IMG/VR virus record: IMGVR_UViG_3300008111_000003
Strand: one strand, 5' to 3'
From: a virus
DNA length: 64,000 nt
A model generated the notes under the pieces. That model made no database searches. It was given only the letters and a program-made list of their open reading frames with translations, and was not told the origin of the DNA. A program made the position numbers and the translations under genes. This document shows, one piece after another, positions 1-64,000 of the stretch. The first letter of the stretch is position 1, and each line of letters opens with the position of its first letter.

Positions 1-58
1 TATAATTTAGATAGTTCTCATAGAATATACAAATGTAATTATTGCGGGGTTTCTAAAC

Positions 59-304
59 ATGAACAAAATTAACGACAAACAAAAAGCGGTTATTAAATTT
101 TTTCAGAAACAATTAAGTTTTTGGGAGAACACCAATGATATAGACTCACTTACTCATTATTCTGATATTGGTGAGGAAATTTATTGTTTATCTCATTTAG
201 TTTTTGATAACGATTATCATAATTATCTTTCAGCAGATGAATTGGCAAAGGTCGAGGACGTTGCCCAAATTATGTATCAGACAATTAAAGGAATTAGAGA
301 ATGA
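59..304 (+). CDS. hypothetical phage protein
   Basis: ORF in tightly packed ATGA-overlapping series. Confidence 0.6.
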   Translation: MNKINDKQKAVIKFFQKQLSFWENTNDIDSLTHYSDIGEEIYCLSHLVFDNDYHNYLSADELAKVEDVAQIMYQTIKGIRE

Positions 305-609
305 GCAGTTTTTTCAAAGGATTCCTTAGTCTATTTGATTGGATAAGCCCTAAAACATTAGATGAAACTATTGATAATCTTGACAATCAGATGCAGGACT
401 TGTATGATCGAATGGGTTGGGGACAATATAAAAAACCTTCGCCTATGAGCGGTTGGAATAATGCTTGTGATCTTAATAGAGTATTAGAAGCTGAACAAAG
501 TTTAATGAACGAGATCTACGGATATAATTTTAGAAAAATAGTGACCAAAGAATTTCACAAACCACTAGTAAAAGACCCAGCGAGAAGAAGAGTCAATAAA
601 TATTTATGA
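301..609 (+). CDS. hypothetical phage protein
   Basis: overlapping start/stop with neighbours. Confidence 0.6.
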   Translation: MSSFFKGFLSLFDWISPKTLDETIDNLDNQMQDLYDRMGWGQYKKPSPMSGWNNACDLNRVLEAEQSLMNEIYGYNFRKIVTKEFHKPLVKDPARRRVNKYL

Positions 610-857
610 ATAATCTTATACAAAAGTGGATTATATTCTACCCTAGAACACAAAGTTTTGTTACTGGCGGTCCATTTAATTATACTCAAAATCCTGAATT
701 AGCAAGAATCTATAATAACTATTCTGATGCTATAATGGCTTGCAACAATCATTACAATAAAGAATTTGGCGAGGGACATTATCCAATAGAGTTGCGTTTT
801 CATTTCAATACTAAAACACTAATGAGCGGCACACAAAATGTCAAAACTAACAAATAA
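606..857 (+). CDS. hypothetical phage protein
   Basis: overlapping start/stop. Confidence 0.55.
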   Translation: MNNLIQKWIIFYPRTQSFVTGGPFNYTQNPELARIYNNYSDAIMACNNHYNKEFGEGHYPIELRFHFNTKTLMSGTQNVKTNK

Positions 858-1029
858 CGATTTAGATATATTAGTAATGCTGGTTGAAGATAAACTAAAA
901 GAAATTTATAATGGGCCAGCAGGGATAGAGATTTATTCTAAACCAGAAATATTCAGAAAATTACTTTCTAAATTAGAAGCCATGTATTTTGAATGAAAGA
1001 TAGTAAAACGAAATTAAGGAGAATATTAA

Positions 1030-1548
1030 ATGAGCGACTTTAAAAGCGTAAAACAATTATGTGAAGAAAACCCAAATCTTAATAGTCATATACATTCTCT
1101 TTCAGATGTTCTAAATAAATTAGAGAAAGAAAATCAAGATCTGGTAAAAAGACATATTGAACTAGAGAACTCTCTTATTGAATTAAGAGCGTACCACAAA
1201 CAATTTGATAAGTTTGCCACGACAGTTTATGATCCTAATAAATCTACCTATAAAGAACTAGAAGAAAAAGTAGCCAAAGCAAACGAACAAAGACAAAAAG
1301 ATATTGATGAACTATGGGAAACACGAATTGATCCTTTGAGATTTGAATTAGAAGATACTAATAAAAAACTAGATCTTCTTAAAATAGAAAATTCTAATTT
1401 ATCTACTAGAACTAAACAATTAAATGAAACCATAAAAGATCTTGGCGTGTTGATTAATTATGCTGTGGGTTATATTAGCTCTTGTGAACAGTTTAGAGAC
1501 AAACACCCTAACGATGTTGTAAAGTGGTTATTTAAGGGATTAAAATGA
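1030..1548 (+). CDS. coiled-coil hypothetical protein
   Basis: AGGAG SD; heptad-rich E/K/L sequence. Confidence 0.7.
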   Translation: MSDFKSVKQLCEENPNLNSHIHSLSDVLNKLEKENQDLVKRHIELENSLIELRAYHKQFDKFATTVYDPNKSTYKELEEKVAKANEQRQKDIDELWETRIDPLRFELEDTNKKLDLLKIENSNLSTRTKQLNETIKDLGVLINYAVGYISSCEQFRDKHPNDVVKWLFKGLK

Positions 1549-1766
1549 GTGATAGATTTTATAATTTACCTATAATAACGCATGAGCCAGAAAGAAAACC
1601 AGACGGCTGGACAAGATTTATAAAAGTACAAAAAACAGTAAAAGATATATTAGATACATGGGATATTAATGATAAAAATGATATGTCAGAAATGACTCAG
1701 GTATTAAGACATCTTAAAAATGCTTGTGAAATTATAGACACTATTACACAGGGCGAAGCCAAATGA
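1545..1766 (+). CDS. hypothetical protein
   Basis: ATGA overlap. Confidence 0.6.
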   Translation: MSDRFYNLPIITHEPERKPDGWTRFIKVQKTVKDILDTWDINDKNDMSEMTQVLRHLKNACEIIDTITQGEAK

Positions 1767-2002
1767 AATATAAAATCTGCAAACTAGTAGATGGTAATGG
1801 TGCTATTACATACCAGATTAAAACAAAAGGCTGGTTATTTTGGCGTTGGGTTTGTGCTGCTGCTGGCCCATTGGATCATAATGAACCATTAGACTTTTTT
1901 ACTTTTGAGCAAGCAGAGAAGTGGGTCAATGAATCTAAAAAAGTGACACAATATTTTAAAAACTGTAGAAAAATAAGGGTTGTGGAGTGTGTGGAAGTAT
2001 GA
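1763..2002 (+). CDS. hypothetical protein
   Basis: ATGA overlap. Confidence 0.6.
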   Translation: MKYKICKLVDGNGAITYQIKTKGWLFWRWVCAAAGPLDHNEPLDFFTFEQAEKWVNESKKVTQYFKNCRKIRVVECVEV

Positions 2003-2325
2003 ATCCTCATCGTAAATATAAAAATAATGGGCCGGGTGGTTTAGGATTAGTATTTATGGCTTTGATTATGTGCTTTGTTGTATTTGTGGCTATTGTTGTT
2101 AAACCTACCCATAAAAAAATAGACAAATTAAAACAATCTAAACCATTAGCCCAACAATACCTATTAAATCAATCTGATCCAATATGGTTTTATAAACCAG
2201 ATGAATTAGAATGGACAAAGGGCGAGGTAATATATCTGTGGGGATATCATCCGGTGGTTTATTCTAAACAATTAAATAAAACTTTTGAGTTTCATGAAAT
2301 AGAATGGACAGTTGGAAATGAATAA
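1999..2325 (+). CDS. single-TM hypothetical protein
   Basis: hydrophobic stretch LGLVFMALIMCFVVFVAIVV; start at ATGA overlap. Confidence 0.6.
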   Translation: MNPHRKYKNNGPGGLGLVFMALIMCFVVFVAIVVKPTHKKIDKLKQSKPLAQQYLLNQSDPIWFYKPDELEWTKGEVIYLWGYHPVVYSKQLNKTFEFHEIEWTVGNE

Positions 2326-2433
2326 ACTATTACAATATATAAACTCTAAAGAATTCAATTGAAGATTTTAGAATGGCTCATATTCTAGTAAAAAAGGGCA
2401 GAGTGATTAATATCAAATATACTCACTACAGGC

Positions 2434-2461
2434 TTGACTCACACAAATCATGGAGTATAAT
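2434..2461 (+). promoter_or_regulatory. sigma70-type early promoter
   Basis: TTGACT-N16-TATAAT. Confidence 0.7.
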
Positions 2462-2484
2462 AGCATCTTGGGAGGCAGGATTTA

Positions 2485-2778
2485 ATGAAAAACTACAAGA
2501 AAAAATTAACTAAGGTTGTTGACAATATTTACTGTGATGGTTGTGGAGAAAGTTGCACAACTACAGAACCAGTAGTTGAGCATGAATATGGTGAACTAAG
2601 TGCCACATGGGGTTATTTCTCCAACCAAGATGGCACTCAATATGATATTCAACTTTGTGAAAAGTGCTTTAATGAGATTGTTGATATTCTAAAAAGCAAG
2701 AGAAAGAAAACTTTGGGTCCGTTCAATTATCCTCACAAATATGATCCGTTAGAGGGAAGGAGTTATTTTCCATCATGA
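2485..2778 (+). CDS. CxxC zinc-binding hypothetical protein
   Basis: CDGC...CEKC; GGAGG SD. Confidence 0.65.
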   Translation: MKNYKKKLTKVVDNIYCDGCGESCTTTEPVVEHEYGELSATWGYFSNQDGTQYDIQLCEKCFNEIVDILKSKRKKTLGPFNYPHKYDPLEGRSYFPS

Positions 2779-2996
2779 AAGTCTCATTTGAATTTATTCT
2801 ACCAGATGACAAACGAGAATATGAAGTTACTAATCAAGCACAAAAGATGCAATCTTTGTTGTGGGATTTCTCTCAACAACTTAGATCGTGGCGTAAATAT
2901 GGTAATACTTTTAAGGATGCTAATGATGCACTAGAAAAAATTACCAAAGATTTTTACGGGTTGGTCGATCATCACGGAGTTAATATTGATCTATAA
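2775..2996 (+). CDS. hypothetical protein
   Basis: coupled start/stop. Confidence 0.65.
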   Translation: MKVSFEFILPDDKREYEVTNQAQKMQSLLWDFSQQLRSWRKYGNTFKDANDALEKITKDFYGLVDHHGVNIDL

Positions 2997-3661
2997 TGTT
3001 TAAACTAAAGAAAAGAGCCAGGATTGATTACTGGACTTGTAGTAAATTTGCCGATTGGATTAGAGGTACTTCTAAACCATTTGCTCTTGGATGCGATGAA
3101 TGGAGCAAGTGGCACAAAGAATCTAAAACTAAACATCCAGTTAGATACTGGATAGCAGAAACTTTGTTAAAGAAACTTCAGGACGTAGTTCACTTTCCCT
3201 TTGATGTTTATAATACTATTAGTATATACATTAGAAATCGCTACATTAGTAAAATCCACTATCTTAAAACAGGATTAAAGCCCGGCGAATACTTTGATTT
3301 GGATACTAGAATATTCCACGCCCTATTCAATGAACTAGTTATTTTTGTGGAAAAGGAAGCCACCATAGAATATCTTACTTGGGCATCAGACTTAGTTTAT
3401 GATGAAGATTATGGATTTGATCCATCAGATAGTGATTATGGAAAACCCACTCACCAAGCAACAGCATCATTAAAGATTCTGGAACTATATCACTGGTGGA
3501 AGAATAGAGATTACAGACCAGACCCACACAAAATTTTTACTAAAGAAACTCATGGTGAATTTTACTACAAAACTATAGCAGAGATTGAGGACTCTTATGA
3601 CAAAGAAGATGATGAGATACTGTTAGAACTAGTAAAAATAAGGCGTGAATTATGGACGTAA
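2996..3661 (+). CDS. conserved phage hypothetical protein
   Basis: 221 aa ORF; 3' end overlaps antisense HNH gene. Confidence 0.7.
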   Translation: MFKLKKRARIDYWTCSKFADWIRGTSKPFALGCDEWSKWHKESKTKHPVRYWIAETLLKKLQDVVHFPFDVYNTISIYIRNRYISKIHYLKTGLKPGEYFDLDTRIFHALFNELVIFVEKEATIEYLTWASDLVYDEDYGFDPSDSDYGKPTHQATASLKILELYHWWKNRDYRPDPHKIFTKETHGEFYYKTIAEIEDSYDKEDDEILLELVKIRRELWT

Positions 3662-4372
3662 TATTTTATTACTTTTTTTGAGATTATCTTCTGCCCATAG
3701 TGGTTGAGTATTGGTATAATGAAATAATTTTATTAATTCTTCTTCATTTTTAGCAGACGATATTGGGATTATGTGGTCTATGTGCCAACCCTTTATTCCG
3801 TAGTTATTCCAGTTCATACGGCTATCAAATAATTGTTGTAAGTATTTTTTATATGATTCTATATCAATTCCAAGATATTCAATACTATGATTCTTTTTAC
3901 TTTTAATTGCCATATTAATTCTTCTTCTAATATTATCTATTAACTTAATATTGATTTGTTTTCTTCTATTTTGTCTATATCTTCTTAAATGTTCTAAATT
4001 ATTATTTTTCCATTTTACAAAATTTGAGTGATATTTATTTTTATTATTTATTTTCCATTTTTTATTATATTCTTTTAGTAATTCTTTATTTTTATTTTTC
4101 CATTTTTTATTTTGTTCTTTGCGTCTAGTTTTATTTTTCTCACGATATTTTTTTAATTCATGCTTCTTGAGTTCTCTATAGATTTGATTATTAAATAATA
4201 TAGTTTCTTTATGGTCTTCATAGTATTTTATTCTTTTGTTTTTATTTTGATCGTTATATATTTTACGACAATCTTTACATTGACAACACAATCCAGATTT
4301 TTTTCTTTTGTCTTTAGAAAATCTTAAGATAGATTTTTTAATCTTACATTTACTACATATTTTCTTTTTCAT
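3650..4372 (-). CDS. HNH homing endonuclease (WHIDHIIP...HYTNxQPLWA family)
   Basis: N-terminal CxxC..CxxC, basic helix, GWHIDHIIPIS...HYTNTQPLWAEDNLKKS; start 4372 or 4384. Confidence 0.85.
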   Translation of the reverse strand: MKKKICSKCKIKKSILRFSKDKRKKSGLCCQCKDCRKIYNDQNKNKRIKYYEDHKETILFNNQIYRELKKHELKKYREKNKTRRKEQNKKWKNKNKELLKEYNKKWKINNKNKYHSNFVKWKNNNLEHLRRYRQNRRKQINIKLIDNIRRRINMAIKSKKNHSIEYLGIDIESYKKYLQQLFDSRMNWNNYGIKGWHIDHIIPISSAKNEEELIKLFHYTNTQPLWAEDNLKKSNKILRP

Positions 4373-4416
4373 TTTTATACGCATAAACAAGACAACCCAA
4401 ACAACATCAAGGGTAG

Positions 4417-4445
4417 TTGACAATTGCTTGGGCGTCTGATATAAT
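4417..4445 (+). promoter_or_regulatory. sigma70-type early promoter
   Basis: TTGACA-N17-TATAAT perfect consensus. Confidence 0.8.
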
Positions 4446-4497
4446 TCATTGTAAGTTTTTTGAATGTCTACCCATACTCAAATAGTTATACACCAAA

Positions 4498-4863
4498 ATG
4501 ACTACAAAACCAGATTTAGAATATGATTTATTGAATAATAAGTTTATAAAAAACAAATGCAAAAATAGTCGTATTTATTCGCAAAATCTATATGCCGCTA
4601 TGGCAAATAACCATTTTTTTTATGATGATAAAAGGTGGAGTTGTTCTTGGCGATATTCTGGTGGTATAGTAGCAGTTTTAAGGGAGAATAATGAAACATA
4701 TATTGACTTCTATTGTTCGGGAGTTGCTTCTGATAACAACAATGGTTTCGTATCAGAAGGAACTGTTACCGATGAAATTAAACAAGATTTGTTAACTATA
4801 GGCTGGACTATTAAACCTTATGAACCAAGATTGCCACCAGGAGTTTATAGAAACAAATGGTAG
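4498..4863 (+). CDS. conserved phage hypothetical protein
   Basis: QNLYAAMANN..WSCSWR.SGGIVA..YIDFYCSG..EG.VT motif recalled from large-phage ORFs. Confidence 0.7.
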   Translation: MTTKPDLEYDLLNNKFIKNKCKNSRIYSQNLYAAMANNHFFYDDKRWSCSWRYSGGIVAVLRENNETYIDFYCSGVASDNNNGFVSEGTVTDEIKQDLLTIGWTIKPYEPRLPPGVYRNKW

Positions 4864-5020
4864 ACCTTAAAAAAATAACTAGCAACTACTATGTTTGTGA
4901 ACATGGTCATTTTGAATATCAAGAACAAGATAATCTTTGGCTTTTTATACCTAACGAAAAGCCCCTAAAGAACCTTGACTTGCTCAACATTCTTAATCAG
5001 TTAAATGATCTAAATGAACT

Positions 5021-5641
5021 ATGCTAAATCTAAAAATTCAACCCTATAATAGCGTATGGATAAAGGCAGACTCTCAAGAAGAGTTAGGCTTAACATTTAT
5101 GCGTTTTCAAGAGCATTATGAAAGTGTGAATCCAAAATTCAGAAATCAAATATTTACATTGGGACAACTAAAAAATTGGTATTCTGAGAAGTACGGTGGA
5201 AATACTTATCAAGTTGATTGGACCGGCTTTAATTTTCCTAGTAAAGTATTAATTCCTTTTAAGCAAGGATTGTTTGATCCATTAACTAACGAGGAAAAGA
5301 ATCTATTAGACCTATTAAAATATCGTAATGATAACTTCTACATTATAGGCGCCCAAAATAATAGTGTGCTTAGACACGAACTGGCCCATGCTTTGTATGG
5401 TCATAATAGTGAATACAAGAAACAGATAGATAACTTTATAAACAAGCATAAGAATAAACTAATTAAAGTTTTGAAATTTTTGGAACAAAAGGGCTATACT
5501 AAAGATGTACTGTATGATGAATTACAGGCTTATATTACTGACAACGACGATGCTGATATTATTAATCTAACTGACCCATCTGTTATATCTGGCATAAATA
5601 AGATCTACAAAAAGTTTAATGTTTCAAAGGTGAAAAAATGA
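5021..5641 (+). CDS. HExxH metallopeptidase-like hypothetical protein
   Basis: LRHELAHALY and downstream DELQAY. Confidence 0.55.
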   Translation: MLNLKIQPYNSVWIKADSQEELGLTFMRFQEHYESVNPKFRNQIFTLGQLKNWYSEKYGGNTYQVDWTGFNFPSKVLIPFKQGLFDPLTNEEKNLLDLLKYRNDNFYIIGAQNNSVLRHELAHALYGHNSEYKKQIDNFINKHKNKLIKVLKFLEQKGYTKDVLYDELQAYITDNDDADIINLTDPSVISGINKIYKKFNVSKVKK

Positions 5642-5813
5642 ATACAGATTTGTGTGATGAAGAAAAGAGTTATCATGAATGGGTATCCAATAATTTATCA
5701 TTTGTAAATCAGAACAAACAAGCGATTAGTATAATGAAAAAGATGTATATGCAGGGATTTGCTGCTGGATTTAGTTATCAGAAAAAACTTAGAGCAGAGG
5801 AAGAATTACAAAA

Positions 5814-6080
5814 ATGAGTTGGGATGGAACTTTTAAATACGCCCCTATGAATCCAGATAAGATTAATACTATCATGGAGGCTTATAAACATGAGCAAATA
5901 TACGAATATATTCAAGAACTATATTCTCTAATACATTACCAGCGAAAAATTATAGATGAACAAAGAACTAAAATTGTGGCCCTACAACATAAAGAGGCGT
6001 GGAAAAGATACGATCTTCCAGAAAAAAGTTTTCAAGTTAGTGTTGACAAGCCGCCGAAAGATGGTAATATGAGTTGCTAG
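5814..6080 (+). CDS. hypothetical protein
   Basis: ORF track. Confidence 0.6.
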   Translation: MSWDGTFKYAPMNPDKINTIMEAYKHEQIYEYIQELYSLIHYQRKIIDEQRTKIVALQHKEAWKRYDLPEKSFQVSVDKPPKDGNMSC

Positions 6081-6089
6081 GAGACTACC

Positions 6090-6341
6090 ATGCTAATTAG
6101 TGAAATTAAAAAGTGGGCAAAGACTCATGGCTACGAAGTTTTAAAAGACAAGGGCGATGAAGAAAAGGACGAGCCAGTAACATATTATTGGTCTAAGGTT
6201 GATGATCCTAGTGCTAGTGGAGTTAGTCCAAGTGTTAGCAAACTTGCCAGAGATATTTACAACAATATTACAAATAATGCTTGGGTAGACCATCAAACAG
6301 AATACAAGGAAAAACATATTAATGAACGTAAAACTAATTAG
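6090..6341 (+). CDS. hypothetical protein
   Basis: AGGAG SD, promoter TTGACA-N16-TAATAT at 6043-6070. Confidence 0.65.
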   Translation: MLISEIKKWAKTHGYEVLKDKGDEEKDEPVTYYWSKVDDPSASGVSPSVSKLARDIYNNITNNAWVDHQTEYKEKHINERKTN

Positions 6342-6975
6342 TGTAACACCCGATGCAGAAAAATTAATCTCTTATTGTGCTAGAGTGTCAAATCCAATAG
6401 GACAAAATAATGAGAACTACGCTAAACTATTGAAGTATTGTATAGATCATAAACACTGGAGCATATTTGAAATGGCTACTCTAAATCTTGAGATTAATAC
6501 TACCAGAGGACTAGCAGCACAAATTTTACGTCATCGTAGTTTTAATTTTCAAGAATTTAGCCAGCGATATGCTGATACTACTTTACTTAGTGAAGAAATT
6601 CCGGTATTTGAATTGCGTCGTCAAGATACTAAGAATAGACAAAATAGTATTGACGACATTCAAGAGGAAACAATTTATAAGTGGAATCTACAAATTAGAG
6701 AACATTTTGCTAAAGCAAAGGCTATTTATGATGGAATGATTGCTGATGGTATTGCCAAAGAATGTGCTAGATTTGTATTACCACTATCAACTCCTACTCG
6801 ACTTTTTATGAGTGGCACATTAAGATCATGGATTACATATATAGCACTAAGAGAAAAGAATGGCACTCAAAAAGAACATATCTTGATTGCTAAAGAATGT
6901 AAAAGAATTTTTTGTGGTCAATTTCCAACAATATCAGAAGCACTAGGTGGTTTTGATAAAGATTGGAATATCTAA
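6322..6975 (+). CDS. thyX: flavin-dependent thymidylate synthase
   Basis: HWSIFE and RHRSFNFQEFSQRY ThyX motif, AKECARFVLP. Confidence 0.95.
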   Translation: MNVKLISVTPDAEKLISYCARVSNPIGQNNENYAKLLKYCIDHKHWSIFEMATLNLEINTTRGLAAQILRHRSFNFQEFSQRYADTTLLSEEIPVFELRRQDTKNRQNSIDDIQEETIYKWNLQIREHFAKAKAIYDGMIADGIAKECARFVLPLSTPTRLFMSGTLRSWITYIALREKNGTQKEHILIAKECKRIFCGQFPTISEALGGFDKDWNI

Positions 6976-7119
6976 CTATAAGGATTGAATAATAATGCTA
7001 GTTGATTTTATTTTATGGATGGTTGCTTTTTATCTAGGTTTGAGTTTCGTAACAACTATTTTTGCTGTAACATTTATTCTTAAAACCATGTATGATATTC
7101 ATAGAAAGAAGTTAAAGTA

Positions 7120-7317
7120 ATGAAAACTTTTAATGTAACAGCACAAGGTTATGACTCTTGTTCATCAACTCCTTATCAGATTTTATTGTTGAATGAATTA
7201 GTTAAAGCCAACTCTTCAGAAGAAGCAGAGAAAAAATTCTGCCTAGAATTGCTTGTTGATGATATGATAGTTACTAAAATTCTTTCGTCTGAAGAAATTG
7301 TTCAAGATGCTGCTTGA
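7120..7317 (+). CDS. hypothetical protein ending in ssrA-like -DAA
   Basis: ORF track; C-terminus VQDAA. Confidence 0.6.
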   Translation: MKTFNVTAQGYDSCSSTPYQILLLNELVKANSSEEAEKKFCLELLVDDMIVTKILSSEEIVQDAA

Positions 7318-7341
7318 CTTTGGCCGATACCATTGTATAAT
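7314..7341 (+). promoter_or_regulatory. sigma70-type early promoter
   Basis: TTGACT-N16-TATAAT with TG extension. Confidence 0.7.
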
Positions 7342-7359
7342 GGAAATCAAGGAGACTCT

Positions 7360-8313
7360 ATGAACAGATTTGGCCTTTGTTGTATTAGCCTCAAACTCAA
7401 AGAACAGGGTTTTAGTTTTCAAACTATGACCTACAAGAGATTTTCTAGTTTGCCTAGAAAAGAAGCGTTAGAAATTCTAGGTGATCGTATCCACAATAAT
7501 ATGATTGCTACTAATGAAATTATCAAATATTGTGCAGAAAACAACTGGTGCTATCGTCTTAGTAGCGATCTTATGCCATTGATTAGTTATGACCAAGCAA
7601 ATGTGGACTTAACCGATCTACCAAATCATGACGATATTCAAGATGTTTTTGATACTATTGCGGAAACGATTAAAAATACTGGCGTAAGAATTTCCGCACA
7701 TCCAGATCAGTTTAATGTGTTGGCTACTACAAATGAAAAAGTGGTTGAAAAAACTATTACAGAATTAAATCTAATGAGTAGCCTAATGGATCGTTTTGGT
7801 CTTAGTACTGATCATAATACTCCTATCAATATTCATATTCAAAATAGTAAAGACGGTACTAGAGAAGAAATTAGTGAAAGATTTCTCAAGAACTTCCATC
7901 GTCTTGACGAAAATTGTCAACGTAGGTTAGTAGTAGAGAATGATGATCGCCAAGCGGCTTGGAGTGTTGCTAAACTATTAGATATTTTCTATCCAATTAC
8001 TAAGATTCCTATTACATACGATTCTCATCACTTTAGACTTAATAATCCAGAAAATTTAACAACGGATGATGCTGCACAGGGTTGTGTTGACACTTGGCAA
8101 ACCTTTAAGCCGTTGTTTCATTTTAGTAACGGTAGAGATCACGCCTTAGATAAGGCTCATAGTGATTATGTTTATGATGTACACGAAGAACTATTTAATC
8201 GGGAAGTGGATGTTGATTATGAATATAAATTAAAGGATTTGACTATTCAAAAATTTATAGAATCTTATCAGACTTACGCAAATTATCTTCAGCCCATAGT
8301 GGTTGCAGATTAG
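7360..8313 (+). CDS. uvsE: UV-damage endonuclease
   Basis: GLCC, YRLSS, HPDQF, INIH, VENDD, DSHH, H.S, HSD, EYKLKD motifs; GGAG SD before 7360. Confidence 0.9.
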   Translation: MNRFGLCCISLKLKEQGFSFQTMTYKRFSSLPRKEALEILGDRIHNNMIATNEIIKYCAENNWCYRLSSDLMPLISYDQANVDLTDLPNHDDIQDVFDTIAETIKNTGVRISAHPDQFNVLATTNEKVVEKTITELNLMSSLMDRFGLSTDHNTPINIHIQNSKDGTREEISERFLKNFHRLDENCQRRLVVENDDRQAAWSVAKLLDIFYPITKIPITYDSHHFRLNNPENLTTDDAAQGCVDTWQTFKPLFHFSNGRDHALDKAHSDYVYDVHEELFNREVDVDYEYKLKDLTIQKFIESYQTYANYLQPIVVAD

Positions 8314-8908
8314 AGTAATGGAAACATTTTCTCTGTTGTTCTGGATCAGTTAAATCAAAACTAGAACAAGGAATTATATGATCTATATGCCATCCATTTC
8401 TACCATAATTTTCCCAACTCATGCCATCTTTAAACTGTTGTTCGATGTGCATAGCCAAAAATTCTGCTGTACACCCCAACAATTCAATAGTTCCACCAGA
8501 TTTTATTTTGCCTTGTAAAACATGATTAATTCTTACTCTCAAATTATGTCTAATTTTTGCTTCTTTATTACTAGATAAGTATAACTTTTGTTTTTTATGA
8601 ATATGTTTTTTATTTTTATGATAATATTCTCTTGATTTCTTGTTAAAATATTCTCTATTTTTTTCTCTATTTAATTTATTTTGAGTATCTATATGTTCTT
8701 TATTTTTTATATAGTATATTTTTCTATTTGCTTTTATTTTTTCTGAATTTTTTTTATTATATATTTTTGCCTTTTTATTTAATCTTTTTTTATTTCTTTG
8801 ATGCCATTCTTTTTTCCACTTTTTTTCGCATAATTTACACTGATTGCATCTTCTTTTATTAAATTCATTATCTTCTTTTTCTAATAGACACATATGACAT
8901 TTTTTCAT
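8255..8908 (-). CDS. HNH homing endonuclease
   Basis: GWHIDHIIPCSSF...HYSNLQPLWAEDNLRKS; GGAGGAG SD before ATG 8908. Confidence 0.88.
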   Translation of the reverse strand: MKKCHMCLLEKEDNEFNKRRCNQCKLCEKKWKKEWHQRNKKRLNKKAKIYNKKNSEKIKANRKIYYIKNKEHIDTQNKLNREKNREYFNKKSREYYHKNKKHIHKKQKLYLSSNKEAKIRHNLRVRINHVLQGKIKSGGTIELLGCTAEFLAMHIEQQFKDGMSWENYGRNGWHIDHIIPCSSFDLTDPEQQRKCFHYSNLQPLWAEDNLRKSDKIL

Positions 8909-9249
8909 CTTGACTCCTCCTATTCCTATGCTATCATATAGTACACCAAATTTCATTTATGTAGGATTTGAACAATGAGCGGAAATTTAATATTGATAAG
9001 TGGTGCGATATATCTTTGGGTGGCTTTTGACCAAATATATAATCATAAAAATATCGGTATGTTTATAACCTATCTTGGTTACTCATTTGCAAATATAGGC
9101 TTATATATGCTCGCATCAAAATAAGGAATAAATAATGGAAGAAACTCCCAAAAGACGAGAACCAAAAAAAATAAGGATGCCTCCCCTAGTTGACCGATAC
9201 AAGGAATATGATAGAATGTACGGTGACGCTCAGGAGTCTACCAACACTA

Positions 9250-9708
9250 ATGAAAATCATACAGAAAACGATTCGCAAAGCATACCAGAACTGGAGTCCT
9301 TGTAAGGAAATTCGTTGCTGGCATTACTGTGGGGCTTTTGATGGGACAAAACTAATTTGTTTCACCCAAAACAACCCGATTAAAACTCATGCTGGTGCTT
9401 ATAGGATAGGTGAAAACTTTAATTTGCCAAAATATAAGGAGCATCCTTTTTATCACGCAGAAAGTCATCTGATTTCTAAACTCTTGGATAAGTATAATAC
9501 TATTGATCCGGGTTGGGATATTGTGGTGATGAGAATTAATAGAAAAGGATTGATTCTTGGTAGTAAGCCTTGTGAGAATTGTAATAAATTGCTTAGTGCT
9601 GTTGGATTAACTAATATCTATTACAGTAACGATGACGGTAATTTTACTGATAGTTTTAATAATACGATTCAAGTGAGAGACTTGACGATGCCGATGAGCA
9701 TGGTATAA
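9250..9708 (+). CDS. cytidine/dCMP deaminase-fold protein
   Basis: HAE...SKPCENC zinc motif; promoter TTGACC-N16-TAGAAT 9190-9217 and AGGAG SD place start at 9250. Confidence 0.75.
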   Translation: MKIIQKTIRKAYQNWSPCKEIRCWHYCGAFDGTKLICFTQNNPIKTHAGAYRIGENFNLPKYKEHPFYHAESHLISKLLDKYNTIDPGWDIVVMRINRKGLILGSKPCENCNKLLSAVGLTNIYYSNDDGNFTDSFNNTIQVRDLTMPMSMV

Positions 9709-9885
9709 TTCTAGAACAAGAGAGGTTGAAAATGCTATTGTCTTTAAACGATAATGAAGCCTATACATTGCAATGGGCATTAAGTATTGCCAAATTAGAA
9801 GCGGATAAAAGTTTTCCTAGATCGGGTTTGTTAGCCAGCATAGAAGATATTATACGGAAAGTAAAGGAACAAACAAGAGAGTAAT

Positions 9886-10104
9886 ATGAATTGTATTTAT
9901 TGTAGGACTGATATTCCTTCTGAAAGAGCAGAGTTTTTGATTGAAAATAATAGACGAGCCACTTGTATTAATTGTTCTACTGAGCAACGTGCTGTGGGCT
10001 TTATGGACTGGAATCATAAAACTGCCCCACAACTTGTTATGGTGCCAAGTAATGCTACTGAGACTATTAGGATTCTACACAGAGCAAATCGTCGTGCTAG
10101 ATAA
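9886..10104 (+). CDS. DksA/TraR-type C4 zinc-finger protein
   Basis: CIYC..DIP.ER.E...CINC. Confidence 0.7.
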   Translation: MNCIYCRTDIPSERAEFLIENNRRATCINCSTEQRAVGFMDWNHKTAPQLVMVPSNATETIRILHRANRRAR

Positions 10105-10630
10105 GTTTATTAGATTTTTTTAAATTGTCTTTTGCCCATAATGGTCTAAGATTAGAATAATGAAAACACTCTTTTTGCTGCTTAGTATCCGATAAATCAA
10201 AACTATCACATGGTTTTATATGGTCAATATGCCACTCACCATGATTATTCCAACTCATACCTTTTAAAAACTGTTTTTCTATGTATGACTTAAAAAAGAT
10301 TATATCGCATCCTAGTAATTTTTTAGCGGATTCAATTTTTATATTACCTTTTATTGCATGACGCAATCTACGTCTTAGAGTATGTTTGATTTTAAATTCT
10401 ATATCTGAATGGTATTTTTCTCTAAAAATTTTAGCCTGTTGTTCTCTATGATTATAATTATATTCTTTATGTTGTTGATCTAATCTATCTTTATTTACTA
10501 AATAATATTTCTGAGAATATATTTTTCTACAATCTTTGCATTTATGATTTCTACCAAATTTACCGTCTTTTTTTATATGAAAACAATCTAGTAATTTATT
10601 TTTACCACAAGTATTACATTTTTTCTTCAT
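10097..10630 (-). CDS. HNH homing endonuclease
   Basis: EWHIDHIKPCDSF...HYSNLRPLWAKDNLKKS. Confidence 0.88.
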   Translation of the reverse strand: MKKKCNTCGKNKLLDCFHIKKDGKFGRNHKCKDCRKIYSQKYYLVNKDRLDQQHKEYNYNHREQQAKIFREKYHSDIEFKIKHTLRRRLRHAIKGNIKIESAKKLLGCDIIFFKSYIEKQFLKGMSWNNHGEWHIDHIKPCDSFDLSDTKQQKECFHYSNLRPLWAKDNLKKSNKLI

Positions 10631-10722
10631 TTATCACCCATTGACTACGAGTGCGTTCAATGTATGATACACCAACACAGAGCAAATACGAGACTTTTCC
10701 TATTAAAAAAGGAGCAAGATAA

Positions 10723-10917
10723 ATGACTTGGCTTGATCTTTTTCAGTTTTTAAATGAGCGGGCTAATGACTTTCAAAATCTTGATAAGTTTAATTGGCAG
10801 CAAGAAGTTTCAGTATTTGATTTTGGTCAACTAGATTCATACTCAGTAGAAATAGTTCAACTACCAGATAATAAGTTTTATTTTAGCATTGATTCATCAC
10901 CCGTGGAGAAGTCTTAA
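10723..10917 (+). CDS. hypothetical protein
   Basis: AGGAG SD; promoter 10641-10668. Confidence 0.6.
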   Translation: MTWLDLFQFLNERANDFQNLDKFNWQQEVSVFDFGQLDSYSVEIVQLPDNKFYFSIDSSPVEKS

Positions 10918-11147
10918 TGGATTTGGAAATTGAGAGTTTGCTATTCAAACAGGTTGAAAAACCCAAGCACCATCTAATGACTAAAATTATTAATGTTTGG
11001 GAAAATCGTTATCGTATTAATGTTTATATTGAGATAGAAGAAGATAATCTAATTAAGAAGCGTATCCATAGTAGTTATTTTTGTCACTATAATCCGGGTA
11101 AACTAGTTATAAAGGATGGGCCAAATGGATCAGGAATTACAGAATAA
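10917..11147 (+). CDS. hypothetical protein
   Basis: coupled start. Confidence 0.6.
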   Translation: MDLEIESLLFKQVEKPKHHLMTKIINVWENRYRINVYIEIEEDNLIKKRIHSSYFCHYNPGKLVIKDGPNGSGITE

Positions 11148-11583
11148 ACTTTACACAGAATACCCTCAATTCTTTTCTAACAAAGATAAAACACCCAGGG
11201 AAAGCCCTATGTGTTTTGGTATAGAGACTGGAAACGGATGGTATGAAATACTAGATAGTTTGTGCTGGAAGATTAAACAGCATGAAGATAATAAACGATG
11301 GCAAAAAGAGTGGGAAAATAAAAAAAATCAAGAGATTAAAGATTCTATGGGATTTAGTATACAAGGAACAACGGAAGAGTATTTTTCTGTTAAATTTGAT
11401 CAGGTAAAAGAGAAGTATGGTGGTCTTAGGGTCTATTTTAGTGGTGGAGATAAGTACGTTGAGGGATTAGTGGGTATGGCAGAATCAATATCCTATTCCA
11501 TATGCGAAATTTGTGGAAATAAAGGTGAAGCAAATAAAGGCGGATGGATAAGTGTGCGTTGTGAGGCTCATAGAAATTCTTAA
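11116..11583 (+). CDS. conserved phage protein (GW...QVKEKxGGLR.Y...CExCG)
   Basis: motif widespread in large phages. Confidence 0.75.
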   Translation: MGQMDQELQNKLYTEYPQFFSNKDKTPRESPMCFGIETGNGWYEILDSLCWKIKQHEDNKRWQKEWENKKNQEIKDSMGFSIQGTTEEYFSVKFDQVKEKYGGLRVYFSGGDKYVEGLVGMAESISYSICEICGNKGEANKGGWISVRCEAHRNS

Positions 11584-11659
11584 AGAATCCCTCTTGACAG
11601 TGCCGATTACTCTGATATACTGAGAGAGTTGACAGCATCAATCACAGGAGAATCAGATA

Positions 11660-12064
11660 ATGAAGGGTCAGAAAAGTTGTCCAGATTGCGGAACCACAAC
11701 GGGACCGCGTGCTTATGCTTGCAAGAAGTGTAATCATATTTTTATCTTCAAGGCCAAAAGCAAAGAGGCTAAGAATACCAAGATCATCCATAATTTTAAT
11801 TGGAGAGACTTGGTTAAGGGAGATAAGATCAAGGTTACTGGAGGCCCATACTATGTTCACAGGGGAGACTTTCTTCGTATGGGTTATCGTGGCAAGTTTG
11901 TTGTTGAGAGTGTAGATAAGAACGGTATTCTTGCTTGGGGTTTGGATAAGAGTTGTGGATTTTGTCATATCTGGATGAATGGCGAAATGCAAAACAAAGA
12001 AACCGGAGTTTGGAAAATTCCGCACAAAATTCTGAAACTTAAACTTAGAGAACAAACAGTATGA
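11660..12064 (+). CDS. zinc-ribbon early protein
   Basis: CPDC...CKKC; promoter TTGACA-N16-TATACT at 11594-11621; AGGAG SD. Confidence 0.75.
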   Translation: MKGQKSCPDCGTTTGPRAYACKKCNHIFIFKAKSKEAKNTKIIHNFNWRDLVKGDKIKVTGGPYYVHRGDFLRMGYRGKFVVESVDKNGILAWGLDKSCGFCHIWMNGEMQNKETGVWKIPHKILKLKLREQTV

Positions 12065-12342
12065 GTCTTACCAAGTCTCAAAAAGATCAGTTGCTTCTTC
12101 TTAGAGAACATATGGAAGATATTAGTAAGAGTGTATTCCGAATAGGAGAAATTCTTAAAGAACATTTTCCAAAAGAATACGAATCTGCCTATCAACACTG
12201 GATTCCACAAATAGTGACTGGTCTTTATGACCATGATAAGTGGCTACCTAGAGGACAGTTGACAATGAAGGATACGCTTGATAGAATAGTAGACAAAGCG
12301 AACGATAGTGCTGCAAAAGGTGTAACTAAGTATATCAACTAA
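12061..12342 (+). CDS. hypothetical protein
   Basis: ATGA overlap. Confidence 0.65.
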   Translation: MSLTKSQKDQLLLLREHMEDISKSVFRIGEILKEHFPKEYESAYQHWIPQIVTGLYDHDKWLPRGQLTMKDTLDRIVDKANDSAAKGVTKYIN

Positions 12343-12354
12343 TTGGAGATTAAA

Positions 12355-12735
12355 ATGGACGATAATGTTTATTCGATCATTGATTTGGATGGTTACGCTA
12401 CAGAAATGCGTCATGGTGCTGCTTCTAGTTTGGCCGAAAACTATGATGAGAATCTAGACGATTATATTAGTCTTCAGCAGATTAAGAATATTGTGAAAAC
12501 TGAGTGCTTGGGATATGATGACCAAGATAGGCCACTTCTAAATGAAGAAACAAATATTAGTGTATATGAAAGTATCGTGACTTGGATTCATAATGTTGGG
12601 TTGGCTAAACTAGCAGCAAAAGACTTGATCGAATGCTGTTGGGATGATAAACTTAATGAAATGATTTTCTGGCAAAAGGAACCCCACAATGAACAACTTG
12701 ACTGCGGAGGAAAAAATCCAAAAACTCAAGGATAA
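12355..12735 (+). CDS. hypothetical acidic protein
   Basis: GGAG SD before ATG 12355. Confidence 0.65.
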   Translation: MDDNVYSIIDLDGYATEMRHGAASSLAENYDENLDDYISLQQIKNIVKTECLGYDDQDRPLLNEETNISVYESIVTWIHNVGLAKLAAKDLIECCWDDKLNEMIFWQKEPHNEQLDCGGKNPKTQG

Positions 12736-12839
12736 GATTGCGGACGCTAGAGATTATATTAGTTCAGACTTTTGCAAAACTTGTTCAGTAATGTATAAGA
12801 ACATTGAGAATTGGACAAAAGAACTAAGAGAATTAGAGA

Positions 12840-13397
12840 ATGAACGTACTGGATAGTTTAAAAAATCTTAGTATTAAGGATATTGGTCATTATTGCCATA
12901 GCAAAAGTATTCCTGCTAGTGTGGCTATGATTAATATTGGTGGTGATTTTAATCTTAGCACAATGGTGCGTAATGCAAATTTCTTTGGCTTTAGAAGTGT
13001 GCATTATGTTGGTAAAAAGAAGTGGGATAAAAGAGGAAGCGTAGGCACTCACCACTATACTCCTATGTATCATCACAAAGATGAAGAATCTTTTTTGCTA
13101 CAACTAAGTGGTCGAAGCATTATTGCTATTGAAAATAATATTCCAGAGTATTCTGATAAAACAGTGAATCTTTTTGAATATAACTTTGAGGATAATAAGC
13201 AACCCATATTTATATTTGGAGAAGAAAACAAAGGATTATCAAATATTATTCTAGACAGAGCAAATATTATTCTAACTATTCCTAATTATGGAAGTGTACG
13301 ATCACTAAATGTTGGAACAACTAGTGGGATAGTTATGGGTGTATACAGAAATTTTGTTGAGAGCAAAACTAAAGAGTTGACAGGTGTTGGTCGATAG
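12840..13397 (+). CDS. SpoU/TrmH-family RNA 2'-O-methyltransferase
   Basis: N.STMVR.A, FGEENKGL, IP.YG.VRSLNV SPOUT motifs. Confidence 0.88.
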   Translation: MNVLDSLKNLSIKDIGHYCHSKSIPASVAMINIGGDFNLSTMVRNANFFGFRSVHYVGKKKWDKRGSVGTHHYTPMYHHKDEESFLLQLSGRSIIAIENNIPEYSDKTVNLFEYNFEDNKQPIFIFGEENKGLSNIILDRANIILTIPNYGSVRSLNVGTTSGIVMGVYRNFVESKTKELTGVGR

Positions 13398-13418
13398 TGT
13401 AGAATAGAGATACAATGC

Positions 13419-13491
13419 GAGGCGTTCGTCTAATGGTAAAAGACGCCAGTCTTATTAACTGGACATGGGAGTTCGATTCTCTCACGCCTTA
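13419..13491 (+). tRNA. tRNA-Ile(UAU), CCA not encoded
   Basis: acceptor GAGGCGT/ACGCCTT, D stem GTCT/AGAC, anticodon stem CCAGT/ACTGG with loop CTTATTA, T arm GGGAG-TTCGATT-CTCTC; promoter TTGACA-N17-TAGAAT at 13377-13405. Confidence 0.8.
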
Positions 13492-13492
13492 C

Positions 13493-14005
13493 TTATTTTT
13501 GAACAATGAAATATTTTCTAGAACTATTCCCTTTATTTTTTGCTTTGTATGTTGGTAATTGACAATCACAATTAGGACAAACAATACGGAGATTGTCTAA
13601 TTTATTATTGTTCGATTTACCATCAATATGATCCACAATAAGGGTGATGGGTTTTCCATTCCAATCATCTCCTGACTGTCCGCAAATCATACAATTATTT
13701 CCATATTTACGCATGAAATATTTTCTGATAGTTACATTATGATAATGACCATTTCCAAAACTACCCTTTGCCTCAATCAAACTATCTGATTTTTCTCTTT
13801 TATGAGTTATTCTACAGGTTTGTGAGCAATACTTTCTTGGAGCATTAGTATTAAATTCAGTTTTTTTCTTACAATGTAAGCATTTAAAATATCTAGTTTG
13901 TTTTTGCCTTTTAGGTTTTAACTGATTATTATAAGACACCCCACATGATATACAACAAAATTTAGGATTACTAGTTTCTTTTGAACAATTAGCACAGTTA
14001 TTCAT
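13493..14005 (-). CDS. HNH endonuclease (second family)
   Basis: CMIC..LIVDHIDG.SNNN.LDNLRIVCPNC; GGAG SD before ATG 14005. Confidence 0.85.
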   Translation of the reverse strand: MNNCANCSKETSNPKFCCISCGVSYNNQLKPKRQKQTRYFKCLHCKKKTEFNTNAPRKYCSQTCRITHKREKSDSLIEAKGSFGNGHYHNVTIRKYFMRKYGNNCMICGQSGDDWNGKPITLIVDHIDGKSNNNKLDNLRIVCPNCDCQLPTYKAKNKGNSSRKYFIVQK

Positions 14006-14072
14006 AGCCGAACTCCACTTGTTATGACTTGATAAGTTATTATACACCATTTCGATTCAATAAGGAAATTTT

Positions 14073-14297
14073 ATGACTCACAGAAATCCTAATATTCCAT
14101 TTTATACAATTTTAGTCGGTTTGTTTTGTTTGTCTTTTGGCTATAATATTCATCTCTACAACAAAATTCAGGTTCTAGAATCATCTTTAACCCTTACTCG
14201 TTGTGGAACTAGTGAATATGAACTAATGAAGATTAAACAAGAAATAAAGCGTCTAGAATTTAATCAAGATAACACTAAAAGTGTATTAATTAAGTAA
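14073..14297 (+). CDS. single-TM hypothetical protein
   Basis: hydrophobic N-terminus. Confidence 0.55.
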   Translation: MTHRNPNIPFYTILVGLFCLSFGYNIHLYNKIQVLESSLTLTRCGTSEYELMKIKQEIKRLEFNQDNTKSVLIK

Positions 14298-14300
14298 TTG

Positions 14301-14654
14301 GGGGGCGAAATGTATCGATTGGATAACAGAGATTATATTAGCAAGTAGTGGTTGGTGGACGGGCCACTTTAAAAGTCTACCAAATGCTTTAACTGGCACA
14401 AATCAGTTAGCCCTTGCTGCCTAATTAAAAACGGGCAGTAACAGACTGCGATACCGAATGAGGGTAGGAATCAAAAGTCTGCTGTTAAATCCCTCTGCAC
14501 TTACAATATCCAACGGGTTGTAGGTTAAGAGAAGTTGGTAAGATGGAAAGAATCTTGTTTGTTCTATAATTCCATTTAACTCATGAACAAAATAAACTTG
14601 TAGAATATGTAATTAAAATTATCGCAACACTCGGCTTCGCCGCCGACGCCTCCA
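14301..14654 (+). ncRNA. ssrA: tmRNA, tag (A)GTNQLALAA
   Basis: 5' GGGGGCG pairs with 3' CGCCTCC-A with G3:U70 Ala determinant; resume codon GGC at 14395 after TAACT; tag ends LALAA-TAA (14424). Confidence 0.9.
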
Positions 14655-14681
14655 CTTTATAATGTGATTATGAAATGAATA

Positions 14682-15026
14682 ATGCCTAGAAAAATTTGTA
14701 TATACTGTGGTAAAAGAAAAAATCGAAAGAGTTTTCCCAAACACAGTTTATACAAAGATAAACTAGATACACGATGTAAAAAATGTGTTAAGGAACATTC
14801 AAAAGTTAGAGGCAAGTTACATAAAAAAGCACCACCAAAACCAGAAGTTTGTGAATGTTGTGGAAAAGTTCCACTAAAATGGTGTTTGGATCACGACCAT
14901 AGTGATGATAGTTTTAGGGGCTGGATTTGTGATAGATGCAATACTGGCATAGGAAAATTAGGAGATAATCTTCAAGGCATTGTGAATGCTATGAATTATT
15001 TTCTCTCAAGACCCAATAGCCAATAG
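14682..15026 (+). CDS. recombination endonuclease VII-domain protein
   Basis: CECC...LDHDH..RGWIC..CN.GIG.LGDN. Confidence 0.85.
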   Translation: MPRKICIYCGKRKNRKSFPKHSLYKDKLDTRCKKCVKEHSKVRGKLHKKAPPKPEVCECCGKVPLKWCLDHDHSDDSFRGWICDRCNTGIGKLGDNLQGIVNAMNYFLSRPNSQ

Positions 15027-15088
15027 CCGATACTTGACAAGGTGGTTGTCGCATGATATGATGGTGGAACACACAGGAGAAACTGGAA

Positions 15089-16222
15089 ATGAATAAGCAT
15101 TACGAAACCCTTTATTCCAGAGACAGTTTGGGTAATATTCGCATTTGGAAGATGGAGCAAAATGGTTCTAAGTATCGTACAATCGCCGGTCTACAAAATG
15201 GCGAACAGGTTACTAGCGAATGGACTGTTGCAGAAGGTAAGAATCAGGGAAAGAAAAACGAAACATCCTCTGTTGAACAGGCCACTAAAGAAATTGAGGC
15301 TAAATATAAAAAGCAAAAAAAGACGGGGTATTTTGACGATATTAATAGCGTGGACGATATGAGTTATATCGAACCTATGTTGGCTAAGTTGTATAAGGAC
15401 TATAGTAATAAGATTGATTTTTCTGAAGGAGAATATATTCTTCAGTGCAAGTTTAATGGCATGAGATGTGTGGCTACCAAGAGTGGTCTATTTACCAGAA
15501 AAGGTGAAAAGTATTTGTCTTGCCCCCATATTGAAAAATCTTTGGCTTCTTTCTTTAAAATGTATCCCGATGCGGTTTTGGACGGTGAGTTGTTTAATAA
15601 TGATCTTCGTCAACAACTTAATGAAATTAGCAAGTTAATTCGCCGCACCGTTAATATTTCTCAGGATGATTTGGATCGTAGCGAAAAACTTGTTAGATAT
15701 TATGTTTATGATGGATACGATTTTGGAATTAGCAAAGACTGTTGCTATAAGGAACGTAAGAAGTGGATTGATTCTAACATAGTAAACTCGTATAAATATG
15801 TTATGCCTGTCAAAGACTTCAGCATTAATTCTGAATCAGATCTAGACAAGCACTATTCTAGTTTTATTGATGATGGTCATGAGGGTGTCATGCTCAGATA
15901 TTCTAATATGGGCTATGAACATAAAAGAAGTAAGAATCTTTTGAAGGTTAAGCCGGAAGATTCAGAGGAAGCGATTATCGTCGATATTAAAGAAGGAACT
16001 GGTAATTGGAGTGGTACAGGAAAGACTATTACCTTGGATTGGAACGGAAAGATTTTTGATGCTAGTTTTAAGGGGTCTTATGAAGAAGCGGCCCAATTCC
16101 TTAAAGAAAGAAAAAAGTGGATCGGTCAAAATGTGGAGTTTCTCTATAATGGATTAACTGGTAAAGGTACTCCTAACTTTGCTAGGGTTGATGGAAATAA
16201 TTGTCTGAAATTAGATAGATAA
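15089..16222 (+). CDS. ATP-dependent DNA ligase
   Basis: KFNG.R motif I, LDGEL, YVYD, EGVMLR, LLKVK; promoter TTGACA-N17-TATGAT at 15034. Confidence 0.9.
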   Translation: MNKHYETLYSRDSLGNIRIWKMEQNGSKYRTIAGLQNGEQVTSEWTVAEGKNQGKKNETSSVEQATKEIEAKYKKQKKTGYFDDINSVDDMSYIEPMLAKLYKDYSNKIDFSEGEYILQCKFNGMRCVATKSGLFTRKGEKYLSCPHIEKSLASFFKMYPDAVLDGELFNNDLRQQLNEISKLIRRTVNISQDDLDRSEKLVRYYVYDGYDFGISKDCCYKERKKWIDSNIVNSYKYVMPVKDFSINSESDLDKHYSSFIDDGHEGVMLRYSNMGYEHKRSKNLLKVKPEDSEEAIIVDIKEGTGNWSGTGKTITLDWNGKIFDASFKGSYEEAAQFLKERKKWIGQNVEFLYNGLTGKGTPNFARVDGNNCLKLDR

Positions 16223-16315
16223 TATCTTATTACCTTTACTAATATTGTCTGTAGCCCATAAAGGCTGAAGATTGGAATAATGGAAACGCTGTTTTTGTTG
16301 TACTGGATCAGTCAA
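16211..16315 (-). pseudogene. C-terminal remnant of HNH homing endonuclease
   Basis: minus strand reads LTDPVQQKQRFHYSNLQPLWATDNISKGNKILSI*, matching the 8255-8908 C-terminus. Confidence 0.85.
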
Positions 16316-16316
16316 A

Positions 16317-16979
16317 ATGCTACAACTATATTGTTCTAGATCAGCATATATTGATAAGTTTACCATATACGGAGAAAGACACTCTGGAACTAACTTTCTA
16401 GAACAGTGTATAAAAGAAAGATTTGGATTAGAATTAACCTACTTTTTTGGATTCAAGCATTTTTTTGGATGGGCTAAACCAGAAACTATAAGTTATCATC
16501 CTATTAGTTTACACACTCTTTTTATTGGTATTGTGCGTGATCCATATCAATGGATAGTGGCTATGTTAAATGCTCCCCACCATGTTCATCCTCATAGAAC
16601 AGTAAATATACCCGCTTTTTTAACAAGCGAATGGTATTCTACTGATTATCATGATAAAGAAATTATGGAAGATAGAAGTTTTGTGAGTAAACAAAGATAT
16701 AAAAATATTTTTGATATGAGAACTACAAAATGTAGATATTTATCAGAAATTATGCCAGTAATTGCTCCAAACTATGTTTTATTTTCATACGATACTTTTC
16801 TTAAAAACTACGATAACTATCTAAACATACTACAAAATAGATTCTATCTTAAAAAAAGGGGAGAATCAACAAGACCAATTATCAAAAATAGTTATTCAGT
16901 AAGTCCTGAGATTAAAACAATCATTGATAATAATCTTGATTGGGAATTAGAAGAAAGTTTAGGTTTCAGCAAACGCTAA
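16317..16979 (+). CDS. sulfotransferase-like protein
   Basis: IYGERHSGTNFL PAPS-binding loop, KH, IVRDPYQW. Confidence 0.7.
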   Translation: MLQLYCSRSAYIDKFTIYGERHSGTNFLEQCIKERFGLELTYFFGFKHFFGWAKPETISYHPISLHTLFIGIVRDPYQWIVAMLNAPHHVHPHRTVNIPAFLTSEWYSTDYHDKEIMEDRSFVSKQRYKNIFDMRTTKCRYLSEIMPVIAPNYVLFSYDTFLKNYDNYLNILQNRFYLKKRGESTRPIIKNSYSVSPEIKTIIDNNLDWELEESLGFSKR

Positions 16980-17044
16980 AGAAACCCTCTTGACGAACCG
17001 ATACTATCTGCTATTATGCTGTTATAACCACTTTGGAGAAAACG

Positions 17045-17749
17045 ATGCAAGTGACCACTGTTAAAACTGCTAAAGAGCCTATTGTTATAAATACCTCTAA
17101 GGCCGATGAGTTTTTTAAAACCTTTCCAAAAGATAAGGTTGTAGCATATAAAGACTATTGGGAGAGTATTAGACCTCAAAATAACAGCGATATTTTTCGT
17201 CGGTATCTTTTTGCTTTCATGAGTGTCCATACTACATGGGAAAGTAATGTTAAGGGTTATAATGCTGTTAAAAACTTCGATGAATGGATTGATGACAAAA
17301 TATCACTTCTTGAAAAAATCAAAAACAGTGGAGTCGGTCTTCATAATAATCGTACAGAATATATTTGGGACTTTAAGGACAAGTTTTGGGCCAGTCCTAA
17401 AGATTATATTATAACCACTAAGAAATATCATGTTAAGAAGCGTGATAGCATCATAAATAAAATTCGCGGATTAGGAGCAGCGAAAATCTCATTCAGTTGC
17501 GAGATGCAAAATCCTAATGAATGTAGAGTAGTGTGTTTGGACGTTCATTTGCTTAGGCTTTATGGTTGCGAGAATCTAAAATATAACAAAAGCCCAAAGG
17601 GCATGGATATGTACAAAAATATCGAAAGACATTGGAGTATTAACTGCGGTCGAACAAATGTGCCTTGTTATATCATGAGGTCTTTGTATTGGAATACTTT
17701 ACAGAATCAAGAGAATTGTCGCTATTGGAGTCATTGTTTAGAATCATAA
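17045..17749 (+). CDS. HhH-family DNA glycosylase (8-oxoG glycosylase-like)
   Basis: IRGLGAAK.SF HhH and CLDVHLLR; promoter at 16990-17017. Confidence 0.75.
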   Translation: MQVTTVKTAKEPIVINTSKADEFFKTFPKDKVVAYKDYWESIRPQNNSDIFRRYLFAFMSVHTTWESNVKGYNAVKNFDEWIDDKISLLEKIKNSGVGLHNNRTEYIWDFKDKFWASPKDYIITTKKYHVKKRDSIINKIRGLGAAKISFSCEMQNPNECRVVCLDVHLLRLYGCENLKYNKSPKGMDMYKNIERHWSINCGRTNVPCYIMRSLYWNTLQNQENCRYWSHCLES

Positions 17750-17859
17750 AGTATCCAACCTCCTTTGGTTTTTTTAATCTTTTTCTTAACTAATTTGTAT
17801 ATAATTTCTTCTTTTAGTATTTTTCTTATAGCATATATTCCAGATACTTTTTGTCTCAT
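17731..17859 (-). pseudogene. internally deleted GIY-YIG homing endonuclease relic (42 aa)
   Basis: MRQKVSGIYAIRK...KLVKKKIKKTKGGWILYDSKQ*; AAGGA SD; GGTGTA motif upstream. Confidence 0.65.
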
Positions 17860-17983
17860 ATTGTAATTATCCTTTCTTCTAGAAGAAGATACGCCAACTC
17901 TACACCAAAACTATTATTTTCTTGACAGCCCGACAACCATACGATATTATAAACATAAGAGGGGTATTTCTGTATGAGCCAAA

Positions 17984-18346
17984 ATGGAAAAGGGTCCAAA
18001 CGCAGACCCAAAAGTATTGATCAAAAAACATGGGAGAAAAACTATGAAAGGATTTTTGGGACTCGGAAAAAAGACAGACCCAAAGATAGATGATGCTAAT
18101 ACTGTTCATTTTGAACTTTGTGGTTGTAAAAATGAAGTTCTAGTATTAGAGTATGATAAAGATATTGGCTTAATGGATTGTGCAATATACGAACATCCAT
18201 CATCTTTTTCCTCTAAATATAGTTGGACTGAAAAACTGAGATATATTTGGAGAGTTTGTAGATACAATAGACCATATAATGACCAGATAGTATTGGACAA
18301 AAATCAGATTCAAAACTTAAAAGAATTTCTGTCTAGGTGTAATTAA
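17984..18346 (+). CDS. hypothetical protein
   Basis: promoter TTGACA-N17-TATTAT at 17922-17950; start may be downstream (GGGAG..ATG 18043). Confidence 0.6.
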   Translation: MEKGPNADPKVLIKKHGRKTMKGFLGLGKKTDPKIDDANTVHFELCGCKNEVLVLEYDKDIGLMDCAIYEHPSSFSSKYSWTEKLRYIWRVCRYNRPYNDQIVLDKNQIQNLKEFLSRCN

Positions 18347-18372
18347 TATAGTCTCAATAAGGAGGCTAAATT

Positions 18373-18540
18373 ATGATTATGAAAAACTTTGTATCTGATG
18401 AATTGGCTAATAAGGTTTACCATCTAACCAAAGCACTAGATCAAGCCAAAGAAATAATTTCTAAATTAGAGCAGGAAAATAAGAGACTACAAAGTTTAAT
18501 TCATATCGAAGAAGAAAATTCTGTATCGGTTGCTGCTTAG
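18373..18540 (+). CDS. small coiled-coil protein ending -SVAA (55 aa, not in ORF track)
   Basis: AAGGAGG SD, GGTGTA motif at 18336. Confidence 0.65.
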   Translation: MIMKNFVSDELANKVYHLTKALDQAKEIISKLEQENKRLQSLIHIEEENSVSVAA

Positions 18541-18672
18541 GATTCAAAAAAAATTCATGTTGAGAGGGTTGACAAGACGATACTACAGTGTAGAATGAGG
18601 ATGTTGGTGCGGTTGGATCGGTCGCTTGACTGAACGCTCCAACAAAACTTGGATAGGATTTGGAGGTTGATT

Positions 18673-18954
18673 ATGAGCGATGTTGTTGAGAAGGTAAAGC
18701 AAACTAGGGTTCGTTGCTCTGATGAGCAGTTTCTTGAGGCTGTTTTTTCTAGCAAGACTTATGCTGAGATTGCTAGTAAGACCGGGCAAAAGGTTGCCAC
18801 AACTATGGCACGATATTCTCGTACCAAGGCTGCTCTTGCTAAAAAGGGCGAGGAACTTCCTAGCATGGAACGTGCGAAGCCCGCAAAGAGCGTGGATAAT
18901 GTTGAGGCTATGGCCGACGTTGTGCGTCGTCTAAAGGCTCACAGGAACTCTTGA
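18673..18954 (+). CDS. HTH-like early DNA-binding protein
   Basis: TYAEIASKTGQKVATTMAR; GGAGGT SD; promoter TTGACA-N16-TAGAAT at 18569-18596 with A-tract. Confidence 0.75.
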   Translation: MSDVVEKVKQTRVRCSDEQFLEAVFSSKTYAEIASKTGQKVATTMARYSRTKAALAKKGEELPSMERAKPAKSVDNVEAMADVVRRLKAHRNS

Positions 18955-18963
18955 TTTAAAACC

Positions 18964-19049
18964 ATAAGCAACCACTACAATAGTTTAAACGACGAGGCCC
19001 AAGCATAATCAACCTCAGTCAGATAGATTATTGTAGTTGGTTGTTTTAT
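18964..19049 (+). ncRNA. long hairpin, candidate structured RNA
   Basis: ~24-bp imperfect stem with G-U pairs plus inner GAC-GAGG/CCTC-A-GTC stem. Confidence 0.5.
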
Positions 19050-19051
19050 AT

Positions 19052-19124
19052 GGGAGCGTAGTCCAACGGCAGAGACAAAGGTCTTAAGAACCTTAAAGTG
19101 CGGGTTCGAATCCCGCCGCTCCTA
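19052..19124 (+). tRNA. tRNA-Leu(UAA), short variable loop, CCA not encoded
   Basis: GGGAGCG/CGCTCCT acceptor, AAGGT-CTTAAGA-ACCTT anticodon arm, GCGGG-TTCGAAT-CCCGC T arm. Confidence 0.9.
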
Positions 19125-19161
19125 TTTATTTGTCTATTATACTCACTAAGGAAGAAATCTT

Positions 19162-19380
19162 ATGAAGAAAACAGAAAGTATCGAACTAAATGCTATAGGA
19201 TCAAAAGTTAAGTTGGAAGATGATGTTATTGGAACCGTTGTTGGTATTAATATATCTCATAATAATTCAGTATCTTACCAAGTTGGTTGGTGGAATGGAC
19301 GATCTTATAGTAAGGATAATTTTCTACCACATCAATTGGTCGTTACTACTGATGAAAAAATGCGTATAGGTTTTGTATGA
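19162..19380 (+). CDS. hypothetical protein (SH3-like)
   Basis: IGSKV...G.VVGI..YQV. Confidence 0.6.
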   Translation: MKKTESIELNAIGSKVKLEDDVIGTVVGINISHNNSVSYQVGWWNGRSYSKDNFLPHQLVVTTDEKMRIGFV

Positions 19381-19649
19381 ATGCTCTTGATTATCTAATA
19401 AAGTGTTGTGAAGAAAGTTTGATTTCTGGTAAAAATAACATCTCCAAAGTAACTATTATTAATGCTCAATATCATTTAGATAAAATACGCTCACAGATTA
19501 GTAGTATGAAACCTGTTGCTTGGGCTAGAAAAAATGATCGTGGAGACTTGTACGATATTAGAGTTGTACAAAATCCATACCTAGATCCATCTATTGTTGT
19601 ACCACTTTATTCTGATGGAAAAACACTACATGACAACTCAACCAAATAG
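19377..19649 (+). CDS. hypothetical protein
   Basis: ATGA overlap. Confidence 0.6.
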   Translation: MNALDYLIKCCEESLISGKNNISKVTIINAQYHLDKIRSQISSMKPVAWARKNDRGDLYDIRVVQNPYLDPSIVVPLYSDGKTLHDNSTK

Positions 19650-19974
19650 ATTTTTTCATGGTTTTGCTACCAATGATGGTAATCCTAAATCGCATGTTAT
19701 ACGATTCTTTATAGAAACTGTGCATGATATTAAAGACTATAATGGGGATTCTATTATAGAAAGAGTGTCTCGTATAGAGGATTACTACTTTAATGACGAA
19801 AGAATTGACGAACCATATTATATAGTTTATGCTTGGTTAAAAGAACATTTCAATGAATCTTCTAAAGTTATTGGTGCTTTTGAACAATTAAGTATGGCGA
19901 TAAGTTTAGTGGAACATTTGACAGGAAATAAGGTTATAGAAACTGGGGAAAATGTTGAGGCTTATCATCCATGA
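19630..19974 (+). CDS. hypothetical protein
   Basis: ORF track; start uncertain. Confidence 0.6.
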   Translation: MTTQPNRFFHGFATNDGNPKSHVIRFFIETVHDIKDYNGDSIIERVSRIEDYYFNDERIDEPYYIVYAWLKEHFNESSKVIGAFEQLSMAISLVEHLTGNKVIETGENVEAYHP

Positions 19975-20474
19975 CTAAAAAATACTCTATAGATTTCTTA
20001 GAGAGCGAAGGAGGATCAGCACAATTCTATTCTATAATTGGTCACAAAAAGATAGGATTTAAAGAATTTGCTAACAAAAGACTTGCTCAAAAATCGTACT
20101 CTATACAAAAAAAGTTAGCCAAATTAGGTCTGGCTCCTAAAGTCTATGGTAATTTAAGAAAGTTACCATTTAAAGGTACTCCATACAAATCTAACTGGGG
20201 ATATGTTACTCAGATTGTTAATGTGAGCATGAAAGTATCTCGTAAAAAAATTCAATGTCTAGTCGAACAAATATACGAAAAAACTAAACTAAAATTTTGG
20301 GATTGTCACGAACACAATGTTGGCAAAATTCGTCGTGGCAAAGATTATAAATTAGTTATTATTGATACTGGTCCCGAAAGTTTTACTTCAAATGCTAATG
20401 CTTGGGGAAATGAAAATCCGGGACCAAAGTGTAGTGAATGTCTTAAATTCAACTGTAAATGCTGGGGGTTTTAA
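19971..20474 (+). CDS. minimal protein-kinase-like fold protein
   Basis: EGGSAQF loop, GFK, LAPKVY, DCHEHN catalytic loop, IIDTG. Confidence 0.65.
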   Translation: MTKKYSIDFLESEGGSAQFYSIIGHKKIGFKEFANKRLAQKSYSIQKKLAKLGLAPKVYGNLRKLPFKGTPYKSNWGYVTQIVNVSMKVSRKKIQCLVEQIYEKTKLKFWDCHEHNVGKIRRGKDYKLVIIDTGPESFTSNANAWGNENPGPKCSECLKFNCKCWGF

Positions 20475-20821
20475 TGCCATATATTAAAGAACAAAATAGA
20501 GAACGGTTAGATGGATGTATTGAGAATATGCTAGGATGTTTAAGAGATAATGTGCCTCCAAATAAGGATAATCCTTACTCAAATCCCTATAAAGAACAAC
20601 TAACTAATGATGAGTTTTTGAGTATTTGTGGGGATATAAATTACGTTTTCTCTAGAATTATTTCAGGAGTTATGGGGGATGTATCATATCCTAAGATAGC
20701 AATCGCTACTGGTGTATTAGAGAATATAAAGCAAGAGTTTTATAGGCGAGTTTGTCAAAATTATGAGGATTTGAAAATTCGCCAGAATGGCGATATTCCA
20801 GAATATAAAAAATTTACTTAG
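20474..20821 (+). CDS. conserved phage hypothetical protein
   Basis: MPYIK..R...G.INY...GVLE.IK.EFYRR...YED.KI..NGD. Confidence 0.75.
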   Translation: MPYIKEQNRERLDGCIENMLGCLRDNVPPNKDNPYSNPYKEQLTNDEFLSICGDINYVFSRIISGVMGDVSYPKIAIATGVLENIKQEFYRRVCQNYEDLKIRQNGDIPEYKKFT

Positions 20822-20830
20822 GAGATTATT

Positions 20831-21175
20831 ATGTCTAGAGATTATGATAATATTATTAAAGAGATAAATAAAAGTAATAAAGATATTCATAATATAGACA
20901 AAAATCTATCTAAAGATATTGATAGTCTCCAGAAAAATATGAAAACGATAGAAACAAAGTTAGCCAAAATAGATATCATGTTAGAAAAAGTATATGATCT
21001 TCTAACTGCCATAACTGTTTTTATTGAAGATGCCGACGATGATGATGCTGATGATGACGATGTTGAAGATTGGACTCCTTATGATGAAAGAAATTTTGAA
21101 TTAGGAGATAATGACACAGATGATGAAAACTACGGATTAGATGATGGTTGGGAAAATCATCAGGACGAAAGTTAA
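20831..21175 (+). CDS. coiled-coil protein with acidic tail
   Basis: AGGAG SD; D-rich C-terminus. Confidence 0.7.
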   Translation: MSRDYDNIIKEINKSNKDIHNIDKNLSKDIDSLQKNMKTIETKLAKIDIMLEKVYDLLTAITVFIEDADDDDADDDDVEDWTPYDERNFELGDNDTDDENYGLDDGWENHQDES

Positions 21176-21417
21176 TGGCTAGTTTAGCACTAGCAGCATC
21201 AATCGTGGTGCTATTTGTGTTGTTGATTGGGCCAATAACATATTTATTATCTAGACTAAATTTTCCATCATTTATAATCTATCCGCTATCTATTTTATCT
21301 ATAATTAGTGGAATTTGGTTTATAAGCATAGCATTACCAATATGGTATCTAGGATTAATACCAATTTATTTGGGCTATATAAGTATCTCAAGAGTGCGAA
21401 AAAAGAATCAAGGTTGA
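21175..21417 (+). CDS. small multi-TM membrane protein
   Basis: three hydrophobic segments, basic tail. Confidence 0.65.
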   Translation: MASLALAASIVVLFVLLIGPITYLLSRLNFPSFIIYPLSILSIISGIWFISIALPIWYLGLIPIYLGYISISRVRKKNQG

Positions 21418-21483
21418 CAAGCCCAAACGACGATGTAGAATGGGAGCATCACAGGTCGATTCACAGGAAATTGGAGAAACACA

Positions 21484-24144
21484 ATGAAGTTGGCAGATCG
21501 GGTTATTGATACTCATAGTTCTGGTGTTCGTAGTGCGTCTGGTTTTACGATTGCACAAACGAGTAAAATGTTTAAGATTCTGTCGGACTCTCTTTATTCT
21601 GACAAAATTCAAGCACCTATTCGTGAACTGTCTACTAATGCCTACGATTCTCATGTTGCAGCGGGCAATAAGAATCCTTTTAAGGTGACGTTGCCAACTG
21701 CTGCTAATCCTAATTTTACAGTGCGTGATTATGGTACTGGTCTTAGTCAAGAGGATATGGAGAACCTATATACCACTTATGGTGCAAGCAACAAGAATGA
21801 TAGTAATGATTTTGTTGGTTGTCTTGGTCTAGGTTCTAAGAGTCCTTTTGCCTATACTAAGAGTTTTACAACTAGTTCTTATTTCAATGGTAAAAAGTAT
21901 ACTTATGTAATGTCTATTGATGATGCTGGTGTTCCCACACACAATTTGTTCGATATTTCTAAGACAAATGAGCCTAATGGACTAGAGATTAGTTTTGCTG
22001 TTAAGCAGCACGATTTTCATGAGTTTAGTCTAAAGTCCATGAGGATTTTTCATTACTTTAAGATGAAGCCCATCATTGAAGGTGGTACTATCTCTTATAT
22101 TAATGATCATAGTTATAGTCATAAGAATATTGTGATTAGTGGCGAAGGTTGGAGAGTTTGTCGATTTAGTAATGACTCTCGCCATTTTCCTAATGCTCAT
22201 AATCATATTGACAGCGGTATTGTGGCTCTCATGGGTAATATTGCTTATCCAGTAGTTGTGTCACAATTGATCGGAGAGCAAAAGTCTGAGCAACCAGATC
22301 ATATTCAAAAGTGGAATAGAACATTTGGCAAGGCAGATATTGATAACTGGCGTAGTTTTGTTTCAGAGATTACGAATCAGAATCTTTATCTTGAACTTGA
22401 TTTTGGTATCGGTCAACTTGAGATGGATGTTTCGCGTGAGGGTCTACAGTATACTAAGGAAGTTATCCGTACCCTGCGTAACAAGACTCAAGAAATCTAC
22501 ATGGAGATGAAAGAGGAATTCAGCAAAAAGATTGCTAGTGCTAAAACTAAGATTGAAGCAATACAGAGTTATTATACCCTTAATGATCTTGCTGGTGGTT
22601 GGGGAGTTGGTGCTAAGTGGAAGGACAGCAAGGGAGTAGAGCATGATATTAACAGCGGTGATGATCTAGAGTACAAGTTTGGAGCCAACAAGAATCTGTA
22701 CGCTATTAATTTTAGAACCGCTGGCTATAGGTCTAGGCGTATGGTTTATCTGACAAATCATATTCACTTGGCTACGTTGTCTGGCAAGGGTGATTATTAT
22801 TACGGTAGTCGTAAGACTGGTAAACTAGTATTCTTTGTGTGCGATGTTAAGAGCGAAGAAACTGCCAAAAAGATTGCTATTCGTTATTGCAACGAGAATG
22901 ACTGCTATGCTTATTTGATGATCGATTCTAAGAATATTAACGAATCAAACAAGGGTTTTGAGTCTCTAATCAAGGATGTTGGTGAGGAAAATATAAAGAA
23001 TATTTCTGAGTTCAAGGACTTGATCAAGAGCAATTCTCCTAGAAAAGCATCTAATCGTTCTAGTCAGGGAAGCGTTAGTGATCAAGATGTATTCTTTATT
23101 TACGGAGCATCTAAAAATAGTGGCACTCTACTTGTTGACTATAACGACGCCTCTTTGCTAAAGACTTTAGATCAAGACGAACTTGAATCTTTTGAAGATA
23201 GTGATACTATTGTTTACTTGCCAATTACTAGATATGCTGTAAATCAGAACGAGGGATTTCCAGAAATTTGTGATTTGCACAGTATGATTAACGAACCTTC
23301 GTTAGCAGATTTTATCAAGGAAGTTTTTGGTAAGACCAAGATTTATGCTATCAAGAGTAGTGTTGCTAAGAAGATGGTGGAAGAAGGTGATCGTAACATG
23401 ATTACATTCAACGATTTCTTCAAAGATAAACTACAAAATGTTTTCAAACCAAAGTTTGAATCAGTATCATGCTTTAATAGTATCGTAGAGTTTTGCAAAA
23501 AAGAGTTCTCAGATCGTGAATCGTCCAGTTATAATTACTATCATCAGTATGATGTTCTTGGACGATTTTGCTACACGATTCTAAACTTTTTTGGACTAGA
23601 CTATGCCAAATATATTAAAAACAATAGTCTGGTCAAGGTTGTTGATTCTTATCTAGTTATGGAGTTTTTTGCTGAGACAGTACATCATCATACTTACAAT
23701 ATCAATGGCTTCAAGAAAAGCGATTATTATGATCATATGAATAAGTTGTTTGCTGATATTGGTATTGATAGTGTTGATGCTGAATTGGTTAAGAAAACTA
23801 ATGTTGCTTTCAACCAACTTAACAATTGGCTAAAGCATACTCTATATAGGGATGGTTCTGGTGATAATTGGGCTAAACTAATCTCTTCTGATAATAAGAG
23901 TAGCCATAGTCTGCCAAAGGCTAGTGAACTTAGAAAAATTATTAAAGAACAGGTTGACAGCAACCCGACAATCAAGTATATTATGGCTACCACTCCCAAC
24001 CGGATTGGTATCAGAAATATTACATCCAAGAATCCTATTACTAATAGTACAGATAACTATAGTAGAGACAACACTTGGATTGTGAGTATGGATGATAGTA
24101 TGATAGAATTGTTTAAGATTCAGTTGAGTAGTTTGATTAAGTAG
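21484..24144 (+). CDS. rIIA: RIIA-like protein (GHKL ATPase N-domain)
   Basis: LYSD...IRELSTNAYD, VRDYGTGL, GCLGLGSKSPFAY, SREGLQY; followed by rIIB; promoter 21414-21441. Confidence 0.88.
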   Translation: MKLADRVIDTHSSGVRSASGFTIAQTSKMFKILSDSLYSDKIQAPIRELSTNAYDSHVAAGNKNPFKVTLPTAANPNFTVRDYGTGLSQEDMENLYTTYGASNKNDSNDFVGCLGLGSKSPFAYTKSFTTSSYFNGKKYTYVMSIDDAGVPTHNLFDISKTNEPNGLEISFAVKQHDFHEFSLKSMRIFHYFKMKPIIEGGTISYINDHSYSHKNIVISGEGWRVCRFSNDSRHFPNAHNHIDSGIVALMGNIAYPVVVSQLIGEQKSEQPDHIQKWNRTFGKADIDNWRSFVSEITNQNLYLELDFGIGQLEMDVSREGLQYTKEVIRTLRNKTQEIYMEMKEEFSKKIASAKTKIEAIQSYYTLNDLAGGWGVGAKWKDSKGVEHDINSGDDLEYKFGANKNLYAINFRTAGYRSRRMVYLTNHIHLATLSGKGDYYYGSRKTGKLVFFVCDVKSEETAKKIAIRYCNENDCYAYLMIDSKNINESNKGFESLIKDVGEENIKNISEFKDLIKSNSPRKASNRSSQGSVSDQDVFFIYGASKNSGTLLVDYNDASLLKTLDQDELESFEDSDTIVYLPITRYAVNQNEGFPEICDLHSMINEPSLADFIKEVFGKTKIYAIKSSVAKKMVEEGDRNMITFNDFFKDKLQNVFKPKFESVSCFNSIVEFCKKEFSDRESSSYNYYHQYDVLGRFCYTILNFFGLDYAKYIKNNSLVKVVDSYLVMEFFAETVHHHTYNINGFKKSDYYDHMNKLFADIGIDSVDAELVKKTNVAFNQLNNWLKHTLYRDGSGDNWAKLISSDNKSSHSLPKASELRKIIKEQVDSNPTIKYIMATTPNRIGIRNITSKNPITNSTDNYSRDNTWIVSMDDSMIELFKIQLSSLIK

Positions 24145-24180
24145 TTTCACAGGTACTAAACACACTAAGGAGTTTTTATT

Positions 24181-25053
24181 ATGGCCGTTCCGTTTATGTT
24201 TGTTGATGGTAATCTGACGCTGGTACTTAATAACAAGAGTTATCAGGTTCTACCAGATCATATTAACTATAGAATGATTCTGGATATTCTTCCTACTGCA
24301 ACTTCAGATGAACTACTAAAGGTGGTTGATCTAGAAAAAGCAGTTGCTACATTTAGCGATGGTCTTGTTGAGATCAAGAATGGTCAGGTCACTTATGAGG
24401 GCGAGACTGTTCATGGTAGTATCAGTAAGAGAATTCTAGAGTTTATGAGTAAAGGTCTACCCTTTGAACCTCTCGTTAAGTTTCTTCATAATGTAATGGA
24501 GAATCCTAGTATGCAGAGTCAAAAGGAACTTTATGATTTCCTTGAACATGAGCATCTGCCTATCACTGAGGATGGTCATTTCCTAGCGTATAAGGCCGTT
24601 AGGAATGATTATAAGGACAAGTATCGTGGAGCATTTGATAATAGTGTAGGCAACACTGTTAAAATGCAGCGAGCAAAGGTTGATGATGATCGCTCTCGCG
24701 GTTGCTCTGATGGACTTCATGCTGGAGCATTAAACTATGTTGCTGCTTATGGTAGTGTGGAGAGTGGTGATCGTATCGTAATCGTAAAGATTAATCCGCG
24801 TGATGTTGTTAGTGTGCCTACTGATTGTAATTGTGAGAAACTTCGCACTTGCCAATATGTAGTTGTTGGAGAGTATCAAGGCGAACTTCTCAAGCCTCTT
24901 TATTCGTCTAACTTTAGTTATGACGAGCAAGATGATTATGAGGATGATGATGACTACAATATTGATGAATCATACTGGGATCAGTTTGATGAAGATGTTG
25001 ATGATGAGGACGATTACAATGAGTACGATGAGGAAGATGACGATCAGTATTGA
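24181..25053 (+). CDS. rIIB: RIIB-like protein with acidic tail
   Basis: NPS...ELYDFL, ITEDGHFLAYK.V, CSDGLH, VKINPRDVVSVP. Confidence 0.9.
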   Translation: MAVPFMFVDGNLTLVLNNKSYQVLPDHINYRMILDILPTATSDELLKVVDLEKAVATFSDGLVEIKNGQVTYEGETVHGSISKRILEFMSKGLPFEPLVKFLHNVMENPSMQSQKELYDFLEHEHLPITEDGHFLAYKAVRNDYKDKYRGAFDNSVGNTVKMQRAKVDDDRSRGCSDGLHAGALNYVAAYGSVESGDRIVIVKINPRDVVSVPTDCNCEKLRTCQYVVVGEYQGELLKPLYSSNFSYDEQDDYEDDDDYNIDESYWDQFDEDVDDEDDYNEYDEEDDDQY

Positions 25054-25070
25054 TTATTGATCGTTGGAGT

Positions 25071-25137
25071 AAAGTGGGCTTGTGGACGAGAAACGTGCCG
25101 TGCGGCTCGTTGGGTGGTTCGATTCCATCCTCACTTT
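25071..25137 (+). ncRNA. tRNA-like element / pseudo-tRNA lacking D stem
   Basis: AAAGTGGG/CTCACTTT acceptor-like stem, GGTGG-TTCGATT-CCATC T arm, ACGAG/CTCGT stem. Confidence 0.55.
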
Positions 25138-25149
25138 TAAGGAAATACT

Positions 25150-25536
25150 ATGAACGACAACTACGACGACGAAGATGACGGATATGACGATGATGACTAC
25201 TATAATTATGATGATAATGATCAGTACGATCCTTATAAGTTTTATTTCAAGTTTGACATAAATCCTAATTCGTCATTATCTAGTTGGATTACAGATCTTA
25301 TTAACTTTCCGTTGGTGTCGTTTCCTGTGAATAGTTATATTCCCAATACAGGCGATGGAACTAAAAATCCATTCCTGTATTTGGGGAATAACTATCATAA
25401 TCATCCAATATGGAAAAATAAATATCTGATCAAAGATCAAATAAATATCTTATACAAAAATCATATCTCACAACATTCGATACACTTTCTAAAACAACCA
25501 ACATACTACAAAGGAATGTTTGATATATTAAACTAA
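25150..25536 (+). CDS. hypothetical protein with D/Y-rich N-terminus
   Basis: AAGGA SD. Confidence 0.65.
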   Translation: MNDNYDDEDDGYDDDDYYNYDDNDQYDPYKFYFKFDINPNSSLSSWITDLINFPLVSFPVNSYIPNTGDGTKNPFLYLGNNYHNHPIWKNKYLIKDQINILYKNHISQHSIHFLKQPTYYKGMFDILN

Positions 25537-25540
25537 ACTT

Positions 25541-25963
25541 ATGAAAGAAGACTATCTAATCATATCAGATTTTGATGAGTTCATTAATGCTTCAAGACGT
25601 TTGGTATTCAAATGCTTTGGAGAAAAACAAATTGACGAGTCTGATTTATTTACAGAACTAAATGAAATAGATCAAGAAGAACTAGATTCTAATTTATCTT
25701 ATGATGAGTCAGCAATAATAGCAAAAGACATTCTAATAAAACAAAAGCATAAAGTGTCTGGAGATACTAGATATTTAGTGACTGATGAAAAGTATATGGT
25801 TATTCTGGAAGAACTTAATACTAGACTAGCAAGCAATCTGTTAAATTCACTAGTTAACAAAGGATTGGTAGAAAGTGCATATGATGATGAATCAAATGAC
25901 TTTGTTTTTTGGATAAAAAATGACAACAAAGACGAGCAAAAAGAAAAACCAGAAACCGATTGA
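25541..25963 (+). CDS. hypothetical acidic protein
   Basis: ORF track. Confidence 0.7.
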   Translation: MKEDYLIISDFDEFINASRRLVFKCFGEKQIDESDLFTELNEIDQEELDSNLSYDESAIIAKDILIKQKHKVSGDTRYLVTDEKYMVILEELNTRLASNLLNSLVNKGLVESAYDDESNDFVFWIKNDNKDEQKEKPETD

Positions 25964-26345
25964 ATATGATATACATCTAAAGTATATCTGCAAACAATGT
26001 GGTCAACCTCATTGGTTGTCATTCAAAGAAGCATCAACTAAAAACTATAAAATAGTGTGTGATTGTAACCACACCTTTCAAGTTAAAAGAGTAGCAGGCT
26101 TTAAACTCAAATACGATTCGATAAAAATAAGCAAGCCCGTCTCCGCGACATCTAAGCCAGTTACAAAAACAGATCAAAGTATACCAAAAGATTTATTAGA
26201 TACTGTTGTTAACAGTCTAGTTAAATTTGGCTTTACTGTTAGCGAAGCAAAGTCTTTAGTAACTAAAAGTTATAACGATTGTCCCACAAACGATATTGGA
26301 TTATTAGTCAAACAAACCTTGGAGTCACTTAAAAATGTCGAATAG
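25920..26345 (+). CDS. Zn-ribbon plus RuvA C-terminal (domain III)-like protein
   Basis: CKQC...CDC; C-terminal VVNSLVKFGFTVSEAKSLV...LVKQTL; directly upstream of ruvB. Confidence 0.65.
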   Translation: MTTKTSKKKNQKPIEYDIHLKYICKQCGQPHWLSFKEASTKNYKIVCDCNHTFQVKRVAGFKLKYDSIKISKPVSATSKPVTKTDQSIPKDLLDTVVNSLVKFGFTVSEAKSLVTKSYNDCPTNDIGLLVKQTLESLKNVE

Positions 26346-27231
26346 TATTAGTAGGCCATCAAAATTTGATGATATTATTGGTCAATCAGAAGTCATCAAT
26401 CGCCTAAAGATCATGGTGAGGGGCTGTTTAAACTCTGGTGGCGTGATGCCGCACGTTTTAATAGACGGCCCACCGGGCCTTGGTAAGACCACTATAGCGA
26501 GTTCTATTGCCAGTGAACTAGATACAACGATCCGCACACTGAACGCTGCAAATATTCGTAGTGTAAAAAGTATACTACCATATTTGATGAGCATACAACC
26601 AAGATCGGTCCTTTTTATAGATGAAATCCATAGACTACCAAAATTAGTAGAAGAATTCTTATATCCCATTATGGAAGATTTTGTTCTTCATATCACCCTA
26701 GAATCTGAACCAGAGTCTATTGATCTGCCAATGTTTACTCTTGTTGGTGCTACAACTAGCGGAGGCAGTTTAAGTCAGCCGTTTTATGATCGTTTTACAA
26801 TCAAAGAGCATTTGTCTTTTTATACACCCGATGAGTTAGCCAAACTAGCAGGATTGAATGCTGAAAAACTCGGACTATCAGTATCAGAAGATCACTTGCT
26901 AGAAATCGCTAAAAGAAGCAAGGGAACTCCGCGTATTTTAAATGCTAGACTATTGTGGTATAAGAATTTTATTAGTTGTGAAAGTTCATCAGTAGATGTA
27001 AATACTATTTTTGATAGTCAGGGAATTGACTATAGAGGATTAGATATGTATGATAGATTATATCTTGATGTATTAACTAAGAACAAAGGTAATCCATTAG
27101 GACTAAAAAGTATTTCATCACTAACTGGTATAGCAATAGAAACTATTGAGAATAGTATAGAGCCATATTTATTAAGAGAAGGTTATGTTATTCGTACCCA
27201 AAAGGGTAGGGTTATAGGTAAAAGACCATGA
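26335..27231 (+). CDS. ruvB: Holliday junction branch-migration ATPase
   Basis: RP..F.DIIGQ, GPPGLGKTT, FIDEIHRL, FTLVGATT, GTPRI, IEPYLLREG.V.RT.KGR. Confidence 0.95.
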   Translation: MSNSISRPSKFDDIIGQSEVINRLKIMVRGCLNSGGVMPHVLIDGPPGLGKTTIASSIASELDTTIRTLNAANIRSVKSILPYLMSIQPRSVLFIDEIHRLPKLVEEFLYPIMEDFVLHITLESEPESIDLPMFTLVGATTSGGSLSQPFYDRFTIKEHLSFYTPDELAKLAGLNAEKLGLSVSEDHLLEIAKRSKGTPRILNARLLWYKNFISCESSSVDVNTIFDSQGIDYRGLDMYDRLYLDVLTKNKGNPLGLKSISSLTGIAIETIENSIEPYLLREGYVIRTQKGRVIGKRP

Positions 27232-27536
27232 AAAATGAACTTTTACTAGACATAGTCTTACTCGTACTCAATCTTTTTAGTTTTGCTTTTGGTCTAATTT
27301 TAGGACAATTATGGACAAGTTCTAGTGTATATAATAATTTGGAAAAGCCCAAGTCTTTTCTGCAAAAGAATAATGAGTCTAATAAAGAAAAGATAAGTAT
27401 TGATGATAAAAAGATTGTACTAGATATTAAAACTGGTGGTATGGAGAAAAAATACGAAAATCTTGGAGAAGTTAAACAGTCATCCGACACTATATCTTCT
27501 TCTGTAGACAAACTAAAACAACTAAAAAAGGGGTGA
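27228..27536 (+). CDS. N-terminal TM protein upstream of actin
   Basis: TM helix then charged tail ending VDKLKQLKKG. Confidence 0.7.
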   Translation: MKNELLLDIVLLVLNLFSFAFGLILGQLWTSSSVYNNLEKPKSFLQKNNESNKEKISIDDKKIVLDIKTGGMEKKYENLGEVKQSSDTISSSVDKLKQLKKG

Positions 27537-27539
27537 TTT

Positions 27540-28544
27540 ATGGCTGGAATCGGACTTGATGTTGGTACAAGTTATATTGTAAAAGCAAAAGATAATAACG
27601 GCAATATTGAATATAAAGACTTTAGAGATGCTTTCTATATTATAAAGCCATCATCCCCAGTAGCCACAAAAATGATCGAAAAAGGATTGTCTGGTAAGGT
27701 TTTTATCAAAGATAATGATGGATCATTTATTCTCTTAGGTAAAGATGCTATTGAAAAAGCAATAGAAAGAAACGATACAGCAAAAAGACCAATGTATAGG
27801 GGCGTTGTATCAGCAAAAGAAAAAGATGCTAAAAGAGTATTAGCATTTATCCTACAAGAAGTAGTCGGGCAATCTTCTGAAGCCGGTCAAAAATTGGTTT
27901 ATTGTGTTCCAGCACAACCTGTAGATCAAGAAGATGAAGATTTTGATATTGGATATCATGAAGATGTTATTAAGACTATCTTACAAGAAGTTGGTTATGA
28001 TGCTCGATCTATTAATGAAGCAGAAGCGTTGTGCTATGCTGAATTAGATACAAATGATTATACTGGCATAGGTATTAGTTGTGGTGCTGGAATGACTAAT
28101 ATTTGTGTTATGCTTAATGGTGAACCAACCGTGGTTTTTAGTACCACCAAGAGTGGCGACTGGGTTGATCGTATGAGTGCTGTAGCCACCGGAGAACCCG
28201 ATAGTGTAATTCAAGCAGAGAAGGAGGCGGGTGGTTTTAAAATTGGCGAACCCAACGATAATCCAATATTAGCAGCGGTTTCAGCATACTATGAAAGATT
28301 AATTGATTATACTACTAAGCAATTAAGTGCTGCTCTTACTGGACATAAAAGTTTACCAAAGTTTAAAGATCCACTAACAATTGTTATTGCTGGAGGAACA
28401 TCTCAGGCTAATGGATATATTGAACAGTTTACGCAAAAACTAAGCGATAATAATTTTCCACTAGTAGTCAAAGAAATCAGACACGCCAAAGATCCATTAC
28501 ACGCTGTTGCTAAAGGTTGTTTGATAGCATCCCAAATACTCTAA
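27540..28544 (+). CDS. actin-fold ATPase (volactin/MreB-like)
   Basis: GLDVGTS, RPM.RG, INEAEA, ISCGAGMT, IAGGTS, AVAKG. Confidence 0.85.
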   Translation: MAGIGLDVGTSYIVKAKDNNGNIEYKDFRDAFYIIKPSSPVATKMIEKGLSGKVFIKDNDGSFILLGKDAIEKAIERNDTAKRPMYRGVVSAKEKDAKRVLAFILQEVVGQSSEAGQKLVYCVPAQPVDQEDEDFDIGYHEDVIKTILQEVGYDARSINEAEALCYAELDTNDYTGIGISCGAGMTNICVMLNGEPTVVFSTTKSGDWVDRMSAVATGEPDSVIQAEKEAGGFKIGEPNDNPILAAVSAYYERLIDYTTKQLSAALTGHKSLPKFKDPLTIVIAGGTSQANGYIEQFTQKLSDNNFPLVVKEIRHAKDPLHAVAKGCLIASQIL

Positions 28545-28582
28545 AATAATAAAAATGGTGTATTATTTCATGGAGAAAAACC

Positions 28583-29338
28583 ATGAGATTATACTTAGCA
28601 ATATTTTTAACGCTATGTTTTAGTATCAATGGAACTCTTGCAGGAACTATTGATCCAGAAACACCAGATACTAAATATGTGGAATTTGGAAAAGAATTCA
28701 AGAGCATAGGAAGAATATGTGGAACTTATCAAAATGATACAAAGTTCTGTGGTTCTTGTGTTGTAATATCTGAAAACATTATTTTAACAGCGGCTCATGT
28801 TGTGCAGAACTATAAAGTTGTTAAAGTAACAGTAGAAGATAAGGATTACGAGATTATAAAATGTGTGTGGCCAAAAGAATTTGATGATAGTGTTTTTGGT
28901 AAAAGTGATATAGCAATTTGTTACTCAAAAGATCCTATCAAATTAGATTTTTATCCATCTTTATATGAAGCAGAGGATGAGGTTGATAAAGTCTGCACAC
29001 TATCTGGATATGGTATGAAAGGAACATTTAGTAGCGGCGCTGTTAATTCTGATCAAAAAAAACGAGCAGGATCAAATAAGATAGACTATATAGATAGAGA
29101 TTTATTAATGTGTTCACCATCAAAGCCAGGAGATAAGGATAAAACAGCATTAGAGTTTCTTATAGGTAGTGGTGATAGCGGAGGTGGATTATTTATTGGT
29201 AACAAGTTAGCAGGAATTCACTCATGTGTATTATGGGATACTAAAAATAAAAATGCATCCAATTCTAGATACGGTTCTGAGTCTGGACACACAAGAATTA
29301 GTAAATACAGGAAGTGGATATTAGATAATAGTAAATAG
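28583..29338 (+). CDS. secreted trypsin-like serine protease
   Basis: signal peptide; TAAH, DIA, GDSGG triad motifs. Confidence 0.88.
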   Translation: MRLYLAIFLTLCFSINGTLAGTIDPETPDTKYVEFGKEFKSIGRICGTYQNDTKFCGSCVVISENIILTAAHVVQNYKVVKVTVEDKDYEIIKCVWPKEFDDSVFGKSDIAICYSKDPIKLDFYPSLYEAEDEVDKVCTLSGYGMKGTFSSGAVNSDQKKRAGSNKIDYIDRDLLMCSPSKPGDKDKTALEFLIGSGDSGGGLFIGNKLAGIHSCVLWDTKNKNASNSRYGSESGHTRISKYRKWILDNSK

Positions 29339-29410
29339 TAATCTCCCCCGCTGCATAAGATATAAGAGAGTTCTAAGTGATAGTCAAGACAAAAATTTCT
29401 TATAGTCACC

Positions 29411-29438
29411 TTGACACTCAGAGTCAGCACGATATAAT
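29411..29438 (+). promoter_or_regulatory. sigma70-type promoter
   Basis: TTGACA-N16-TATAAT. Confidence 0.75.
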
Positions 29439-29645
29439 AGTTTGTATCACAACAGTTTAAAAACAGAAAATGTCAGATCCAGATAAAAAAGATTTACGTC
29501 GGCAAAAATTAGCAGATAAAAACTATAAAAAACATCAGATTTCTGATGAACAACGCTTTATCTCAAAGTCTAAAAAACAGTTCAAAAAAAATATCCAGGA
29601 AATTAGAGAAGAAGAATTGTGGGAAGATTGGGAACAGGATTATAA

Positions 29646-29882
29646 ATGAAATATATTGAGGAACTAGAATGTGGAGACACTTTTACTCTAAAGGATAAGG
29701 TCTATGTGTTAACATCAGACTTTAAGAAAGATGGACAAAGATTATGTTATTCGTTATCTGATGGATTTCCTTCTTGGTTTCAGAATCAAACTATTGTTGA
29801 CCATTCTCCAATTTATATTTTAGACAAAGATAATAACACAACACCAGTTAAAATAACAAAGAAAATAGATGTTTCTAATTAG
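29646..29882 (+). CDS. hypothetical protein
   Basis: ORF track. Confidence 0.6.
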   Translation: MKYIEELECGDTFTLKDKVYVLTSDFKKDGQRLCYSLSDGFPSWFQNQTIVDHSPIYILDKDNNTTPVKITKKIDVSN

Positions 29883-30129
29883 ATTGAAAACTTTTCTTAA
29901 GTCCTTATTTTGGCATATTAATCGTGGTTTGCCAAAGAGTAGTCAGCATACTATAGACTATAGGTATAGTATTTGTTCTTCTTGTGACAAGTTAGATAAA
30001 AAAAATAGTCAGTGTTTGGTTTGTGGATGTAATATTAATAACAAGCGTATATTTTTAAATAAATTAGCATGGGCCGATCAAAAATGTCCACTAGACAAAT
30101 GGAACAGTGTAAATGAAAACTCTAAGTAA
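29869..30129 (+). CDS. Cys-rich small protein (R..IC..C...C..CGC...K...CP..KW)
   Basis: motif common in phages. Confidence 0.65.
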   Translation: MFLIRLKTFLKSLFWHINRGLPKSSQHTIDYRYSICSSCDKLDKKNSQCLVCGCNINNKRIFLNKLAWADQKCPLDKWNSVNENSK

Positions 30130-30637
30130 ACTACCAACAATATACGGCAATTTATTCAATTTTGTACAGGAACACATATACAATGAATATAATGGTTCTA
30201 GTATTGTGGTTCCTCATGTTTGCAACAATGTTAATGCTTTTGGGGCTGGATTTGCTGCTGGTGTTGCCAAGCACTATCCGATAGTCAAAGAAAATTATCA
30301 TCTTCTAGGATCTAAAAATGTGCTTGGTTATGTTCAGTTCGTGGAAGTTGAGAAAGATCCTAAATATGGTCATAAATTAATCTTTGCAAATATGATTGCC
30401 CAAAATGGTACAATTTCTAAAAATAACAGAAGACCGCTACATTATGGTGCTTTAGCAAAAACCATGTATAGAGTGAGTGAGTATTTATTACTAAGTTTTA
30501 ACAACGACAATAAAGTACAAATTCATTGTCCAAAATTTGGTTGTGGACTTGCTGGAGGAAACTGGAATTTTATTCAGGACTTGATACTAGATATTTGGGA
30601 AGACCATAGGGTTGTAGTATATGATATTAGAAAATAG
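30113..30637 (+). CDS. macro domain (ADP-ribose-binding/hydrolase) protein
   Basis: HVCN....GAGFA, ANMIAQ, PKFGCGLAGGNW. Confidence 0.85.
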   Translation: MKTLSKLPTIYGNLFNFVQEHIYNEYNGSSIVVPHVCNNVNAFGAGFAAGVAKHYPIVKENYHLLGSKNVLGYVQFVEVEKDPKYGHKLIFANMIAQNGTISKNNRRPLHYGALAKTMYRVSEYLLLSFNNDNKVQIHCPKFGCGLAGGNWNFIQDLILDIWEDHRVVVYDIRK

Positions 30638-31175
30638 TACTGAAATACCAACCAGATCACACTTAATAAACCTTATCCAACCTACAAGTATTGGTTGTGA
30701 ACTAGGCGTGTTTTTGTGTGAGTATTCTGATTTATTTATAGAATCAGGAAAATTTCAGAAGTTTTATTTGGTAGATACTTTTAGTGGTATAGTCGGATCT
30801 GGAGATATAAATGGAGAAAATATTCAAACATTTAATGGTGACTATTTATTTGATCACGCACTAAGAAAATATTCACATAACACCAATGTTACCATTTCTA
30901 AGATAGACTCTATAACTTTTTTAAAGTCTAAAGAAGATAGTTATTTTGATTTTATCTATATTGATACTATTCATACCTATGATCATCTAATTGTTGAATT
31001 AGAAGAAGCACTAAGGGTAACTAAAAATAATGGGCTGATATGTGGTCATGACTACAATCAAGACATATTCCCAGGAGTAGTCAGTGCTGTTAAAAGCTTT
31101 ACTAACAAAAATAAATTTCGATATTATATTACAACTAAAGAAAAACTAGCCTCGTTTATTATTGTAAAAAATTAA
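30621..31175 (+). CDS. class I SAM methyltransferase (Methyltransf_24-like)
   Basis: ELGV, VDTF, FDFIYID..H.Y, ICGHDY. Confidence 0.85.
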   Translation: MILENSTEIPTRSHLINLIQPTSIGCELGVFLCEYSDLFIESGKFQKFYLVDTFSGIVGSGDINGENIQTFNGDYLFDHALRKYSHNTNVTISKIDSITFLKSKEDSYFDFIYIDTIHTYDHLIVELEEALRVTKNNGLICGHDYNQDIFPGVVSAVKSFTNKNKFRYYITTKEKLASFIIVKN

Positions 31176-31181
31176 TCCACA

Positions 31182-31820
31182 ATGAAAAAAGCTATTACAT
31201 CTTTTGGAACTGATTATCATAGTTCTTTGTTGTCATTATCTATTAAAACCTTATATATGTACGCCTATAATCATAATTATGATCTATTCTTTCCGTCTAA
31301 TAATTTTTTTAGTGATACTACCAAAATTAAACCTCCTTCATGGTGGAAGTTAGATGTTATAGAAAATTTATTGAAAACATATGAACAAGTTTTATGGATT
31401 GACTCAGATGTGATTATATGTAGATTTGAAAATGATATTGCTAATGAGATGGATCAAAATTCTACTTTTGGTCTTGTTGTCCATGAAACTTCTGATGGCT
31501 GGGTTCCTAATTGTGGGGTTTGGTTTTTAAATCAATCCTTTCTAGAAATTATTCCAGAAATTAAATCATATACTGATTTTAGAAGATCTGGTTGTTGGTG
31601 GGAGCAAGCATCATTAATATATCTCATGGGTACTGACCCTGACTCAACACCAATAATCAGACCAAAACATACAAACATACAGTGGACAAGTCTAGACTAC
31701 AGGTGGAACCCTCATATCAATGATCATAGAAAAATACCACCGGATACAAAATTTTTTCATTCCACTTGTTTTCCAGATAGATATCAAGCTATGAGTAATA
31801 TACTTGCTCAAATAGGTTAA
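31182..31820 (+). CDS. glycosyltransferase (GT34/GT8-like)
   Basis: WWKL, WIDSD, NCGV, WEQ, WN, H motifs. Confidence 0.8.
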   Translation: MKKAITSFGTDYHSSLLSLSIKTLYMYAYNHNYDLFFPSNNFFSDTTKIKPPSWWKLDVIENLLKTYEQVLWIDSDVIICRFENDIANEMDQNSTFGLVVHETSDGWVPNCGVWFLNQSFLEIIPEIKSYTDFRRSGCWWEQASLIYLMGTDPDSTPIIRPKHTNIQWTSLDYRWNPHINDHRKIPPDTKFFHSTCFPDRYQAMSNILAQIG

Positions 31821-31822
31821 TT

Positions 31823-32671
31823 ATGTTTTCTATTTTACCAGAATTTAAAGAACAATATTCTAGATATATAGATCTAGGTAAAAAGTATCTGAGTAATCAA
31901 AAGATTATTGTAGTTGGACTAACTAGAAATTCAGAATCATATCTAGAAGAAAATATTTTGGCAATTGATAATATCAAAAGTTATTGTAGTAAATTATCAT
32001 ATTTTATATATGAGAATGATTCTACTGATAATACTAGTAAAACCTTATCTAGTCTTAAGTCCAAAGTTCAAAATTTCGATTATAGATCTGATAAACTAAA
32101 TCTCAAACAGTTTGTTCACGGGAAAAACATGGACCTTAAATCCATAGAAAGAACGTCTAATCTTGCTAAACACCGTAACATTTGCTTATCTCATGTTCAA
32201 AAGAATAATGACAAATTTGATTTTGTCATAGTGATGGATACAGATTTTCAAAAATTTAGTCTTGATGGTATCATTAATTCTTTTGGATGGCTGTCTGCTA
32301 ATTATTGTGATGCTATGGTTGGTAATTCATTTGAGATGAAATCATTAACTATGGATCAAACATCTCAAATTATATGGAATTATGACTGTTGGGCATATAG
32401 AGGCTCTTGGTGGGAAGATTTGCAAAAATATGCAGCAGTATATTCTCATGATCCTATGATGTGGTTTGGTTTTTGGCAACCGCCTATTGGAAGTAGTCCG
32501 ATTAAAGTTAACAGTGCTTTTGGTGGTATTGCTATATATAAAAGCGCTGACTATATTAAAAGTAAATATGATGGATATGATTGTGAGCATGTATGTTTTC
32601 ATAAAAATATGATCACTAAATTTCCAGATTATAAGATATGTATAAACCCATCTCAAATGATGTTTTTTTGA
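31823..32671 (+). CDS. glycosyltransferase (CAP59/GT69-like)
   Basis: YENDSTD.T, LA..RN, VMDTD, VNSAFGG.AIY, CEHV. Confidence 0.8.
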   Translation: MFSILPEFKEQYSRYIDLGKKYLSNQKIIVVGLTRNSESYLEENILAIDNIKSYCSKLSYFIYENDSTDNTSKTLSSLKSKVQNFDYRSDKLNLKQFVHGKNMDLKSIERTSNLAKHRNICLSHVQKNNDKFDFVIVMDTDFQKFSLDGIINSFGWLSANYCDAMVGNSFEMKSLTMDQTSQIIWNYDCWAYRGSWWEDLQKYAAVYSHDPMMWFGFWQPPIGSSPIKVNSAFGGIAIYKSADYIKSKYDGYDCEHVCFHKNMITKFPDYKICINPSQMMFF

Positions 32672-32826
32672 CTAAGGAGAATTTAAAATAACAATTGTAC
32701 TTATTATTGCTATGTTGATTGGAGTATTTCAAGCATACATTTCAATTTGTGATGTTAGATTAAATAAAACTTCAGGTGTGAAACCTTCAAATAGTTTAAT
32801 TGAATATATTTTTTTGAATCGCTAAG

Positions 32827-33366
32827 ATGAATAGACTTAATAATCAAAGAGTTTACCTTGCTGGTGCTATGGATAGGGTAATAGATCGTGGTACTGGATG
32901 GAGAGATAGTATTACTCCATTTCTTACTAGTCTAGGAATAGTAGTTTTTAACCCAATTAGTAAACCAACCGATATCGGATTAGAAGATCATGATACTCAT
33001 CAAATTAAAACTAAACTGAAACATATGGGTCGATATGATGAATTGACTGCGATGATGAAAACTATACGAGCAGTAGATTTACGATTAGTTGATATTAGTG
33101 ATTTTCTGATAGTTAATCTTGATTTAGATCACTATGCTTGTGGAACATGGGAAGAAATAAGTCTGGCAAACCGTCAAAAAAAACCTATTATAGTTCATAT
33201 GGCTCAAGGTAAAAATCACGCACCTGACTGGCTTTTTGGAATGATCCCACACCAAATGATTTTTTCAAGTTGGGATGAAATCAAACATTATCTTAGCCAT
33301 ATTAATACATCAGAAAATATAGATACTCATAAGAGATGGTATTTCTTCAATGCAAAAAATAATTAA
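32827..33366 (+). CDS. nucleoside 2-deoxyribosyltransferase-like protein
   Basis: VYLAGAM, WR, VFNP, DL..VD.SD, GTWEE, KP. Confidence 0.8.
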   Translation: MNRLNNQRVYLAGAMDRVIDRGTGWRDSITPFLTSLGIVVFNPISKPTDIGLEDHDTHQIKTKLKHMGRYDELTAMMKTIRAVDLRLVDISDFLIVNLDLDHYACGTWEEISLANRQKKPIIVHMAQGKNHAPDWLFGMIPHQMIFSSWDEIKHYLSHINTSENIDTHKRWYFFNAKNN

Positions 33367-34468
33367 TGAAACTAAACTAGACTTCGATGATGTTCTCATA
33401 AGACCAAAAAGATCCACACTAAATAGTAGATCAGAGGTTAATTTAGTACGATCATATTCTTTTAAGTATTCTCCACGCAAATTATTAGCATCTCCAATTA
33501 TGGTTGCTAATATGGATACTGTTGGCACGTTAGATATGGCTAAATCCCTATGCCCACACTCCGCCATAACCTGCTTGCATAAACACTATACTAAAGAACA
33601 GTATATAGATTTTTATAAACAACAAGTTATTAATGATTTAGTTTTTTATTCTATAGGCACAAGCGAAAAAGATATCAATAAGGCGATAGAAGTATTTCGT
33701 TCTATTGAACAAACTAAACAATATCCAAATATTTGTCTTGATGTGGCAAATGGGTATACTGAACAGTTTGTAAAAACAGCATATAGATTAAGAAATTTAT
33801 TTCCAGAATCTATTATTATGGCTGGTAATGTAGTAACTCCAGAAATGACAGAAGAATTAATTATTCATGGACAGGTCGATATAGTCAAGGTTGGTATAGG
33901 GTCAGGCAGCGTTTGTACCACTCGTTTAAAAACGGGCGTTGGATACCCACAACTGAGTGCTGTAATGGAATGCTCCGATGCTGCTCATGGTCTAGGTGGT
34001 CATATTTGTAGCGATGGAGGTTGTAAAGTAGTCGGAGATATTGCGAAAGCTCTTGGTGGAAATGCGGATTTTCTAATGTTGGGAAGTATGTTTGCTGGTG
34101 TTGACGAGTGTGAAGGAGAATGGCAATATGAATATTTGGGAGGTAAAGATACAGATTATTTATTTTGGCAACCTTTTGATCCAGGCAATAACTCACCCAA
34201 AAGAAAAGTATCATTGAAATATTATGGTATGAGTAGCAAAGACGCTATGAATAAACACCATAATGGAGTAGCAGATTATAGAACAGATGAAGGCAAATGT
34301 GTGATTGTGCCATACAAAGGAACAGCACAAGATATTATACAAGATATCTATGGTGGATTAAGAAGTGCATGTACTTATATTGGAGCAAATAGCATTAAAG
34401 ATTTCGGTAAAAAAACAACTTTTATACAGGTAAATAATACTCATAATAAAATATATGAAAAACCTTAA
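33350..34468 (+). CDS. guaC: GMP reductase
   Basis: [49 protein letters not shown]. Confidence 0.95.
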
Positions 34469-35570
34469 TTTATTCTGCCCGATCAATGGTACTGGCTATG
34501 GAATAACATCATCAAATATAGCCAAGTCCCTAAATAAAGATTTAAATATCAGTCTATTTCCTATTGGATCTAATATAGATTGTAATAGTGAAGAAGATAA
34601 ACAGCTATTCCAAAAACTATTAAATAATAGTTCTACATTCGACTATTCTGCACCATGTCTAAAAATATGGCATCAATATGATTTGGCCATGAGGGTTGGT
34701 AATGGTCACTATTATAGTTTTCCATTCTTTGAAATTGATAAATTAACACCAAGAGAAATTCATCATTTAAACTATTGCGATTATATTTTTGTGGCTTCAT
34801 CGTGGGGTAAGAAAATACTTCAGGACAACGGAGTAAATAAGCCAATTATAGTTTGTCCACTAGGTGTGGATATGAATATTTTTAATGTTCCAGAATATAA
34901 AATTCGACTAGAGAAACCCACTTATACTTTTTATCATATTGGCAAGTGGGAGCATCGTAAGTCTCAAGATGTTTTGTTACAAGCGTTTGATGCCGCATTC
35001 AGACCAGATGATAATGTACAATTATTTCTATTGCCATTTAATCCATTTCTTAATGAACAAGAAAATAATTATTGGTTTAGTTTAGTAGATAATTGTAGAT
35101 TAAAAGATAAGATTAAAGTTTTTGGACGATTACAAACTCAATATCAAGTAGCACAATTTATTGATAATTGTGATTGTGGAGTCTTCGTATCTAGAGCAGA
35201 GGGCTGGAATAATGAAATTATAGAAAGTATGGCTATGAATAAACCTGTTATAGTAACAAATTATTCAGCTCATACTGAATACTGTAATAAAGACAATTCT
35301 TATCTGGTAGATATTGATAGCCTTGAGCCTGCTAATGACGGAAAATGGTTTGATGGGTCCGGTAATTGGGCTAAAATAGGACAAAATCAATTTGATCAAA
35401 TCGTTTCTCATATGAAATTTGTGTATAGTAACCATATAGACTCTAATTCCAATGGAGTTTTAACGGCCAAAAAATATAGTTGGGATCATACTGCCAGTAT
35501 TATACAATCATCATTCCTTAAGAATAATAGTTATTATGCCAATACCAAAAAGAAAACAAAACGAAGATAA
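34455..35570 (+). CDS. GT4-family glycosyltransferase
   Basis: TGYG, GKWEHRK, SRAEGW...ESMA..KPVIVT. Confidence 0.88.
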   Translation: MKNLNLFCPINGTGYGITSSNIAKSLNKDLNISLFPIGSNIDCNSEEDKQLFQKLLNNSSTFDYSAPCLKIWHQYDLAMRVGNGHYYSFPFFEIDKLTPREIHHLNYCDYIFVASSWGKKILQDNGVNKPIIVCPLGVDMNIFNVPEYKIRLEKPTYTFYHIGKWEHRKSQDVLLQAFDAAFRPDDNVQLFLLPFNPFLNEQENNYWFSLVDNCRLKDKIKVFGRLQTQYQVAQFIDNCDCGVFVSRAEGWNNEIIESMAMNKPVIVTNYSAHTEYCNKDNSYLVDIDSLEPANDGKWFDGSGNWAKIGQNQFDQIVSHMKFVYSNHIDSNSNGVLTAKKYSWDHTASIIQSSFLKNNSYYANTKKKTKRR

Positions 35571-36204
35571 TCAGAAATTCGTGGCCCGTTGCATGGGTAA
35601 CGAAACCATGAAAAAGGAATATCCAGATTCTAAACAAAGAGTAGCGATCTGTCTTGGTCAAACTCGTACTAAATCTGGACTATTTGATTATGTATTAGAT
35701 ATCTTAGGTTTTTCGTTAGCCTATAATGATTGTGAAGAATGTGGAGATGTTGAAGAAATAAGCTTATCAAATATAGTTCCTCCAAAAGACGAGGATTATG
35801 TAGACTTTGGAGAAGATACAGAAGAATTAGAACTCCCAGTAGTTGCCAAATATGAATATATAGATCCTGTTACTTTTGAAAAATATTATTTTGAAAGAAG
35901 AGGAAACTACAAAAAAAATGGTCGATATCTTAGATATGAAGGGGAAAGTAAAGCTGCTGAATATCAAGGTCGCAAAGTAACATTAAATAAACCATTTAGA
36001 ACATCAAATGGTCCTAAAAAATTTGCTGTATATACTAAAAATGAAAGTGGTAATGTTGTAATAGTTCGTTTTGGTGATCCTGATCCGAATATGAAAATCA
36101 AAAAGAATATTCCAGAAAGACGTAAAAGTTTTAGAGCAAGACATAACTGCGATAATCCAGGACCAAAATGGAAAGCAAGATATTGGTCTTGCCGTGCGTG
36201 GTAA
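35536..36204 (+). CDS. conserved phage protein (DUF6321-like C-domain)
   Basis: AEYQGRKVTLNKPFR...FGD...RRKSFRARH.C...ARYWSC. Confidence 0.7.
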   Translation: MPIPKRKQNEDNQKFVARCMGNETMKKEYPDSKQRVAICLGQTRTKSGLFDYVLDILGFSLAYNDCEECGDVEEISLSNIVPPKDEDYVDFGEDTEELELPVVAKYEYIDPVTFEKYYFERRGNYKKNGRYLRYEGESKAAEYQGRKVTLNKPFRTSNGPKKFAVYTKNESGNVVIVRFGDPDPNMKIKKNIPERRKSFRARHNCDNPGPKWKARYWSCRAW

Positions 36205-36211
36205 ATTATTA

Positions 36212-36766
36212 ATGGAGATACAAAAAATGTCAGAACCCAAAATAGATCATCTATTAGAAACACATAATACAAAAGCTAATACAACAGAATATACAATATC
36301 TAATATCGGAGATATGCTAAAAGAACTGATCACAAACGTTAATAAATTAGCTGCAAATGATGATACAGATTTTACAGAAGTTGAGGAAACAGAGGAAGAA
36401 ACTCCAGAAATGGAAATGATGGAATACAAAAATGATTTTTATCAGATGAGTGTTGGATCGCTCAGGGCTATTATGAACCATAGTCAGGCTATTTTAGCGG
36501 CTCTGGAAAATCCATCAGTAAAGGAAAACTTGACAGAAAGCTGGCTACAGGGTAAAATTGCTATTACAGAGGACTACATGAGGACCATTCATGATTTTGT
36601 GATGTTTGTATCCGAGGCAGACGATAATAGTATCAGTGGATCCAAACCCGGTCTTTGGGAAAATATACGAAAGAAAAAAGAAAGAATGGGTAAAAAGTAT
36701 AAACCAGCGAAACCCGGCGACAAAGATAGACCAGATCCAGAATCCTGGAAAAAGGCTCAGAAGTAA
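36212..36766 (+). CDS. hypothetical phage protein
   Basis: WLQGKIA...Y and GLWENIRKK motifs; start uncertain. Confidence 0.7.
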   Translation: MEIQKMSEPKIDHLLETHNTKANTTEYTISNIGDMLKELITNVNKLAANDDTDFTEVEETEEETPEMEMMEYKNDFYQMSVGSLRAIMNHSQAILAALENPSVKENLTESWLQGKIAITEDYMRTIHDFVMFVSEADDNSISGSKPGLWENIRKKKERMGKKYKPAKPGDKDRPDPESWKKAQK

Positions 36767-36779
36767 TTAGGAATATAGT

Positions 36780-37091
36780 TTGTTTGAATCTGATAGTGAA
36801 TTTCTACATTGGTTATCTCTTAGACTACAGCATTTTCATAAGTATGATGCTGATCATGATATAATTCATAAATTACAAAACATAGCATCCAAACAAATGT
36901 TCCGTATTGATTTATCTAATCAGGATATAGATAAAATTATAGGACAATATTTGGTAGATTTTAATTTAACAAAAGACGACACTTGCGATATAGGATATTC
37001 TGAAGATCAAAGAAAAGCTGTTAGAGACTATATCAAAAGTATTGTATTAGATATTTATCATAAGCGCGTACCAAAGGATATTCTTAAATAA
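36780..37091 (+). CDS. hypothetical protein
   Basis: ORF track (TTG start). Confidence 0.55.
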   Translation: MFESDSEFLHWLSLRLQHFHKYDADHDIIHKLQNIASKQMFRIDLSNQDIDKIIGQYLVDFNLTKDDTCDIGYSEDQRKAVRDYIKSIVLDIYHKRVPKDILK

Positions 37092-37100
37092 GGAGAAATT

Positions 37101-37757
37101 ATGTTATTACAATTAAATGGTATTGGTAATCAAAAAATTCGATATAAAGATCATTCGGAGATTAATTTCGATAGTCTGGATCACTATGTGACTCTGGCTA
37201 AAAAATCTATAGCAAAATTTTCTAATCAGTTTTATCAAGGATTATCAACAAAAATGCTGAAGGATGAAGATGCTATATCCTCTGTTGCTAATGCTATTAT
37301 GATGGCAGATTGGAGATGGGATGAAAACTATCAAAATGAAAAAGGAACAAAAAAGACCAGATACTCCTATCGAAATCAGTGTGCATTATGGGCTATTCAG
37401 ACCTATATAACAAAAGATCACAAAAAAGACAAGAAATTTAAGAAAAAATTCTTTTCCTTGGACCATGAAATCGAATCAGATGATAGCACAGTATATAACT
37501 GTACACAAGATGAGAAGATGATGTCCCCAGATGATATTTTGATTCAAAAAGAAGACAAAGAAGAATTAACAAAGCTGATTGAGTCCCTACTCTCCTTAGA
37601 CTGCTTAACTCCTAGACAAAAAGACTATATCAAACTATATTACTTTGAGGCTTACACATTTGAAAAAATTGGTCAAAAATATGGTATAACACGAGAAGCA
37701 GTTAGACAGGGTTTAAATAAAGCTATTAATATGATAAAGGAAACAGTTAATGTTTGA
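37101..37757 (+). CDS. phage sigma70-family sigma factor
   Basis: region 4 HTH LTPRQK..IKLYY...TFEKIG..YGITREAVRQ; region 2-like SY...ALWAI. Confidence 0.8.
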   Translation: MLLQLNGIGNQKIRYKDHSEINFDSLDHYVTLAKKSIAKFSNQFYQGLSTKMLKDEDAISSVANAIMMADWRWDENYQNEKGTKKTRYSYRNQCALWAIQTYITKDHKKDKKFKKKFFSLDHEIESDDSTVYNCTQDEKMMSPDDILIQKEDKEELTKLIESLLSLDCLTPRQKDYIKLYYFEAYTFEKIGQKYGITREAVRQGLNKAINMIKETVNV

Positions 37758-38133
37758 AATAAATATTAGTTGTGTAGTGTTCGGTGTTAATCCAGGTTTG
37801 AATAAAAGATGTATACTATCTATCAAATCTGAAGATATAGAATTACCTAATTTTAAATTATCTATTGATCAAGCATCAAATATTAATCAGAGTATTATTG
37901 ATTTTCTAAGACAATATATTTTTGTGAATGAATTAGAATTATTACCACAGATAATTAATATTAATTCATCAAAATTAAAAACAGAAGATCATATCTTACA
38001 AACTATATATGGATTTATTATAGACTATAAAAGTAGCATAGATTCTTCTAAGGCACAATGGATAGATTTTGATCCACTACAAGAACATAGATTAAGTCCG
38101 GTTATTTTTGAAACCATGCAAAAACTATCATAA
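37750..38133 (+). CDS. hypothetical protein (possible degenerate Nudix fold)
   Basis: ORF track; LP motif and W.D end. Confidence 0.5.
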   Translation: MFEINISCVVFGVNPGLNKRCILSIKSEDIELPNFKLSIDQASNINQSIIDFLRQYIFVNELELLPQIININSSKLKTEDHILQTIYGFIIDYKSSIDSSKAQWIDFDPLQEHRLSPVIFETMQKLS

Positions 38134-38134
38134 T

Positions 38135-38503
38135 ATGTTACAAAAACTAAAATCGTTATTTACACAAAAAGAACAACAAAAAGAATCTCAAAAAAGTAAG
38201 TCTAATTATTTAATATTTGAACTTGATGAAAATAATCAATCCCATATATCATTAGCGATTAATAATGATGACTTAGAAAGTGCTAAACAACTTGGTATTA
38301 TGTTATTTTTAATCAATGAAGGATATTATGTACAATTAATTTTAGATGTTTTACTAAAAATTTCTAAACAAGATATCAATCATAATATTTTTGTGCAGAA
38401 GGTTATATCTGACTGGTCATCTCATATTAATGATAATTTATTATCTGAAAACAATGATGAACCGATTATTAAACCAACTCATTTCAATTCAAAGGGCGAA
38501 TAA
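38135..38503 (+). CDS. hypothetical protein
   Basis: ORF track. Confidence 0.6.
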   Translation: MLQKLKSLFTQKEQQKESQKSKSNYLIFELDENNQSHISLAINNDDLESAKQLGIMLFLINEGYYVQLILDVLLKISKQDINHNIFVQKVISDWSSHINDNLLSENNDEPIIKPTHFNSKGE

Positions 38504-38937
38504 TGGATAATAAACCACTAATTATGTGGGAAAAATGGGTTGATCCGTTTGGTCAAGATATGGACGAGGCTAAATGGACTGATTATAATAATGATATAGC
38601 TGATCTGGATAATATACTTAATAGTGATCCAGAAGAGGATGATGACGAGGATAAAGTCAAAGAACATAAACCTATTTCTCGTAATCCTATAAAAGTTATA
38701 GCCTCTCCATTGGGTCTTATCCCATACAACGAACATACTGCTAGTGGTAAAATTTTTAATTTTTGGTTAGGTCATACTAATTTTAGTATATCCAATAAGA
38801 TTAAAAATATTATTGAGCAGTGTGACGGGGTTGAGATATTAGATATCTTTACTAGATACCGATTCAGAATAGCCATAGGTAAATGTTTTAATGACTCCGA
38901 AGTTATTAATACTATTAATGAAAGTTTGAATCAATAA
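38503..38937 (+). CDS. conserved phage hypothetical protein
   Basis: FNFWLGHTNF...GVEIL...TRYRF.I.IGK.F. Confidence 0.7.
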   Translation: MDNKPLIMWEKWVDPFGQDMDEAKWTDYNNDIADLDNILNSDPEEDDDEDKVKEHKPISRNPIKVIASPLGLIPYNEHTASGKIFNFWLGHTNFSISNKIKNIIEQCDGVEILDIFTRYRFRIAIGKCFNDSEVINTINESLNQ

Positions 38938-38941
38938 ATAT

Positions 38942-39625
38942 ATGACAAATGTTACCAACAATGACTTCACTCTTCTTAATACTATTCATGATTATAATAT
39001 TGATCTAAATAATAGAGAGATATATCTACACTCATATATGTCTGATGAATCTGATGAGGCTGGCGTTGATTATAGATCAGCAATAGTATTTGAAAAAAAC
39101 CTACGCTACCTTAACAGCATATCATTAGAACCCATTCTTGTGCATATGCATTTGCCTGGCGGCGACTGGCAAGATTGTTTGGGCATTTATGATTCTATAC
39201 GAGCCAGCAAAAGCAAAGTTATTATAGTCGCTACTGCTAAAGTTGAATCTAGTAGTAGTGTACTATTGCAAGCGGCAGACCTGAGAATTCTAACACAAAA
39301 TACTAATTTTTTGATCCATTATGGATCACTTAGTATTGATAACGAACACAAGGCCGCTTTAAGCACAGTACAGTGGAGTGAAAAAGAGAGCGAAAAGATG
39401 ATCGATATATTCACTGAAAAGTGTATGAATAGTATTATATGTAAAGAAAAAAATTGGAAAAGAATGATGGTACGAAAACATATTGTGAGTCAGTTAGCCA
39501 CAAAAAGAGATTGGATACTAACATCGGACGAGGCCGTAAGATATGGTTTTGCTGATGGAGTATTAGGCACAAAAAAATATCCCAACATAGAATATATCAA
39601 AAACTTAATGAAGAAATCAAAATAG
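38942..39625 (+). CDS. ClpP-like protease
   Basis: REIYL, PGG, ESS (Ser), LIH (His), RDW.L..DEA..YGFAD (Asp). Confidence 0.8.
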   Translation: MTNVTNNDFTLLNTIHDYNIDLNNREIYLHSYMSDESDEAGVDYRSAIVFEKNLRYLNSISLEPILVHMHLPGGDWQDCLGIYDSIRASKSKVIIVATAKVESSSSVLLQAADLRILTQNTNFLIHYGSLSIDNEHKAALSTVQWSEKESEKMIDIFTEKCMNSIICKEKNWKRMMVRKHIVSQLATKRDWILTSDEAVRYGFADGVLGTKKYPNIEYIKNLMKKSK

Positions 39626-39626
39626 C

Positions 39627-40295
39627 ATGTATATTGATTTTGCTTTTATAGATACTGATATTAATGATATTGACTCTAAAAATATAGTCACTGAAATAAT
39701 TCAATATCCTATTAATAGCATAACAGCTCCGTACTATTTAATCAAAGGAATTAAAAATCTGGTTCCTACTGACCGTATCAGTCTATCTTGCCTGATTGAT
39801 TATCCGTTAGGCATTTCTGATAGTAAAACACGGCGATTTTCTGTTGAGCAAGCATCTAAGATTGGTATAAACTTCGTGGATATTGCTATGCCACAGAATT
39901 TAGCAGCAAATAGGAGGTATGATAAAATAAGAGACGATATCAAATATGCGATGGAATTTTGTTCTACTAATAATATTCAACCTCGATATATACTAGAATA
40001 TAGAACTTTCGACCACCACTGTTTAAAGAAAATTTGTGAGATATTTGAGAGTTTCAAGATAACGTATGTTTTTCCATCAACAAATTTCTTTCTTGATAAT
40101 TTAGCCGATAATATACTAGCATCCGTTTTTCTATATCAAAACTCAAAAGACCTAAATATTATTTCCACTGGTAACGTATGGTGCGATAAACATTTTGATA
40201 CTATGATTAAATCTGGCCTATTTGGGTTTAGAACAACCTCAGTTCATAGTTTGAAAAATTTTGTAGCTTTTAATTCTGGCCTTAAACATAAATAG
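39627..40295 (+). CDS. DeoC/aldolase-like TIM barrel, catalytically degenerate
   Basis: IDYPLG, VDI.M, YILE, PSTNF in place of KTSTGF. Confidence 0.7.
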   Translation: MYIDFAFIDTDINDIDSKNIVTEIIQYPINSITAPYYLIKGIKNLVPTDRISLSCLIDYPLGISDSKTRRFSVEQASKIGINFVDIAMPQNLAANRRYDKIRDDIKYAMEFCSTNNIQPRYILEYRTFDHHCLKKICEIFESFKITYVFPSTNFFLDNLADNILASVFLYQNSKDLNIISTGNVWCDKHFDTMIKSGLFGFRTTSVHSLKNFVAFNSGLKHK

Positions 40296-40296
40296 T

Positions 40297-40306
40297 GGTG
40301 TATAAC
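40297..40306 (+). promoter_or_regulatory. putative phage late promoter (GGTGTA motif)
   Basis: TGGTGTATAA upstream of the structural block; motif recurs intergenically at least 12 times. Confidence 0.6.
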
Positions 40307-40344
40307 CTGTTGTTCCACAAAATTCTTTAATATGGAGTATAATA

Positions 40345-40911
40345 ATGGCAACAGCTCAAGTAAATGGTAGTGCTACCACAGTTTCGCCATATGGCGCTAT
40401 AGTTGAAGCTAGCAATAATCACGGCACAATGAGAGCTAACGGAACATCAACATCTAATGTTGTAGAAAATGTTAACACAGTTAGACCAGTTGTTGATGCT
40501 TTTGGATCCAGGGTAGTTCCTGACTCTGTAACAGAAAAAGACTATGCTGGCAAAGCAGTTAGTGCTGGCACTTTTGCTCACAACCACGTTAAGCCGATTA
40601 GTAGTTTAGTTACCACAGAACTAGCCGGTGTTGATACTAATGTTATCAAATCTCCCGCTAATGATGGTGTTAAGCGTAGTATCAATAAAGTTGAGAATAA
40701 TAAGTCTGTACTATTTACAACAGCTATTAGAGCTAACAAGTACAATAGGGTAACTGGTAAATGGGATAGTAATTATCCTGCCGCTCAAACCATTAGTTTT
40801 GCTAGTGATGAGGCTGCTAATCCTACACTTAGTGTTCCTGGTGAACTAACATATCGCACAGGTTCCAAGGTTCCAGTTAATGATAACTATAAGAATAAAA
40901 CCAACGGCTGA
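40345..40911 (+). CDS. probable virion structural protein
   Basis: A/T/N/S-rich, GGAG SD, late motif upstream. Confidence 0.6.
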   Translation: MATAQVNGSATTVSPYGAIVEASNNHGTMRANGTSTSNVVENVNTVRPVVDAFGSRVVPDSVTEKDYAGKAVSAGTFAHNHVKPISSLVTTELAGVDTNVIKSPANDGVKRSINKVENNKSVLFTTAIRANKYNRVTGKWDSNYPAAQTISFASDEAANPTLSVPGELTYRTGSKVPVNDNYKNKTNG

Positions 40912-40941
40912 TAATCAACACTATTAACTTTAACGACACAT

Positions 40942-40981
40942 AATAAGCCAATGATACTTGAAGGTGTCGTTGGCTTATTTA
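40942..40981 (+). terminator. long hairpin/terminator
   Basis: AATAAGCCAATGATAC...GTGTCGTTGGCTTATT followed by short T run. Confidence 0.65.
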
Positions 40982-40996
40982 GTTATGGAGAAGCCT

Positions 40997-41314
40997 ATGA
41001 GTGAAACTATTATTCATTTTTGGGAAAATATTGCAACAACTAGTATTGGTATTATTGTGACTATGATGGGGTTTTGGGTGGCTATAGGCCGCAATATGGT
41101 AACCAAAAGCGAAGTGGCTCAACTCATCAAAAATGAAAGTCCTTATCTTCAAGATCGTCAGTTTATTATGGAAAGATTAGCTAGTAATAAAGAGACTCAA
41201 GCGGCATTTGCATCAGCACTTCAGCGTAATACTGAAGTTATGAACGAACTTAAAATTCAAATAGCCACTCTTGGTAAAACACTAGAGGCTCTTGAAGATA
41301 GAATAGATCGCTAG
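40997..41314 (+). CDS. TM plus coiled-coil protein (holin-like)
   Basis: single TM then coiled coil; GGAG SD; alternative in-frame ATG at 40985. Confidence 0.6.
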   Translation: MSETIIHFWENIATTSIGIIVTMMGFWVAIGRNMVTKSEVAQLIKNESPYLQDRQFIMERLASNKETQAAFASALQRNTEVMNELKIQIATLGKTLEALEDRIDR

Positions 41315-41353
41315 GTGTATTATACTATAACTCACTAGAATAAAGGTAAAAAT

Positions 41354-41566
41354 ATGGCTAATGACATTAATAAAATCGTATCGGCTAATCCCATTAAAAA
41401 TGGTACAGTTCTCGTTTCTTGCACTAGAACTGGAGAATATTCCACACTAGATACTAATGTTAAGAACACTCCAGCTATAGCGGATATACAAAATAAATAT
41501 GATGCTAGATTTGATGATCCAAGCTACTATTATGGTCTAGGTAACTCTAACGTGATAGGAACCTAA
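41354..41566 (+). CDS. hypothetical late protein
   Basis: GGTGTA motif at 41314. Confidence 0.6.
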   Translation: MANDINKIVSANPIKNGTVLVSCTRTGEYSTLDTNVKNTPAIADIQNKYDARFDDPSYYYGLGNSNVIGT

Positions 41567-41568
41567 TT

Positions 41569-42048
41569 ATGGGAATTGTAAGAATAAATGAACTTCCAGA
41601 AGGCTCTGGTAATTTAACTAATGATGATATTTTCATTTTTATGGATGATCCATCTGGTGGTGGAGTTACTAAAAAAATTAGTTTGAGTGAAATTAGTAAC
41701 GCTATTGGTGTAGGATCGCCTAGTTTTACAGTTATTAATCTTGGTAGTGTTAGTGGAAATATTAATACTGATGCTAGTTCTGGTGGCATTTTTGATCTAA
41801 CATTAACTGGTAGTGGACTATTAACCAATCCAACCAATCCAACAAATGGTCAAACATTAAGGTGGAGAATACGTCAAGATAATACTGGTAATAGAATATT
41901 AAGTCTTGGAAATAAATTTAAGATTCCATCTAGCGCAACCAATCCACTCCCTTTTAGTGGCGGGAGTGGCGTTATGGATATTCTTGGTGCCACATATCAT
42001 GCTGGTCGTGACAAATGGGATATTGTAGCATTTGTACCCGGTTACTAA
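41569..42048 (+). CDS. tail-fibre-related protein
   Basis: VRINELP...TKKI N-terminus; RQDNTG.R.L.....F...D.LG C-domain typical of fibre tips. Confidence 0.7.
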   Translation: MGIVRINELPEGSGNLTNDDIFIFMDDPSGGGVTKKISLSEISNAIGVGSPSFTVINLGSVSGNINTDASSGGIFDLTLTGSGLLTNPTNPTNGQTLRWRIRQDNTGNRILSLGNKFKIPSSATNPLPFSGGSGVMDILGATYHAGRDKWDIVAFVPGY

Positions 42049-42076
42049 AATTTACATAATATAATAAGGAGATTTT

Positions 42077-42379
42077 ATGAATTTATCAAATCCTATTACT
42101 ATTCAGCCACCAACTATTATAAGAGCCGATGGAGAAGTGCGAGTTCAAAATCCCATAATAATTAAAGAACTTAGTTTAATAATTATTGATGATGTAAAAA
42201 ATAAAAATGTTATTGTTAAAATTAAACCATGTCCTTTTCCCTTGGTTGTATGGACAAAACAAGATTATGATACTGTAGGTGATTATACCCAAACCCAATT
42301 AGAAAATAGAGTATTAGAGTTGCTTGGGGATGATATTAAAAGTAGTCTAGAAAAATTATTTAAGCCTCCAACTAGATAG
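42077..42379 (+). CDS. tail-fibre-associated protein (chaperone-like)
   Basis: position; W..DYD.VGDYT. Confidence 0.55.
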   Translation: MNLSNPITIQPPTIIRADGEVRVQNPIIIKELSLIIIDDVKNKNVIVKIKPCPFPLVVWTKQDYDTVGDYTQTQLENRVLELLGDDIKSSLEKLFKPPTR

Positions 42380-42389
42380 TTTAAAAATT

Positions 42390-43355
42390 ATGGCAACATT
42401 TTATTTGTATGCTACCAATCTAGAAGATGGTTACATCAACTGGAATAGTCTTGGTAATTGGTGGATGAGCTATAATGCTGAAACCAATGTTTATTCTGTT
42501 CCAGCCTCAACTTTACCATCAAGTTCTGATGATGTTATAATTAAAGATCAAACTCTATCTATCTCTATTGGTAATAATGGACCAAACATAGTAATAAATA
42601 ATTTAACTATTGATATTTCATCCAACCAGTACGCATATCTTGAAAACATAACAATCACAATAAATAATACTTGCTATTTAAATAATACGACTTTGTCTCC
42701 TAATACAACCATAAATGGAAATTGTGTTTTTACTGGTAGTGCTACCATATATCAAGATGTTATTGTTAATGGAGATTGTATTTTTAATGCTAATGATGTC
42801 TATAATGGTTTTTATATAGGTGGTGGAATCATTAATGGAAATATAATATGTAATGATAATAATTGGAATACGATAATTATCGGAGCAGCGTATAGCCCAC
42901 TCGTTATAAATGGTGATCTCACTTTGAATGGTTGGTGTAGGATGGATAATCAGACTGATAACTTAACTATAAATGGAAATTTGATATTGAATAATATTTC
43001 ATATATAGAAAGTACTACACTTACTGTTAATGATGGAACTATCACTTTTAATGATTATTCTAGCAATTATGGTACTATAACCGGAAATTGTGTTTTTAAT
43101 GATTATTCTAACAATGGTGGTACTATAACGGGAAATTGTGTTTTTAATGGTTATTCTATAGGTGGTGGTACTATAACCGGAGATTGTGTTTTTAATCATA
43201 GTTCTCACCATAATGGAATAATTTATGGTATTGCTTTGTTTAAAGACTCAAGTTATCAAGAATCATCGTCTGTAGTAGAATATATTGAATATACTAATAG
43301 AACACCATATCCAATACCGGGTGGTATTAATGGAGGTATGCTAGCAATAGCATAG
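42390..43355 (+). CDS. beta-helix repeat virion/receptor-binding protein, copy A
   Basis: I.GN/DC.FN beta-solenoid repeats; paralog of next gene. Confidence 0.75.
   Translation: MATFYLYATNLEDGYINWNSLGNWWMSYNAETNVYSVPASTLPSSSDDVIIKDQTLSISIGNNGPNIVINNLTIDISSNQYAYLENITITINNTCYLNNTTLSPNTTINGNCVFTGSATIYQDVIVNGDCIFNANDVYNGFYIGGGIINGNIICNDNNWNTIIIGAAYSPLVINGDLTLNGWCRMDNQTDNLTINGNLILNNISYIESTTLTVNDGTITFNDYSSNYGTITGNCVFNDYSNNGGTITGNCVFNGYSIGGGTITGDCVFNHSSHHNGIIYGIALFKDSSYQESSSVVEYIEYTNRTPYPIPGGINGGMLAIA
43045..43206 (+). repeat. 48-bp coding tandem repeat (16 aa)
   Basis: TTTAAT-xxx-xxx-TCT-N9-GGTACTATAACCGGA(A/G)ATTGTGTT, about 3.3 units; also at ~44041-44200. Confidence 0.85.
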
Positions 43356-43362
43356 AAGAATT

Positions 43363-44364
43363 ATGGCAACATTTTATTTGTATGCTACCAATCTAGAAGA
43401 TGATTATGGTTACATCGACTGGAATAGTCTTGGTAATTGGTGGATGAGCTATAATGCTGAAACCAATGTTTATTCTGTTCCAGCCTCAACTTTACCATCA
43501 AGTTCTGATGATGTTATAATTAAAGATCAAGACCCAAACTATCCTTATAGTAGTTTTATTATTTATAATAATGGACCAAACATAGTAATAAATAATTTAA
43601 CTATTGATATTTCATCCAACTGGTTCGTAGATCTTATAGACATAACAATCACAATAAATAATACTTGCTATTTAAATAATACGACTTTGTCCCTTAATAC
43701 AACCATAAATGGAAATTGTGTTTTTACTGGTAGTGGTACCATATATCAGGATGTTATTGTTAATGGAGATTGTATTTTTAATGCTACCACCATTAATGAT
43801 GGTTTTTATATAGGTGGTGGAATCTTTAATGGAAATATAATATGTAATGATAATAATTGGAATGTGATAGTTATCGGAACATCGTATAGCCCACTCGTTA
43901 TAAATGGTGATCTCACTTTGAATGGTTGGTCTTATATGTTTTATGACACTTATAACTTAACTATAAATGGAAATTTGATATTGAATAATATTTCATATAT
44001 AGAAATTAGTACACTTACTGTTAATGATGGAACTATCACTTTTAATGATTATTCTTACAATATTGGTACTATAACCGGAGATTGTGTTTTTAATGATTAT
44101 TCTTACAATAATGGCATTATAACCGGAGATTGTGTTTTTAATGGTTATTCTATAGGTGGTGGTACTATAACCGGAGATTGTGTTTTTAATCATAGTTCTA
44201 GTAATTATGGAACAACAATCTATGGTAATGCCACATTTAAACACGCTAGTTATAATAAGAATGATGGGGCGTATGTAATAACAGGAACTGAATCTTATTC
44301 TCAAAGAGATACTTGGCCATTACCACGCGGTATTAATAGATCAAATATTTTAGGATTAATTTAA
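43363..44364 (+). CDS. beta-helix repeat virion/receptor-binding protein, copy B
   Basis: near-identical DNA to copy A outside variable patches. Confidence 0.75.
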   Translation: MATFYLYATNLEDDYGYIDWNSLGNWWMSYNAETNVYSVPASTLPSSSDDVIIKDQDPNYPYSSFIIYNNGPNIVINNLTIDISSNWFVDLIDITITINNTCYLNNTTLSLNTTINGNCVFTGSGTIYQDVIVNGDCIFNATTINDGFYIGGGIFNGNIICNDNNWNVIVIGTSYSPLVINGDLTLNGWSYMFYDTYNLTINGNLILNNISYIEISTLTVNDGTITFNDYSYNIGTITGDCVFNDYSYNNGIITGDCVFNGYSIGGGTITGDCVFNHSSSNYGTTIYGNATFKHASYNKNDGAYVITGTESYSQRDTWPLPRGINRSNILGLI

Positions 44365-44365
44365 T

Positions 44366-44770
44366 ATGAGCGCAAAACTATATGATTTCTCTATTGAACA
44401 AGGAACATCCTTTAGATTATCTTTAATATATAAAGATAGCAATGGAGACGTTATTGATCTCACTAATTATTGTGCTAGATTAACTATGAAAACTGGAAAT
44501 AATGAGTATAAAACTTTTAGTAGTTTAAATACTAATTTTAGTGAGTATAAATTTACTATTGATGGACCTCAAGGAACCATAACATTACTGATCCCGGCCA
44601 CAACTACTAATAACTATAATTTCAATAGTGCCAAATATGATTTAGAATTACAAAGTGATCAAGATTTATATAGTGGTGGTGGCAAACTCACAATAAGAGT
44701 ATTATATGGTACAATAACCATAGTTAAAAGATTTAGCCAATCATCTATTATACTAGATTGTTCATTATGA
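44366..44770 (+). CDS. tail/baseplate-associated Ig-like protein
   Basis: IEQG.SF...DLT.Y.AR...G.ITL...YDLEL...R.LYG.I. Confidence 0.7.
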   Translation: MSAKLYDFSIEQGTSFRLSLIYKDSNGDVIDLTNYCARLTMKTGNNEYKTFSSLNTNFSEYKFTIDGPQGTITLLIPATTTNNYNFNSAKYDLELQSDQDLYSGGGKLTIRVLYGTITIVKRFSQSSIILDCSL

Positions 44771-47700
44771 GTTGTTTTGATGTTAAAATTTTAGATCCTG
44801 ATATTAACACCATAACTATTGAAAGTTGTATTGGTGATCAACCAGCGTCTATAGAGGTTATCACTTATAATAATACGAATATTTTAGAAGTTAATAGTTG
44901 TGTTGCATTATTACCATCTGATATTAATGATTTAATACCGGTTAAAGATATATTACCAGGAAGCGGAATAGGTATAGTATCAACTAGTGGAATTTATACT
45001 ATATCATTAAATGATCCTAATTTAACATCTAGTGATATAATTGATTTTTTAGAGAGTGTTCAGGATATTATTGGGCAGAGTGGACTGTATGCGGGAAATT
45101 ACATTAATTTAAGTTATAATGATACTACAGGCTTTACCACAATATCAGTCACAGGATTACAGCCGAGTGGTAATTATAGCGTGGTCGGTCATACTCATAT
45201 AAGTTCTAATATTACTGACTTTAATAGCTCCGTTAGTGGACTGTTACCAATTAAAAATATAACCGCTGGCAGTGGAATAGGAATATCTTCAGTTTCTGGA
45301 GATTATATAGTTAGTGTAACAGGAACTTTTGGACTAACTAGTGAAGAGGTCGATGATAGGGTTAGTAAATTATTAATAGCTGATAATTATGTTAACTTAA
45401 ACTATGATGATATTGCTAATAGTTTAACAATCAGTGTAACAGGATTACAGCCAAGTGGCAATTATAGTTTAGCTGGTCATACGCACTTTAGTAGTGATAT
45501 TACCGACTTTAGTAGTTCTGTAAGTGGACTATTGCCACCATCAAATTTTACATCACTAATAGGAGTTAGTGGCATAACAGTTAGTAATAGTGGAACAAAT
45601 TATACTGTTAGTTTAACTGATCCAACAATACAACTAGCAGATATCACAGATTTGTCATCTAATAGTAGAACTTTCCTATTAACTCCATCTAGTTCCAATT
45701 TAGCCACCCTCATTACTGATGAAACTGGTTCTGGATTTTTGGTTTTTAATAATAGTCCAACATTAAGTGGAATACCTACAGCACCAACCGCACCAAGTGG
45801 AACCAATAATACTCAAATTGCTAATACAGCATTTGTACGAACAGAAATTAGTAATCTCATTAACTCTGCACCGAGTACACTAGATACACTAAATGAATTA
45901 GCCTCTGCTCTTGGTAATGATCCTAATTTTGCAACTAGTGTAACTAATAGTTTAGCATCTAAGGCCGCCCTTGCTGGAGCAATTTTTACTGGGCCAGTAA
46001 CTATTCCAAGTGGAACTGGTAATTTTAATAGTTTAACTGTGAATGGAATAGGAATAAGTTTAAGTGGTCATTCTCATACCATAGCCGATATAATAAACTT
46101 TAATAGTGGAGTAAGTGGTTTATTACCAAATATAACCGGTATCAATTATATAATATCAAACTTTTCTGATAATATTTATTCTATTGGTGTTACTGGCTTA
46201 CAACCTAGTGGAAATTATAGTGTTGTTGGCCACACTCACTCTAGTTTAGATATAACAAATTTTAATTCTAGTGTTAGTGGCTTATTACCAACTGTTACTG
46301 GAATTGATCAAGTAACCTCCAAATTTACCAATAATACTTACACTATTTCTGTAACAGGACTACAGCCGAGCGGGAATTATAGTGTGGTTGGCCACGCTCA
46401 CATAACCAGCGATATAACAAACTTTAGTAGCGGTGTGAGCGGACTACTTCCCGGCGTTAGTGGCTCTGGCTATGCTGTCTCAAACTTTGCTAACAACATT
46501 TATACTATTAGTGTAACAGGACTACAGCCAAGTGGTAATTATAGTGCTGTTGGACATAATCACACTATTAGTGATATTACTAATTTCTCTAGTGGAGTAA
46601 AAAATATAGTATCAACCACATTAGTAGCTGGTACCGGAATAGTATTTGATGAAAATTTAATTAATAATACATTTACTATTAGTACAACTGGATTACAACC
46701 TAGCGGAAATTATAGTATTGTTGGACATGTTCATACATCTAGCGATATTACTAATTTTGATAATAGTGTAAGTGGATTATTGCCAGTAAAAAATATATCT
46801 GCTGGAAGTGGTATAGGAGTAACCTCATTATCTGGTGATTATACAGTGAGTGTAACTGGGACATTTGGTTTAACTAGTGAAGAAGTTGACGATAGAATAT
46901 CATCATTATTAATTGCTGGTAATTATATTAATCTCAATTATAATGATAATCTAAATAGTTTGACTATTAGCACAACTGGACTACAGCCTAGCGGAAACTA
47001 CAGTTTAGTTGGTCATACACACGTTAGTAGTGAAATTACAAATTTCAATAGTAGTGTTAGTGGACTATTACCAAGTATTACTGGTTCTGGCTATATTACT
47101 TCTAACTTTAGTAATAATATCTATAATCTTAGTGTAACCGGATTACAACCTAGCGGAAACTATAGTTTAATAGGACATAATCATTCTAGTAGTGAAATTA
47201 CTGATTTTAATACCTCTGTTAGTGGATTAATTCAGGTTAAAGATATTCTTGGTGGGACAAATGTTAGTATTGGTAGTTCTAGTGGAGTATATACAGTTAG
47301 TATTACTGGTGGAGTTGTAGCTAGTAGTGCATCATCGTTAACAGTAAGTTGTCATAATCTAACCGGATCAACAATTAATAGAATGAGTGCTGTTTATATT
47401 AATGGTGGCCACGGCAACGAACCAACAATATCTCTAGCTATTGCTAATAGCGAAAGTACTAGTAGTAAAACATTTGGTTTAGCGGTTGAAGATATTAATG
47501 ATAATAATAGTGGTGATGTGATTGTTATTGGTTCCCTAATAGATGTTAATACTGATCAATTTGGAGTTGTTGAAGGAACCACTTTATATCTTAGTCCGAG
47601 TATTTCGGGTGCTTTAACAACAATTAAACCATTAGCCCCAAATCATTTAGTTACTATTGGTAAAATTGTTCGTAATCATATTAATCAAGGAATAATTCAA

Positions 47701-48162
47701 GTTAGTATACAAAATGGTTTTGAGCTATATGAACTACACGATGTTGCCGTAACAGGAGCTATTGCTGGTCAATTTTTACAACGTAATGGTAGTGGTTTAT
47801 GGATTCCATCCAGTAGTGGTAATTTTACAACGCTACAAGTAAATAATACAGACGTAAGTTTAAATGGTCATACTCATACTAGTAATAATATAACAAACTT
47901 TAACTCTAGTGTTAGTGGATTGTTACCAGTGACAAATATAATAGCTGGTTCTAATATTGGAGTTTCACAATCTGGAACAGTATTTACTATTGCGGTAACC
48001 GGTCTAACGGCAGAAGATGTCGATGATAGAGTAGCAAACTTATTAATAGCTGGTACTGGTATAAGCTTAAATTATAATGATAATGCAAATACTTTGACAG
48101 TAAACACTACAACAAATATTATTAATAGTTCTAATTTATATTTATGGTCATCTTTTAGGTAA
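44767..48162 (+). CDS. long tail fibre protein
   Basis: 8x TGLQPSGNYS..GHxH repeats; PTAPT..GTNNTQIANTAFV and APSTLDTLNELA.ALGNDPNFAT fibre motifs. Confidence 0.9.
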   Translation: MSCFDVKILDPDINTITIESCIGDQPASIEVITYNNTNILEVNSCVALLPSDINDLIPVKDILPGSGIGIVSTSGIYTISLNDPNLTSSDIIDFLESVQDIIGQSGLYAGNYINLSYNDTTGFTTISVTGLQPSGNYSVVGHTHISSNITDFNSSVSGLLPIKNITAGSGIGISSVSGDYIVSVTGTFGLTSEEVDDRVSKLLIADNYVNLNYDDIANSLTISVTGLQPSGNYSLAGHTHFSSDITDFSSSVSGLLPPSNFTSLIGVSGITVSNSGTNYTVSLTDPTIQLADITDLSSNSRTFLLTPSSSNLATLITDETGSGFLVFNNSPTLSGIPTAPTAPSGTNNTQIANTAFVRTEISNLINSAPSTLDTLNELASALGNDPNFATSVTNSLASKAALAGAIFTGPVTIPSGTGNFNSLTVNGIGISLSGHSHTIADIINFNSGVSGLLPNITGINYIISNFSDNIYSIGVTGLQPSGNYSVVGHTHSSLDITNFNSSVSGLLPTVTGIDQVTSKFTNNTYTISVTGLQPSGNYSVVGHAHITSDITNFSSGVSGLLPGVSGSGYAVSNFANNIYTISVTGLQPSGNYSAVGHNHTISDITNFSSGVKNIVSTTLVAGTGIVFDENLINNTFTISTTGLQPSGNYSIVGHVHTSSDITNFDNSVSGLLPVKNISAGSGIGVTSLSGDYTVSVTGTFGLTSEEVDDRISSLLIAGNYINLNYNDNLNSLTISTTGLQPSGNYSLVGHTHVSSEITNFNSSVSGLLPSITGSGYITSNFSNNIYNLSVTGLQPSGNYSLIGHNHSSSEITDFNTSVSGLIQVKDILGGTNVSIGSSSGVYTVSITGGVVASSASSLTVSCHNLTGSTINRMSAVYINGGHGNEPTISLAIANSESTSSKTFGLAVEDINDNNSGDVIVIGSLIDVNTDQFGVVEGTTLYLSPSISGALTTIKPLAPNHLVTIGKIVRNHINQGIIQVSIQNGFELYELHDVAVTGAIAGQFLQRNGSGLWIPSSSGNFTTLQVNNTDVSLNGHTHTSNNITNFNSSVSGLLPVTNIIAGSNIGVSQSGTVFTIAVTGLTAEDVDDRVANLLIAGTGISLNYNDNANTLTVNTTTNIINSSNLYLWSSFR

Positions 48163-48172
48163 GGAGAAATTT

Positions 48173-48562
48173 ATGGCTCTTAATCCAGCGTTTGCTGTTA
48201 CACCAAGAATAGGTAGTGTTGCATTGTCATCCTCTGCTGATACATCTTATACATCTCCCACAAATACCGTAACTGTAATCACGGGAGCCTCTTCTGGTAC
48301 TCGTATAGCTGAAGTAGTTGTGCAAATGACAAATACCGTGGCTAGTGCCACAATGGTTAGATTATTCTTAAATGATGGTTCTAGTAATTTTTTATTTGAT
48401 GAGATTGCTATACCTGCTGCAACAGGATCTCAGAGTGTTAAGCAAACAAGGGTGGCTACTATTTACAATAATCTAATATTACCATCATCTTCTTGGACTC
48501 TAAGGGCCACTGTTCATACTGTTAATGCAGGAGTAGTAACCGCTCTTGGCGCAGATTTATGA
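48173..48562 (+). CDS. virion protein (fibre-associated)
   Basis: AGGAG SD; position. Confidence 0.65.
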   Translation: MALNPAFAVTPRIGSVALSSSADTSYTSPTNTVTVITGASSGTRIAEVVVQMTNTVASATMVRLFLNDGSSNFLFDEIAIPAATGSQSVKQTRVATIYNNLILPSSSWTLRATVHTVNAGVVTALGADL

Positions 48563-49407
48563 ATAACGGCATATTGAGTCAATCATTAGATCAAGGTATA
48601 ACTCTTCCATTTCCTATGCAGGAACAAAGATCAGTTATAGTTAATACATATGGAATTCAATCATTATCTCGTCAACCCAATCAAATATCTAATCTTTTAG
48701 CATGGTATGATGCAGCAGATTTGAAGACTCTATTTATTAATAGCAATGGTACCAATCCTGTTAGCTCTAATAATAATCCTATTGGTTGTTGGTTAGACAA
48801 AGGACCATCAAGATTTCATATGACTCAATCTACTAATAATAATAGACCAATTTTGAATATTTCTCCACAATCTGTTAATAGATTACCATCAGTATTATTT
48901 GATGGAATCAATGATTTTTTATTTAATTCTATACCATTTGTTCTTAATACATTATTAACAATATCTTTTGTTGTTCAAAGACAATCAGATACCGTGGCTC
49001 CTCATGTTGCGCCAATTATAACCTGTGGCCGTGCTGGATCATCAGACAATTTGCTAGAAATATCTTTAAGAAATACATACGCCACGGCTGGTACAGAAAA
49101 TGATCTTAGAGGAGGCGGCATGAGACGTAATGGAAGACAATCAGTAAGTACTGGAAATGCACCAACATCTTTTATGATTGGTTCTTCAACATGGGGTATT
49201 AGAACCATAGCAAATCTATCAGATGGTACCATACTTGGAGCATTAAGAGATAGTTCTGGAGATATCGGTTTTACATGTTGCGGAAACTTTTTTTTACCAG
49301 GAAGAATATGCGAACTAATTATTCATAGTAGAATATTAACTATATCAGAAAGAATATCTTTAGAAGTTTATTTATCCAATAAGTGGAATATAGGTATTAC
49401 ATTATGA
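48559..49407 (+). CDS. lectin-like (LamG/ConA-type) virion protein
   Basis: WYDAAD...W.DK...Q.....RP...FDG.ND...G.I.E.I.....L...ER...YL..KW. Confidence 0.7.
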   Translation: MNNGILSQSLDQGITLPFPMQEQRSVIVNTYGIQSLSRQPNQISNLLAWYDAADLKTLFINSNGTNPVSSNNNPIGCWLDKGPSRFHMTQSTNNNRPILNISPQSVNRLPSVLFDGINDFLFNSIPFVLNTLLTISFVVQRQSDTVAPHVAPIITCGRAGSSDNLLEISLRNTYATAGTENDLRGGGMRRNGRQSVSTGNAPTSFMIGSSTWGIRTIANLSDGTILGALRDSSGDIGFTCCGNFFLPGRICELIIHSRILTISERISLEVYLSNKWNIGITL

Positions 49408-49700
49408 ATAGATTTTTCAGAGCTTATGAATCGGAATATAATAGGATGTTGTCTCTATTTAATGAGTATTTAAGTTTGCCATCTAATGGTCAGGAAAACG
49501 CTTTTGATACAATAGAATACGCAAAAAAAGATTCTAATAATAGATATTATGTTGCTATTTCTACAGAAGATATTTCGTATGATATTATAAAAAATATTTT
49601 AGACGATTTGTTAAATAAAAATGAAATAGAAGAAATAGATCAAACAGCTTATATATTACTAACAAGAAATATTCCAAATAATTATGACAATACGCATTAA
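49404..49700 (+). CDS. hypothetical protein
   Basis: ATGA overlap. Confidence 0.55.
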   Translation: MNRFFRAYESEYNRMLSLFNEYLSLPSNGQENAFDTIEYAKKDSNNRYYVAISTEDISYDIIKNILDDLLNKNEIEEIDQTAYILLTRNIPNNYDNTH

Positions 49701-50691
49701 TCGTAATAAACTATTTAAAAATAAATGTTTATTAAAAATTGATAAAAGTATTATACCAAATCATATCAATTCTTTTACAGCTAATAAATTACTTAATAAA
49801 AATCCTAACACTAGTAGTTTAATATATTCCTCGCAGGATCCTTATTTTAATGGTTTGGGTAAATTTATCAGAAATCCAAATTGTTGGCTAAATGGTGTTA
49901 CAAATATTAGTTGCTTTAGTCCTGCTCAACTTAGCGGTGCTAATTGGTGGCAAAGAGCAGGAACATTAATCACCCGTAAACATGTATTATTTGCTGCTCA
50001 TTTTCAAACAAGCGTGATTCCCGGTGGTACTCCTTTGGTTTTTGTAGATGATAATAATAATGTTATACGTAGAAATATTATACAATATGGGCTTGATCGT
50101 GATAGTGGTGGTATATATGGAACCGACATATCTATAGCCCTACTAGATAGTGAGGTGCCAAGCAATATTAAAATTGCTAAAGTACTACCGACTAATTTCA
50201 AAAATTATATAAATGTAAATATTATTAATTCTATATACGATCAATATGCTCCGCCAGATACTAATACTTTTACTAATATTCCATTTTTATATGCTGTAGG
50301 ATTAAATCAGAATGAAAAAGCTATTCTTAAATTATGGACAAGCTGTAATCTATGGTCTGCCGGTAGTGGAGGATTTTCAAATTTATTATGGTATTTATCA
50401 GCTAGTACCACAAATATAGATCCTAATGGATCTTATGCGCTTATGAATCCGCAGCCTCAACAATTTGCTGCGTGGAGTGATAATATAGTAATTGGAGATA
50501 GTGGTAGTCCTTTATTTATTATAATAGATAATGAATTAGTAGTTTTGACAACATGGCTAACTCCAACATCTGGGCCCTTTATTACTAATAGATATAATCA
50601 AGTAAATAATATTATAGAAAGTTTATCCCCAGGACAAGGATATAGTTTAACTCCAATAGATCTAAGTGCAATCTATTCTAAATATGCATAA
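49684..50691 (+). CDS. trypsin-like serine protease, virion-associated
   Basis: GTLIT.KH..FAAH, DISIA.L, GDSGSP. Confidence 0.8.
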   Translation: MTIRINRNKLFKNKCLLKIDKSIIPNHINSFTANKLLNKNPNTSSLIYSSQDPYFNGLGKFIRNPNCWLNGVTNISCFSPAQLSGANWWQRAGTLITRKHVLFAAHFQTSVIPGGTPLVFVDDNNNVIRRNIIQYGLDRDSGGIYGTDISIALLDSEVPSNIKIAKVLPTNFKNYINVNIINSIYDQYAPPDTNTFTNIPFLYAVGLNQNEKAILKLWTSCNLWSAGSGGFSNLLWYLSASTTNIDPNGSYALMNPQPQQFAAWSDNIVIGDSGSPLFIIIDNELVVLTTWLTPTSGPFITNRYNQVNNIIESLSPGQGYSLTPIDLSAIYSKYA

Positions 50692-50778
50692 TTGGTGTAT
50701 AAGTATATTACTAAATATTAATAATGATCTTTTAGTGTAATATTAAATATTCTCTTTATAATATAACTATATTTAATA

Positions 50779-50957
50779 ATGTTTAAAGTTTGTACTCAGT
50801 GTAAAATACCTAAAGACTTAGCAGATTTCCCAAATTATAAAATGGGAAAATATGGAAAATTATCTAAATGCAGAACGTGTGATAAAATTAATCAAAGAAT
50901 ATGCAGCCATTATGGTGGGATCAGAATATAGCAAAATCAGATTCTGTTCTGGTGTAA
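50779..50957 (+). pseudogene. internally deleted, frameshifted HNH endonuclease relic
   Basis: MFKVCTQCK..K...F...K.GKYG..SKCRTC (50779-) fused out of frame to NMQPLWWDQNIAKSD (50898-50957). Confidence 0.8.
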
Positions 50958-50978
50958 ATATAGTCTGGAGTATTAATT

Positions 50979-51314
50979 ATGAAATATAAGCCAGGTTGGA
51001 AGACTTCAGAATTTTATTTCACACTAGTAAGTTTTTTATTTAGTGGCGCTTATTTACTAGGATTATTAGAGAGCGTCTCTCAAAAAGATGATCTTATAAG
51101 CGAAACTAATAAAGGTTTAGAAGCACTCATACTCATTATGGGACAATTAGCAGTACTATTTAGATATATTAAGGGGCGCACAGAAATTAAAAAAGCCTGG
51201 TGGACTACTGCTAGTCCAGAAGAACGAAAAATAGTTAATGAGCGTAATATAAAAGGAGCTAAAAATGTCAAACCAAGAACTAATAAAAAACGAAGTAGAA
51301 AAACTAATAGTTAA
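50979..51314 (+). CDS. holin-like membrane protein
   Basis: KPGWKTSEF N-terminus, two TMs, basic tail; GGTGTA at 50951. Confidence 0.6.
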   Translation: MKYKPGWKTSEFYFTLVSFLFSGAYLLGLLESVSQKDDLISETNKGLEALILIMGQLAVLFRYIKGRTEIKKAWWTTASPEERKIVNERNIKGAKNVKPRTNKKRSRKTNS

Positions 51315-51651
51315 TACTAAAGATAGTATTGGTTATGTTAAAAAATTTGCATTAAATGAAGCATGGAAACTATTACAATTAAATACAGCAACGATTGTAC
51401 AAATCATAGAAGCTATTGGTAATGATCTTAGTAGTCCCAAAAAAAAGGACTTAGCAATGGAGTTGCTTAATAGGTTCTATGATAAAATTTTTATTGTAGT
51501 TGACATTCCCTTTGTACCGAGCATAATTGAACCTATTATACATAGGTACATCAAAAGTATTCTCATGATCATGGTGAGTGCCACAATTGATGCTACTGTT
51601 ACCATTTTTAGAAATACGGGCGTTTTCATTAAAAAAGAGGCAGGTTTATGA
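51265..51651 (+). CDS. hypothetical protein
   Basis: AGGAG SD; KK..A...YD...DIP.VP..IE. Confidence 0.7.
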   Translation: MSNQELIKNEVEKLIVNTKDSIGYVKKFALNEAWKLLQLNTATIVQIIEAIGNDLSSPKKKDLAMELLNRFYDKIFIVVDIPFVPSIIEPIIHRYIKSILMIMVSATIDATVTIFRNTGVFIKKEAGL

Positions 51652-52025
51652 ATTACACAGAAAGTTTCGGTGAATTTGCTAGCAAAGTAACTCCAACGGA
51701 TCTTGCGTTATATGCTGGTGCTGGTTTGGTACTATGGGTATTGTTTAAAGAAAAACTTAGTCCCGTACAAGAATTTTTAGGTGGACTGGTAGAAAAAGTA
51801 AAAGGTGTACTATCATCTAATAAAACACCAACAGTACCAGTATTTCAACCAAGCGTTCCTGTTCTAGAAACAACAGATAAAGAAGATGTCTTTTTTAAGT
51901 TGGTTGTGAGTTGGAAACAAACACGAGATTTGGCTGTTGCTAGTGGATGCGATGAGGCTGTCAAAGTGGCCGATCAAATGTTTCCATATTTAAGTCCGGT
52001 AGTTTGTGGAAAGGAAAAAGTATGA
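51648..52025 (+). CDS. single-TM membrane protein
   Basis: LALYAGAGLVLWVLF. Confidence 0.7.
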   Translation: MNYTESFGEFASKVTPTDLALYAGAGLVLWVLFKEKLSPVQEFLGGLVEKVKGVLSSNKTPTVPVFQPSVPVLETTDKEDVFFKLVVSWKQTRDLAVASGCDEAVKVADQMFPYLSPVVCGKEKV

Positions 52026-52513
52026 ACTCGAAAACATTACTATTGTTAATTGCGGCGTGTCTAATCGCAGTAGGATTATTTAAACCTAGTTTACCCACGC
52101 TAGATAATACTGATTATGCTGTCGGTTCTGTAAATGTTGTTAAGCCATCTAATAAAGAACTATTGGATGAGTGTGAATCTGTTACCAAAGCTCTAAAAAG
52201 TGGACCATCTAGTAGAAAGGTTGATGGTAAAAGATTAGCCTCTTTATATTTGGATCTTGCTACTCTAGTTAGTTTGGATGGTGAAGATTGTATTATTAAA
52301 AATACAGAAGAAATTCGTCAAGCTAACAGATTGGCCGGAATTATGCTTAAATTGGATATGAAAGGCAAGTATGAGAATCTCGCAGAAGCCGGAACTAATC
52401 TCATTAAAGCCGCTATAGGTGACGATAGTGTATTATTAGATGATAGCCTAAGAGAAAAAGCGGTTGAAGGTTTTAATGCTCTCGCTTGGGCATGCTATAT
52501 GGGATCTCAATAA
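52022..52513 (+). CDS. exported/membrane-anchored hypothetical protein
   Basis: signal-like N-terminus MNSKTLLLLIAACLIAVG. Confidence 0.7.
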   Translation: MNSKTLLLLIAACLIAVGLFKPSLPTLDNTDYAVGSVNVVKPSNKELLDECESVTKALKSGPSSRKVDGKRLASLYLDLATLVSLDGEDCIIKNTEEIRQANRLAGIMLKLDMKGKYENLAEAGTNLIKAAIGDDSVLLDDSLREKAVEGFNALAWACYMGSQ

Positions 52514-52517
52514 TAAA

Positions 52518-53057
52518 ATGAAAAACTGTAATAAGTGCAAGTTATCTCAAGAAGATACTAATTTTTATAAGGATAAGACCAGACATGATGGGTTGGAATA
52601 CATATGTAAATCTTGTGCTCAGAAAAAAAAACAAAAATATAAATCTCATAATTATGAAATTTTACAAAAAAAAGCACTAAATTACTCCAGAAGACCAGAT
52701 ATTAAAATAAAAAGCAGGCTAAGAAAAAAAGAAAGACTTAAAACAGATATAAGTTATAGAATGTCAGAAAATATTAGACGCAGAATTAATTTAGCTCTAC
52801 ACGGAAAAAATAAATCTAAATCTACATTAGATATGCTTGGTTGTTCAATAGATTTTCTTAAACAATATATATCTAATAAATTTGATAAAAATATGAGTTG
52901 GGATAATTATGGATTATATGGTTGGCACATAGATCATATCATACCATTATCATCAGCAAAAAATAAAGAAGAATTAGAAAAATTATGTCACTATTCAAAT
53001 CTGCAACCACTGTGGGCAAAAGACAATTTACAAAAAAGCAATAAAATAAAGGCATAA
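52518..53057 (+). CDS. HNH homing endonuclease
   Basis: CNKC...CKSC; GWHIDHIIPLS...HYSNLQPLWAKDN. Confidence 0.88.
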   Translation: MKNCNKCKLSQEDTNFYKDKTRHDGLEYICKSCAQKKKQKYKSHNYEILQKKALNYSRRPDIKIKSRLRKKERLKTDISYRMSENIRRRINLALHGKNKSKSTLDMLGCSIDFLKQYISNKFDKNMSWDNYGLYGWHIDHIIPLSSAKNKEELEKLCHYSNLQPLWAKDNLQKSNKIKA

Positions 53058-53059
53058 TT

Positions 53060-53983
53060 ATGGCTAGATTAACATCTCAACAATTATATGAAAAATATAA
53101 AAATGGATTTAGTGGTTGTATATATGAACCCCATGTTTATGATTTATTTATGGAAAATGCTAAATATGCTTATTTTAGCGATGGTGCTAAAAAAATAAAA
53201 AATAGTGGTAAGGGATTATTAAGCAGGCCATACTTATCATATTTAAAATTTGATCAAGAAGCATTCACTGAAAGACAAACTTTAGGAGATTGTACTAGTC
53301 ATAGTACAAGGAACGCGTGTGATATAAGCAGAGCCGTAGAAATCGATATTAAAAAAGAAAAAGAAGGATGGGTTGCAAGAGGGGCAACAGAAGCTATCTA
53401 TGGTCAAAGAGGTCACGGAGGAGAAGGTTCTAGTTGTGCTAGAACAGTAGAATTTGTTACTAAAATTGGTGGTATTATAGCAAGAAAAAATTATCCTGGA
53501 ATTGCAGATTTTAGTAAATATAATGGGAGCATGGGGGGTAAGTGGGGATCGAGAGGGTTGCCAGATAAGGTTTTAGATTTGGCTAATGATTATCAGATGA
53601 AAACCGCTAGTCAGATTAGAACCATAGAAGAAGCACGAGATGCTCTTGCTAATGGTTATGGTATAACAGTATGTAGTGATCAAGGATTTAGTAGTGTTAG
53701 AGATAAAAAAGGATTTGCAAAACCACAAGGCTCATGGGCGCATGCGATGTGTTGGGCTGCTTGTGATGATACTGGTAACGATATGAGTTTTTTAATATGT
53801 AATAGTTGGGGTAAGTGGAATGATGGTGGGCATCCAGAATGGGGTCAATTACCAAATGGTTCATTTTTAATTCATAGTGATATCGCAGAAAGAATGATTA
53901 AACAAAATGGAGCATTCGCAATTAGTAACTTCGACGGTTTCCCACTGCAAAAATTACCAGATTACGGATTCGATTACTTATAA
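53060..53983 (+). CDS. papain-like (C1) cysteine peptidase
   Basis: Q..GDC, HAM, NSWG catalytic motifs. Confidence 0.85.
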   Translation: MARLTSQQLYEKYKNGFSGCIYEPHVYDLFMENAKYAYFSDGAKKIKNSGKGLLSRPYLSYLKFDQEAFTERQTLGDCTSHSTRNACDISRAVEIDIKKEKEGWVARGATEAIYGQRGHGGEGSSCARTVEFVTKIGGIIARKNYPGIADFSKYNGSMGGKWGSRGLPDKVLDLANDYQMKTASQIRTIEEARDALANGYGITVCSDQGFSSVRDKKGFAKPQGSWAHAMCWAACDDTGNDMSFLICNSWGKWNDGGHPEWGQLPNGSFLIHSDIAERMIKQNGAFAISNFDGFPLQKLPDYGFDYL

Positions 53984-54150
53984 GGAGATTTTATGAAACT
54001 ATTAGACAGAATAGCTCTTCAAAGATTAATCTCTATGCTATTAACTTTTATACTAGCTGTACTAAAGATGTTTGCTCCAAAAACTATTGAAGATGATTCT
54101 TCTGTAGAAGATGATAAAAGGTGGCGCCCAAGATGGAGACGTAAGAAAAA

Positions 54151-54519
54151 ATGAAAACACTATCTTTTGTACTATTAGCCTCGGTATTAATTTTTGGTAG
54201 TCAATATACCGGCTCCACACTATCCTCTGTTGTTTTGAGTGGCGGTATAATCAAAGCACAAAATAGTCCAGTAGATCACAAATATGCTAGAAAAAATTGT
54301 CCTATTTGTAAAGGTACTGGTAAGTATCTTAGTGGCGACGGTATAAAAATGGTGGATTGTGGATACTGTGAACCACCAAAAACTCAAAATATTACCCACC
54401 CACAGTCGGTTATAAAACAGATTCCACAATGTAATGATACCCAGTGTGATATTCCTAAAGCTTATCAAACTTCTCCTCCTAGAAAAATATATTACCCACA
54501 GAGAGTTTATAAGAGATGA
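54151..54519 (+). CDS. exported protein with DnaJ-type CxxCxGxG motif
   Basis: signal peptide; CPICKGTG...DG....C.YC. Confidence 0.65.
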   Translation: MKTLSFVLLASVLIFGSQYTGSTLSSVVLSGGIIKAQNSPVDHKYARKNCPICKGTGKYLSGDGIKMVDCGYCEPPKTQNITHPQSVIKQIPQCNDTQCDIPKAYQTSPPRKIYYPQRVYKR

Positions 54520-54908
54520 ATAATATTGAATTAAAAAATATAGCCACAAAAATACTTCATAAAACTAATATTTCGGAAGATCAAAAGTTTGGTAGTGTTA
54601 TTGCCATATTAATGATTATTAGTATAGTATTAACTCTTGTAAGAATATTACAAGAATGTAATAAAAATAAATTAAGCTCAGATTGTTCAGCAGAACAGAA
54701 GTACGGTCTTTATGGTGAAAATATTAAGTCGTATAGTAGTCGTCGGGGATGGTTTACTAAAATGAGAATCAAAAAAGTTCTTCGTCGTGAACTAAGTCCA
54801 GAAGACTACCAAAAATATAGTTTCCAGCTATTAAATGCTATATTAGATAGTGGAGAAAATGTAACTCAAGAAGAAGTAATAACCCTAGTGGAGAATGCCC
54901 ATGTTTGA
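54516..54908 (+). CDS. single-TM membrane protein
   Basis: hydrophobic segment then QEC. Confidence 0.65.
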   Translation: MNNIELKNIATKILHKTNISEDQKFGSVIAILMIISIVLTLVRILQECNKNKLSSDCSAEQKYGLYGENIKSYSSRRGWFTKMRIKKVLRRELSPEDYQKYSFQLLNAILDSGENVTQEEVITLVENAHV

Positions 54909-55149
54909 TATTATAGTATGGTGTGTATATGGTTTATTTGTGGGTTCCATAGCCAAGAGCATAGTACCTGGTGAAGAAAATTTTGGCTTTGTGAAAACTG
55001 TTGCTTTAGGCGTAATTGGTTCGTATACTGGTGGAGCCATACTATACCTATTAGGGTCATATAGTTCAGTATCTCCTGCTGGTATTTTTATGGGTATTGC
55101 TGGATCAATAGTATCACTAATAGTATATAATAAATTAGTGTTAAAATGA
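54901..55149 (+). CDS. GlsB/YeaQ/YmgE (transglycosylase-associated) membrane protein
   Basis: IIVW...GL.VG.IAK.I.PG....G...T..LG..GS..GG. Confidence 0.85.
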   Translation: MFDIIVWCVYGLFVGSIAKSIVPGEENFGFVKTVALGVIGSYTGGAILYLLGSYSSVSPAGIFMGIAGSIVSLIVYNKLVLK

Positions 55150-56531
55150 GATGCTGCGGGCCTATTGATAGAAGATCTTTTCTAGAAATTGGTTCTTTAG
55201 GATTTGCTGGATTGACATTATCGGATATGATCCAACTACAAGCAGTAGAACCCAAACCTAGAAAGTCTTTGATTTTTATATGGTTACCCGGTGGTGTTTC
55301 TCAGTTAGAAACGTATGATCTTAAACCGCAAGCGCCAGACGAATATAGAGGTCTATTAAAACCAATTAATACTAATATTAATGGTATACAAATAAGTGAA
55401 CTATTTCCAAAGCAATCCAAGATTGCAGACAAGTTTACTATTATTCGCTCAATGAGTCATTCTTTTACCGATCATGGTGGCGGCTCTAAAAGAGTTATGA
55501 TGGCTAGAAGACCAGCAACACCAACAGGAACTATTAATGACCACCCGTCAACCTGTTCAATGATAAATAGATTTACAGAAAAAAATAATACATCATCTAT
55601 ACCTAATAGTATTATTTTAGGAGATAGTGGAGCAACCAAACCCGATAGCATAGCTTTGGGCGCAGCATATCTAGGACCACAGTATACCCCATTTGAAGTT
55701 GATGGGGATCCATCAAAACATAATTTTAAAGTTAATTCATTATCCCTAAGCATGGGTTTAACTTCTGAAAGACTAGATAATAGAATGAATTTACTCAAAT
55801 CTATAGATAAAGTTGATCGCTCAATAGATTTAACAAAATCGATGTCTACTATGGATAAGTTTCATGATCAGGCACAAAATTTATTATTTAGTTCCTCTGT
55901 GAAAGCTGCGTTTGATGTTTCTCTAGAAAAAGAAAATATAAGATTAAAGTATGGTCAACACGCCTGGGGACAAAGAGCTTTAATGGCAAGACGATTAATC
56001 GAAGCTGGATGCGGTAGTGTTATTGTTACTATGAGTAATCCTAGTGTATCTATTAAACCGCCGACAGATAATACTTATTATAACTGGGATTGTCATGCTG
56101 TTAATACTCATTTATTTGATGATATGAAATTTAGAGCGCCATTATATGACGAAGCCATAGCTGCTCTAATAGAAGATGTTTATGATAGAGGATTAGATAA
56201 GGATGTTATGATTGTAGTAATGGGTGAATTTGGACACACTCCAAAATTAGAATATAAATCTGGTAAAGGTGGAAAAATTTGGCCGGGCAGAGATCATTGG
56301 TCAAAAGCATATTCAATTCTTGTTTCTGGTGGTGGCTTTAAAATGGGTCAGGTTATTGGCAAGTCTGATGACAAGGGAGCTTTTGTTGAAGATAGAATGA
56401 TATTACCAGAAGATTTATGGACTACAATATTTTATCATATGAATATTAATCCAAAAAGTATTATCCATGATTTTACTGGTCGACCAATACCACTTTTACC
56501 AGAAGGTAATCTTATAAAGGAATTAATATAA
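55146..56531 (+). CDS. DUF1501-family protein (Planctomycete type) with Tat signal
   Basis: DRRSFL; IFIWL.GG.SQLETYDLKP.AP...RG; WDCH; MGEFG.TP; GRDHW; GGG.K.GQVIG.SD. Confidence 0.88.
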   Translation: MRCCGPIDRRSFLEIGSLGFAGLTLSDMIQLQAVEPKPRKSLIFIWLPGGVSQLETYDLKPQAPDEYRGLLKPINTNINGIQISELFPKQSKIADKFTIIRSMSHSFTDHGGGSKRVMMARRPATPTGTINDHPSTCSMINRFTEKNNTSSIPNSIILGDSGATKPDSIALGAAYLGPQYTPFEVDGDPSKHNFKVNSLSLSMGLTSERLDNRMNLLKSIDKVDRSIDLTKSMSTMDKFHDQAQNLLFSSSVKAAFDVSLEKENIRLKYGQHAWGQRALMARRLIEAGCGSVIVTMSNPSVSIKPPTDNTYYNWDCHAVNTHLFDDMKFRAPLYDEAIAALIEDVYDRGLDKDVMIVVMGEFGHTPKLEYKSGKGGKIWPGRDHWSKAYSILVSGGGFKMGQVIGKSDDKGAFVEDRMILPEDLWTTIFYHMNINPKSIIHDFTGRPIPLLPEGNLIKELI

Positions 56532-56533
56532 TC

Positions 56534-57884
56534 ATGAGTATTATTCTACCAACAATAACAAATAGAAGAAATTATATAAAAGGATTAACTCTTGGTGCAG
56601 GAGCTATTATTCTACAGCCTTTTTTAGATTCCTTAGCATCTCAAGCTAATGGAGAAAAATCTCCCCCCTCGTATAATATTTTTTATTGAATCCAATGGAC
56701 TATATCCCCGTCATATACAGCCAAAAGAAATAAAAACTACTAGTGAATCTAATATAATTGATAAATCTTTGAATGAATTAGAATTACCAGATGCTATAGC
56801 GCCACTTAATCCATTAAAGGAAAAAATGTGTATAATACAAAAACTATCACATAAAGTCTCTGGTGGCGGAGACCATGGAAAAGGATATGGCGGATTAGGA
56901 TGTTTTCATTGGAGAAAAGATGTTGCTGGTCAAACTATAGATCATGCACTAGCTGAATCTGTTAAAAGTATAATCCCAGTATTAGGTTTAGCTATACCTC
57001 CACAATCATCTGCAATTTTTGTTCAAAGTGTATCAGCTATTGGATATAAAAAACCGCTATCAATGATTTGTCAACCAAATGTTGCTTTTCAAACATTATT
57101 TGGTAGTGTAGCAGAGGGCGATGCGGGTAAAATATATAATGCTAGAAATAAACTACTAGACTATATTAAAACAGATATAAATAGAGTACGCAATAGTTTA
57201 CCATCAATGGATAAGATTAAATTAGATAATTATTTACAATCATTTGATGAGATTTTATATAGACAAAATGAAACTATTAAAATTCAGGATAAGATTAGAC
57301 GAAACCAACCAATAACAGATAAATTTCATAGTGAATTAAATATCGATAGATTTGAATCTCAGTGTGATATTTTAGTGTCAGCTCTTATTAGTGGACTAAC
57401 AAATATAGTTACTTTAGATGCTGCTGGTGGAATTCAACAATATCATACATGGAAATCTTTAGGTATTGATATTGATGGTCATGCTATTGGTCATATGAAT
57501 GGACCAGATAATTTATCTGTACCAATTCGTAAATATCATGCTGAAAGAGTATTAGATATTGCTAATAGACTCGATTCTATTAAAGAGGGCGATGGTACAA
57601 TGCTTGATAATAGTCTTATAGTTTGGATGAGCGACTCTGGTGAGGGTCATCATGGTTTTTGTGCCGAATGGCCTATTGTATTGATAGGTAATTTAGGCGG
57701 CAGACTAAAAACCGATGGTAGATTTTTACAATATCCAGCTTATGGTAGTACCGGCAACAGAACCATTCGCAATCTCTATCTATCGCTGCTACATGCTGTT
57801 GGAGATAACAGAGAAAAATTTGGAGAGCTTGATTTAGAAATGGCAGCAGCCGAACAGTCTGGTCCATTAACAGAAATACTATAA
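56534..57884 (+). CDS. DUF1552-like protein; Tat signal (56534-) is out of frame with the body (56649-57884)
   Basis: NRRNYIKGLTLGAG signal; body TIDH.LA, D..KLD.YL, H..GH, L.SI.EGDGTMLDN.LIV..SD.GE.HH; shift at or near C6 run 56663-56668. Confidence 0.8.
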
Positions 57885-57925
57885 TTGTGTCTTGACTCTG
57901 TGAACTGTTGGCATATAATAGTTGT

Positions 57926-58396
57926 ATGAACAGACCATCGTGGACAGATTATTTTTTAGGTTTAGCAAAAGTTGTTTCTCAACGTAGTCATGATGAGCAA
58001 ACTCAGCATGGTTGTGTGATCACAGATTCTCATAATCGTATTCTAGGAGTAGGATACAATGGATTTCCAAGAGGATTAGATGATTCAAAACTACCCAAAA
58101 CTAGACCAGAAAAATATCCTTGGATGATTCATGCCGAAAGAAATGCTCTTTCTAATTGTATAGTTAGGCCGGATAATGGCATAGCATATGTAACTGGTCA
58201 AAGCTGCAACGACTGTATAATGGCTTTATGGCAAGAAGGAGTTTCTACGGTTGTTATGACAAAAGATCATGGAACCCATCTATTCGATCAAAAAGCAAAA
58301 GACAGATTTGATACTTTTGTCTCAATGAGCGGAATCAAAATTTTATATATCGATCCAGACCTTTCGTGGCTGAAACAATTGTGTGGTGTATTATAA
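57926..58396 (+). CDS. dCMP deaminase
   Basis: RPSW..YF..A...S.RS.D, GYNG, HAE.NA, SCNDC; promoter TTGACT-N16-TATAAT at 57892-57919. Confidence 0.92.
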   Translation: MNRPSWTDYFLGLAKVVSQRSHDEQTQHGCVITDSHNRILGVGYNGFPRGLDDSKLPKTRPEKYPWMIHAERNALSNCIVRPDNGIAYVTGQSCNDCIMALWQEGVSTVVMTKDHGTHLFDQKAKDRFDTFVSMSGIKILYIDPDLSWLKQLCGVL

Positions 58397-58544
58397 TGTA
58401 CAAGATAGCATTTTATATTAGCATAGGAATCTATTTTTATCAACGATGGTTCACACAAAATCCCGAAATGATAAACTATTCTTTTCATGGCCTAGTCTTA
58501 TTTGGCCTTCTTACTTTAATAGATACAGATAAATAGGAGATAAT

Positions 58545-60737
58545 ATGTCCGCTCTTCAAGAACTGCAAAATTATACTTTCGTTAGCAAATATGCTCGTTG
58601 GCTAGAAGATAAAAATCTCAGGGAAACTTGGAAAGAAGCGGTCGAAAGAGTTAAAAACATGATGCATACAAAGTATGCTGATTTTGGTATAACAGACCAA
58701 ATCAATTGGGCATACGATATGATGTATAAAAAGAAAGTATTAGGATCTCAAAGAGCATTACAGTTTGGTGGAGATCCAATACTAAAAAGAAATAGTAAAA
58801 TTTTTAATTGTACAGCAAGTTATTGTGATCGTTTAAGATTTTTCCAAGAATGTTTTTGGCTATTGTTGTGTGGTAGTGGCACAGGATTTAGTGTACAAAA
58901 GCACCATGTATCAAAACTACCTTCGCTAGAACACAATCCAGAACCAGAAACAGCCACAAAATATGTTATCGATGACAGTATCGAAGGATGGGCTGATGCT
59001 CTAGGTGTCTTATTAAGCAGCTATTCTAGCAAGCCTGTAGAAGAATTTAAGCAATATAAGAATACTCATGTGGTTTTTGATTATTCAAATATTAGAGCAA
59101 AAGGATCGTCGCTGGCTAGTGGGGTTGGTAAAGCCCCCGGTTATGAACCACTAGCAAACGGCCTAGAAAAAATAAGAGCACTACTAGATCGTTGTATTAG
59201 AAATGGTCAGAAAAAATTAAGACCAATTGATGCTTATGATATTGTTATGCACAGTAGTGATGCTGTATTAAGTGGCGGTGTTAGAAGATCTGCTAGTTTA
59301 GCATTATTTAGTCCAGAAGATGAAGAGATGGCTAAGGCAAAAACGGGTAACTGGTTTATAGAGAATCCTCAAAGAGCCCGAAGTAATAATTCTGCATTAT
59401 TATTAAAAGAACAAACAACATTTGAAGAGTTCCAAATTTTAATGGAAAGCGTTAAAGAGTTTGGTGAGCCAGGATTTATTTGGGCAGAATCAACAGAAAT
59501 GGTATTCAATCCGTGTGTCGAGGTTAACCTATATCCTGTTGATATTGATAGTGGCGCTAGTGGATGGCAAGGATGTAATTTGAGCACTATCAACTGTTCT
59601 TCATTAGAAGATGAAAATGATTTTTATGAAAGATGCAAAGCCGCTGCTATAATAGGTACTTTACAAGCCGGGTTTACAAATTTAGATTATCTTGGTAAAA
59701 TATCAGAAAAGATTTTTTGTAAAGAATCATTATTGGGAGTATCAATGACAGGTATTATGGAGAAACATGATTTGATATTGTCAGAAAAGGTACTCAAAAC
59801 TGGTGCTAAAGTTGCAGTAGAAACTAATAAAGAAATAGCTAAAAAAATTGGCATAAACCAAGCAGCACGGGTGACTTGCTTGAAGCCAGAAGGAACCGCA
59901 AGTTCTATGCTAGGTACTTCATCCGGTATCCACCCACACCATGCTAAACGATATATACGCCATGTACAGGCCAATATTTTAGAGGCGCCCTACCAGCACT
60001 TTAAGAAAATAAATCCGCAGTCATGCGAAAAATCATCGTGGTCTGCCAATAATACCGATGAGGTTATAAAATTTCCCATAGAGGTTCCAGATGGGGCTAA
60101 ACTTAAAAATCAATTACCAGCTATAGAGATGTTATCTGTAGTTAAGGATACTCAAAAGCATTGGGTGCAAAGTGGTAAAAATACTCATTTATGTACTCAA
60201 AAATATTTATGTCACAATGTTAGTAATACTGTAACAGTAAAACCAGATGAATGGGATGATGTTACAAAGTATATTTATGACAATAGAAAGTATTTTGCTG
60301 GTATTAGTCTAATTCCTCAAAGCGGAGATAAAGACTATCCACAAGCCCCATTTACTACTGTTTATACTAGTAGAGAAATAGTTAAAGAGTACGGAGATGC
60401 TGCGCTATGGTGTTCTGGATTAATAGAGCTTGCACTAAACGCATTCAATAATAATCTTTGGGCCGCTTGTGATTATGTAGTATTAAATCAAGCTAATAAA
60501 GACCATCATGAATCTAAATTAATGTTTGTAACCAAAATGAAAAACTTTGCTGGTAAATACTTTAATGGAGACACCAGAAGATTAACATACTGTATGAAGG
60601 ATGTTTATAACTGGAAGATTTATTGTGATTTGTTTAATAGTTTCAAGAAGGTTGATTATACACAACTATTGGAAACTGAAGATAATACTGTCGGGATCGA
60701 GGAAATTAGTTGTGCCGGTGGCGCTTGTCTAATTTAA
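58545..60737 (+). CDS. nrdJ: class II (B12-dependent) ribonucleotide reductase, RTPR type
   Basis: RETW, NC, G.GTGFSV, GGVRRSA, EPG, NPC.E, CNL, KPEGT, C-terminal CAGGAC. Confidence 0.92.
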   Translation: MSALQELQNYTFVSKYARWLEDKNLRETWKEAVERVKNMMHTKYADFGITDQINWAYDMMYKKKVLGSQRALQFGGDPILKRNSKIFNCTASYCDRLRFFQECFWLLLCGSGTGFSVQKHHVSKLPSLEHNPEPETATKYVIDDSIEGWADALGVLLSSYSSKPVEEFKQYKNTHVVFDYSNIRAKGSSLASGVGKAPGYEPLANGLEKIRALLDRCIRNGQKKLRPIDAYDIVMHSSDAVLSGGVRRSASLALFSPEDEEMAKAKTGNWFIENPQRARSNNSALLLKEQTTFEEFQILMESVKEFGEPGFIWAESTEMVFNPCVEVNLYPVDIDSGASGWQGCNLSTINCSSLEDENDFYERCKAAAIIGTLQAGFTNLDYLGKISEKIFCKESLLGVSMTGIMEKHDLILSEKVLKTGAKVAVETNKEIAKKIGINQAARVTCLKPEGTASSMLGTSSGIHPHHAKRYIRHVQANILEAPYQHFKKINPQSCEKSSWSANNTDEVIKFPIEVPDGAKLKNQLPAIEMLSVVKDTQKHWVQSGKNTHLCTQKYLCHNVSNTVTVKPDEWDDVTKYIYDNRKYFAGISLIPQSGDKDYPQAPFTTVYTSREIVKEYGDAALWCSGLIELALNAFNNNLWAACDYVVLNQANKDHHESKLMFVTKMKNFAGKYFNGDTRRLTYCMKDVYNWKIYCDLFNSFKKVDYTQLLETEDNTVGIEEISCAGGACLI

Positions 60738-60760
60738 CTCTATCCGCGAAAGGTTAACCA

Positions 60761-61498
60761 TTGAGAAAAAAAACTAAAAACTCACAGAAAAAATCCGCAG
60801 TTATTGATTTAACTAATGAAATTAGTAGTCCGGCAGAAACCAAATATCGCAATAGATTAAAACCACGCACAGATAATCAAAAAGAATATATCCGCACAGT
60901 GGCGGAAAATCACATCACCTTTTGTCAAGGTGTTGCTGGTAGTGGTAAAACACATATTGCCATAGGTATGGCTTTAGAATATCTGTTAGAGAACAAGGTT
61001 AAAAAAATTGTTATAACAAGACCAGTAGTAGAAAGTGGAGAAAAGATAGGTTATCTTCCAGGCACAGCAGAAGAAAAGCTACATCCTTATCTACTACCTC
61101 TTCTAGACGAGGTAAATCACTTTATCTCTCCCGCCCAATATAATAGTTTAAAAAGTAATAACAGAATAGAGATAGTGCCATTAGGCTTAATGAGAGGACG
61201 CAATTTTCATGATTCATTTATTGTGGCCGACGAATGCCAGAACGCATCGTATGATCAATTAAAAATGCTCTTGACAAGGCTTGGTAACAACAGTAAAATG
61301 GTACTAACTGGAGATATTAGTCAATCAGATTTACGAAGACATTTACAGGGCGGTTTTTACGTTTTAACTCAACTTTTAAATAACATTGACGGTATCGGCA
61401 TATCATATCTTGATATGAAAGATATTGTGCGTCATCCAATCATAGGTACTATTTTAACCAAACTTGACTCTTACGAAAATGGAAACCAAACACTCTAG
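60761..61498 (+). CDS. phoH: PhoH-like ATPase
   Basis: GVAGSGKT, RPVVE.GE.IGYLPG, MRGRNF, DECQN, LTRLG, GD..QSD. Confidence 0.95.
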   Translation: MRKKTKNSQKKSAVIDLTNEISSPAETKYRNRLKPRTDNQKEYIRTVAENHITFCQGVAGSGKTHIAIGMALEYLLENKVKKIVITRPVVESGEKIGYLPGTAEEKLHPYLLPLLDEVNHFISPAQYNSLKSNNRIEIVPLGLMRGRNFHDSFIVADECQNASYDQLKMLLTRLGNNSKMVLTGDISQSDLRRHLQGGFYVLTQLLNNIDGIGISYLDMKDIVRHPIIGTILTKLDSYENGNQTL

Positions 61499-62057
61499 AT
61501 GCTTAGTGCTTAATGCTGATTATACTCCATTAACTATTATTGGTTGGCAAAAGGCTTTGTTATGGTCTATTAAACATTCATATGATGTTCGTATTGGTGT
61601 GGAGATAATAGATTTCTATAAAGATGATTTTATTTGTGGAGTTAATAAAAAATATCCTATCCCTGCTGTTGTAAAAACAGCAAAATATTTTAGAATAAAT
61701 AACTACAAAGTAAAATTTTCTAGAAAAAACTTATTCATAAGAGATAATTATACCTGTCAATATTGTAATAAAAGATTTGATATTGGTACATTAACATATG
61801 ATCATGTTATTCCAAAGTCGGTTTGGGATTATAATATAGGATCTCCAACATCTTGGACCAATATTGTTACAGCATGTAGAGAGTGCAACAGAAGAAAAGG
61901 TAGTAGAACACCTAAACAAGCCAATATGCCGTTACAGAATTTGCCAAATAAACCTCAAAAAAATGTAAAGTACTTGCCTATAACCACCTATCTATCTAAG
62001 ATAAGATCAGAGATCCCATCTGAATGGATTGGCTATTTACCAGAATCATATTTATAA
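61479..62057 (+). CDS. HNH endonuclease (McrA/HNH_5-like)
   Basis: LVLNADY.PL, FSRKN...RD.YTCQYC, T.DHVIP, WTNIVTAC..CN..K. Confidence 0.88.
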   Translation: METKHSRCLVLNADYTPLTIIGWQKALLWSIKHSYDVRIGVEIIDFYKDDFICGVNKKYPIPAVVKTAKYFRINNYKVKFSRKNLFIRDNYTCQYCNKRFDIGTLTYDHVIPKSVWDYNIGSPTSWTNIVTACRECNRRKGSRTPKQANMPLQNLPNKPQKNVKYLPITTYLSKIRSEIPSEWIGYLPESYL

Positions 62058-62404
62058 TGCCTACTTATTCTTATTATTGCGAAAATTGTGAATCAGAGTT
62101 TGAGTTGTTTTTCTATATCAAAGACTATGTAGAAAAACCCAAATGTTCTTGTTGTAAAAGTAAAAAAACAATTAGGGAATATACTAAGGATATTATCACC
62201 CAAAATACATCTGTAAAAAAATCAGATAGCGAGTTGAAAACCATAGGTGATCTGGCTAATAGAAATAGAGATCGAATGAGCGAGGATCAAAAGGCTGATC
62301 TATATAGAAAGCACAATTCATACAAAGAAACAACAGAAGAAAAACCACTACCCAAAGGAATGTCACGCATGAAGAAAGGAACAAAAACCATATGGCCCAG
62401 TTAA
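62057..62404 (+). CDS. FmdB-family zinc-ribbon protein
   Basis: MPTY.Y.C..C...FE...C..C. Confidence 0.8.
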   Translation: MPTYSYYCENCESEFELFFYIKDYVEKPKCSCCKSKKTIREYTKDIITQNTSVKKSDSELKTIGDLANRNRDRMSEDQKADLYRKHNSYKETTEEKPLPKGMSRMKKGTKTIWPS

Positions 62405-62784
62405 ATGACGAAACCATGTTTTTTCAAAAGAATGTAACTCCATCTACTAAGTCTTATGCCTATTATACTATATTAGGCGATCATGACTATTTAGATGATA
62501 ATGGTAAACCACGATCTAACGAAGAGAATAATAAGGTTGCAGCCAAGTCTGTGGTTACAGACAATAAACCCGCAAGATATTATATCAAGGTTGGAACTTA
62601 TGGTAAAATCTATAATCCTATTGGATTATTTAGCGAAGGTAAAAATACCAAGTTTCTATCCAAAATAGGTCGTAAACAATTCGAATTCAAAGAAGTTAAT
62701 GCTAAAGTATTCGATCTATATATTAATTTTCTTGCTACCAAAAATACCGCATGGTTAAATAATGCTGAAAGGGAACTAAACTAA
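62392..62784 (+). CDS. hypothetical protein
   Basis: ORF track. Confidence 0.7.
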   Translation: MAQLNDETMFFQKNVTPSTKSYAYYTILGDHDYLDDNGKPRSNEENNKVAAKSVVTDNKPARYYIKVGTYGKIYNPIGLFSEGKNTKFLSKIGRKQFEFKEVNAKVFDLYINFLATKNTAWLNNAERELN

Positions 62785-63098
62785 TGGCTAAAATTTCTAA
62801 AACCAAAGAGTATGCTATCAAATATTTATCTGATTATGCTAAGAAAAGTCCAGAAGAAATCTCTAATGAATTAAAGCTACCATTAGCAGAAGTAACCAAG
62901 GTTCTTGGTGATTCACAACCAAAACCAAAAAACAAAGACAAAACAGCAGATTTAATGATTCGTCATACTTCTGGTAAGAAAAACAATACCGTTAGTATCA
63001 TGACAGAAAGTGCTGCTCAGTTGTCTGATGAGTTTATCAAGAATATGAATACCAAGAAAACGAACGTAAACTATATTCATAGGCCAAAGACTGATTGA
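62784..63098 (+). CDS. HTH-containing hypothetical protein
   Basis: SPEEISNELKLPLAEV; VSIMTESAA. Confidence 0.6.
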   Translation: MAKISKTKEYAIKYLSDYAKKSPEEISNELKLPLAEVTKVLGDSQPKPKNKDKTADLMIRHTSGKKNNTVSIMTESAAQLSDEFIKNMNTKKTNVNYIHRPKTD

Positions 63099-63527
63099 AT
63101 GTCTGATAAACTTTATCCTTCAAAGTATTCTAACGGTAAACAAGTTACCGCAGCCCAGTATATCACAGAGATAATCTGTGAAAGAAAAGCTAAGAATAGT
63201 AAAAAAGATTTACATTATAGATTTTGGACCAATAAATTATGGGAAAAATTCTATAAGGATCAAATTGCTTCTGCGCATAAGTTGTTAAAAAAATACTCTG
63301 ATACTGCTATTATAAGAGCCCTAAATAGCGATAAGGCTCAAAAAATATACTCTCTGCGAGCACCTTTTTTAACTCCTATCATAGAGCAAGAAGAACAAAA
63401 ACTACAGAGTCAAAACCAAGAACTGTCACTAAAATTAAGTAGACCAAGCACAGTTAATTTTGATCGTAATTCAGTCAAACAGTCAAATATTATTTCCAAG
63501 TTAAAGGATCTAGATAATGAGTCTTAA
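63099..63527 (+). CDS. conserved phage hypothetical protein
   Basis: ORF track. Confidence 0.7.
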   Translation: MSDKLYPSKYSNGKQVTAAQYITEIICERKAKNSKKDLHYRFWTNKLWEKFYKDQIASAHKLLKKYSDTAIIRALNSDKAQKIYSLRAPFLTPIIEQEEQKLQSQNQELSLKLSRPSTVNFDRNSVKQSNIISKLKDLDNES

Positions 63528-64000
63528 AGATGATGTGGTTAAAAGCTTCGGTGATAATGTTATATTAAATGGTAATGCTATTATAGACCAAAAAGTATTA
63601 ACCATTCCAGTAAGTCCATCTATAGACTATGCTCTTAATGGAGGTATTCCAGAAGGCAGTTTTGTTATTTTAACTGGACATCCTAAATGTGGAAAAACGC
63701 TAACTTCGTTAGACTTTGCTGCTACGGCACAAAAAGAAATTTATCAAGGAGATTTAAAAAAACCAAGAGAGGTTTATTATTTGAATGTTGAGGGTAGGCT
63801 AAGAAAAAGAGACTTAGAAGGTATAGCTAATTTAGATTTATCCAGATTTAATGTTATTGGTAGTCAACAGGGTAAAATATTACATGCCGAGGAATATCTA
63901 ACCATAGCAGAAAAAATTATTAATGAGATCCCTGGGTCTATTCTTATTATAGACTCGTATTCATCGTTATGTACAGAAGCAGAAATCACCAGTGAAATGG
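63517..64000 (+). CDS. RecA/UvsX-like recombinase (truncated by window end)
   Basis: ID.ALNGGIPEG, Walker A GHPKCGKT, LNVEGR, IIDS Walker B. Confidence 0.85.
   Translation, partial: MSLKDDVVKSFGDNVILNGNAIIDQKVLTIPVSPSIDYALNGGIPEGSFVILTGHPKCGKTLTSLDFAATAQKEIYQGDLKKPREVYYLNVEGRLRKRDLEGIANLDLSRFNVIGSQQGKILHAEEYLTIAEKIINEIPGSILIIDSYSSLCTEAEITSEM

What the first reader, a model, noticed from the sequence alone, without database searches (positions are those of the whole stretch)
3650..17950. Antisense homing-endonuclease cassettes with their own late promoter and a back-to-back early promoter
Seen: the only credible minus-strand genes in 64 kb are endonucleases (3650, 8255, 10097, 13493, relics 16211 and 17731). 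All five that keep a 5' end have TGGTGTA on the minus strand just upstream (TACACC at 4489, 8942, 10668, 14043, 17901). Each ends tail-to-tail overlapping the host gene's last codons (12 bp, 59 bp in uvsE, 8 bp, 12 bp, 19 bp) or abuts the tRNA 3' end. Three also have a plus-strand sigma70 promoter at their 5' end (4417, 10641, 17922). Inference: this is a shared insertion strategy in which early sense transcription silences the nuclease, the late promoter fires it during replication/recombination, and the cassette supplies the host stop codon and restarts the downstream operon.
Basis: partly seen in the sequence, partly recalled or inferred. Interest (0 to 1): 0.72.

Follow-up and report, generated by a model that had tools for sequence, protein, structure and literature searches.

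The report
Inverted homing-endonuclease cassettes carrying two promoters
In the early-gene arm of this uncultured lake phage, selfish nuclease genes sit backwards between host genes and bring a phage-type promoter for themselves plus a host-type promoter that restarts the next gene; this is a tidy variation on what is known from phage T4, and no RNA data test it yet.

Summary
A greedy ORF call gives 118 genes in the 64 kb. Only six lie on the minus strand: four intact homing endonucleases (three zinc-finger/HNH, one HNH) and two relics. The five that keep a 5' end have TGGTGTA 33-41 nt (116 nt for one) before the start codon. Four have a sigma-70-type promoter on the other strand there.

IMG/VR relatives, including one complete 157.7-kb genome, carry or lack these cassettes at the same sites. 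The GGTGTA box travels with nucleases of four families, including sense-oriented ones. It also precedes non-nuclease genes. It sits 15-60 nt before a same-strand start at 48% of sites in the window and 28% in the relative, against 3-5% for permuted hexamers. It is therefore a lineage-specific promoter. It is probably read by a small phage sigma, like phiEco32's single-element tAATGTAtA.

The outward sigma-70 promoter belongs to the insert. The claim that the cassette supplies the host stop codon fails at three sites and holds only for uvdE. Antisense silencing and late timing remain untested.

One extra: HEG-A has a conserved, covarying two-hairpin leader with a terminator-like stem and complementary loops.

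Verdict: partly supported; new variant of a known kind.

The parts
3650..4372 (-). HEG-A, zinc-finger + HNH-type homing endonuclease (240 aa). Its last two codons and its stop are antisense to the last codons of host gene 2996-3661.
   Evidence: PHROG 1035 E 9.7e-15; alignment A3 with invariant CxxC and WHIDH motifs; junction read.
4373..4488 (-). Long 5' leader of HEG-A: hairpin H1 (about 4458-4482), an embedded opposite-strand sigma-70 promoter, a long terminator-like hairpin H2 (4390-4437) with a U-rich tail, then the start codon.
   Evidence: 15 copies match covariance model R1. 16 of 20 pairs show compensatory changes; 87.8% of cells paired vs 71.7% in shuffles, 0/500. H2 is more stable on the HEG-sense strand in 14/14 copies. 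The H1 and H2 loops are complementary over 6-9 nt in 14/14 copies, with 11 different words.
4489..4495 (-). TGGTGTA box of HEG-A (candidate phage-sigma promoter).
   Evidence: invariant in all aligned leaders.
4417..4445 (+). Sigma-70-type promoter TTGACA-17-TATAAT (12/12) inside the HEG-A leader, pointing at host gene 4498-4863. It is convergent with the TGGTGTA box.
   Evidence: It is absent from the cassette-less allele L003, where the two host genes overlap.
8255..8908 (-). HEG-B, same family (217 aa). Its last 59 nt are also the last 18 codons plus stop of uvdE (7333-8313).
   Evidence: PHROG 1035 E 7.6e-16; uvdE C-terminal comparison.
8910..8948 (.). Overlapping divergent promoter pair of cassette B: plus-strand TTGACT-16-TATCAT (8910-8937) and minus-strand TGGTGTA (8942-8948).
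10097..10630 (-). HEG-C, same family (177 aa). Its stop codon lies inside the last codons of host gene 9886-10104.
   Evidence: PHROG 1035 E 1.2e-24; junction.
10641..10674 (.). Overlapping divergent promoter pair of cassette C: plus-strand TTGACT-16-TATGAT (10641-10668) and minus-strand TGGTGTA (10668-10674).
13493..14005 (-). HEG-D, HNH endonuclease (170 aa). Its stop codon abuts the 3' end of tRNA-Ile (13419-13492).
   Evidence: PHROG 10822 E 2.6e-21; Pfam HNH_3 at 21.3 bits, below cut-off. L002 has the tRNA followed directly by the next gene, with no nuclease.
14043..14049 (-). TGGTGTA box of HEG-D. Only a weak opposite-strand sigma-70 match lies here.
16211..16366 (-). Relic E: 16222-16316 is the 3' end of a HEG-A/B/C-type gene, 95% identical to the intact copy in L010. 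Its 5' part has been replaced by host gene 16317-16979.
17731..17859 (-). Relic F: a 42-codon in-frame remnant of a GIY-YIG endonuclease. A 746-bp deletion lies between two GIY-coding words, relative to L002:18655-19539.
17901..17950 (.). Back-to-back promoter pair of cassette F: minus-strand TGGTGTA (17901-17907) and plus-strand TTGACA-17-TATTAT (17922-17950), followed by the ribosome-binding site of the next host gene.
   Evidence: Cassette-less L001, L005 and L006 have Ogg and the next gene 2-3 nt apart with no promoter.

Best explanation
These are free-standing homing-endonuclease cassettes of three families: zinc-finger/HNH, HNH and GIY-YIG. They have inserted, in inverted orientation, exactly at gene junctions of the host-RNA-polymerase-driven early arm of an uncultured freshwater phage.

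Each cassette is a self-contained transcription module. On its own strand it carries a GGTGTA(T) box, a single-element promoter of this phage lineage. That box is most likely read by a small phage-encoded sigma factor at middle or late times, and it drives the nuclease. On the host-gene strand it carries a strong sigma-70 promoter, often with a ribosome-binding site. This restores expression of the downstream host gene, whose translational coupling to the upstream gene the insertion has broken.

The two promoters overlap or face each other, so occupancy by one kind of polymerase holoenzyme should exclude the other. In one subclade (HEG-A) a structured leader with a terminator-like hairpin probably damps nuclease output further.

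Shown: anatomy, conservation, cassette boundaries, RNA covariation. Inferred: promoter activity, timing, silencing.
For: 1. Nuclease identity and mobility.
- PHROG, Pfam and motif evidence supports the nuclease assignments.
- The cassettes are mosaic at identical sites in L001-L010. Decayed copies occur in the window and in L009.
- Flanking host genes are unusually similar between cassette-bearing genomes. Ogg is 93% identical between the window and L002, against 62-68% in the others. The ligase is 96-97% identical among the window, L009 and L010. This fits co-conversion.

2. The box is a promoter-like signal of the phage, not of one nuclease family.
- Exact or one-mismatch GGTGTA lies 26-48 nt or about 115-130 nt before the start of zinc-finger/HNH, two HNH and GIY-YIG genes in relatives. 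This includes the sense-oriented L009:12689.
- 10 of 21 sites in the window and 12 of 43 in complete relative G001 lie 15-60 nt before a same-strand start. The medians for 60 permuted hexamers are 2.7% and 4.7%.
- The box also precedes a trypsin-like protease gene, the tail-fibre module and genes in the terminase/virion block.
- Of the same nuclease family in IMG/VR, only copies from this lineage have the box: 20 of 90.

3. Class of promoter.
- Strong sigma-70 matches crowd the early arm and are scarce in the virion block.
- G001 encodes a 206-aa protein whose only sigma-type Pfam match is Sigma70_r2, at the head of that block.
- phiEco32's small sigma reads a single element, tAATGTAtA, with starts 6-8 bp downstream (PMC8948821).

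4. The outward promoter is cassette-borne.
- It is present in antisense cassettes at sites A, B, C and F.
- It is absent from cassette-less alleles at A and F and from sense cassettes.
- Four of five 5' ends carry a match of 10/12 or better. My estimate of chance is about 6% per site, taken from the counts.

5. Orientation. Boxed copies are 11 antisense to 4 sense. Box-less copies in other phages are 7 to 41 (Fisher p = 4e-5).
Against: - No transcript data exist.
- 'Late' is not shown. The box also lies before early-arm plus-strand genes (12319, 18336) and 160 nt before ribonucleotide reductase, so it may be a middle promoter.
- Orientation is not a rule. The window itself has a sense copy at 52519, and G001's early arm has two sense and three antisense copies.
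- The orientation counts are per locus, not per independent insertion. By my count of about 15 distinct sites, 11 antisense is not significant on its own (binomial p = 0.12).
- At site C, the cassette-less allele in L003 has an 11/12 sigma-70 match inside the upstream gene. Cassette D has only a weak outward promoter.
- The sigma-like gene was seen in a relative, not in the window.
Confidence: 0.62

Rival explanations
1. The cassettes and both promoters are real, but the inverted orientation has no regulatory meaning. It only reflects which way a few founder insertions happened to land and then spread by homing. The sigma-70 promoters are retained simply because the downstream genes need them.
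For: Sense-oriented copies with the same box exist in the window (52519) and in G001/L009. Many antisense copies share a site, and so an ancestor. The binomial test on roughly independent sites gives p = 0.12.
Against: The same nuclease family is mostly sense-oriented in other phage lineages (41 sense to 7 antisense), against 4 to 11 here. Antisense cassettes of unrelated nuclease families (HNH, GIY-YIG, zinc-finger/HNH), and a methyltransferase cassette in L001, share the layout.
Confidence: 0.25
2. TACACC(A) is a plus-strand feature, part of the start region or 5' UTR of the host-type promoters that drive the downstream genes. On this reading it is not a minus-strand promoter for the nuclease.
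For: At cassettes B and C the motif lies 0-4 nt after the plus-strand -10 hexamer, near the predicted plus-strand start. At A it lies just before the start codon of gene 4498.
Against: None of the other strong plus-strand sigma-70 promoters has the motif. In sense-oriented nucleases, and before the protease, tail-fibre-module and virion-block genes, the motif is in the gene's own orientation, 26-48 nt before the start, with no sigma-70 promoter nearby. At F it lies upstream of the plus-strand -35 hexamer, outside that transcript.
Confidence: 0.07
3. GGTGTA is an operator or a homing-site copy bound by the nucleases themselves, giving autorepression like I-TevI, rather than a promoter.
For: T4 intron endonucleases bind operators that overlap their own late promoters (PMC2988022).
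Against: Four unrelated nuclease families share the same box. It also precedes non-nuclease genes such as the protease, virion-block genes and a methyltransferase.
Confidence: 0.04

Closest known systems
Free-standing homing endonucleases (seg and mob genes) of phage T4 and their transcriptional integration (Edgell, Gibb and Belfort 2010, PMC2988022)
   Same: Intergenic insertion between conserved genes. Nuclease-specific promoters are of the middle or late class, never early. Promoters for the downstream host gene are carried within the element, which favours its retention. Terminators occur near the 5' end of mobE and segF. Distribution among relatives is sporadic.
   Different: In T4 all but one (segD) share the orientation of their neighbours, and segD has no promoter of its own. 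Here the early-arm copies are inverted. Each has its own box, and the outward promoter is a host sigma-70 type placed at the nuclease's 5' end, overlapping or facing the nuclease promoter.
RBS-sequestering hairpins with a nested late promoter (I-TevI, I-TevII, I-TevIII, segB, Aeh1 mobE)
   Same: A structured leader in front of a nuclease gene, combined with a phage-specific promoter, with the apparent aim of restricting expression to later times.
   Different: The HEG-A-type leader does not pair with the ribosome-binding site, and the promoter is not nested in the hairpin. Instead it has a 5' hairpin, then a long hairpin with a U tract (terminator-like). The two loops are mutually complementary.
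Single-element middle/late promoters of phiEco32 read by the small sigma gp36 (tAATGTAtA; PMC8948821)
   Same: One short conserved element with a TGTAtA core and no -35 element. A small phage sigma gene is present in a complete relative. The distance to start codons is compatible with starts 6-8 bp downstream.
   Different: The upstream half differs (GG in place of AA). The sigma-like protein has no detectable relative in cultured phages. No start sites or in vitro data exist.
Portable leader cassettes on nuclease genes noted earlier by this scan in other uncultured T4-like phages (for example e1-5777871)
   Same: A conserved ~90-130 nt structured module heads many nuclease genes and is bracketed by facing promoters.
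   Different: No sequence match to those notes was found. Here the fold is favoured on the nuclease-sense strand (14/14). The facing promoter is a host sigma-70 type that also serves the next host gene.

Membership tests
Free-standing homing endonuclease genes | Encodes a nuclease of a homing-endonuclease class (HNH/His-Me or GIY-YIG) | tested here: met
   PHROG 1035, 10822 and 1271 hits. Invariant WHIDH...N...DN motif. Pfam GIY-YIG E 4e-7, over cut-off, for the intact L002 copy of relic F. Pfam HNH hits to HEG-D are below cut-off.
Free-standing homing endonuclease genes | Present or absent at the same site among close relatives, between conserved genes | tested here: met
   Sites A, B, C, D and F have both cassette-bearing and cassette-less alleles. 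Site E has an intact copy and two decayed copies.
Free-standing homing endonuclease genes | Cuts the cassette-less allele and spreads by repair, with co-conversion of flanks | tested here: inconclusive
   Flanking Ogg and ligase genes are far more similar among cassette-bearing genomes (93-97%) than among the others. This fits co-conversion. Cleavage itself cannot be tested here.
HNH / His-Me finger nucleases | Significant match to a curated HNH model or a solved HNH structure | tested here: inconclusive
   HEG-A/B/C have no Pfam hit at E 0.01. The sense copy at 52464 hits PF01844 at 19.4 bits, below the 21.4 cut-off. The PDB profile search gives only Hpy99I at E 0.11. The motif and PHROG evidence are positive.
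T4-type late-promoter-in-hairpin translational masks | A hairpin sequesters the ribosome-binding site on read-through transcripts; the late promoter sits inside it | tested here: not met
   Folds of seven leaders leave the Shine-Dalgarno and start codon unpaired or only weakly paired. The box lies upstream of both hairpins.
Single-element phage-sigma promoters (phiEco32 type) | One conserved element at a fixed short distance before genes, with no -35 element | tested here: met
   Positional enrichment of 48% and 28% against 3-5% for permuted words. No conserved upstream element appears in the aligned leaders.
Single-element phage-sigma promoters (phiEco32 type) | A phage-encoded sigma that reads the element; transcripts start 6-8 bp downstream | not testable with these tools
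   A protein whose only sigma-type Pfam match is Sigma70_r2 is present in relative G001 (24.9 bits; 22.8 bits, cut-off 24). No RNA data could be obtained.
Intrinsic (rho-independent) terminator / leader attenuator | A stable G+C-based stem followed directly by a U tract, upstream of the ORF | tested here: met
   H2 has 17-22 pairs and -17 to -26 kcal/mol on the sense strand, followed by a T-rich run in all 14 leaders. The window's own copy has an interrupted T run and was not listed by the simple scan. Termination itself is untested.

The most novel reading that the evidence does not exclude
In this phage lineage, homing endonucleases have evolved a portable two-way promoter module. A phage-sigma box and a host sigma-70 promoter overlap, so that the switch of polymerase holoenzyme during infection flips the cassette from 'serve the host gene' to 'make nuclease'.

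The host-gene promoter makes the phage dependent on the cassette even after the nuclease decays. Relic F keeps both promoters around a 42-codon stub.

A subclade adds an attenuator whose two hairpin loops kiss. This would be a temporal control by orientation and promoter occlusion, not by the T4-style RNA mask.
Probability: 0.35. Interest if true: 0.7.

Novelty: new variant of a known kind. Interest (0 to 1): 0.52.

Why it matters
The question is how selfish nuclease genes settle into tightly packed, temporally programmed phage genomes without harming them. That has been worked out almost only in T4.

This lineage shows a different solution. The insertion is inverted, at the exact stop/start junction of coupled genes. 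The insert pays for the damage with a host-type promoter and a ribosome-binding site, and it keeps a phage-type promoter for itself.

If the timing model holds, it gives three things:
- a natural pair of overlapping promoters read by different holoenzymes;
- an 'addiction by promoter' route to the retention of decayed elements;
- a compact, covarying leader RNA with complementary hairpin loops to study.

It also provides independent support for GGTGTA(T) as the non-early promoter of an uncultured freshwater phage group. That helps annotate its expression program.

Tried and rejected
- Megablast of 15.5 kb against cultured phage records found no match.
- No whole genome is held for the window.
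- Rfam at E <= 1 over 3.5-18.2 kb found only tRNA-Ile. The leader belongs to no known RNA family.
- A PDB profile search with the nuclease alignment gave no significant hit.
- tblastn of the sigma-like protein against cultured phages found nothing.
- I considered reading the leader hairpins on the opposite strand, as earlier notes did for other phages. This is rejected here: the antisense folds are weaker in 14/14 (H2) and 13/14 (H1) copies, and the stems hold many G-U pairs on the sense strand.
- I considered whether the plus-strand version of H2 terminates early read-through. It is much weaker (-8 to -17 kcal/mol) and is left open.
- The loop-loop pairing could not be written as one column structure, because two subgroups differ by one column in register. 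It was therefore counted per sequence.


Full report
**What the window is.** The window has about 33% G+C and almost all genes lie on the plus strand. It has no near relative among cultured phages. Its rIIA-like protein and other genes mark it as a large lytic phage. IMG/VR holds relatives (L001-L010). One of them, G001, is a complete 157,712-bp genome, which I fetched whole. Earlier notes of this scan call the source an uncultured lake phage.

**Check of the observation.** A greedy ORF call over the 64 kb gives 118 genes.
- 3650-4372, 8255-8908 and 10097-10630 belong to one family. It hits PHROG 1035 with E down to 1e-24. It has an N-terminal CxxC...CxxC motif, a lysine-rich middle and an invariant WHIDHI...N...DN His-Me motif.
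- 13493-14005 is an HNH gene.
- 16222-16316 is the last 95 nt of a gene of the first family, 95% identical to the intact copy in L010.
- 17731-17859 is a GIY-YIG gene that lost 746 bp in frame, between two GIY-coding words. The intact copy is in L002.

TGGTGTA stands 33, 37, 37 and 41 nt before four of the start codons and 116 nt before the fifth. The tail-to-tail overlaps and the tRNA abutment are as stated. The plus-strand sigma-70-type promoters at 4417, 10641 and 17922 are real matches, and a fourth lies at 8910.

Two corrections are needed. A sense-oriented copy of the same nuclease family lies at 52519-53057, and an HNH gene at 61464-62057. The promoter pair at cassette A is convergent, not back-to-back.

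**What the GGTGTA box is.** In relatives the box, exact or with one mismatch at the first base, precedes nucleases of four families: zinc-finger/HNH, two kinds of HNH, and GIY-YIG. The distances are the same as in the window. This includes L009:12689, which lies in the sense orientation.

The box is not specific to nucleases. In the window it lies 26-48 nt before the plus-strand genes at 12355, 18373, 28583 (a trypsin-like protease), 40345 and 41354 (the head of the tail-fibre module) and 50979. In G001 it precedes three genes in the block that starts with the terminase.

Position is far from random. 10 of 21 sites in the window and 12 of 43 in G001 lie 15-60 nt before a same-strand start. The medians for the 60 permutations of the hexamer are 2.7% and 4.7%.

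Among 90 copies of the nuclease family taken from IMG/VR at large, only the 20 from this phage lineage have the box. The nucleases therefore use the resident phage's signal.

Strong sigma-70 matches crowd the early arm: 0.4-24 kb in the window and 8.9-66 kb in G001. They are scarce in the virion block. G001 encodes a 206-aa protein whose only sigma-type Pfam match is Sigma70_r2, right at the head of that block. phiEco32 offers a tested precedent. Its small sigma reads a single element, tAATGTAtA, and transcripts start 6-8 bp downstream (PMC8948821). Here the element is tGGTGTAt(a).

I conclude that the box is a non-early, phage-sigma promoter. 'Late' as opposed to 'middle' is not established, because copies also lie before early-arm genes and 160 nt before ribonucleotide reductase.

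**Cassette boundaries from cassette-less relatives.**
- Site F. In L001, L005 and L006 the Ogg stop and the next start codon are 2-3 nt apart, with no promoter. In the window and L002 that gap is filled by the inverted GIY-YIG gene (or its stub), the box, TTGACA-17-TATTAT and a ribosome-binding site. In L009 the same gap holds a sense-oriented nuclease with the box but no sigma-70 promoter, and its stop overlaps the next start.
- Site A. In L003 the two host genes overlap (ATGA). In the window the cassette sits between them and carries the 12/12 promoter.
- Site B. In L004 uvdE and a conserved 49-codon membrane ORF overlap (GTGA). The window and five relatives carry the cassette. L009 has a different, sense-oriented HNH gene there and no sigma-70 promoter.
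- Site C. L009 and L003 lack the cassette. The window and L006 have it, with a 10/12 promoter. L003 does have an 11/12 match inside the upstream gene, so this site is less clean.
- Site D. L002 has tRNA-Ile followed within 3 nt by the next gene. The window has the HNH cassette between them, with a ribosome-binding site but only a weak outward promoter.

**The stop-codon claim.** The C-termini of w2996 (..IKIR..LW[ST]), w9886 (..RANRR[AS]R) and Ogg (..RYWS..[LF]E[SDE]) are the same with or without a cassette. At these sites it is the nuclease ORF that reads 8-19 nt into the host gene's end and finds its stop there. For example, HEG-A ends ..KIL-RP*, where RP* is antisense to the host's LWT codons.

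Only uvdE differs. Cassette-bearing alleles end in about 15 residues that are antisense to the nuclease's conserved C-terminus. L004 and L009 end 9-10 residues earlier, with unrelated sequence.

At the ligase site no naive allele was found. L009 still keeps about 28-30 nt of the nuclease's 3' end.

**Mobility.** Host genes next to a shared cassette are much more alike than the rest of the genomes. Ogg is 93% identical between the window and L002, against 62-68% elsewhere. The ligase is 96-97% identical among the window, L009 and L010. This is what co-conversion during homing would give.

**Orientation.** Boxed copies are flanked by opposite-strand genes on both sides in 11 loci and by same-strand genes in 4. 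Box-less copies from other phages show 7 and 41 (Fisher p = 4e-5). The loci are not independent events. By distinct site the excess is not significant on its own (p = 0.12), and sense copies occur even in the early arm of G001. The inverted layout is therefore a strong tendency of this lineage, not a rule.

**An additional feature: the long leader.** HEG-A and 14 other copies share a 115-130 nt leader. It runs as follows:
- the box;
- a short hairpin, H1;
- an A+T-rich stretch that holds the opposite-strand -10 hexamer;
- a long hairpin, H2, whose arm holds the opposite-strand -35 hexamer;
- a U-rich run;
- then the Shine-Dalgarno sequence and the start codon.

On the model-fitted alignment, 16 of 20 pairs show changes on both sides. 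87.8% of cells pair, against 71.7% in shuffles (0 of 500 reach this) and at most 54% when partners are slid. That alignment leans towards the structure, but G-U pairs and folding energies favour the nuclease-sense strand in 14 of 14 copies for H2 and 13 of 14 for H1.

The loops of H1 and H2 are perfectly complementary over 6-9 nt in all 14 copies, using 11 different words. The cross-pair control averages 4.4 nt.

I read this as a leader attenuator with an internal loop-loop contact. That reading is inference.

**Comparison with the known.** The T4 review states the following (PMC2988022):
- nuclease-specific promoters are middle or late;
- mobE and segF carry 5' terminators;
- all T4 nucleases share their neighbours' orientation except segD, which has no promoter.

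The present case keeps the logic but changes the means. The orientation is inverted, each copy has its own box, and a host-type outward promoter overlaps or faces that box. I found no description of this layout in the literature I searched; my search was limited.

**Verdict.** The finding is a new variant of a known kind. The timing and silencing claims still need RNA data.

Noticed in passing
window 52519-53057 (+) and 61464-62057 (+): A sense-oriented copy of the zinc-finger/HNH nuclease family starts right after the upstream gene's stop. It has only a GTGTAT variant about 85 nt upstream. A separate HNH gene (Pfam HNH E 2e-13) lies at 61464-62057. So nucleases are not confined to the minus strand.
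   Followed up: partly
window 14301-14660; L001:14264-14616; L004:9687-10040; L002 about 15100-15450: ARAGORN calls a tmRNA with a ..LALAA tag in L001 and L004, in a stretch homologous (73-77% identical) to window 14301-14660. L002 encodes ..GKTTLALAA** there. ARAGORN and Rfam call nothing in the window's copy.
   Followed up: no
window 8975-9124 (+): A 49-codon hydrophobic ORF (MSGNLILISGAIYLW...) is conserved directly after uvdE, or after its cassette, in all eight relatives. It overlaps the uvdE stop in the cassette-less allele L004.
   Followed up: partly
L001:9021-9731 (-): An inverted SAM-dependent methyltransferase gene (Pfam Methyltransf_11, E 1e-8) sits among plus-strand genes with a GGGTGTA box about 125 nt upstream. 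The inverted-cassette layout is therefore not limited to nucleases.
   Followed up: no
window 3646-3675 and 4489-4500: The start codon and Shine-Dalgarno sequence that served gene 4498 before the insertion survive at the end of gene 2996 and now open a 9-codon ORF. The present start at 4498 has no recognisable Shine-Dalgarno sequence.
   Followed up: no
window 17887-17907 and L002:19570-19590: Cassette F has two tandem near-copies of the box (TGGYGTA-GAG-TTGGYGTA). The exact TGGTGTA is the upstream copy in the window and the downstream copy in L002.
   Followed up: no
G001 68442-69062 (L014:8442-9062): A 206-aa protein whose only sigma-type Pfam match is Sigma70_r2 heads the terminase/virion block of the complete relative. 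It has no tblastn match in cultured phages.
   Followed up: partly

What the first reader, a model, noticed from the sequence alone, without database searches (positions are those of the whole stretch)
42390..44364. Tandem beta-helix virion genes with DGR-like hypervariation across the whole gene
Seen: the two paralogs are identical over long DNA stretches. In my manual alignment, excluding two indels and the divergent tail, about 34 codons change amino acid versus about 3 silent changes. In about 29 of the 34, codon position 3 is untouched (e.g. AAC/GAC, TAC/TTC, TAT/GAT, GAT/TTT, AAT/TAT, AGC/TAC, GGT/AAT). Changes cluster in short patches, roughly one per solenoid rung. Established: diversity-generating retroelements mutate template adenines, turning AAY codons into NNY, usually in a short C-terminal variable region of a C-type lectin fold. 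Inference: this is either a directed mutagenesis system acting on ~800 bp of a beta-helix (an unusual target and length), or extreme diversifying selection with gene conversion. Either way it looks like a variable receptor-binding pair. No reverse transcriptase or template repeat is visible in this window.
Basis: partly seen in the sequence, partly recalled or inferred. Interest (0 to 1): 0.85.

Follow-up and report, generated by a model that had tools for sequence, protein, structure and literature searches.

The report
Tandem tail beta-helix paralogs, no DGR
Two neighbouring copies of a phage tail beta-helix gene share an identical scaffold and differ only along one side of the helix and in the C-terminal tail; the differences are two fixed allele sets that recombination between the copies reshuffles, not retroelement-driven hypermutation.

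Summary
The sequence description holds. ORF A (42390-43355) and ORF B (43363-44364) are tandem paralogs with identical DNA runs up to 113 nt. In the 272-codon core, 39 codons change amino acid and 5 are silent. Changes cluster one patch per solenoid rung.

The DGR reading fails:
- 24 gene copies from 13 metagenomic loci carry only the A or B state at 107 diagnostic sites, with one exception.
- Paralog A is encoded letter for letter on at least 23 contigs.
- Only 1 of 4 private substitutions is at an adenine, and 253 core adenines are invariant.
- Indels separate the copies.
- No RT or template copy lies in the 64-kb window.

Core dN/dS is 1.56, not significantly above 1.

An AlphaFold model gives a right-handed parallel beta-helix like tailspikes and adhesins. 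By its strand register, 37 of 41 substitutions lie in the T2-PB3-T3 arc of each rung, so one side varies and the other is invariant.

Flanking genes are 100% identical across strains. All variation is contiguous A-to-B or B-to-A tracts of 79-335 nt, rung gains and losses, and one hybrid single gene.

Best reading: a lineage-specific duplicated tail protein pair under concerted evolution, with probable selection on one face. Assembler mis-phasing could explain some mosaics. This is an ordinary kind and a tidy example.

The parts
42390..43355 (+). Paralog A (slot 1), 321 aa, right-handed parallel beta-helix tail protein. Its core, about 42390-43205, is nearly identical to B. Its tail, about 43206-43355, is divergent.
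   Evidence: ORF. Identical protein (P0004) on at least 23 contigs. No Pfam or PHROG hit. Codon alignment.
43363..44364 (+). Paralog B (slot 2), 333 aa. It has the same scaffold as A, B-type patches on the T2-PB3-T3 side, +2 and +5 codon insertions, and a different C-terminal tail (about 44200-44364).
   Evidence: AlphaFold2 model of P0002, which is one residue different from window B: pLDDT 87.8, pTM 0.85. VIA-align Z 15-19 to EtpA, TibA, the Pam1 tailspike and phi29 gp12.
42998..43254 (+). Run of 48-nt (16-aa) rung repeats in A, of the form GTITGxCVFNxYSxNx. These are a substrate for rung-to-rung conversion and rung gain or loss.
   Evidence: the repeat finder family D1. Variant 11-mers recur in neighbouring rungs.
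43992..44248 (+). Run of 48-nt rung repeats in B. Other strains carry +6 nt and +90/96 nt (two extra rungs) here.
   Evidence: insertions after 44060 and 44063 in L003, L005, L006, L007 and L008.
43931..44009 (+). Segment of slot 2 that carries the A-type sequence in L005, L006, L007 and L008. Minimum tract is 79-127 nt, bounded by 43882..44056/44080. L009, whose contig ends inside slot 2, shows its first 21 nt. Slot 1 in L005 and L009 is fully A-type here; in L006-L008 slot 1 is cut or deleted over this segment and is A-type where present. So the transfer is non-reciprocal.
42554..42888 (+). Segment of slot 1 that carries the B-type sequence in L015 and L016 (335 nt, including B's 15-nt insertion). 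A shorter tract, 42742-42888, is seen in L004.
41569..42048 (+). 159-aa conserved module partner. It is the homolog of the PF26209 (Phage_phiTE_241_C) protein that precedes single-copy beta-helix genes in other phages.
   Evidence: 57% identity to L011:7549-7998, E 6e-65. Weak PHROG tail-fibre hit. Context.
42077..42379 (+). 100-aa conserved module partner. It follows the beta-helix gene in relatives and precedes the pair here.
   Evidence: 57% identity to L011:8923-9225, E 3e-47.
44366..44770 (+). 134-aa protein (phrog_1084, unknown function) between the pair and the long fibre.
44758..48162 (+). 1134-aa repeat-rich tail fibre (PF12789 PTR; PHROG tail-fibre families). It places the pair in the tail module.
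   Evidence: A 900-aa variant occurs in L006-L008.

Best explanation
A and B are a lineage-specific tandem duplication of a fast-evolving phage tail beta-helix protein, probably a tailspike- or adhesin-like receptor-binding or fibre-associated protein. It belongs to a large uncharacterised family.

The two genes evolve in concert. Recombination between the copies (non-reciprocal conversion tracts of about 80-335 nt, unequal crossover, and rung-to-rung exchange among the 48-nt repeats) keeps the N-terminal domain and the PB1-T1-PB2 half of every rung identical at the DNA level. The C-terminal tail escapes this.

The copies differ by two fixed sets of residues lining the T2-PB3-T3 side of the solenoid. 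These most likely were fixed by selection for two different surface specificities.

In the present near-clonal population, the only variation is reshuffling of these two allele sets and of rung number.

Shown: the duplication, the one-sided distribution, the biallelic state, the tracts, and the absence of DGR parts in the window. Inferred: virion location, receptor binding, positive selection.
For: 1. Core against tail. The core has silent-site pS 0.010 in the non-arc half, and the tail has dS 0.69.
2. Mosaics. In 24 copies from 13 loci all mosaics are contiguous tracts of the other slot's sequence. L005 and L009 carry the A-type segment in both slots; L006-L008 carry it in slot 2.
3. Clonal flanks. 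Flanks are 100% identical, and in 11 of 12 loci every difference from the window lies in A/B or the fibre repeats.
4. New allele. The L005-type slot 2 also carries a 6-nt duplication that cannot be derived by mis-phasing the window's copies. It recurs in L003, L005, L006, L007 and L008.
5. One side. 37 of 41 substitutions lie in the T2-PB3-T3 arc (p = 5e-7). They fall at family-wide variable columns (entropy 2.70 against 1.72, p = 1.5e-8).
6. Young patches. Changed codons share rare third bases, 5 C/C pairs against 0.8 expected (p = 0.001). Arc dN/dS is about 2.9 after removing two replacement-like patches (p = 0.03).
7. Duplication. Relatives hold one copy in the same three-gene module. The neighbours are 57% identical, and the beta-helix protein 42%.
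8. Fold. Z 15-19 to tailspikes and beta-helical adhesins. The pair sits in a tail-fibre neighbourhood.
Against: - Whole-core dN/dS of 1.56 is not significantly above 1 (p = 0.27).
- Arc-only dN against arc dS is also not significant (p = 0.17). Silent divergence in the arc is 12 times that of the non-arc half (p = 0.002), so part of the arc divergence is old or comes from segment replacement rather than selection on point mutations.
- About a dozen patches interleaved at a spacing of about 50-75 nt are not easily preserved by conversion tracts of 80-335 nt unless selection removes converted patches. Yet converted alleles are common in the sample.
- Mosaics come from short-read assemblies. Several contigs end inside the pair (L003, L004, L006, L009, L015), so some tracts and the single hybrid gene in L014 may be assembler mis-phasing or collapse.
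- Function and virion location are untested.
Confidence: 0.68

Rival explanations
1. A diversity-generating retroelement, or another adenine-directed templated mutagenesis, has diversified or still diversifies about 800 bp of both genes.
For: - In 32 of 40 changed codons the third base is untouched, and rare third bases are shared.
- Many changed codons are NNY. Multi-hit codons (14 double, 4 triple) sit on a background with about 1-2% divergence.
- About 77 kb of the phage genome outside the window could not be searched for an RT.
Against: - Strictly two states at 106 of 107 diagnostic sites in 24 copies.
- A is identical on at least 23 contigs.
- Private substitutions are C>A, G>T, T>G and A>C.
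- 253 invariant adenines are interleaved with the patches, so a single template is not workable.
- There are indels of 2, 5, 1, 3 and 1 codons.
- 8 changed codons end in A or G.
- No third copy in the window even under a pattern blind to adenines.
- No RVT among RT-sized ORFs or the called genes of the loci.
- The fold is not CLec or Ig.
- Earlier notes on four windows of this genome list no RT (a lead only).
Confidence: 0.03
2. There is no positive selection. A and B are old paralogs, and the patches are simply the least constrained, surface-exposed positions. These drift, or were replaced by small indel or segment events, while conversion and purifying selection keep the rest alike.
For: - dN/dS is about 1.4-1.5 in both the arc and the non-arc compartments, and neither is significantly above 1.
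- Patch positions coincide with family-wide variable columns and with turns.
- Position-3 change in patch codons is 20%, against 1.7% elsewhere (p = 3.6e-5).
- Two patches (alignment columns 56-67 and 141-145) look like indel or replacement events.
- C-terminal rung differences have donors in neighbouring rungs.
Against: - Shared rare third bases (p = 0.001) show that most patch codons are as young as the scaffold.
- Without the two replacement-like patches the arc ratio is about 2.9 (p = 0.03).
- Positions 1 and 2 in patches are near saturation (63% and 49%) while silent change is far lower.
- There is a directional shift. The B-type set gains D, Y, F, I and W, and the A-type set holds N, T and A.
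- The only private core changes in the sample (S240Y and G243C in L013) are both non-synonymous and both in an arc.
Confidence: 0.2
3. The population 'mosaics' are artefacts of short-read assembly across tandem paralogs (mis-phased bubbles, bubble popping, repeat collapse). In reality the pair is static.
For: - All variation is confined to the repeat-bearing genes.
- Contigs often end inside the pair.
- L014 is a single hybrid gene on a 3.3-kb contig.
- L007 has low coverage by its own contig name.
- Three tract types share a breakpoint in the same 48-nt identical run.
Against: - Identical runs flanking the tracts are 41-54 nt, shorter than usual reads and final k-mers.
- The same slot-2 allele is found in L005, L006, L007, L008 and L009 from JGI, ENA and NCBI sources.
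- That allele carries a 6-nt duplication absent from both window copies.
- L015 and L016 come from two samples and agree.
- In the 97-kb contig L005 both slots lie well inside the contig.
Confidence: 0.2

Closest known systems
Diversity-generating retroelement targets (Bordetella phage BPP-1 Mtd and other CLec-fold variable proteins; abstracts of PMC6328139, PMC4891356, PMC10743442)
   Same: A phage tail protein in which changes hit codon positions 1 and 2 of NNY-type codons on a ligand-facing surface while the scaffold DNA stays identical.
   Different: No RT or template in the window. Two fixed states instead of open-ended variation. Changes are not adenine-directed. Patches are spread over about 800 bp and interleaved with invariant adenines. 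Indels are present. The fold is a beta-helix, not CLec or Ig.
Phages with several tailspike or receptor-binding proteins, such as the Ackermannviridae TSP1-4 branched complex (PMC11414711, PMC8432352)
   Same: Adjacent genes for beta-helix tail proteins with a conserved N-terminal part and differing receptor-facing parts. Recombination swaps modules.
   Different: Those TSPs are long, mutually very divergent enzymes. Here the two copies are 91% identical in DNA over the core, are small (321 and 333 aa), have no detectable catalytic family, and exchange short tracts with each other.
Concerted evolution of duplicated genes by gene conversion (for example bacterial rRNA operons, PMC8022953; duplicated globins, PMC6209878)
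   Same: Paralogs kept nearly identical by non-reciprocal transfer, with islands of difference and mosaic alleles in populations.
   Different: Here the genes are in a phage tail module, with differences confined to one structural side of a solenoid, plus changes in repeat-unit number.
Right-handed parallel beta-helix adhesins and tailspikes (EtpA 8vba, TibA 4q1q, cyanophage Pam1 tailspike 7eea, phi29 gp12 3gq7)
   Same: The predicted fold aligns over 245-283 residues at Z 17-19.
   Different: Sequence identity is 8-15%. There is no sequence-level relative in the PDB and no Pfam or PHROG family. A shared fold shows no function.

Membership tests
Diversity-generating retroelement (DGR) target | A reverse transcriptase gene in the element, usually near the target | tested here: inconclusive
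   No RVT hit among 10 RT-sized ORFs of the window or among the precomputed Pfam hits listed for called genes in the loci. About 77 kb of the 141-158 kb genome was not available to search.
Diversity-generating retroelement (DGR) target | A template repeat that matches the variable region except at adenines | tested here: not met
   Within the 64-kb window only. blastn with word 7 finds no third copy. A 132-nt pattern with N at every adenine and every variable site hits only 42807 and 43801.
Diversity-generating retroelement (DGR) target | Substitutions confined to template adenines, and all adenines of the region mutable | tested here: not met
   253 adenines are invariant in both copies against 66 differing sites. 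The four private substitutions are C>A, G>T, T>G and A>C. Indels are present.
Diversity-generating retroelement (DGR) target | Many alleles at variable codons within and between populations | tested here: not met
   At 107 diagnostic sites, 24 copies from 13 loci carry only the A or B state, with one exception. Protein A is identical on at least 23 contigs. Read-level data were not available.
Diversity-generating retroelement (DGR) target | A short C-terminal variable region in a CLec or Ig-like fold | tested here: not met
   The differences span about 800 bp of a right-handed beta-helix.
Right-handed parallel beta-helix (tailspike/adhesin-like fold) | Stacked three-strand rungs along most of the chain, with structural similarity to solved members | tested here: met
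   AF2 model with pLDDT 87.8 and pTM 0.85, nearly all-beta with regular strand triplets. VIA-align Z 19.0 to 8vba, 17.9 to 7eea, 17.2 to 4q1q and 17.1 to 3gq7. Foldseek alone gave no hit at E of 1e-3 or below.
Bactofilin (PF04519) | Pfam score above the gathering threshold (27.9 bits) | tested here: not met
   A scores 10.6 bits, E 0.71. The distant homolog in L010 scores 20.2 bits. A few family members carry a precomputed PF04519 hit.
Paralogs under concerted evolution by gene conversion | Paralog identity far higher in one region than silent divergence elsewhere in the same genes allows | tested here: met
   Non-arc core pS is 0.010, and identical runs reach 113 nt. The tail has dS 0.69.
Paralogs under concerted evolution by gene conversion | Non-reciprocal transfer tracts between the copies seen in related genomes | tested here: met
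   Tracts of 79-335 nt in slot 1 or slot 2, with the donor slot unchanged where it is present. Caveat: this rests on assemblies, not reads.
Phage receptor-binding / tail protein | Encoded in the tail module and present in the virion | tested here: inconclusive
   The genes lie between tail-fibre-like genes. The module is conserved next to a PF26209/collagen-repeat protein in relatives. There are no proteomic or binding data.

The most novel reading that the evidence does not exclude
The pair works as a two-cassette shuffling device. Frequent conversion between the tandem copies, plus rung gain and loss, mixes about a dozen biallelic surface patches. A near-clonal phage population thereby carries many combinations of two binding surfaces, a recombination-based alternative to DGRs for varying host recognition. 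This locus would then be the phage's main source of standing variation.
Probability: 0.15. Interest if true: 0.65.

Novelty: new member of a known kind. Interest (0 to 1): 0.33.

Why it matters
This removes a tempting false positive. DGR-like codon patterns (positions 1 and 2 changed, position 3 kept, scaffold identical) can arise in tandem paralogs of NNY-rich beta-helix proteins without any retroelement.

What remains is a clean natural example of a duplicated phage tail protein with one invariant side and one differentiated side. Recombination between the copies is the only variation seen in an otherwise identical population. If the mosaics hold up in reads, the locus would be a compact system for studying how phages vary host recognition by intragenomic recombination.

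The protein family is large (about 2,100 clusters at 50% identity) and absent from Pfam and PHROGs, so a function found for it would annotate many metagenomic genes.

Tried and rejected
- **Whole-genome searches** for RVT_1 and for a third copy: no genome is held for this window, and the metagenome records behind the loci are not searchable.
- **INPHARED phages** by blastn and tblastn: no match.
- **IMG/VR** by peptide patterns and by an exact 37-mer: nothing.
- **Metagenome contigs** by the adenine-blind pattern and by the 37-mer: nothing. The collection does not hold this phage, so the planned large population sample and template hunt failed.
- **Foldseek against PDB:** only weak generic beta-solenoid rows.
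- **Profile against PDB sequences:** best hit YdcK at E 0.002, bactofilin at E 0.96.
- **Pfam and PHROGs on A and B:** nothing, even at E of 10 or below, beyond noise.
- **Model coordinates:** not exposed, so the 'one face' test used the DSSP strand register instead of 3D distances.
- **Donor search** for N-terminal patch variants elsewhere in the window: only chance 11-mer hits.
- **Considered and dropped:** 'relic patches only' as the sole explanation, because rare third bases are shared. 'Recent duplication only', because the tail has dS 0.69.
- **Not run:** an oligomer or complex prediction, because no binding claim is made.
Full report
**What is there.** The window holds two adjacent + strand ORFs, A (42390-43355, 321 aa) and B (43363-44364, 333 aa).
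- They sit in a tail module. Upstream are a ClpP-like protease, a 159-aa protein and a 100-aa protein. Downstream are a 134-aa protein (phrog_1084) and a 1134-aa repeat-rich tail fibre (PF12789, PHROG tail-fibre families).
- A and B have no Pfam or PHROG family and no sequence relative in the PDB.
- The window is 33% G+C. It carries UvdE, an ATP-dependent ligase, RuvB, a volactin-like protein, DUF1501/DUF1552 proteins and an RNR.
- It matches 120-158 kb contigs from metagenomes, and L001 is identical to it over 21 kb. This is a large uncultured phage.

**Checking the observation.**
- The first about 279 alignment columns (272 shared codons) hold 39 amino-acid-changing and 5 silent codons, with indels of 2 and 5 codons. 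The last about 50 codons are very different (dS 0.69, dN 0.66).
- Identical DNA runs reach 113 nt.
- Amino-acid changes are clustered: 23 neighbouring pairs against 10.0 +/- 2.4 in permutations, none of 10,000 reaching 23.
- Position 3 is unchanged in 32 of 40 codons with a position 1/2 change.
- The 34:3 style of count overstates selection, because only 172 of 816 core sites are synonymous. Nei-Gojobori gives dN 0.093 and dS 0.060, ratio 1.56, Fisher p = 0.27.
- Third positions are under-represented among differences (12 of 66, p = 0.005). Part of this is composition. Both proteins are made almost wholly of residues with NNY codons and hold only 2-3 Lys and 2-3 Arg, so third-position transversions are rarely acceptable.

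**Testing the DGR model.**
- *Population sample.* The close homologs and their cluster members, and then the DNA of 24 gene copies in 13 loci from JGI, ENA and NCBI assemblies, give a direct test. In the first 18 copies, from 9 loci, all 119 variable alignment columns are two-state. At the 107 sites that tell A from B, every one of the 24 copies carries the A or the B base, with one exception.
- *Invariance of A.* Protein A is encoded letter for letter on at least 23 contigs.
- *Private substitutions.* Only four exist. C>A and G>T in L013 give S240Y and G243C. T>G and A>C in L014 give F4L and Y7S. One of the four is at an adenine.
- *Adenines.* In the core, 253 adenines are identical in both copies and are interleaved with the 66 differing sites. 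One template spanning about 800 bp would have to spare most of its adenines.
- *Indels.* They separate the copies.
- *Missing parts.* The window holds no third copy, even for a pattern with N at every adenine and variable site. It holds no RVT domain among RT-sized ORFs. The Pfam hits listed for called genes in the loci show none (and later).
- *Limit.* The remaining about 77 kb of the genome could not be searched. Earlier notes on four windows of this genome mention no RT, which is a lead and not evidence.

I put a DGR at about 3%.

**What the proteins are.**
- *Fold.* An AlphaFold2 model was built from a 41-sequence family alignment. Its first row is P0002, one residue different from window B. 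It is confident (pLDDT 87.8, pTM 0.85) and almost all beta, with regular strand triplets. Foldseek gave only weak beta-solenoid rows. The exhaustive aligner gave Z 15-19 over 245-283 residues to right-handed parallel beta-helices: the adhesins EtpA and TibA, the cyanophage Pam1 tailspike, phi29 gp12 and many tailspike depolymerases. A shared fold says nothing about catalysis.
- *Family.* It is large, with 2,099 representatives at E of 1e-3 or below and 613 at 1e-30 or below. Many are long proteins with up to 13 matched stretches.
- *Module.* In more distant phages the gene is single-copy, in the module [PF26209 protein, with collagen repeats in L010] - [beta-helix] - [100-aa protein]. The window's 159-aa and 100-aa proteins are 57% identical to those of L011, and the beta-helix protein is only 42% identical.

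So the pair is a lineage-specific duplication of the fastest-evolving member of a conserved tail module. That fits a receptor-facing role, which remains inferred.

**Where the differences lie.**
- I used the model's strand register to split each of 12 rungs into a PB1-T1-PB2 half and a T2-PB3-T3 arc. 37 of 41 substitutions fall in the arc, which holds 123 of 229 residues (p = 5e-7). The other half has only four changes.
- The variable positions are also those that vary across the distant family (mean entropy 2.70 against 1.72, p = 1.5e-8). They are modestly enriched in non-strand positions (p = 0.045).
- The B-type set is richer in D, Y, F, I and W, and the A-type set in N, T and A.

So one side of the solenoid is shared and the other is differentiated. 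I could not check this in 3D because coordinates are not exposed.

**How the pattern arose.** Two simple models each fail in part.
- *'Old paralogs, patches are relics.'* For: the tail (dS 0.69), and position 3 changed in 20% of marked patch codons against 1.7% elsewhere (p = 3.6e-5). Against: rare third bases are shared between the copies in changed codons (5 C/C pairs against 0.8 expected, p = 0.001; 11 of 16 non-T third bases retained).
- *'Recent duplicate with selection.'* For: those shared bases, and near-saturated positions 1 and 2 in patches (63% and 49%) on a background of about 2%. Against: it cannot explain the tail, or the two patches (alignment columns 56-67 and 141-145) that carry most of the gratuitous third-base changes. 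Those two patches look like indel or segment replacements.
- *Selection signal.* Without those two patches the arc has pN 0.133 against pS 0.046 (p = 0.03, a post hoc test). With them the ratio is 1.47 (p = 0.17).
- *C-terminal rungs.* In the 16-aa rungs, several variant words recur in neighbouring rungs (43115/43163/44157; 44047/44095; 44114/43172/44070/44166). Rung-to-rung conversion explains part of the differences there.

My reading is concerted evolution of an older duplicate. The differences on the arc side are kept or renewed by selection, with some small replacement events. Positive selection is likely but not proven.

**What varies today.**
- Relative to the window, the flanking genes of the loci are 100% identical. 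In 11 of 12 loci every difference lies inside A/B or in the repeats of the long fibre.
- The A/B differences are contiguous tracts of the other slot's sequence:
  - an A-type tract in slot 2 at 43931-44009 or beyond, in L005, L006, L007 and L008, with its first 21 nt in the cut copy of L009;
  - B-type tracts in slot 1 at 42742-42888 (L004) and 42554-42888 (L015, L016).
- There are also length variants:
  - a 6-nt duplication and two extra rungs in slot 2;
  - a 414-nt deletion in slot 1 (L007, L008);
  - a 9-nt duplication in slot 1 (L009);
  - one contig with a single hybrid gene, A core plus B tail (L014).
- In L005 and L009 both slots carry the A-type segment, so the transfer is non-reciprocal.

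**Caveat.** These are assemblies. Contigs often end inside the pair, and an assembler could mis-phase or collapse paralogs. Against that:
- the flanking identical runs are only 41-54 nt;
- the main allele recurs in assemblies from JGI, ENA and NCBI sources;
- that allele carries a 6-nt duplication absent from both window copies.

Reads are needed to settle this.

**Verdict.** The DGR reading is rejected. The conversion part is well supported and the selection part is suggestive. This is a new member of a known kind, of moderate interest.

Noticed in passing
window 44758-48162; L006:1744-4446, L007:7507-10209, L008:3875-6577: The long tail fibre is 1131-1134 aa in the window, L001, L002, L005 and L013, but 900 aa in L006-L008. 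The first 2471 nt are identical or nearly so, and the last 306 nt are 94% identical. This is a repeat-number or recombination variant in the same otherwise clonal background.
   Followed up: partly
window about 32390-33300 compared with L002:1-953: L002 carries a different gene cassette (PF13578 methyltransferase plus a Nuc_deoxyri_tr2-like gene) where the window, L001 and L003 have a CAP59-like mannosyltransferase. All 228 differences of L002 lie outside the A/B pair and the fibre. The first listed positions are around 32.8-32.9 kb.
   Followed up: no
window 42077-42379 compared with L010:8987-9298, L011:8923-9225 and L012:2334-2636: The conserved 100-aa module gene follows the beta-helix gene in distant relatives but precedes the A/B pair here. 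The duplication therefore went with a change of gene order.
   Followed up: no
family of A/B (alignment A2; proteins P0095-P0225): The beta-helix module (N-terminal LGNWW motif, 16-residue GTITGxCxFNxxSxNx rungs, C-terminal GINGSxILG motif) has about 2,100 representative clusters and no Pfam or PHROG model. Many members are giants of up to 3,909 aa with up to 13 matched stretches.
   Followed up: partly
L013:6001-6966 (slot 1), equivalent to window about 43105-43120: In 13 kb that otherwise differs from the window at only one other site (a shared A/B-polymorphic site in slot 2), this strain has two private substitutions 8 nt apart (S240Y and G243C). Both change amino acids and both lie in the arc of one rung. 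One of them gives the only third state at a diagnostic site.
   Followed up: partly
L014:795-1775: A 3.3-kb NCBI contig has a single hybrid gene (A core, B tail) between the 100-aa and 134-aa genes. It is either a real collapse of the tandem by unequal crossover or an assembly collapse. It also has two private N-terminal changes (F4L and Y7S).
   Followed up: partly
window 38942-42379 (upstream block) compared with L004:2601-5990: L004 has a 48-nt deletion with no mismatches somewhere in this upstream block. Its called ORF corresponding to window 40958-41314 is shorter, so the deletion probably lies there.
   Followed up: no
window 27540-28544; 55146-57884: A volactin-family actin-like protein (PF25216, E 3e-62) and a DUF1501/DUF1552 pair are encoded in this phage genome.
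   Followed up: no
window 43320-43355 and 44329-44364: The C-terminal motif (P.P.GIN....L) is shared by A, B and the wider family although the tails are otherwise divergent. The last about 13 residues are modelled with pLDDT below 50. It may be a docking peptide.
   Followed up: no
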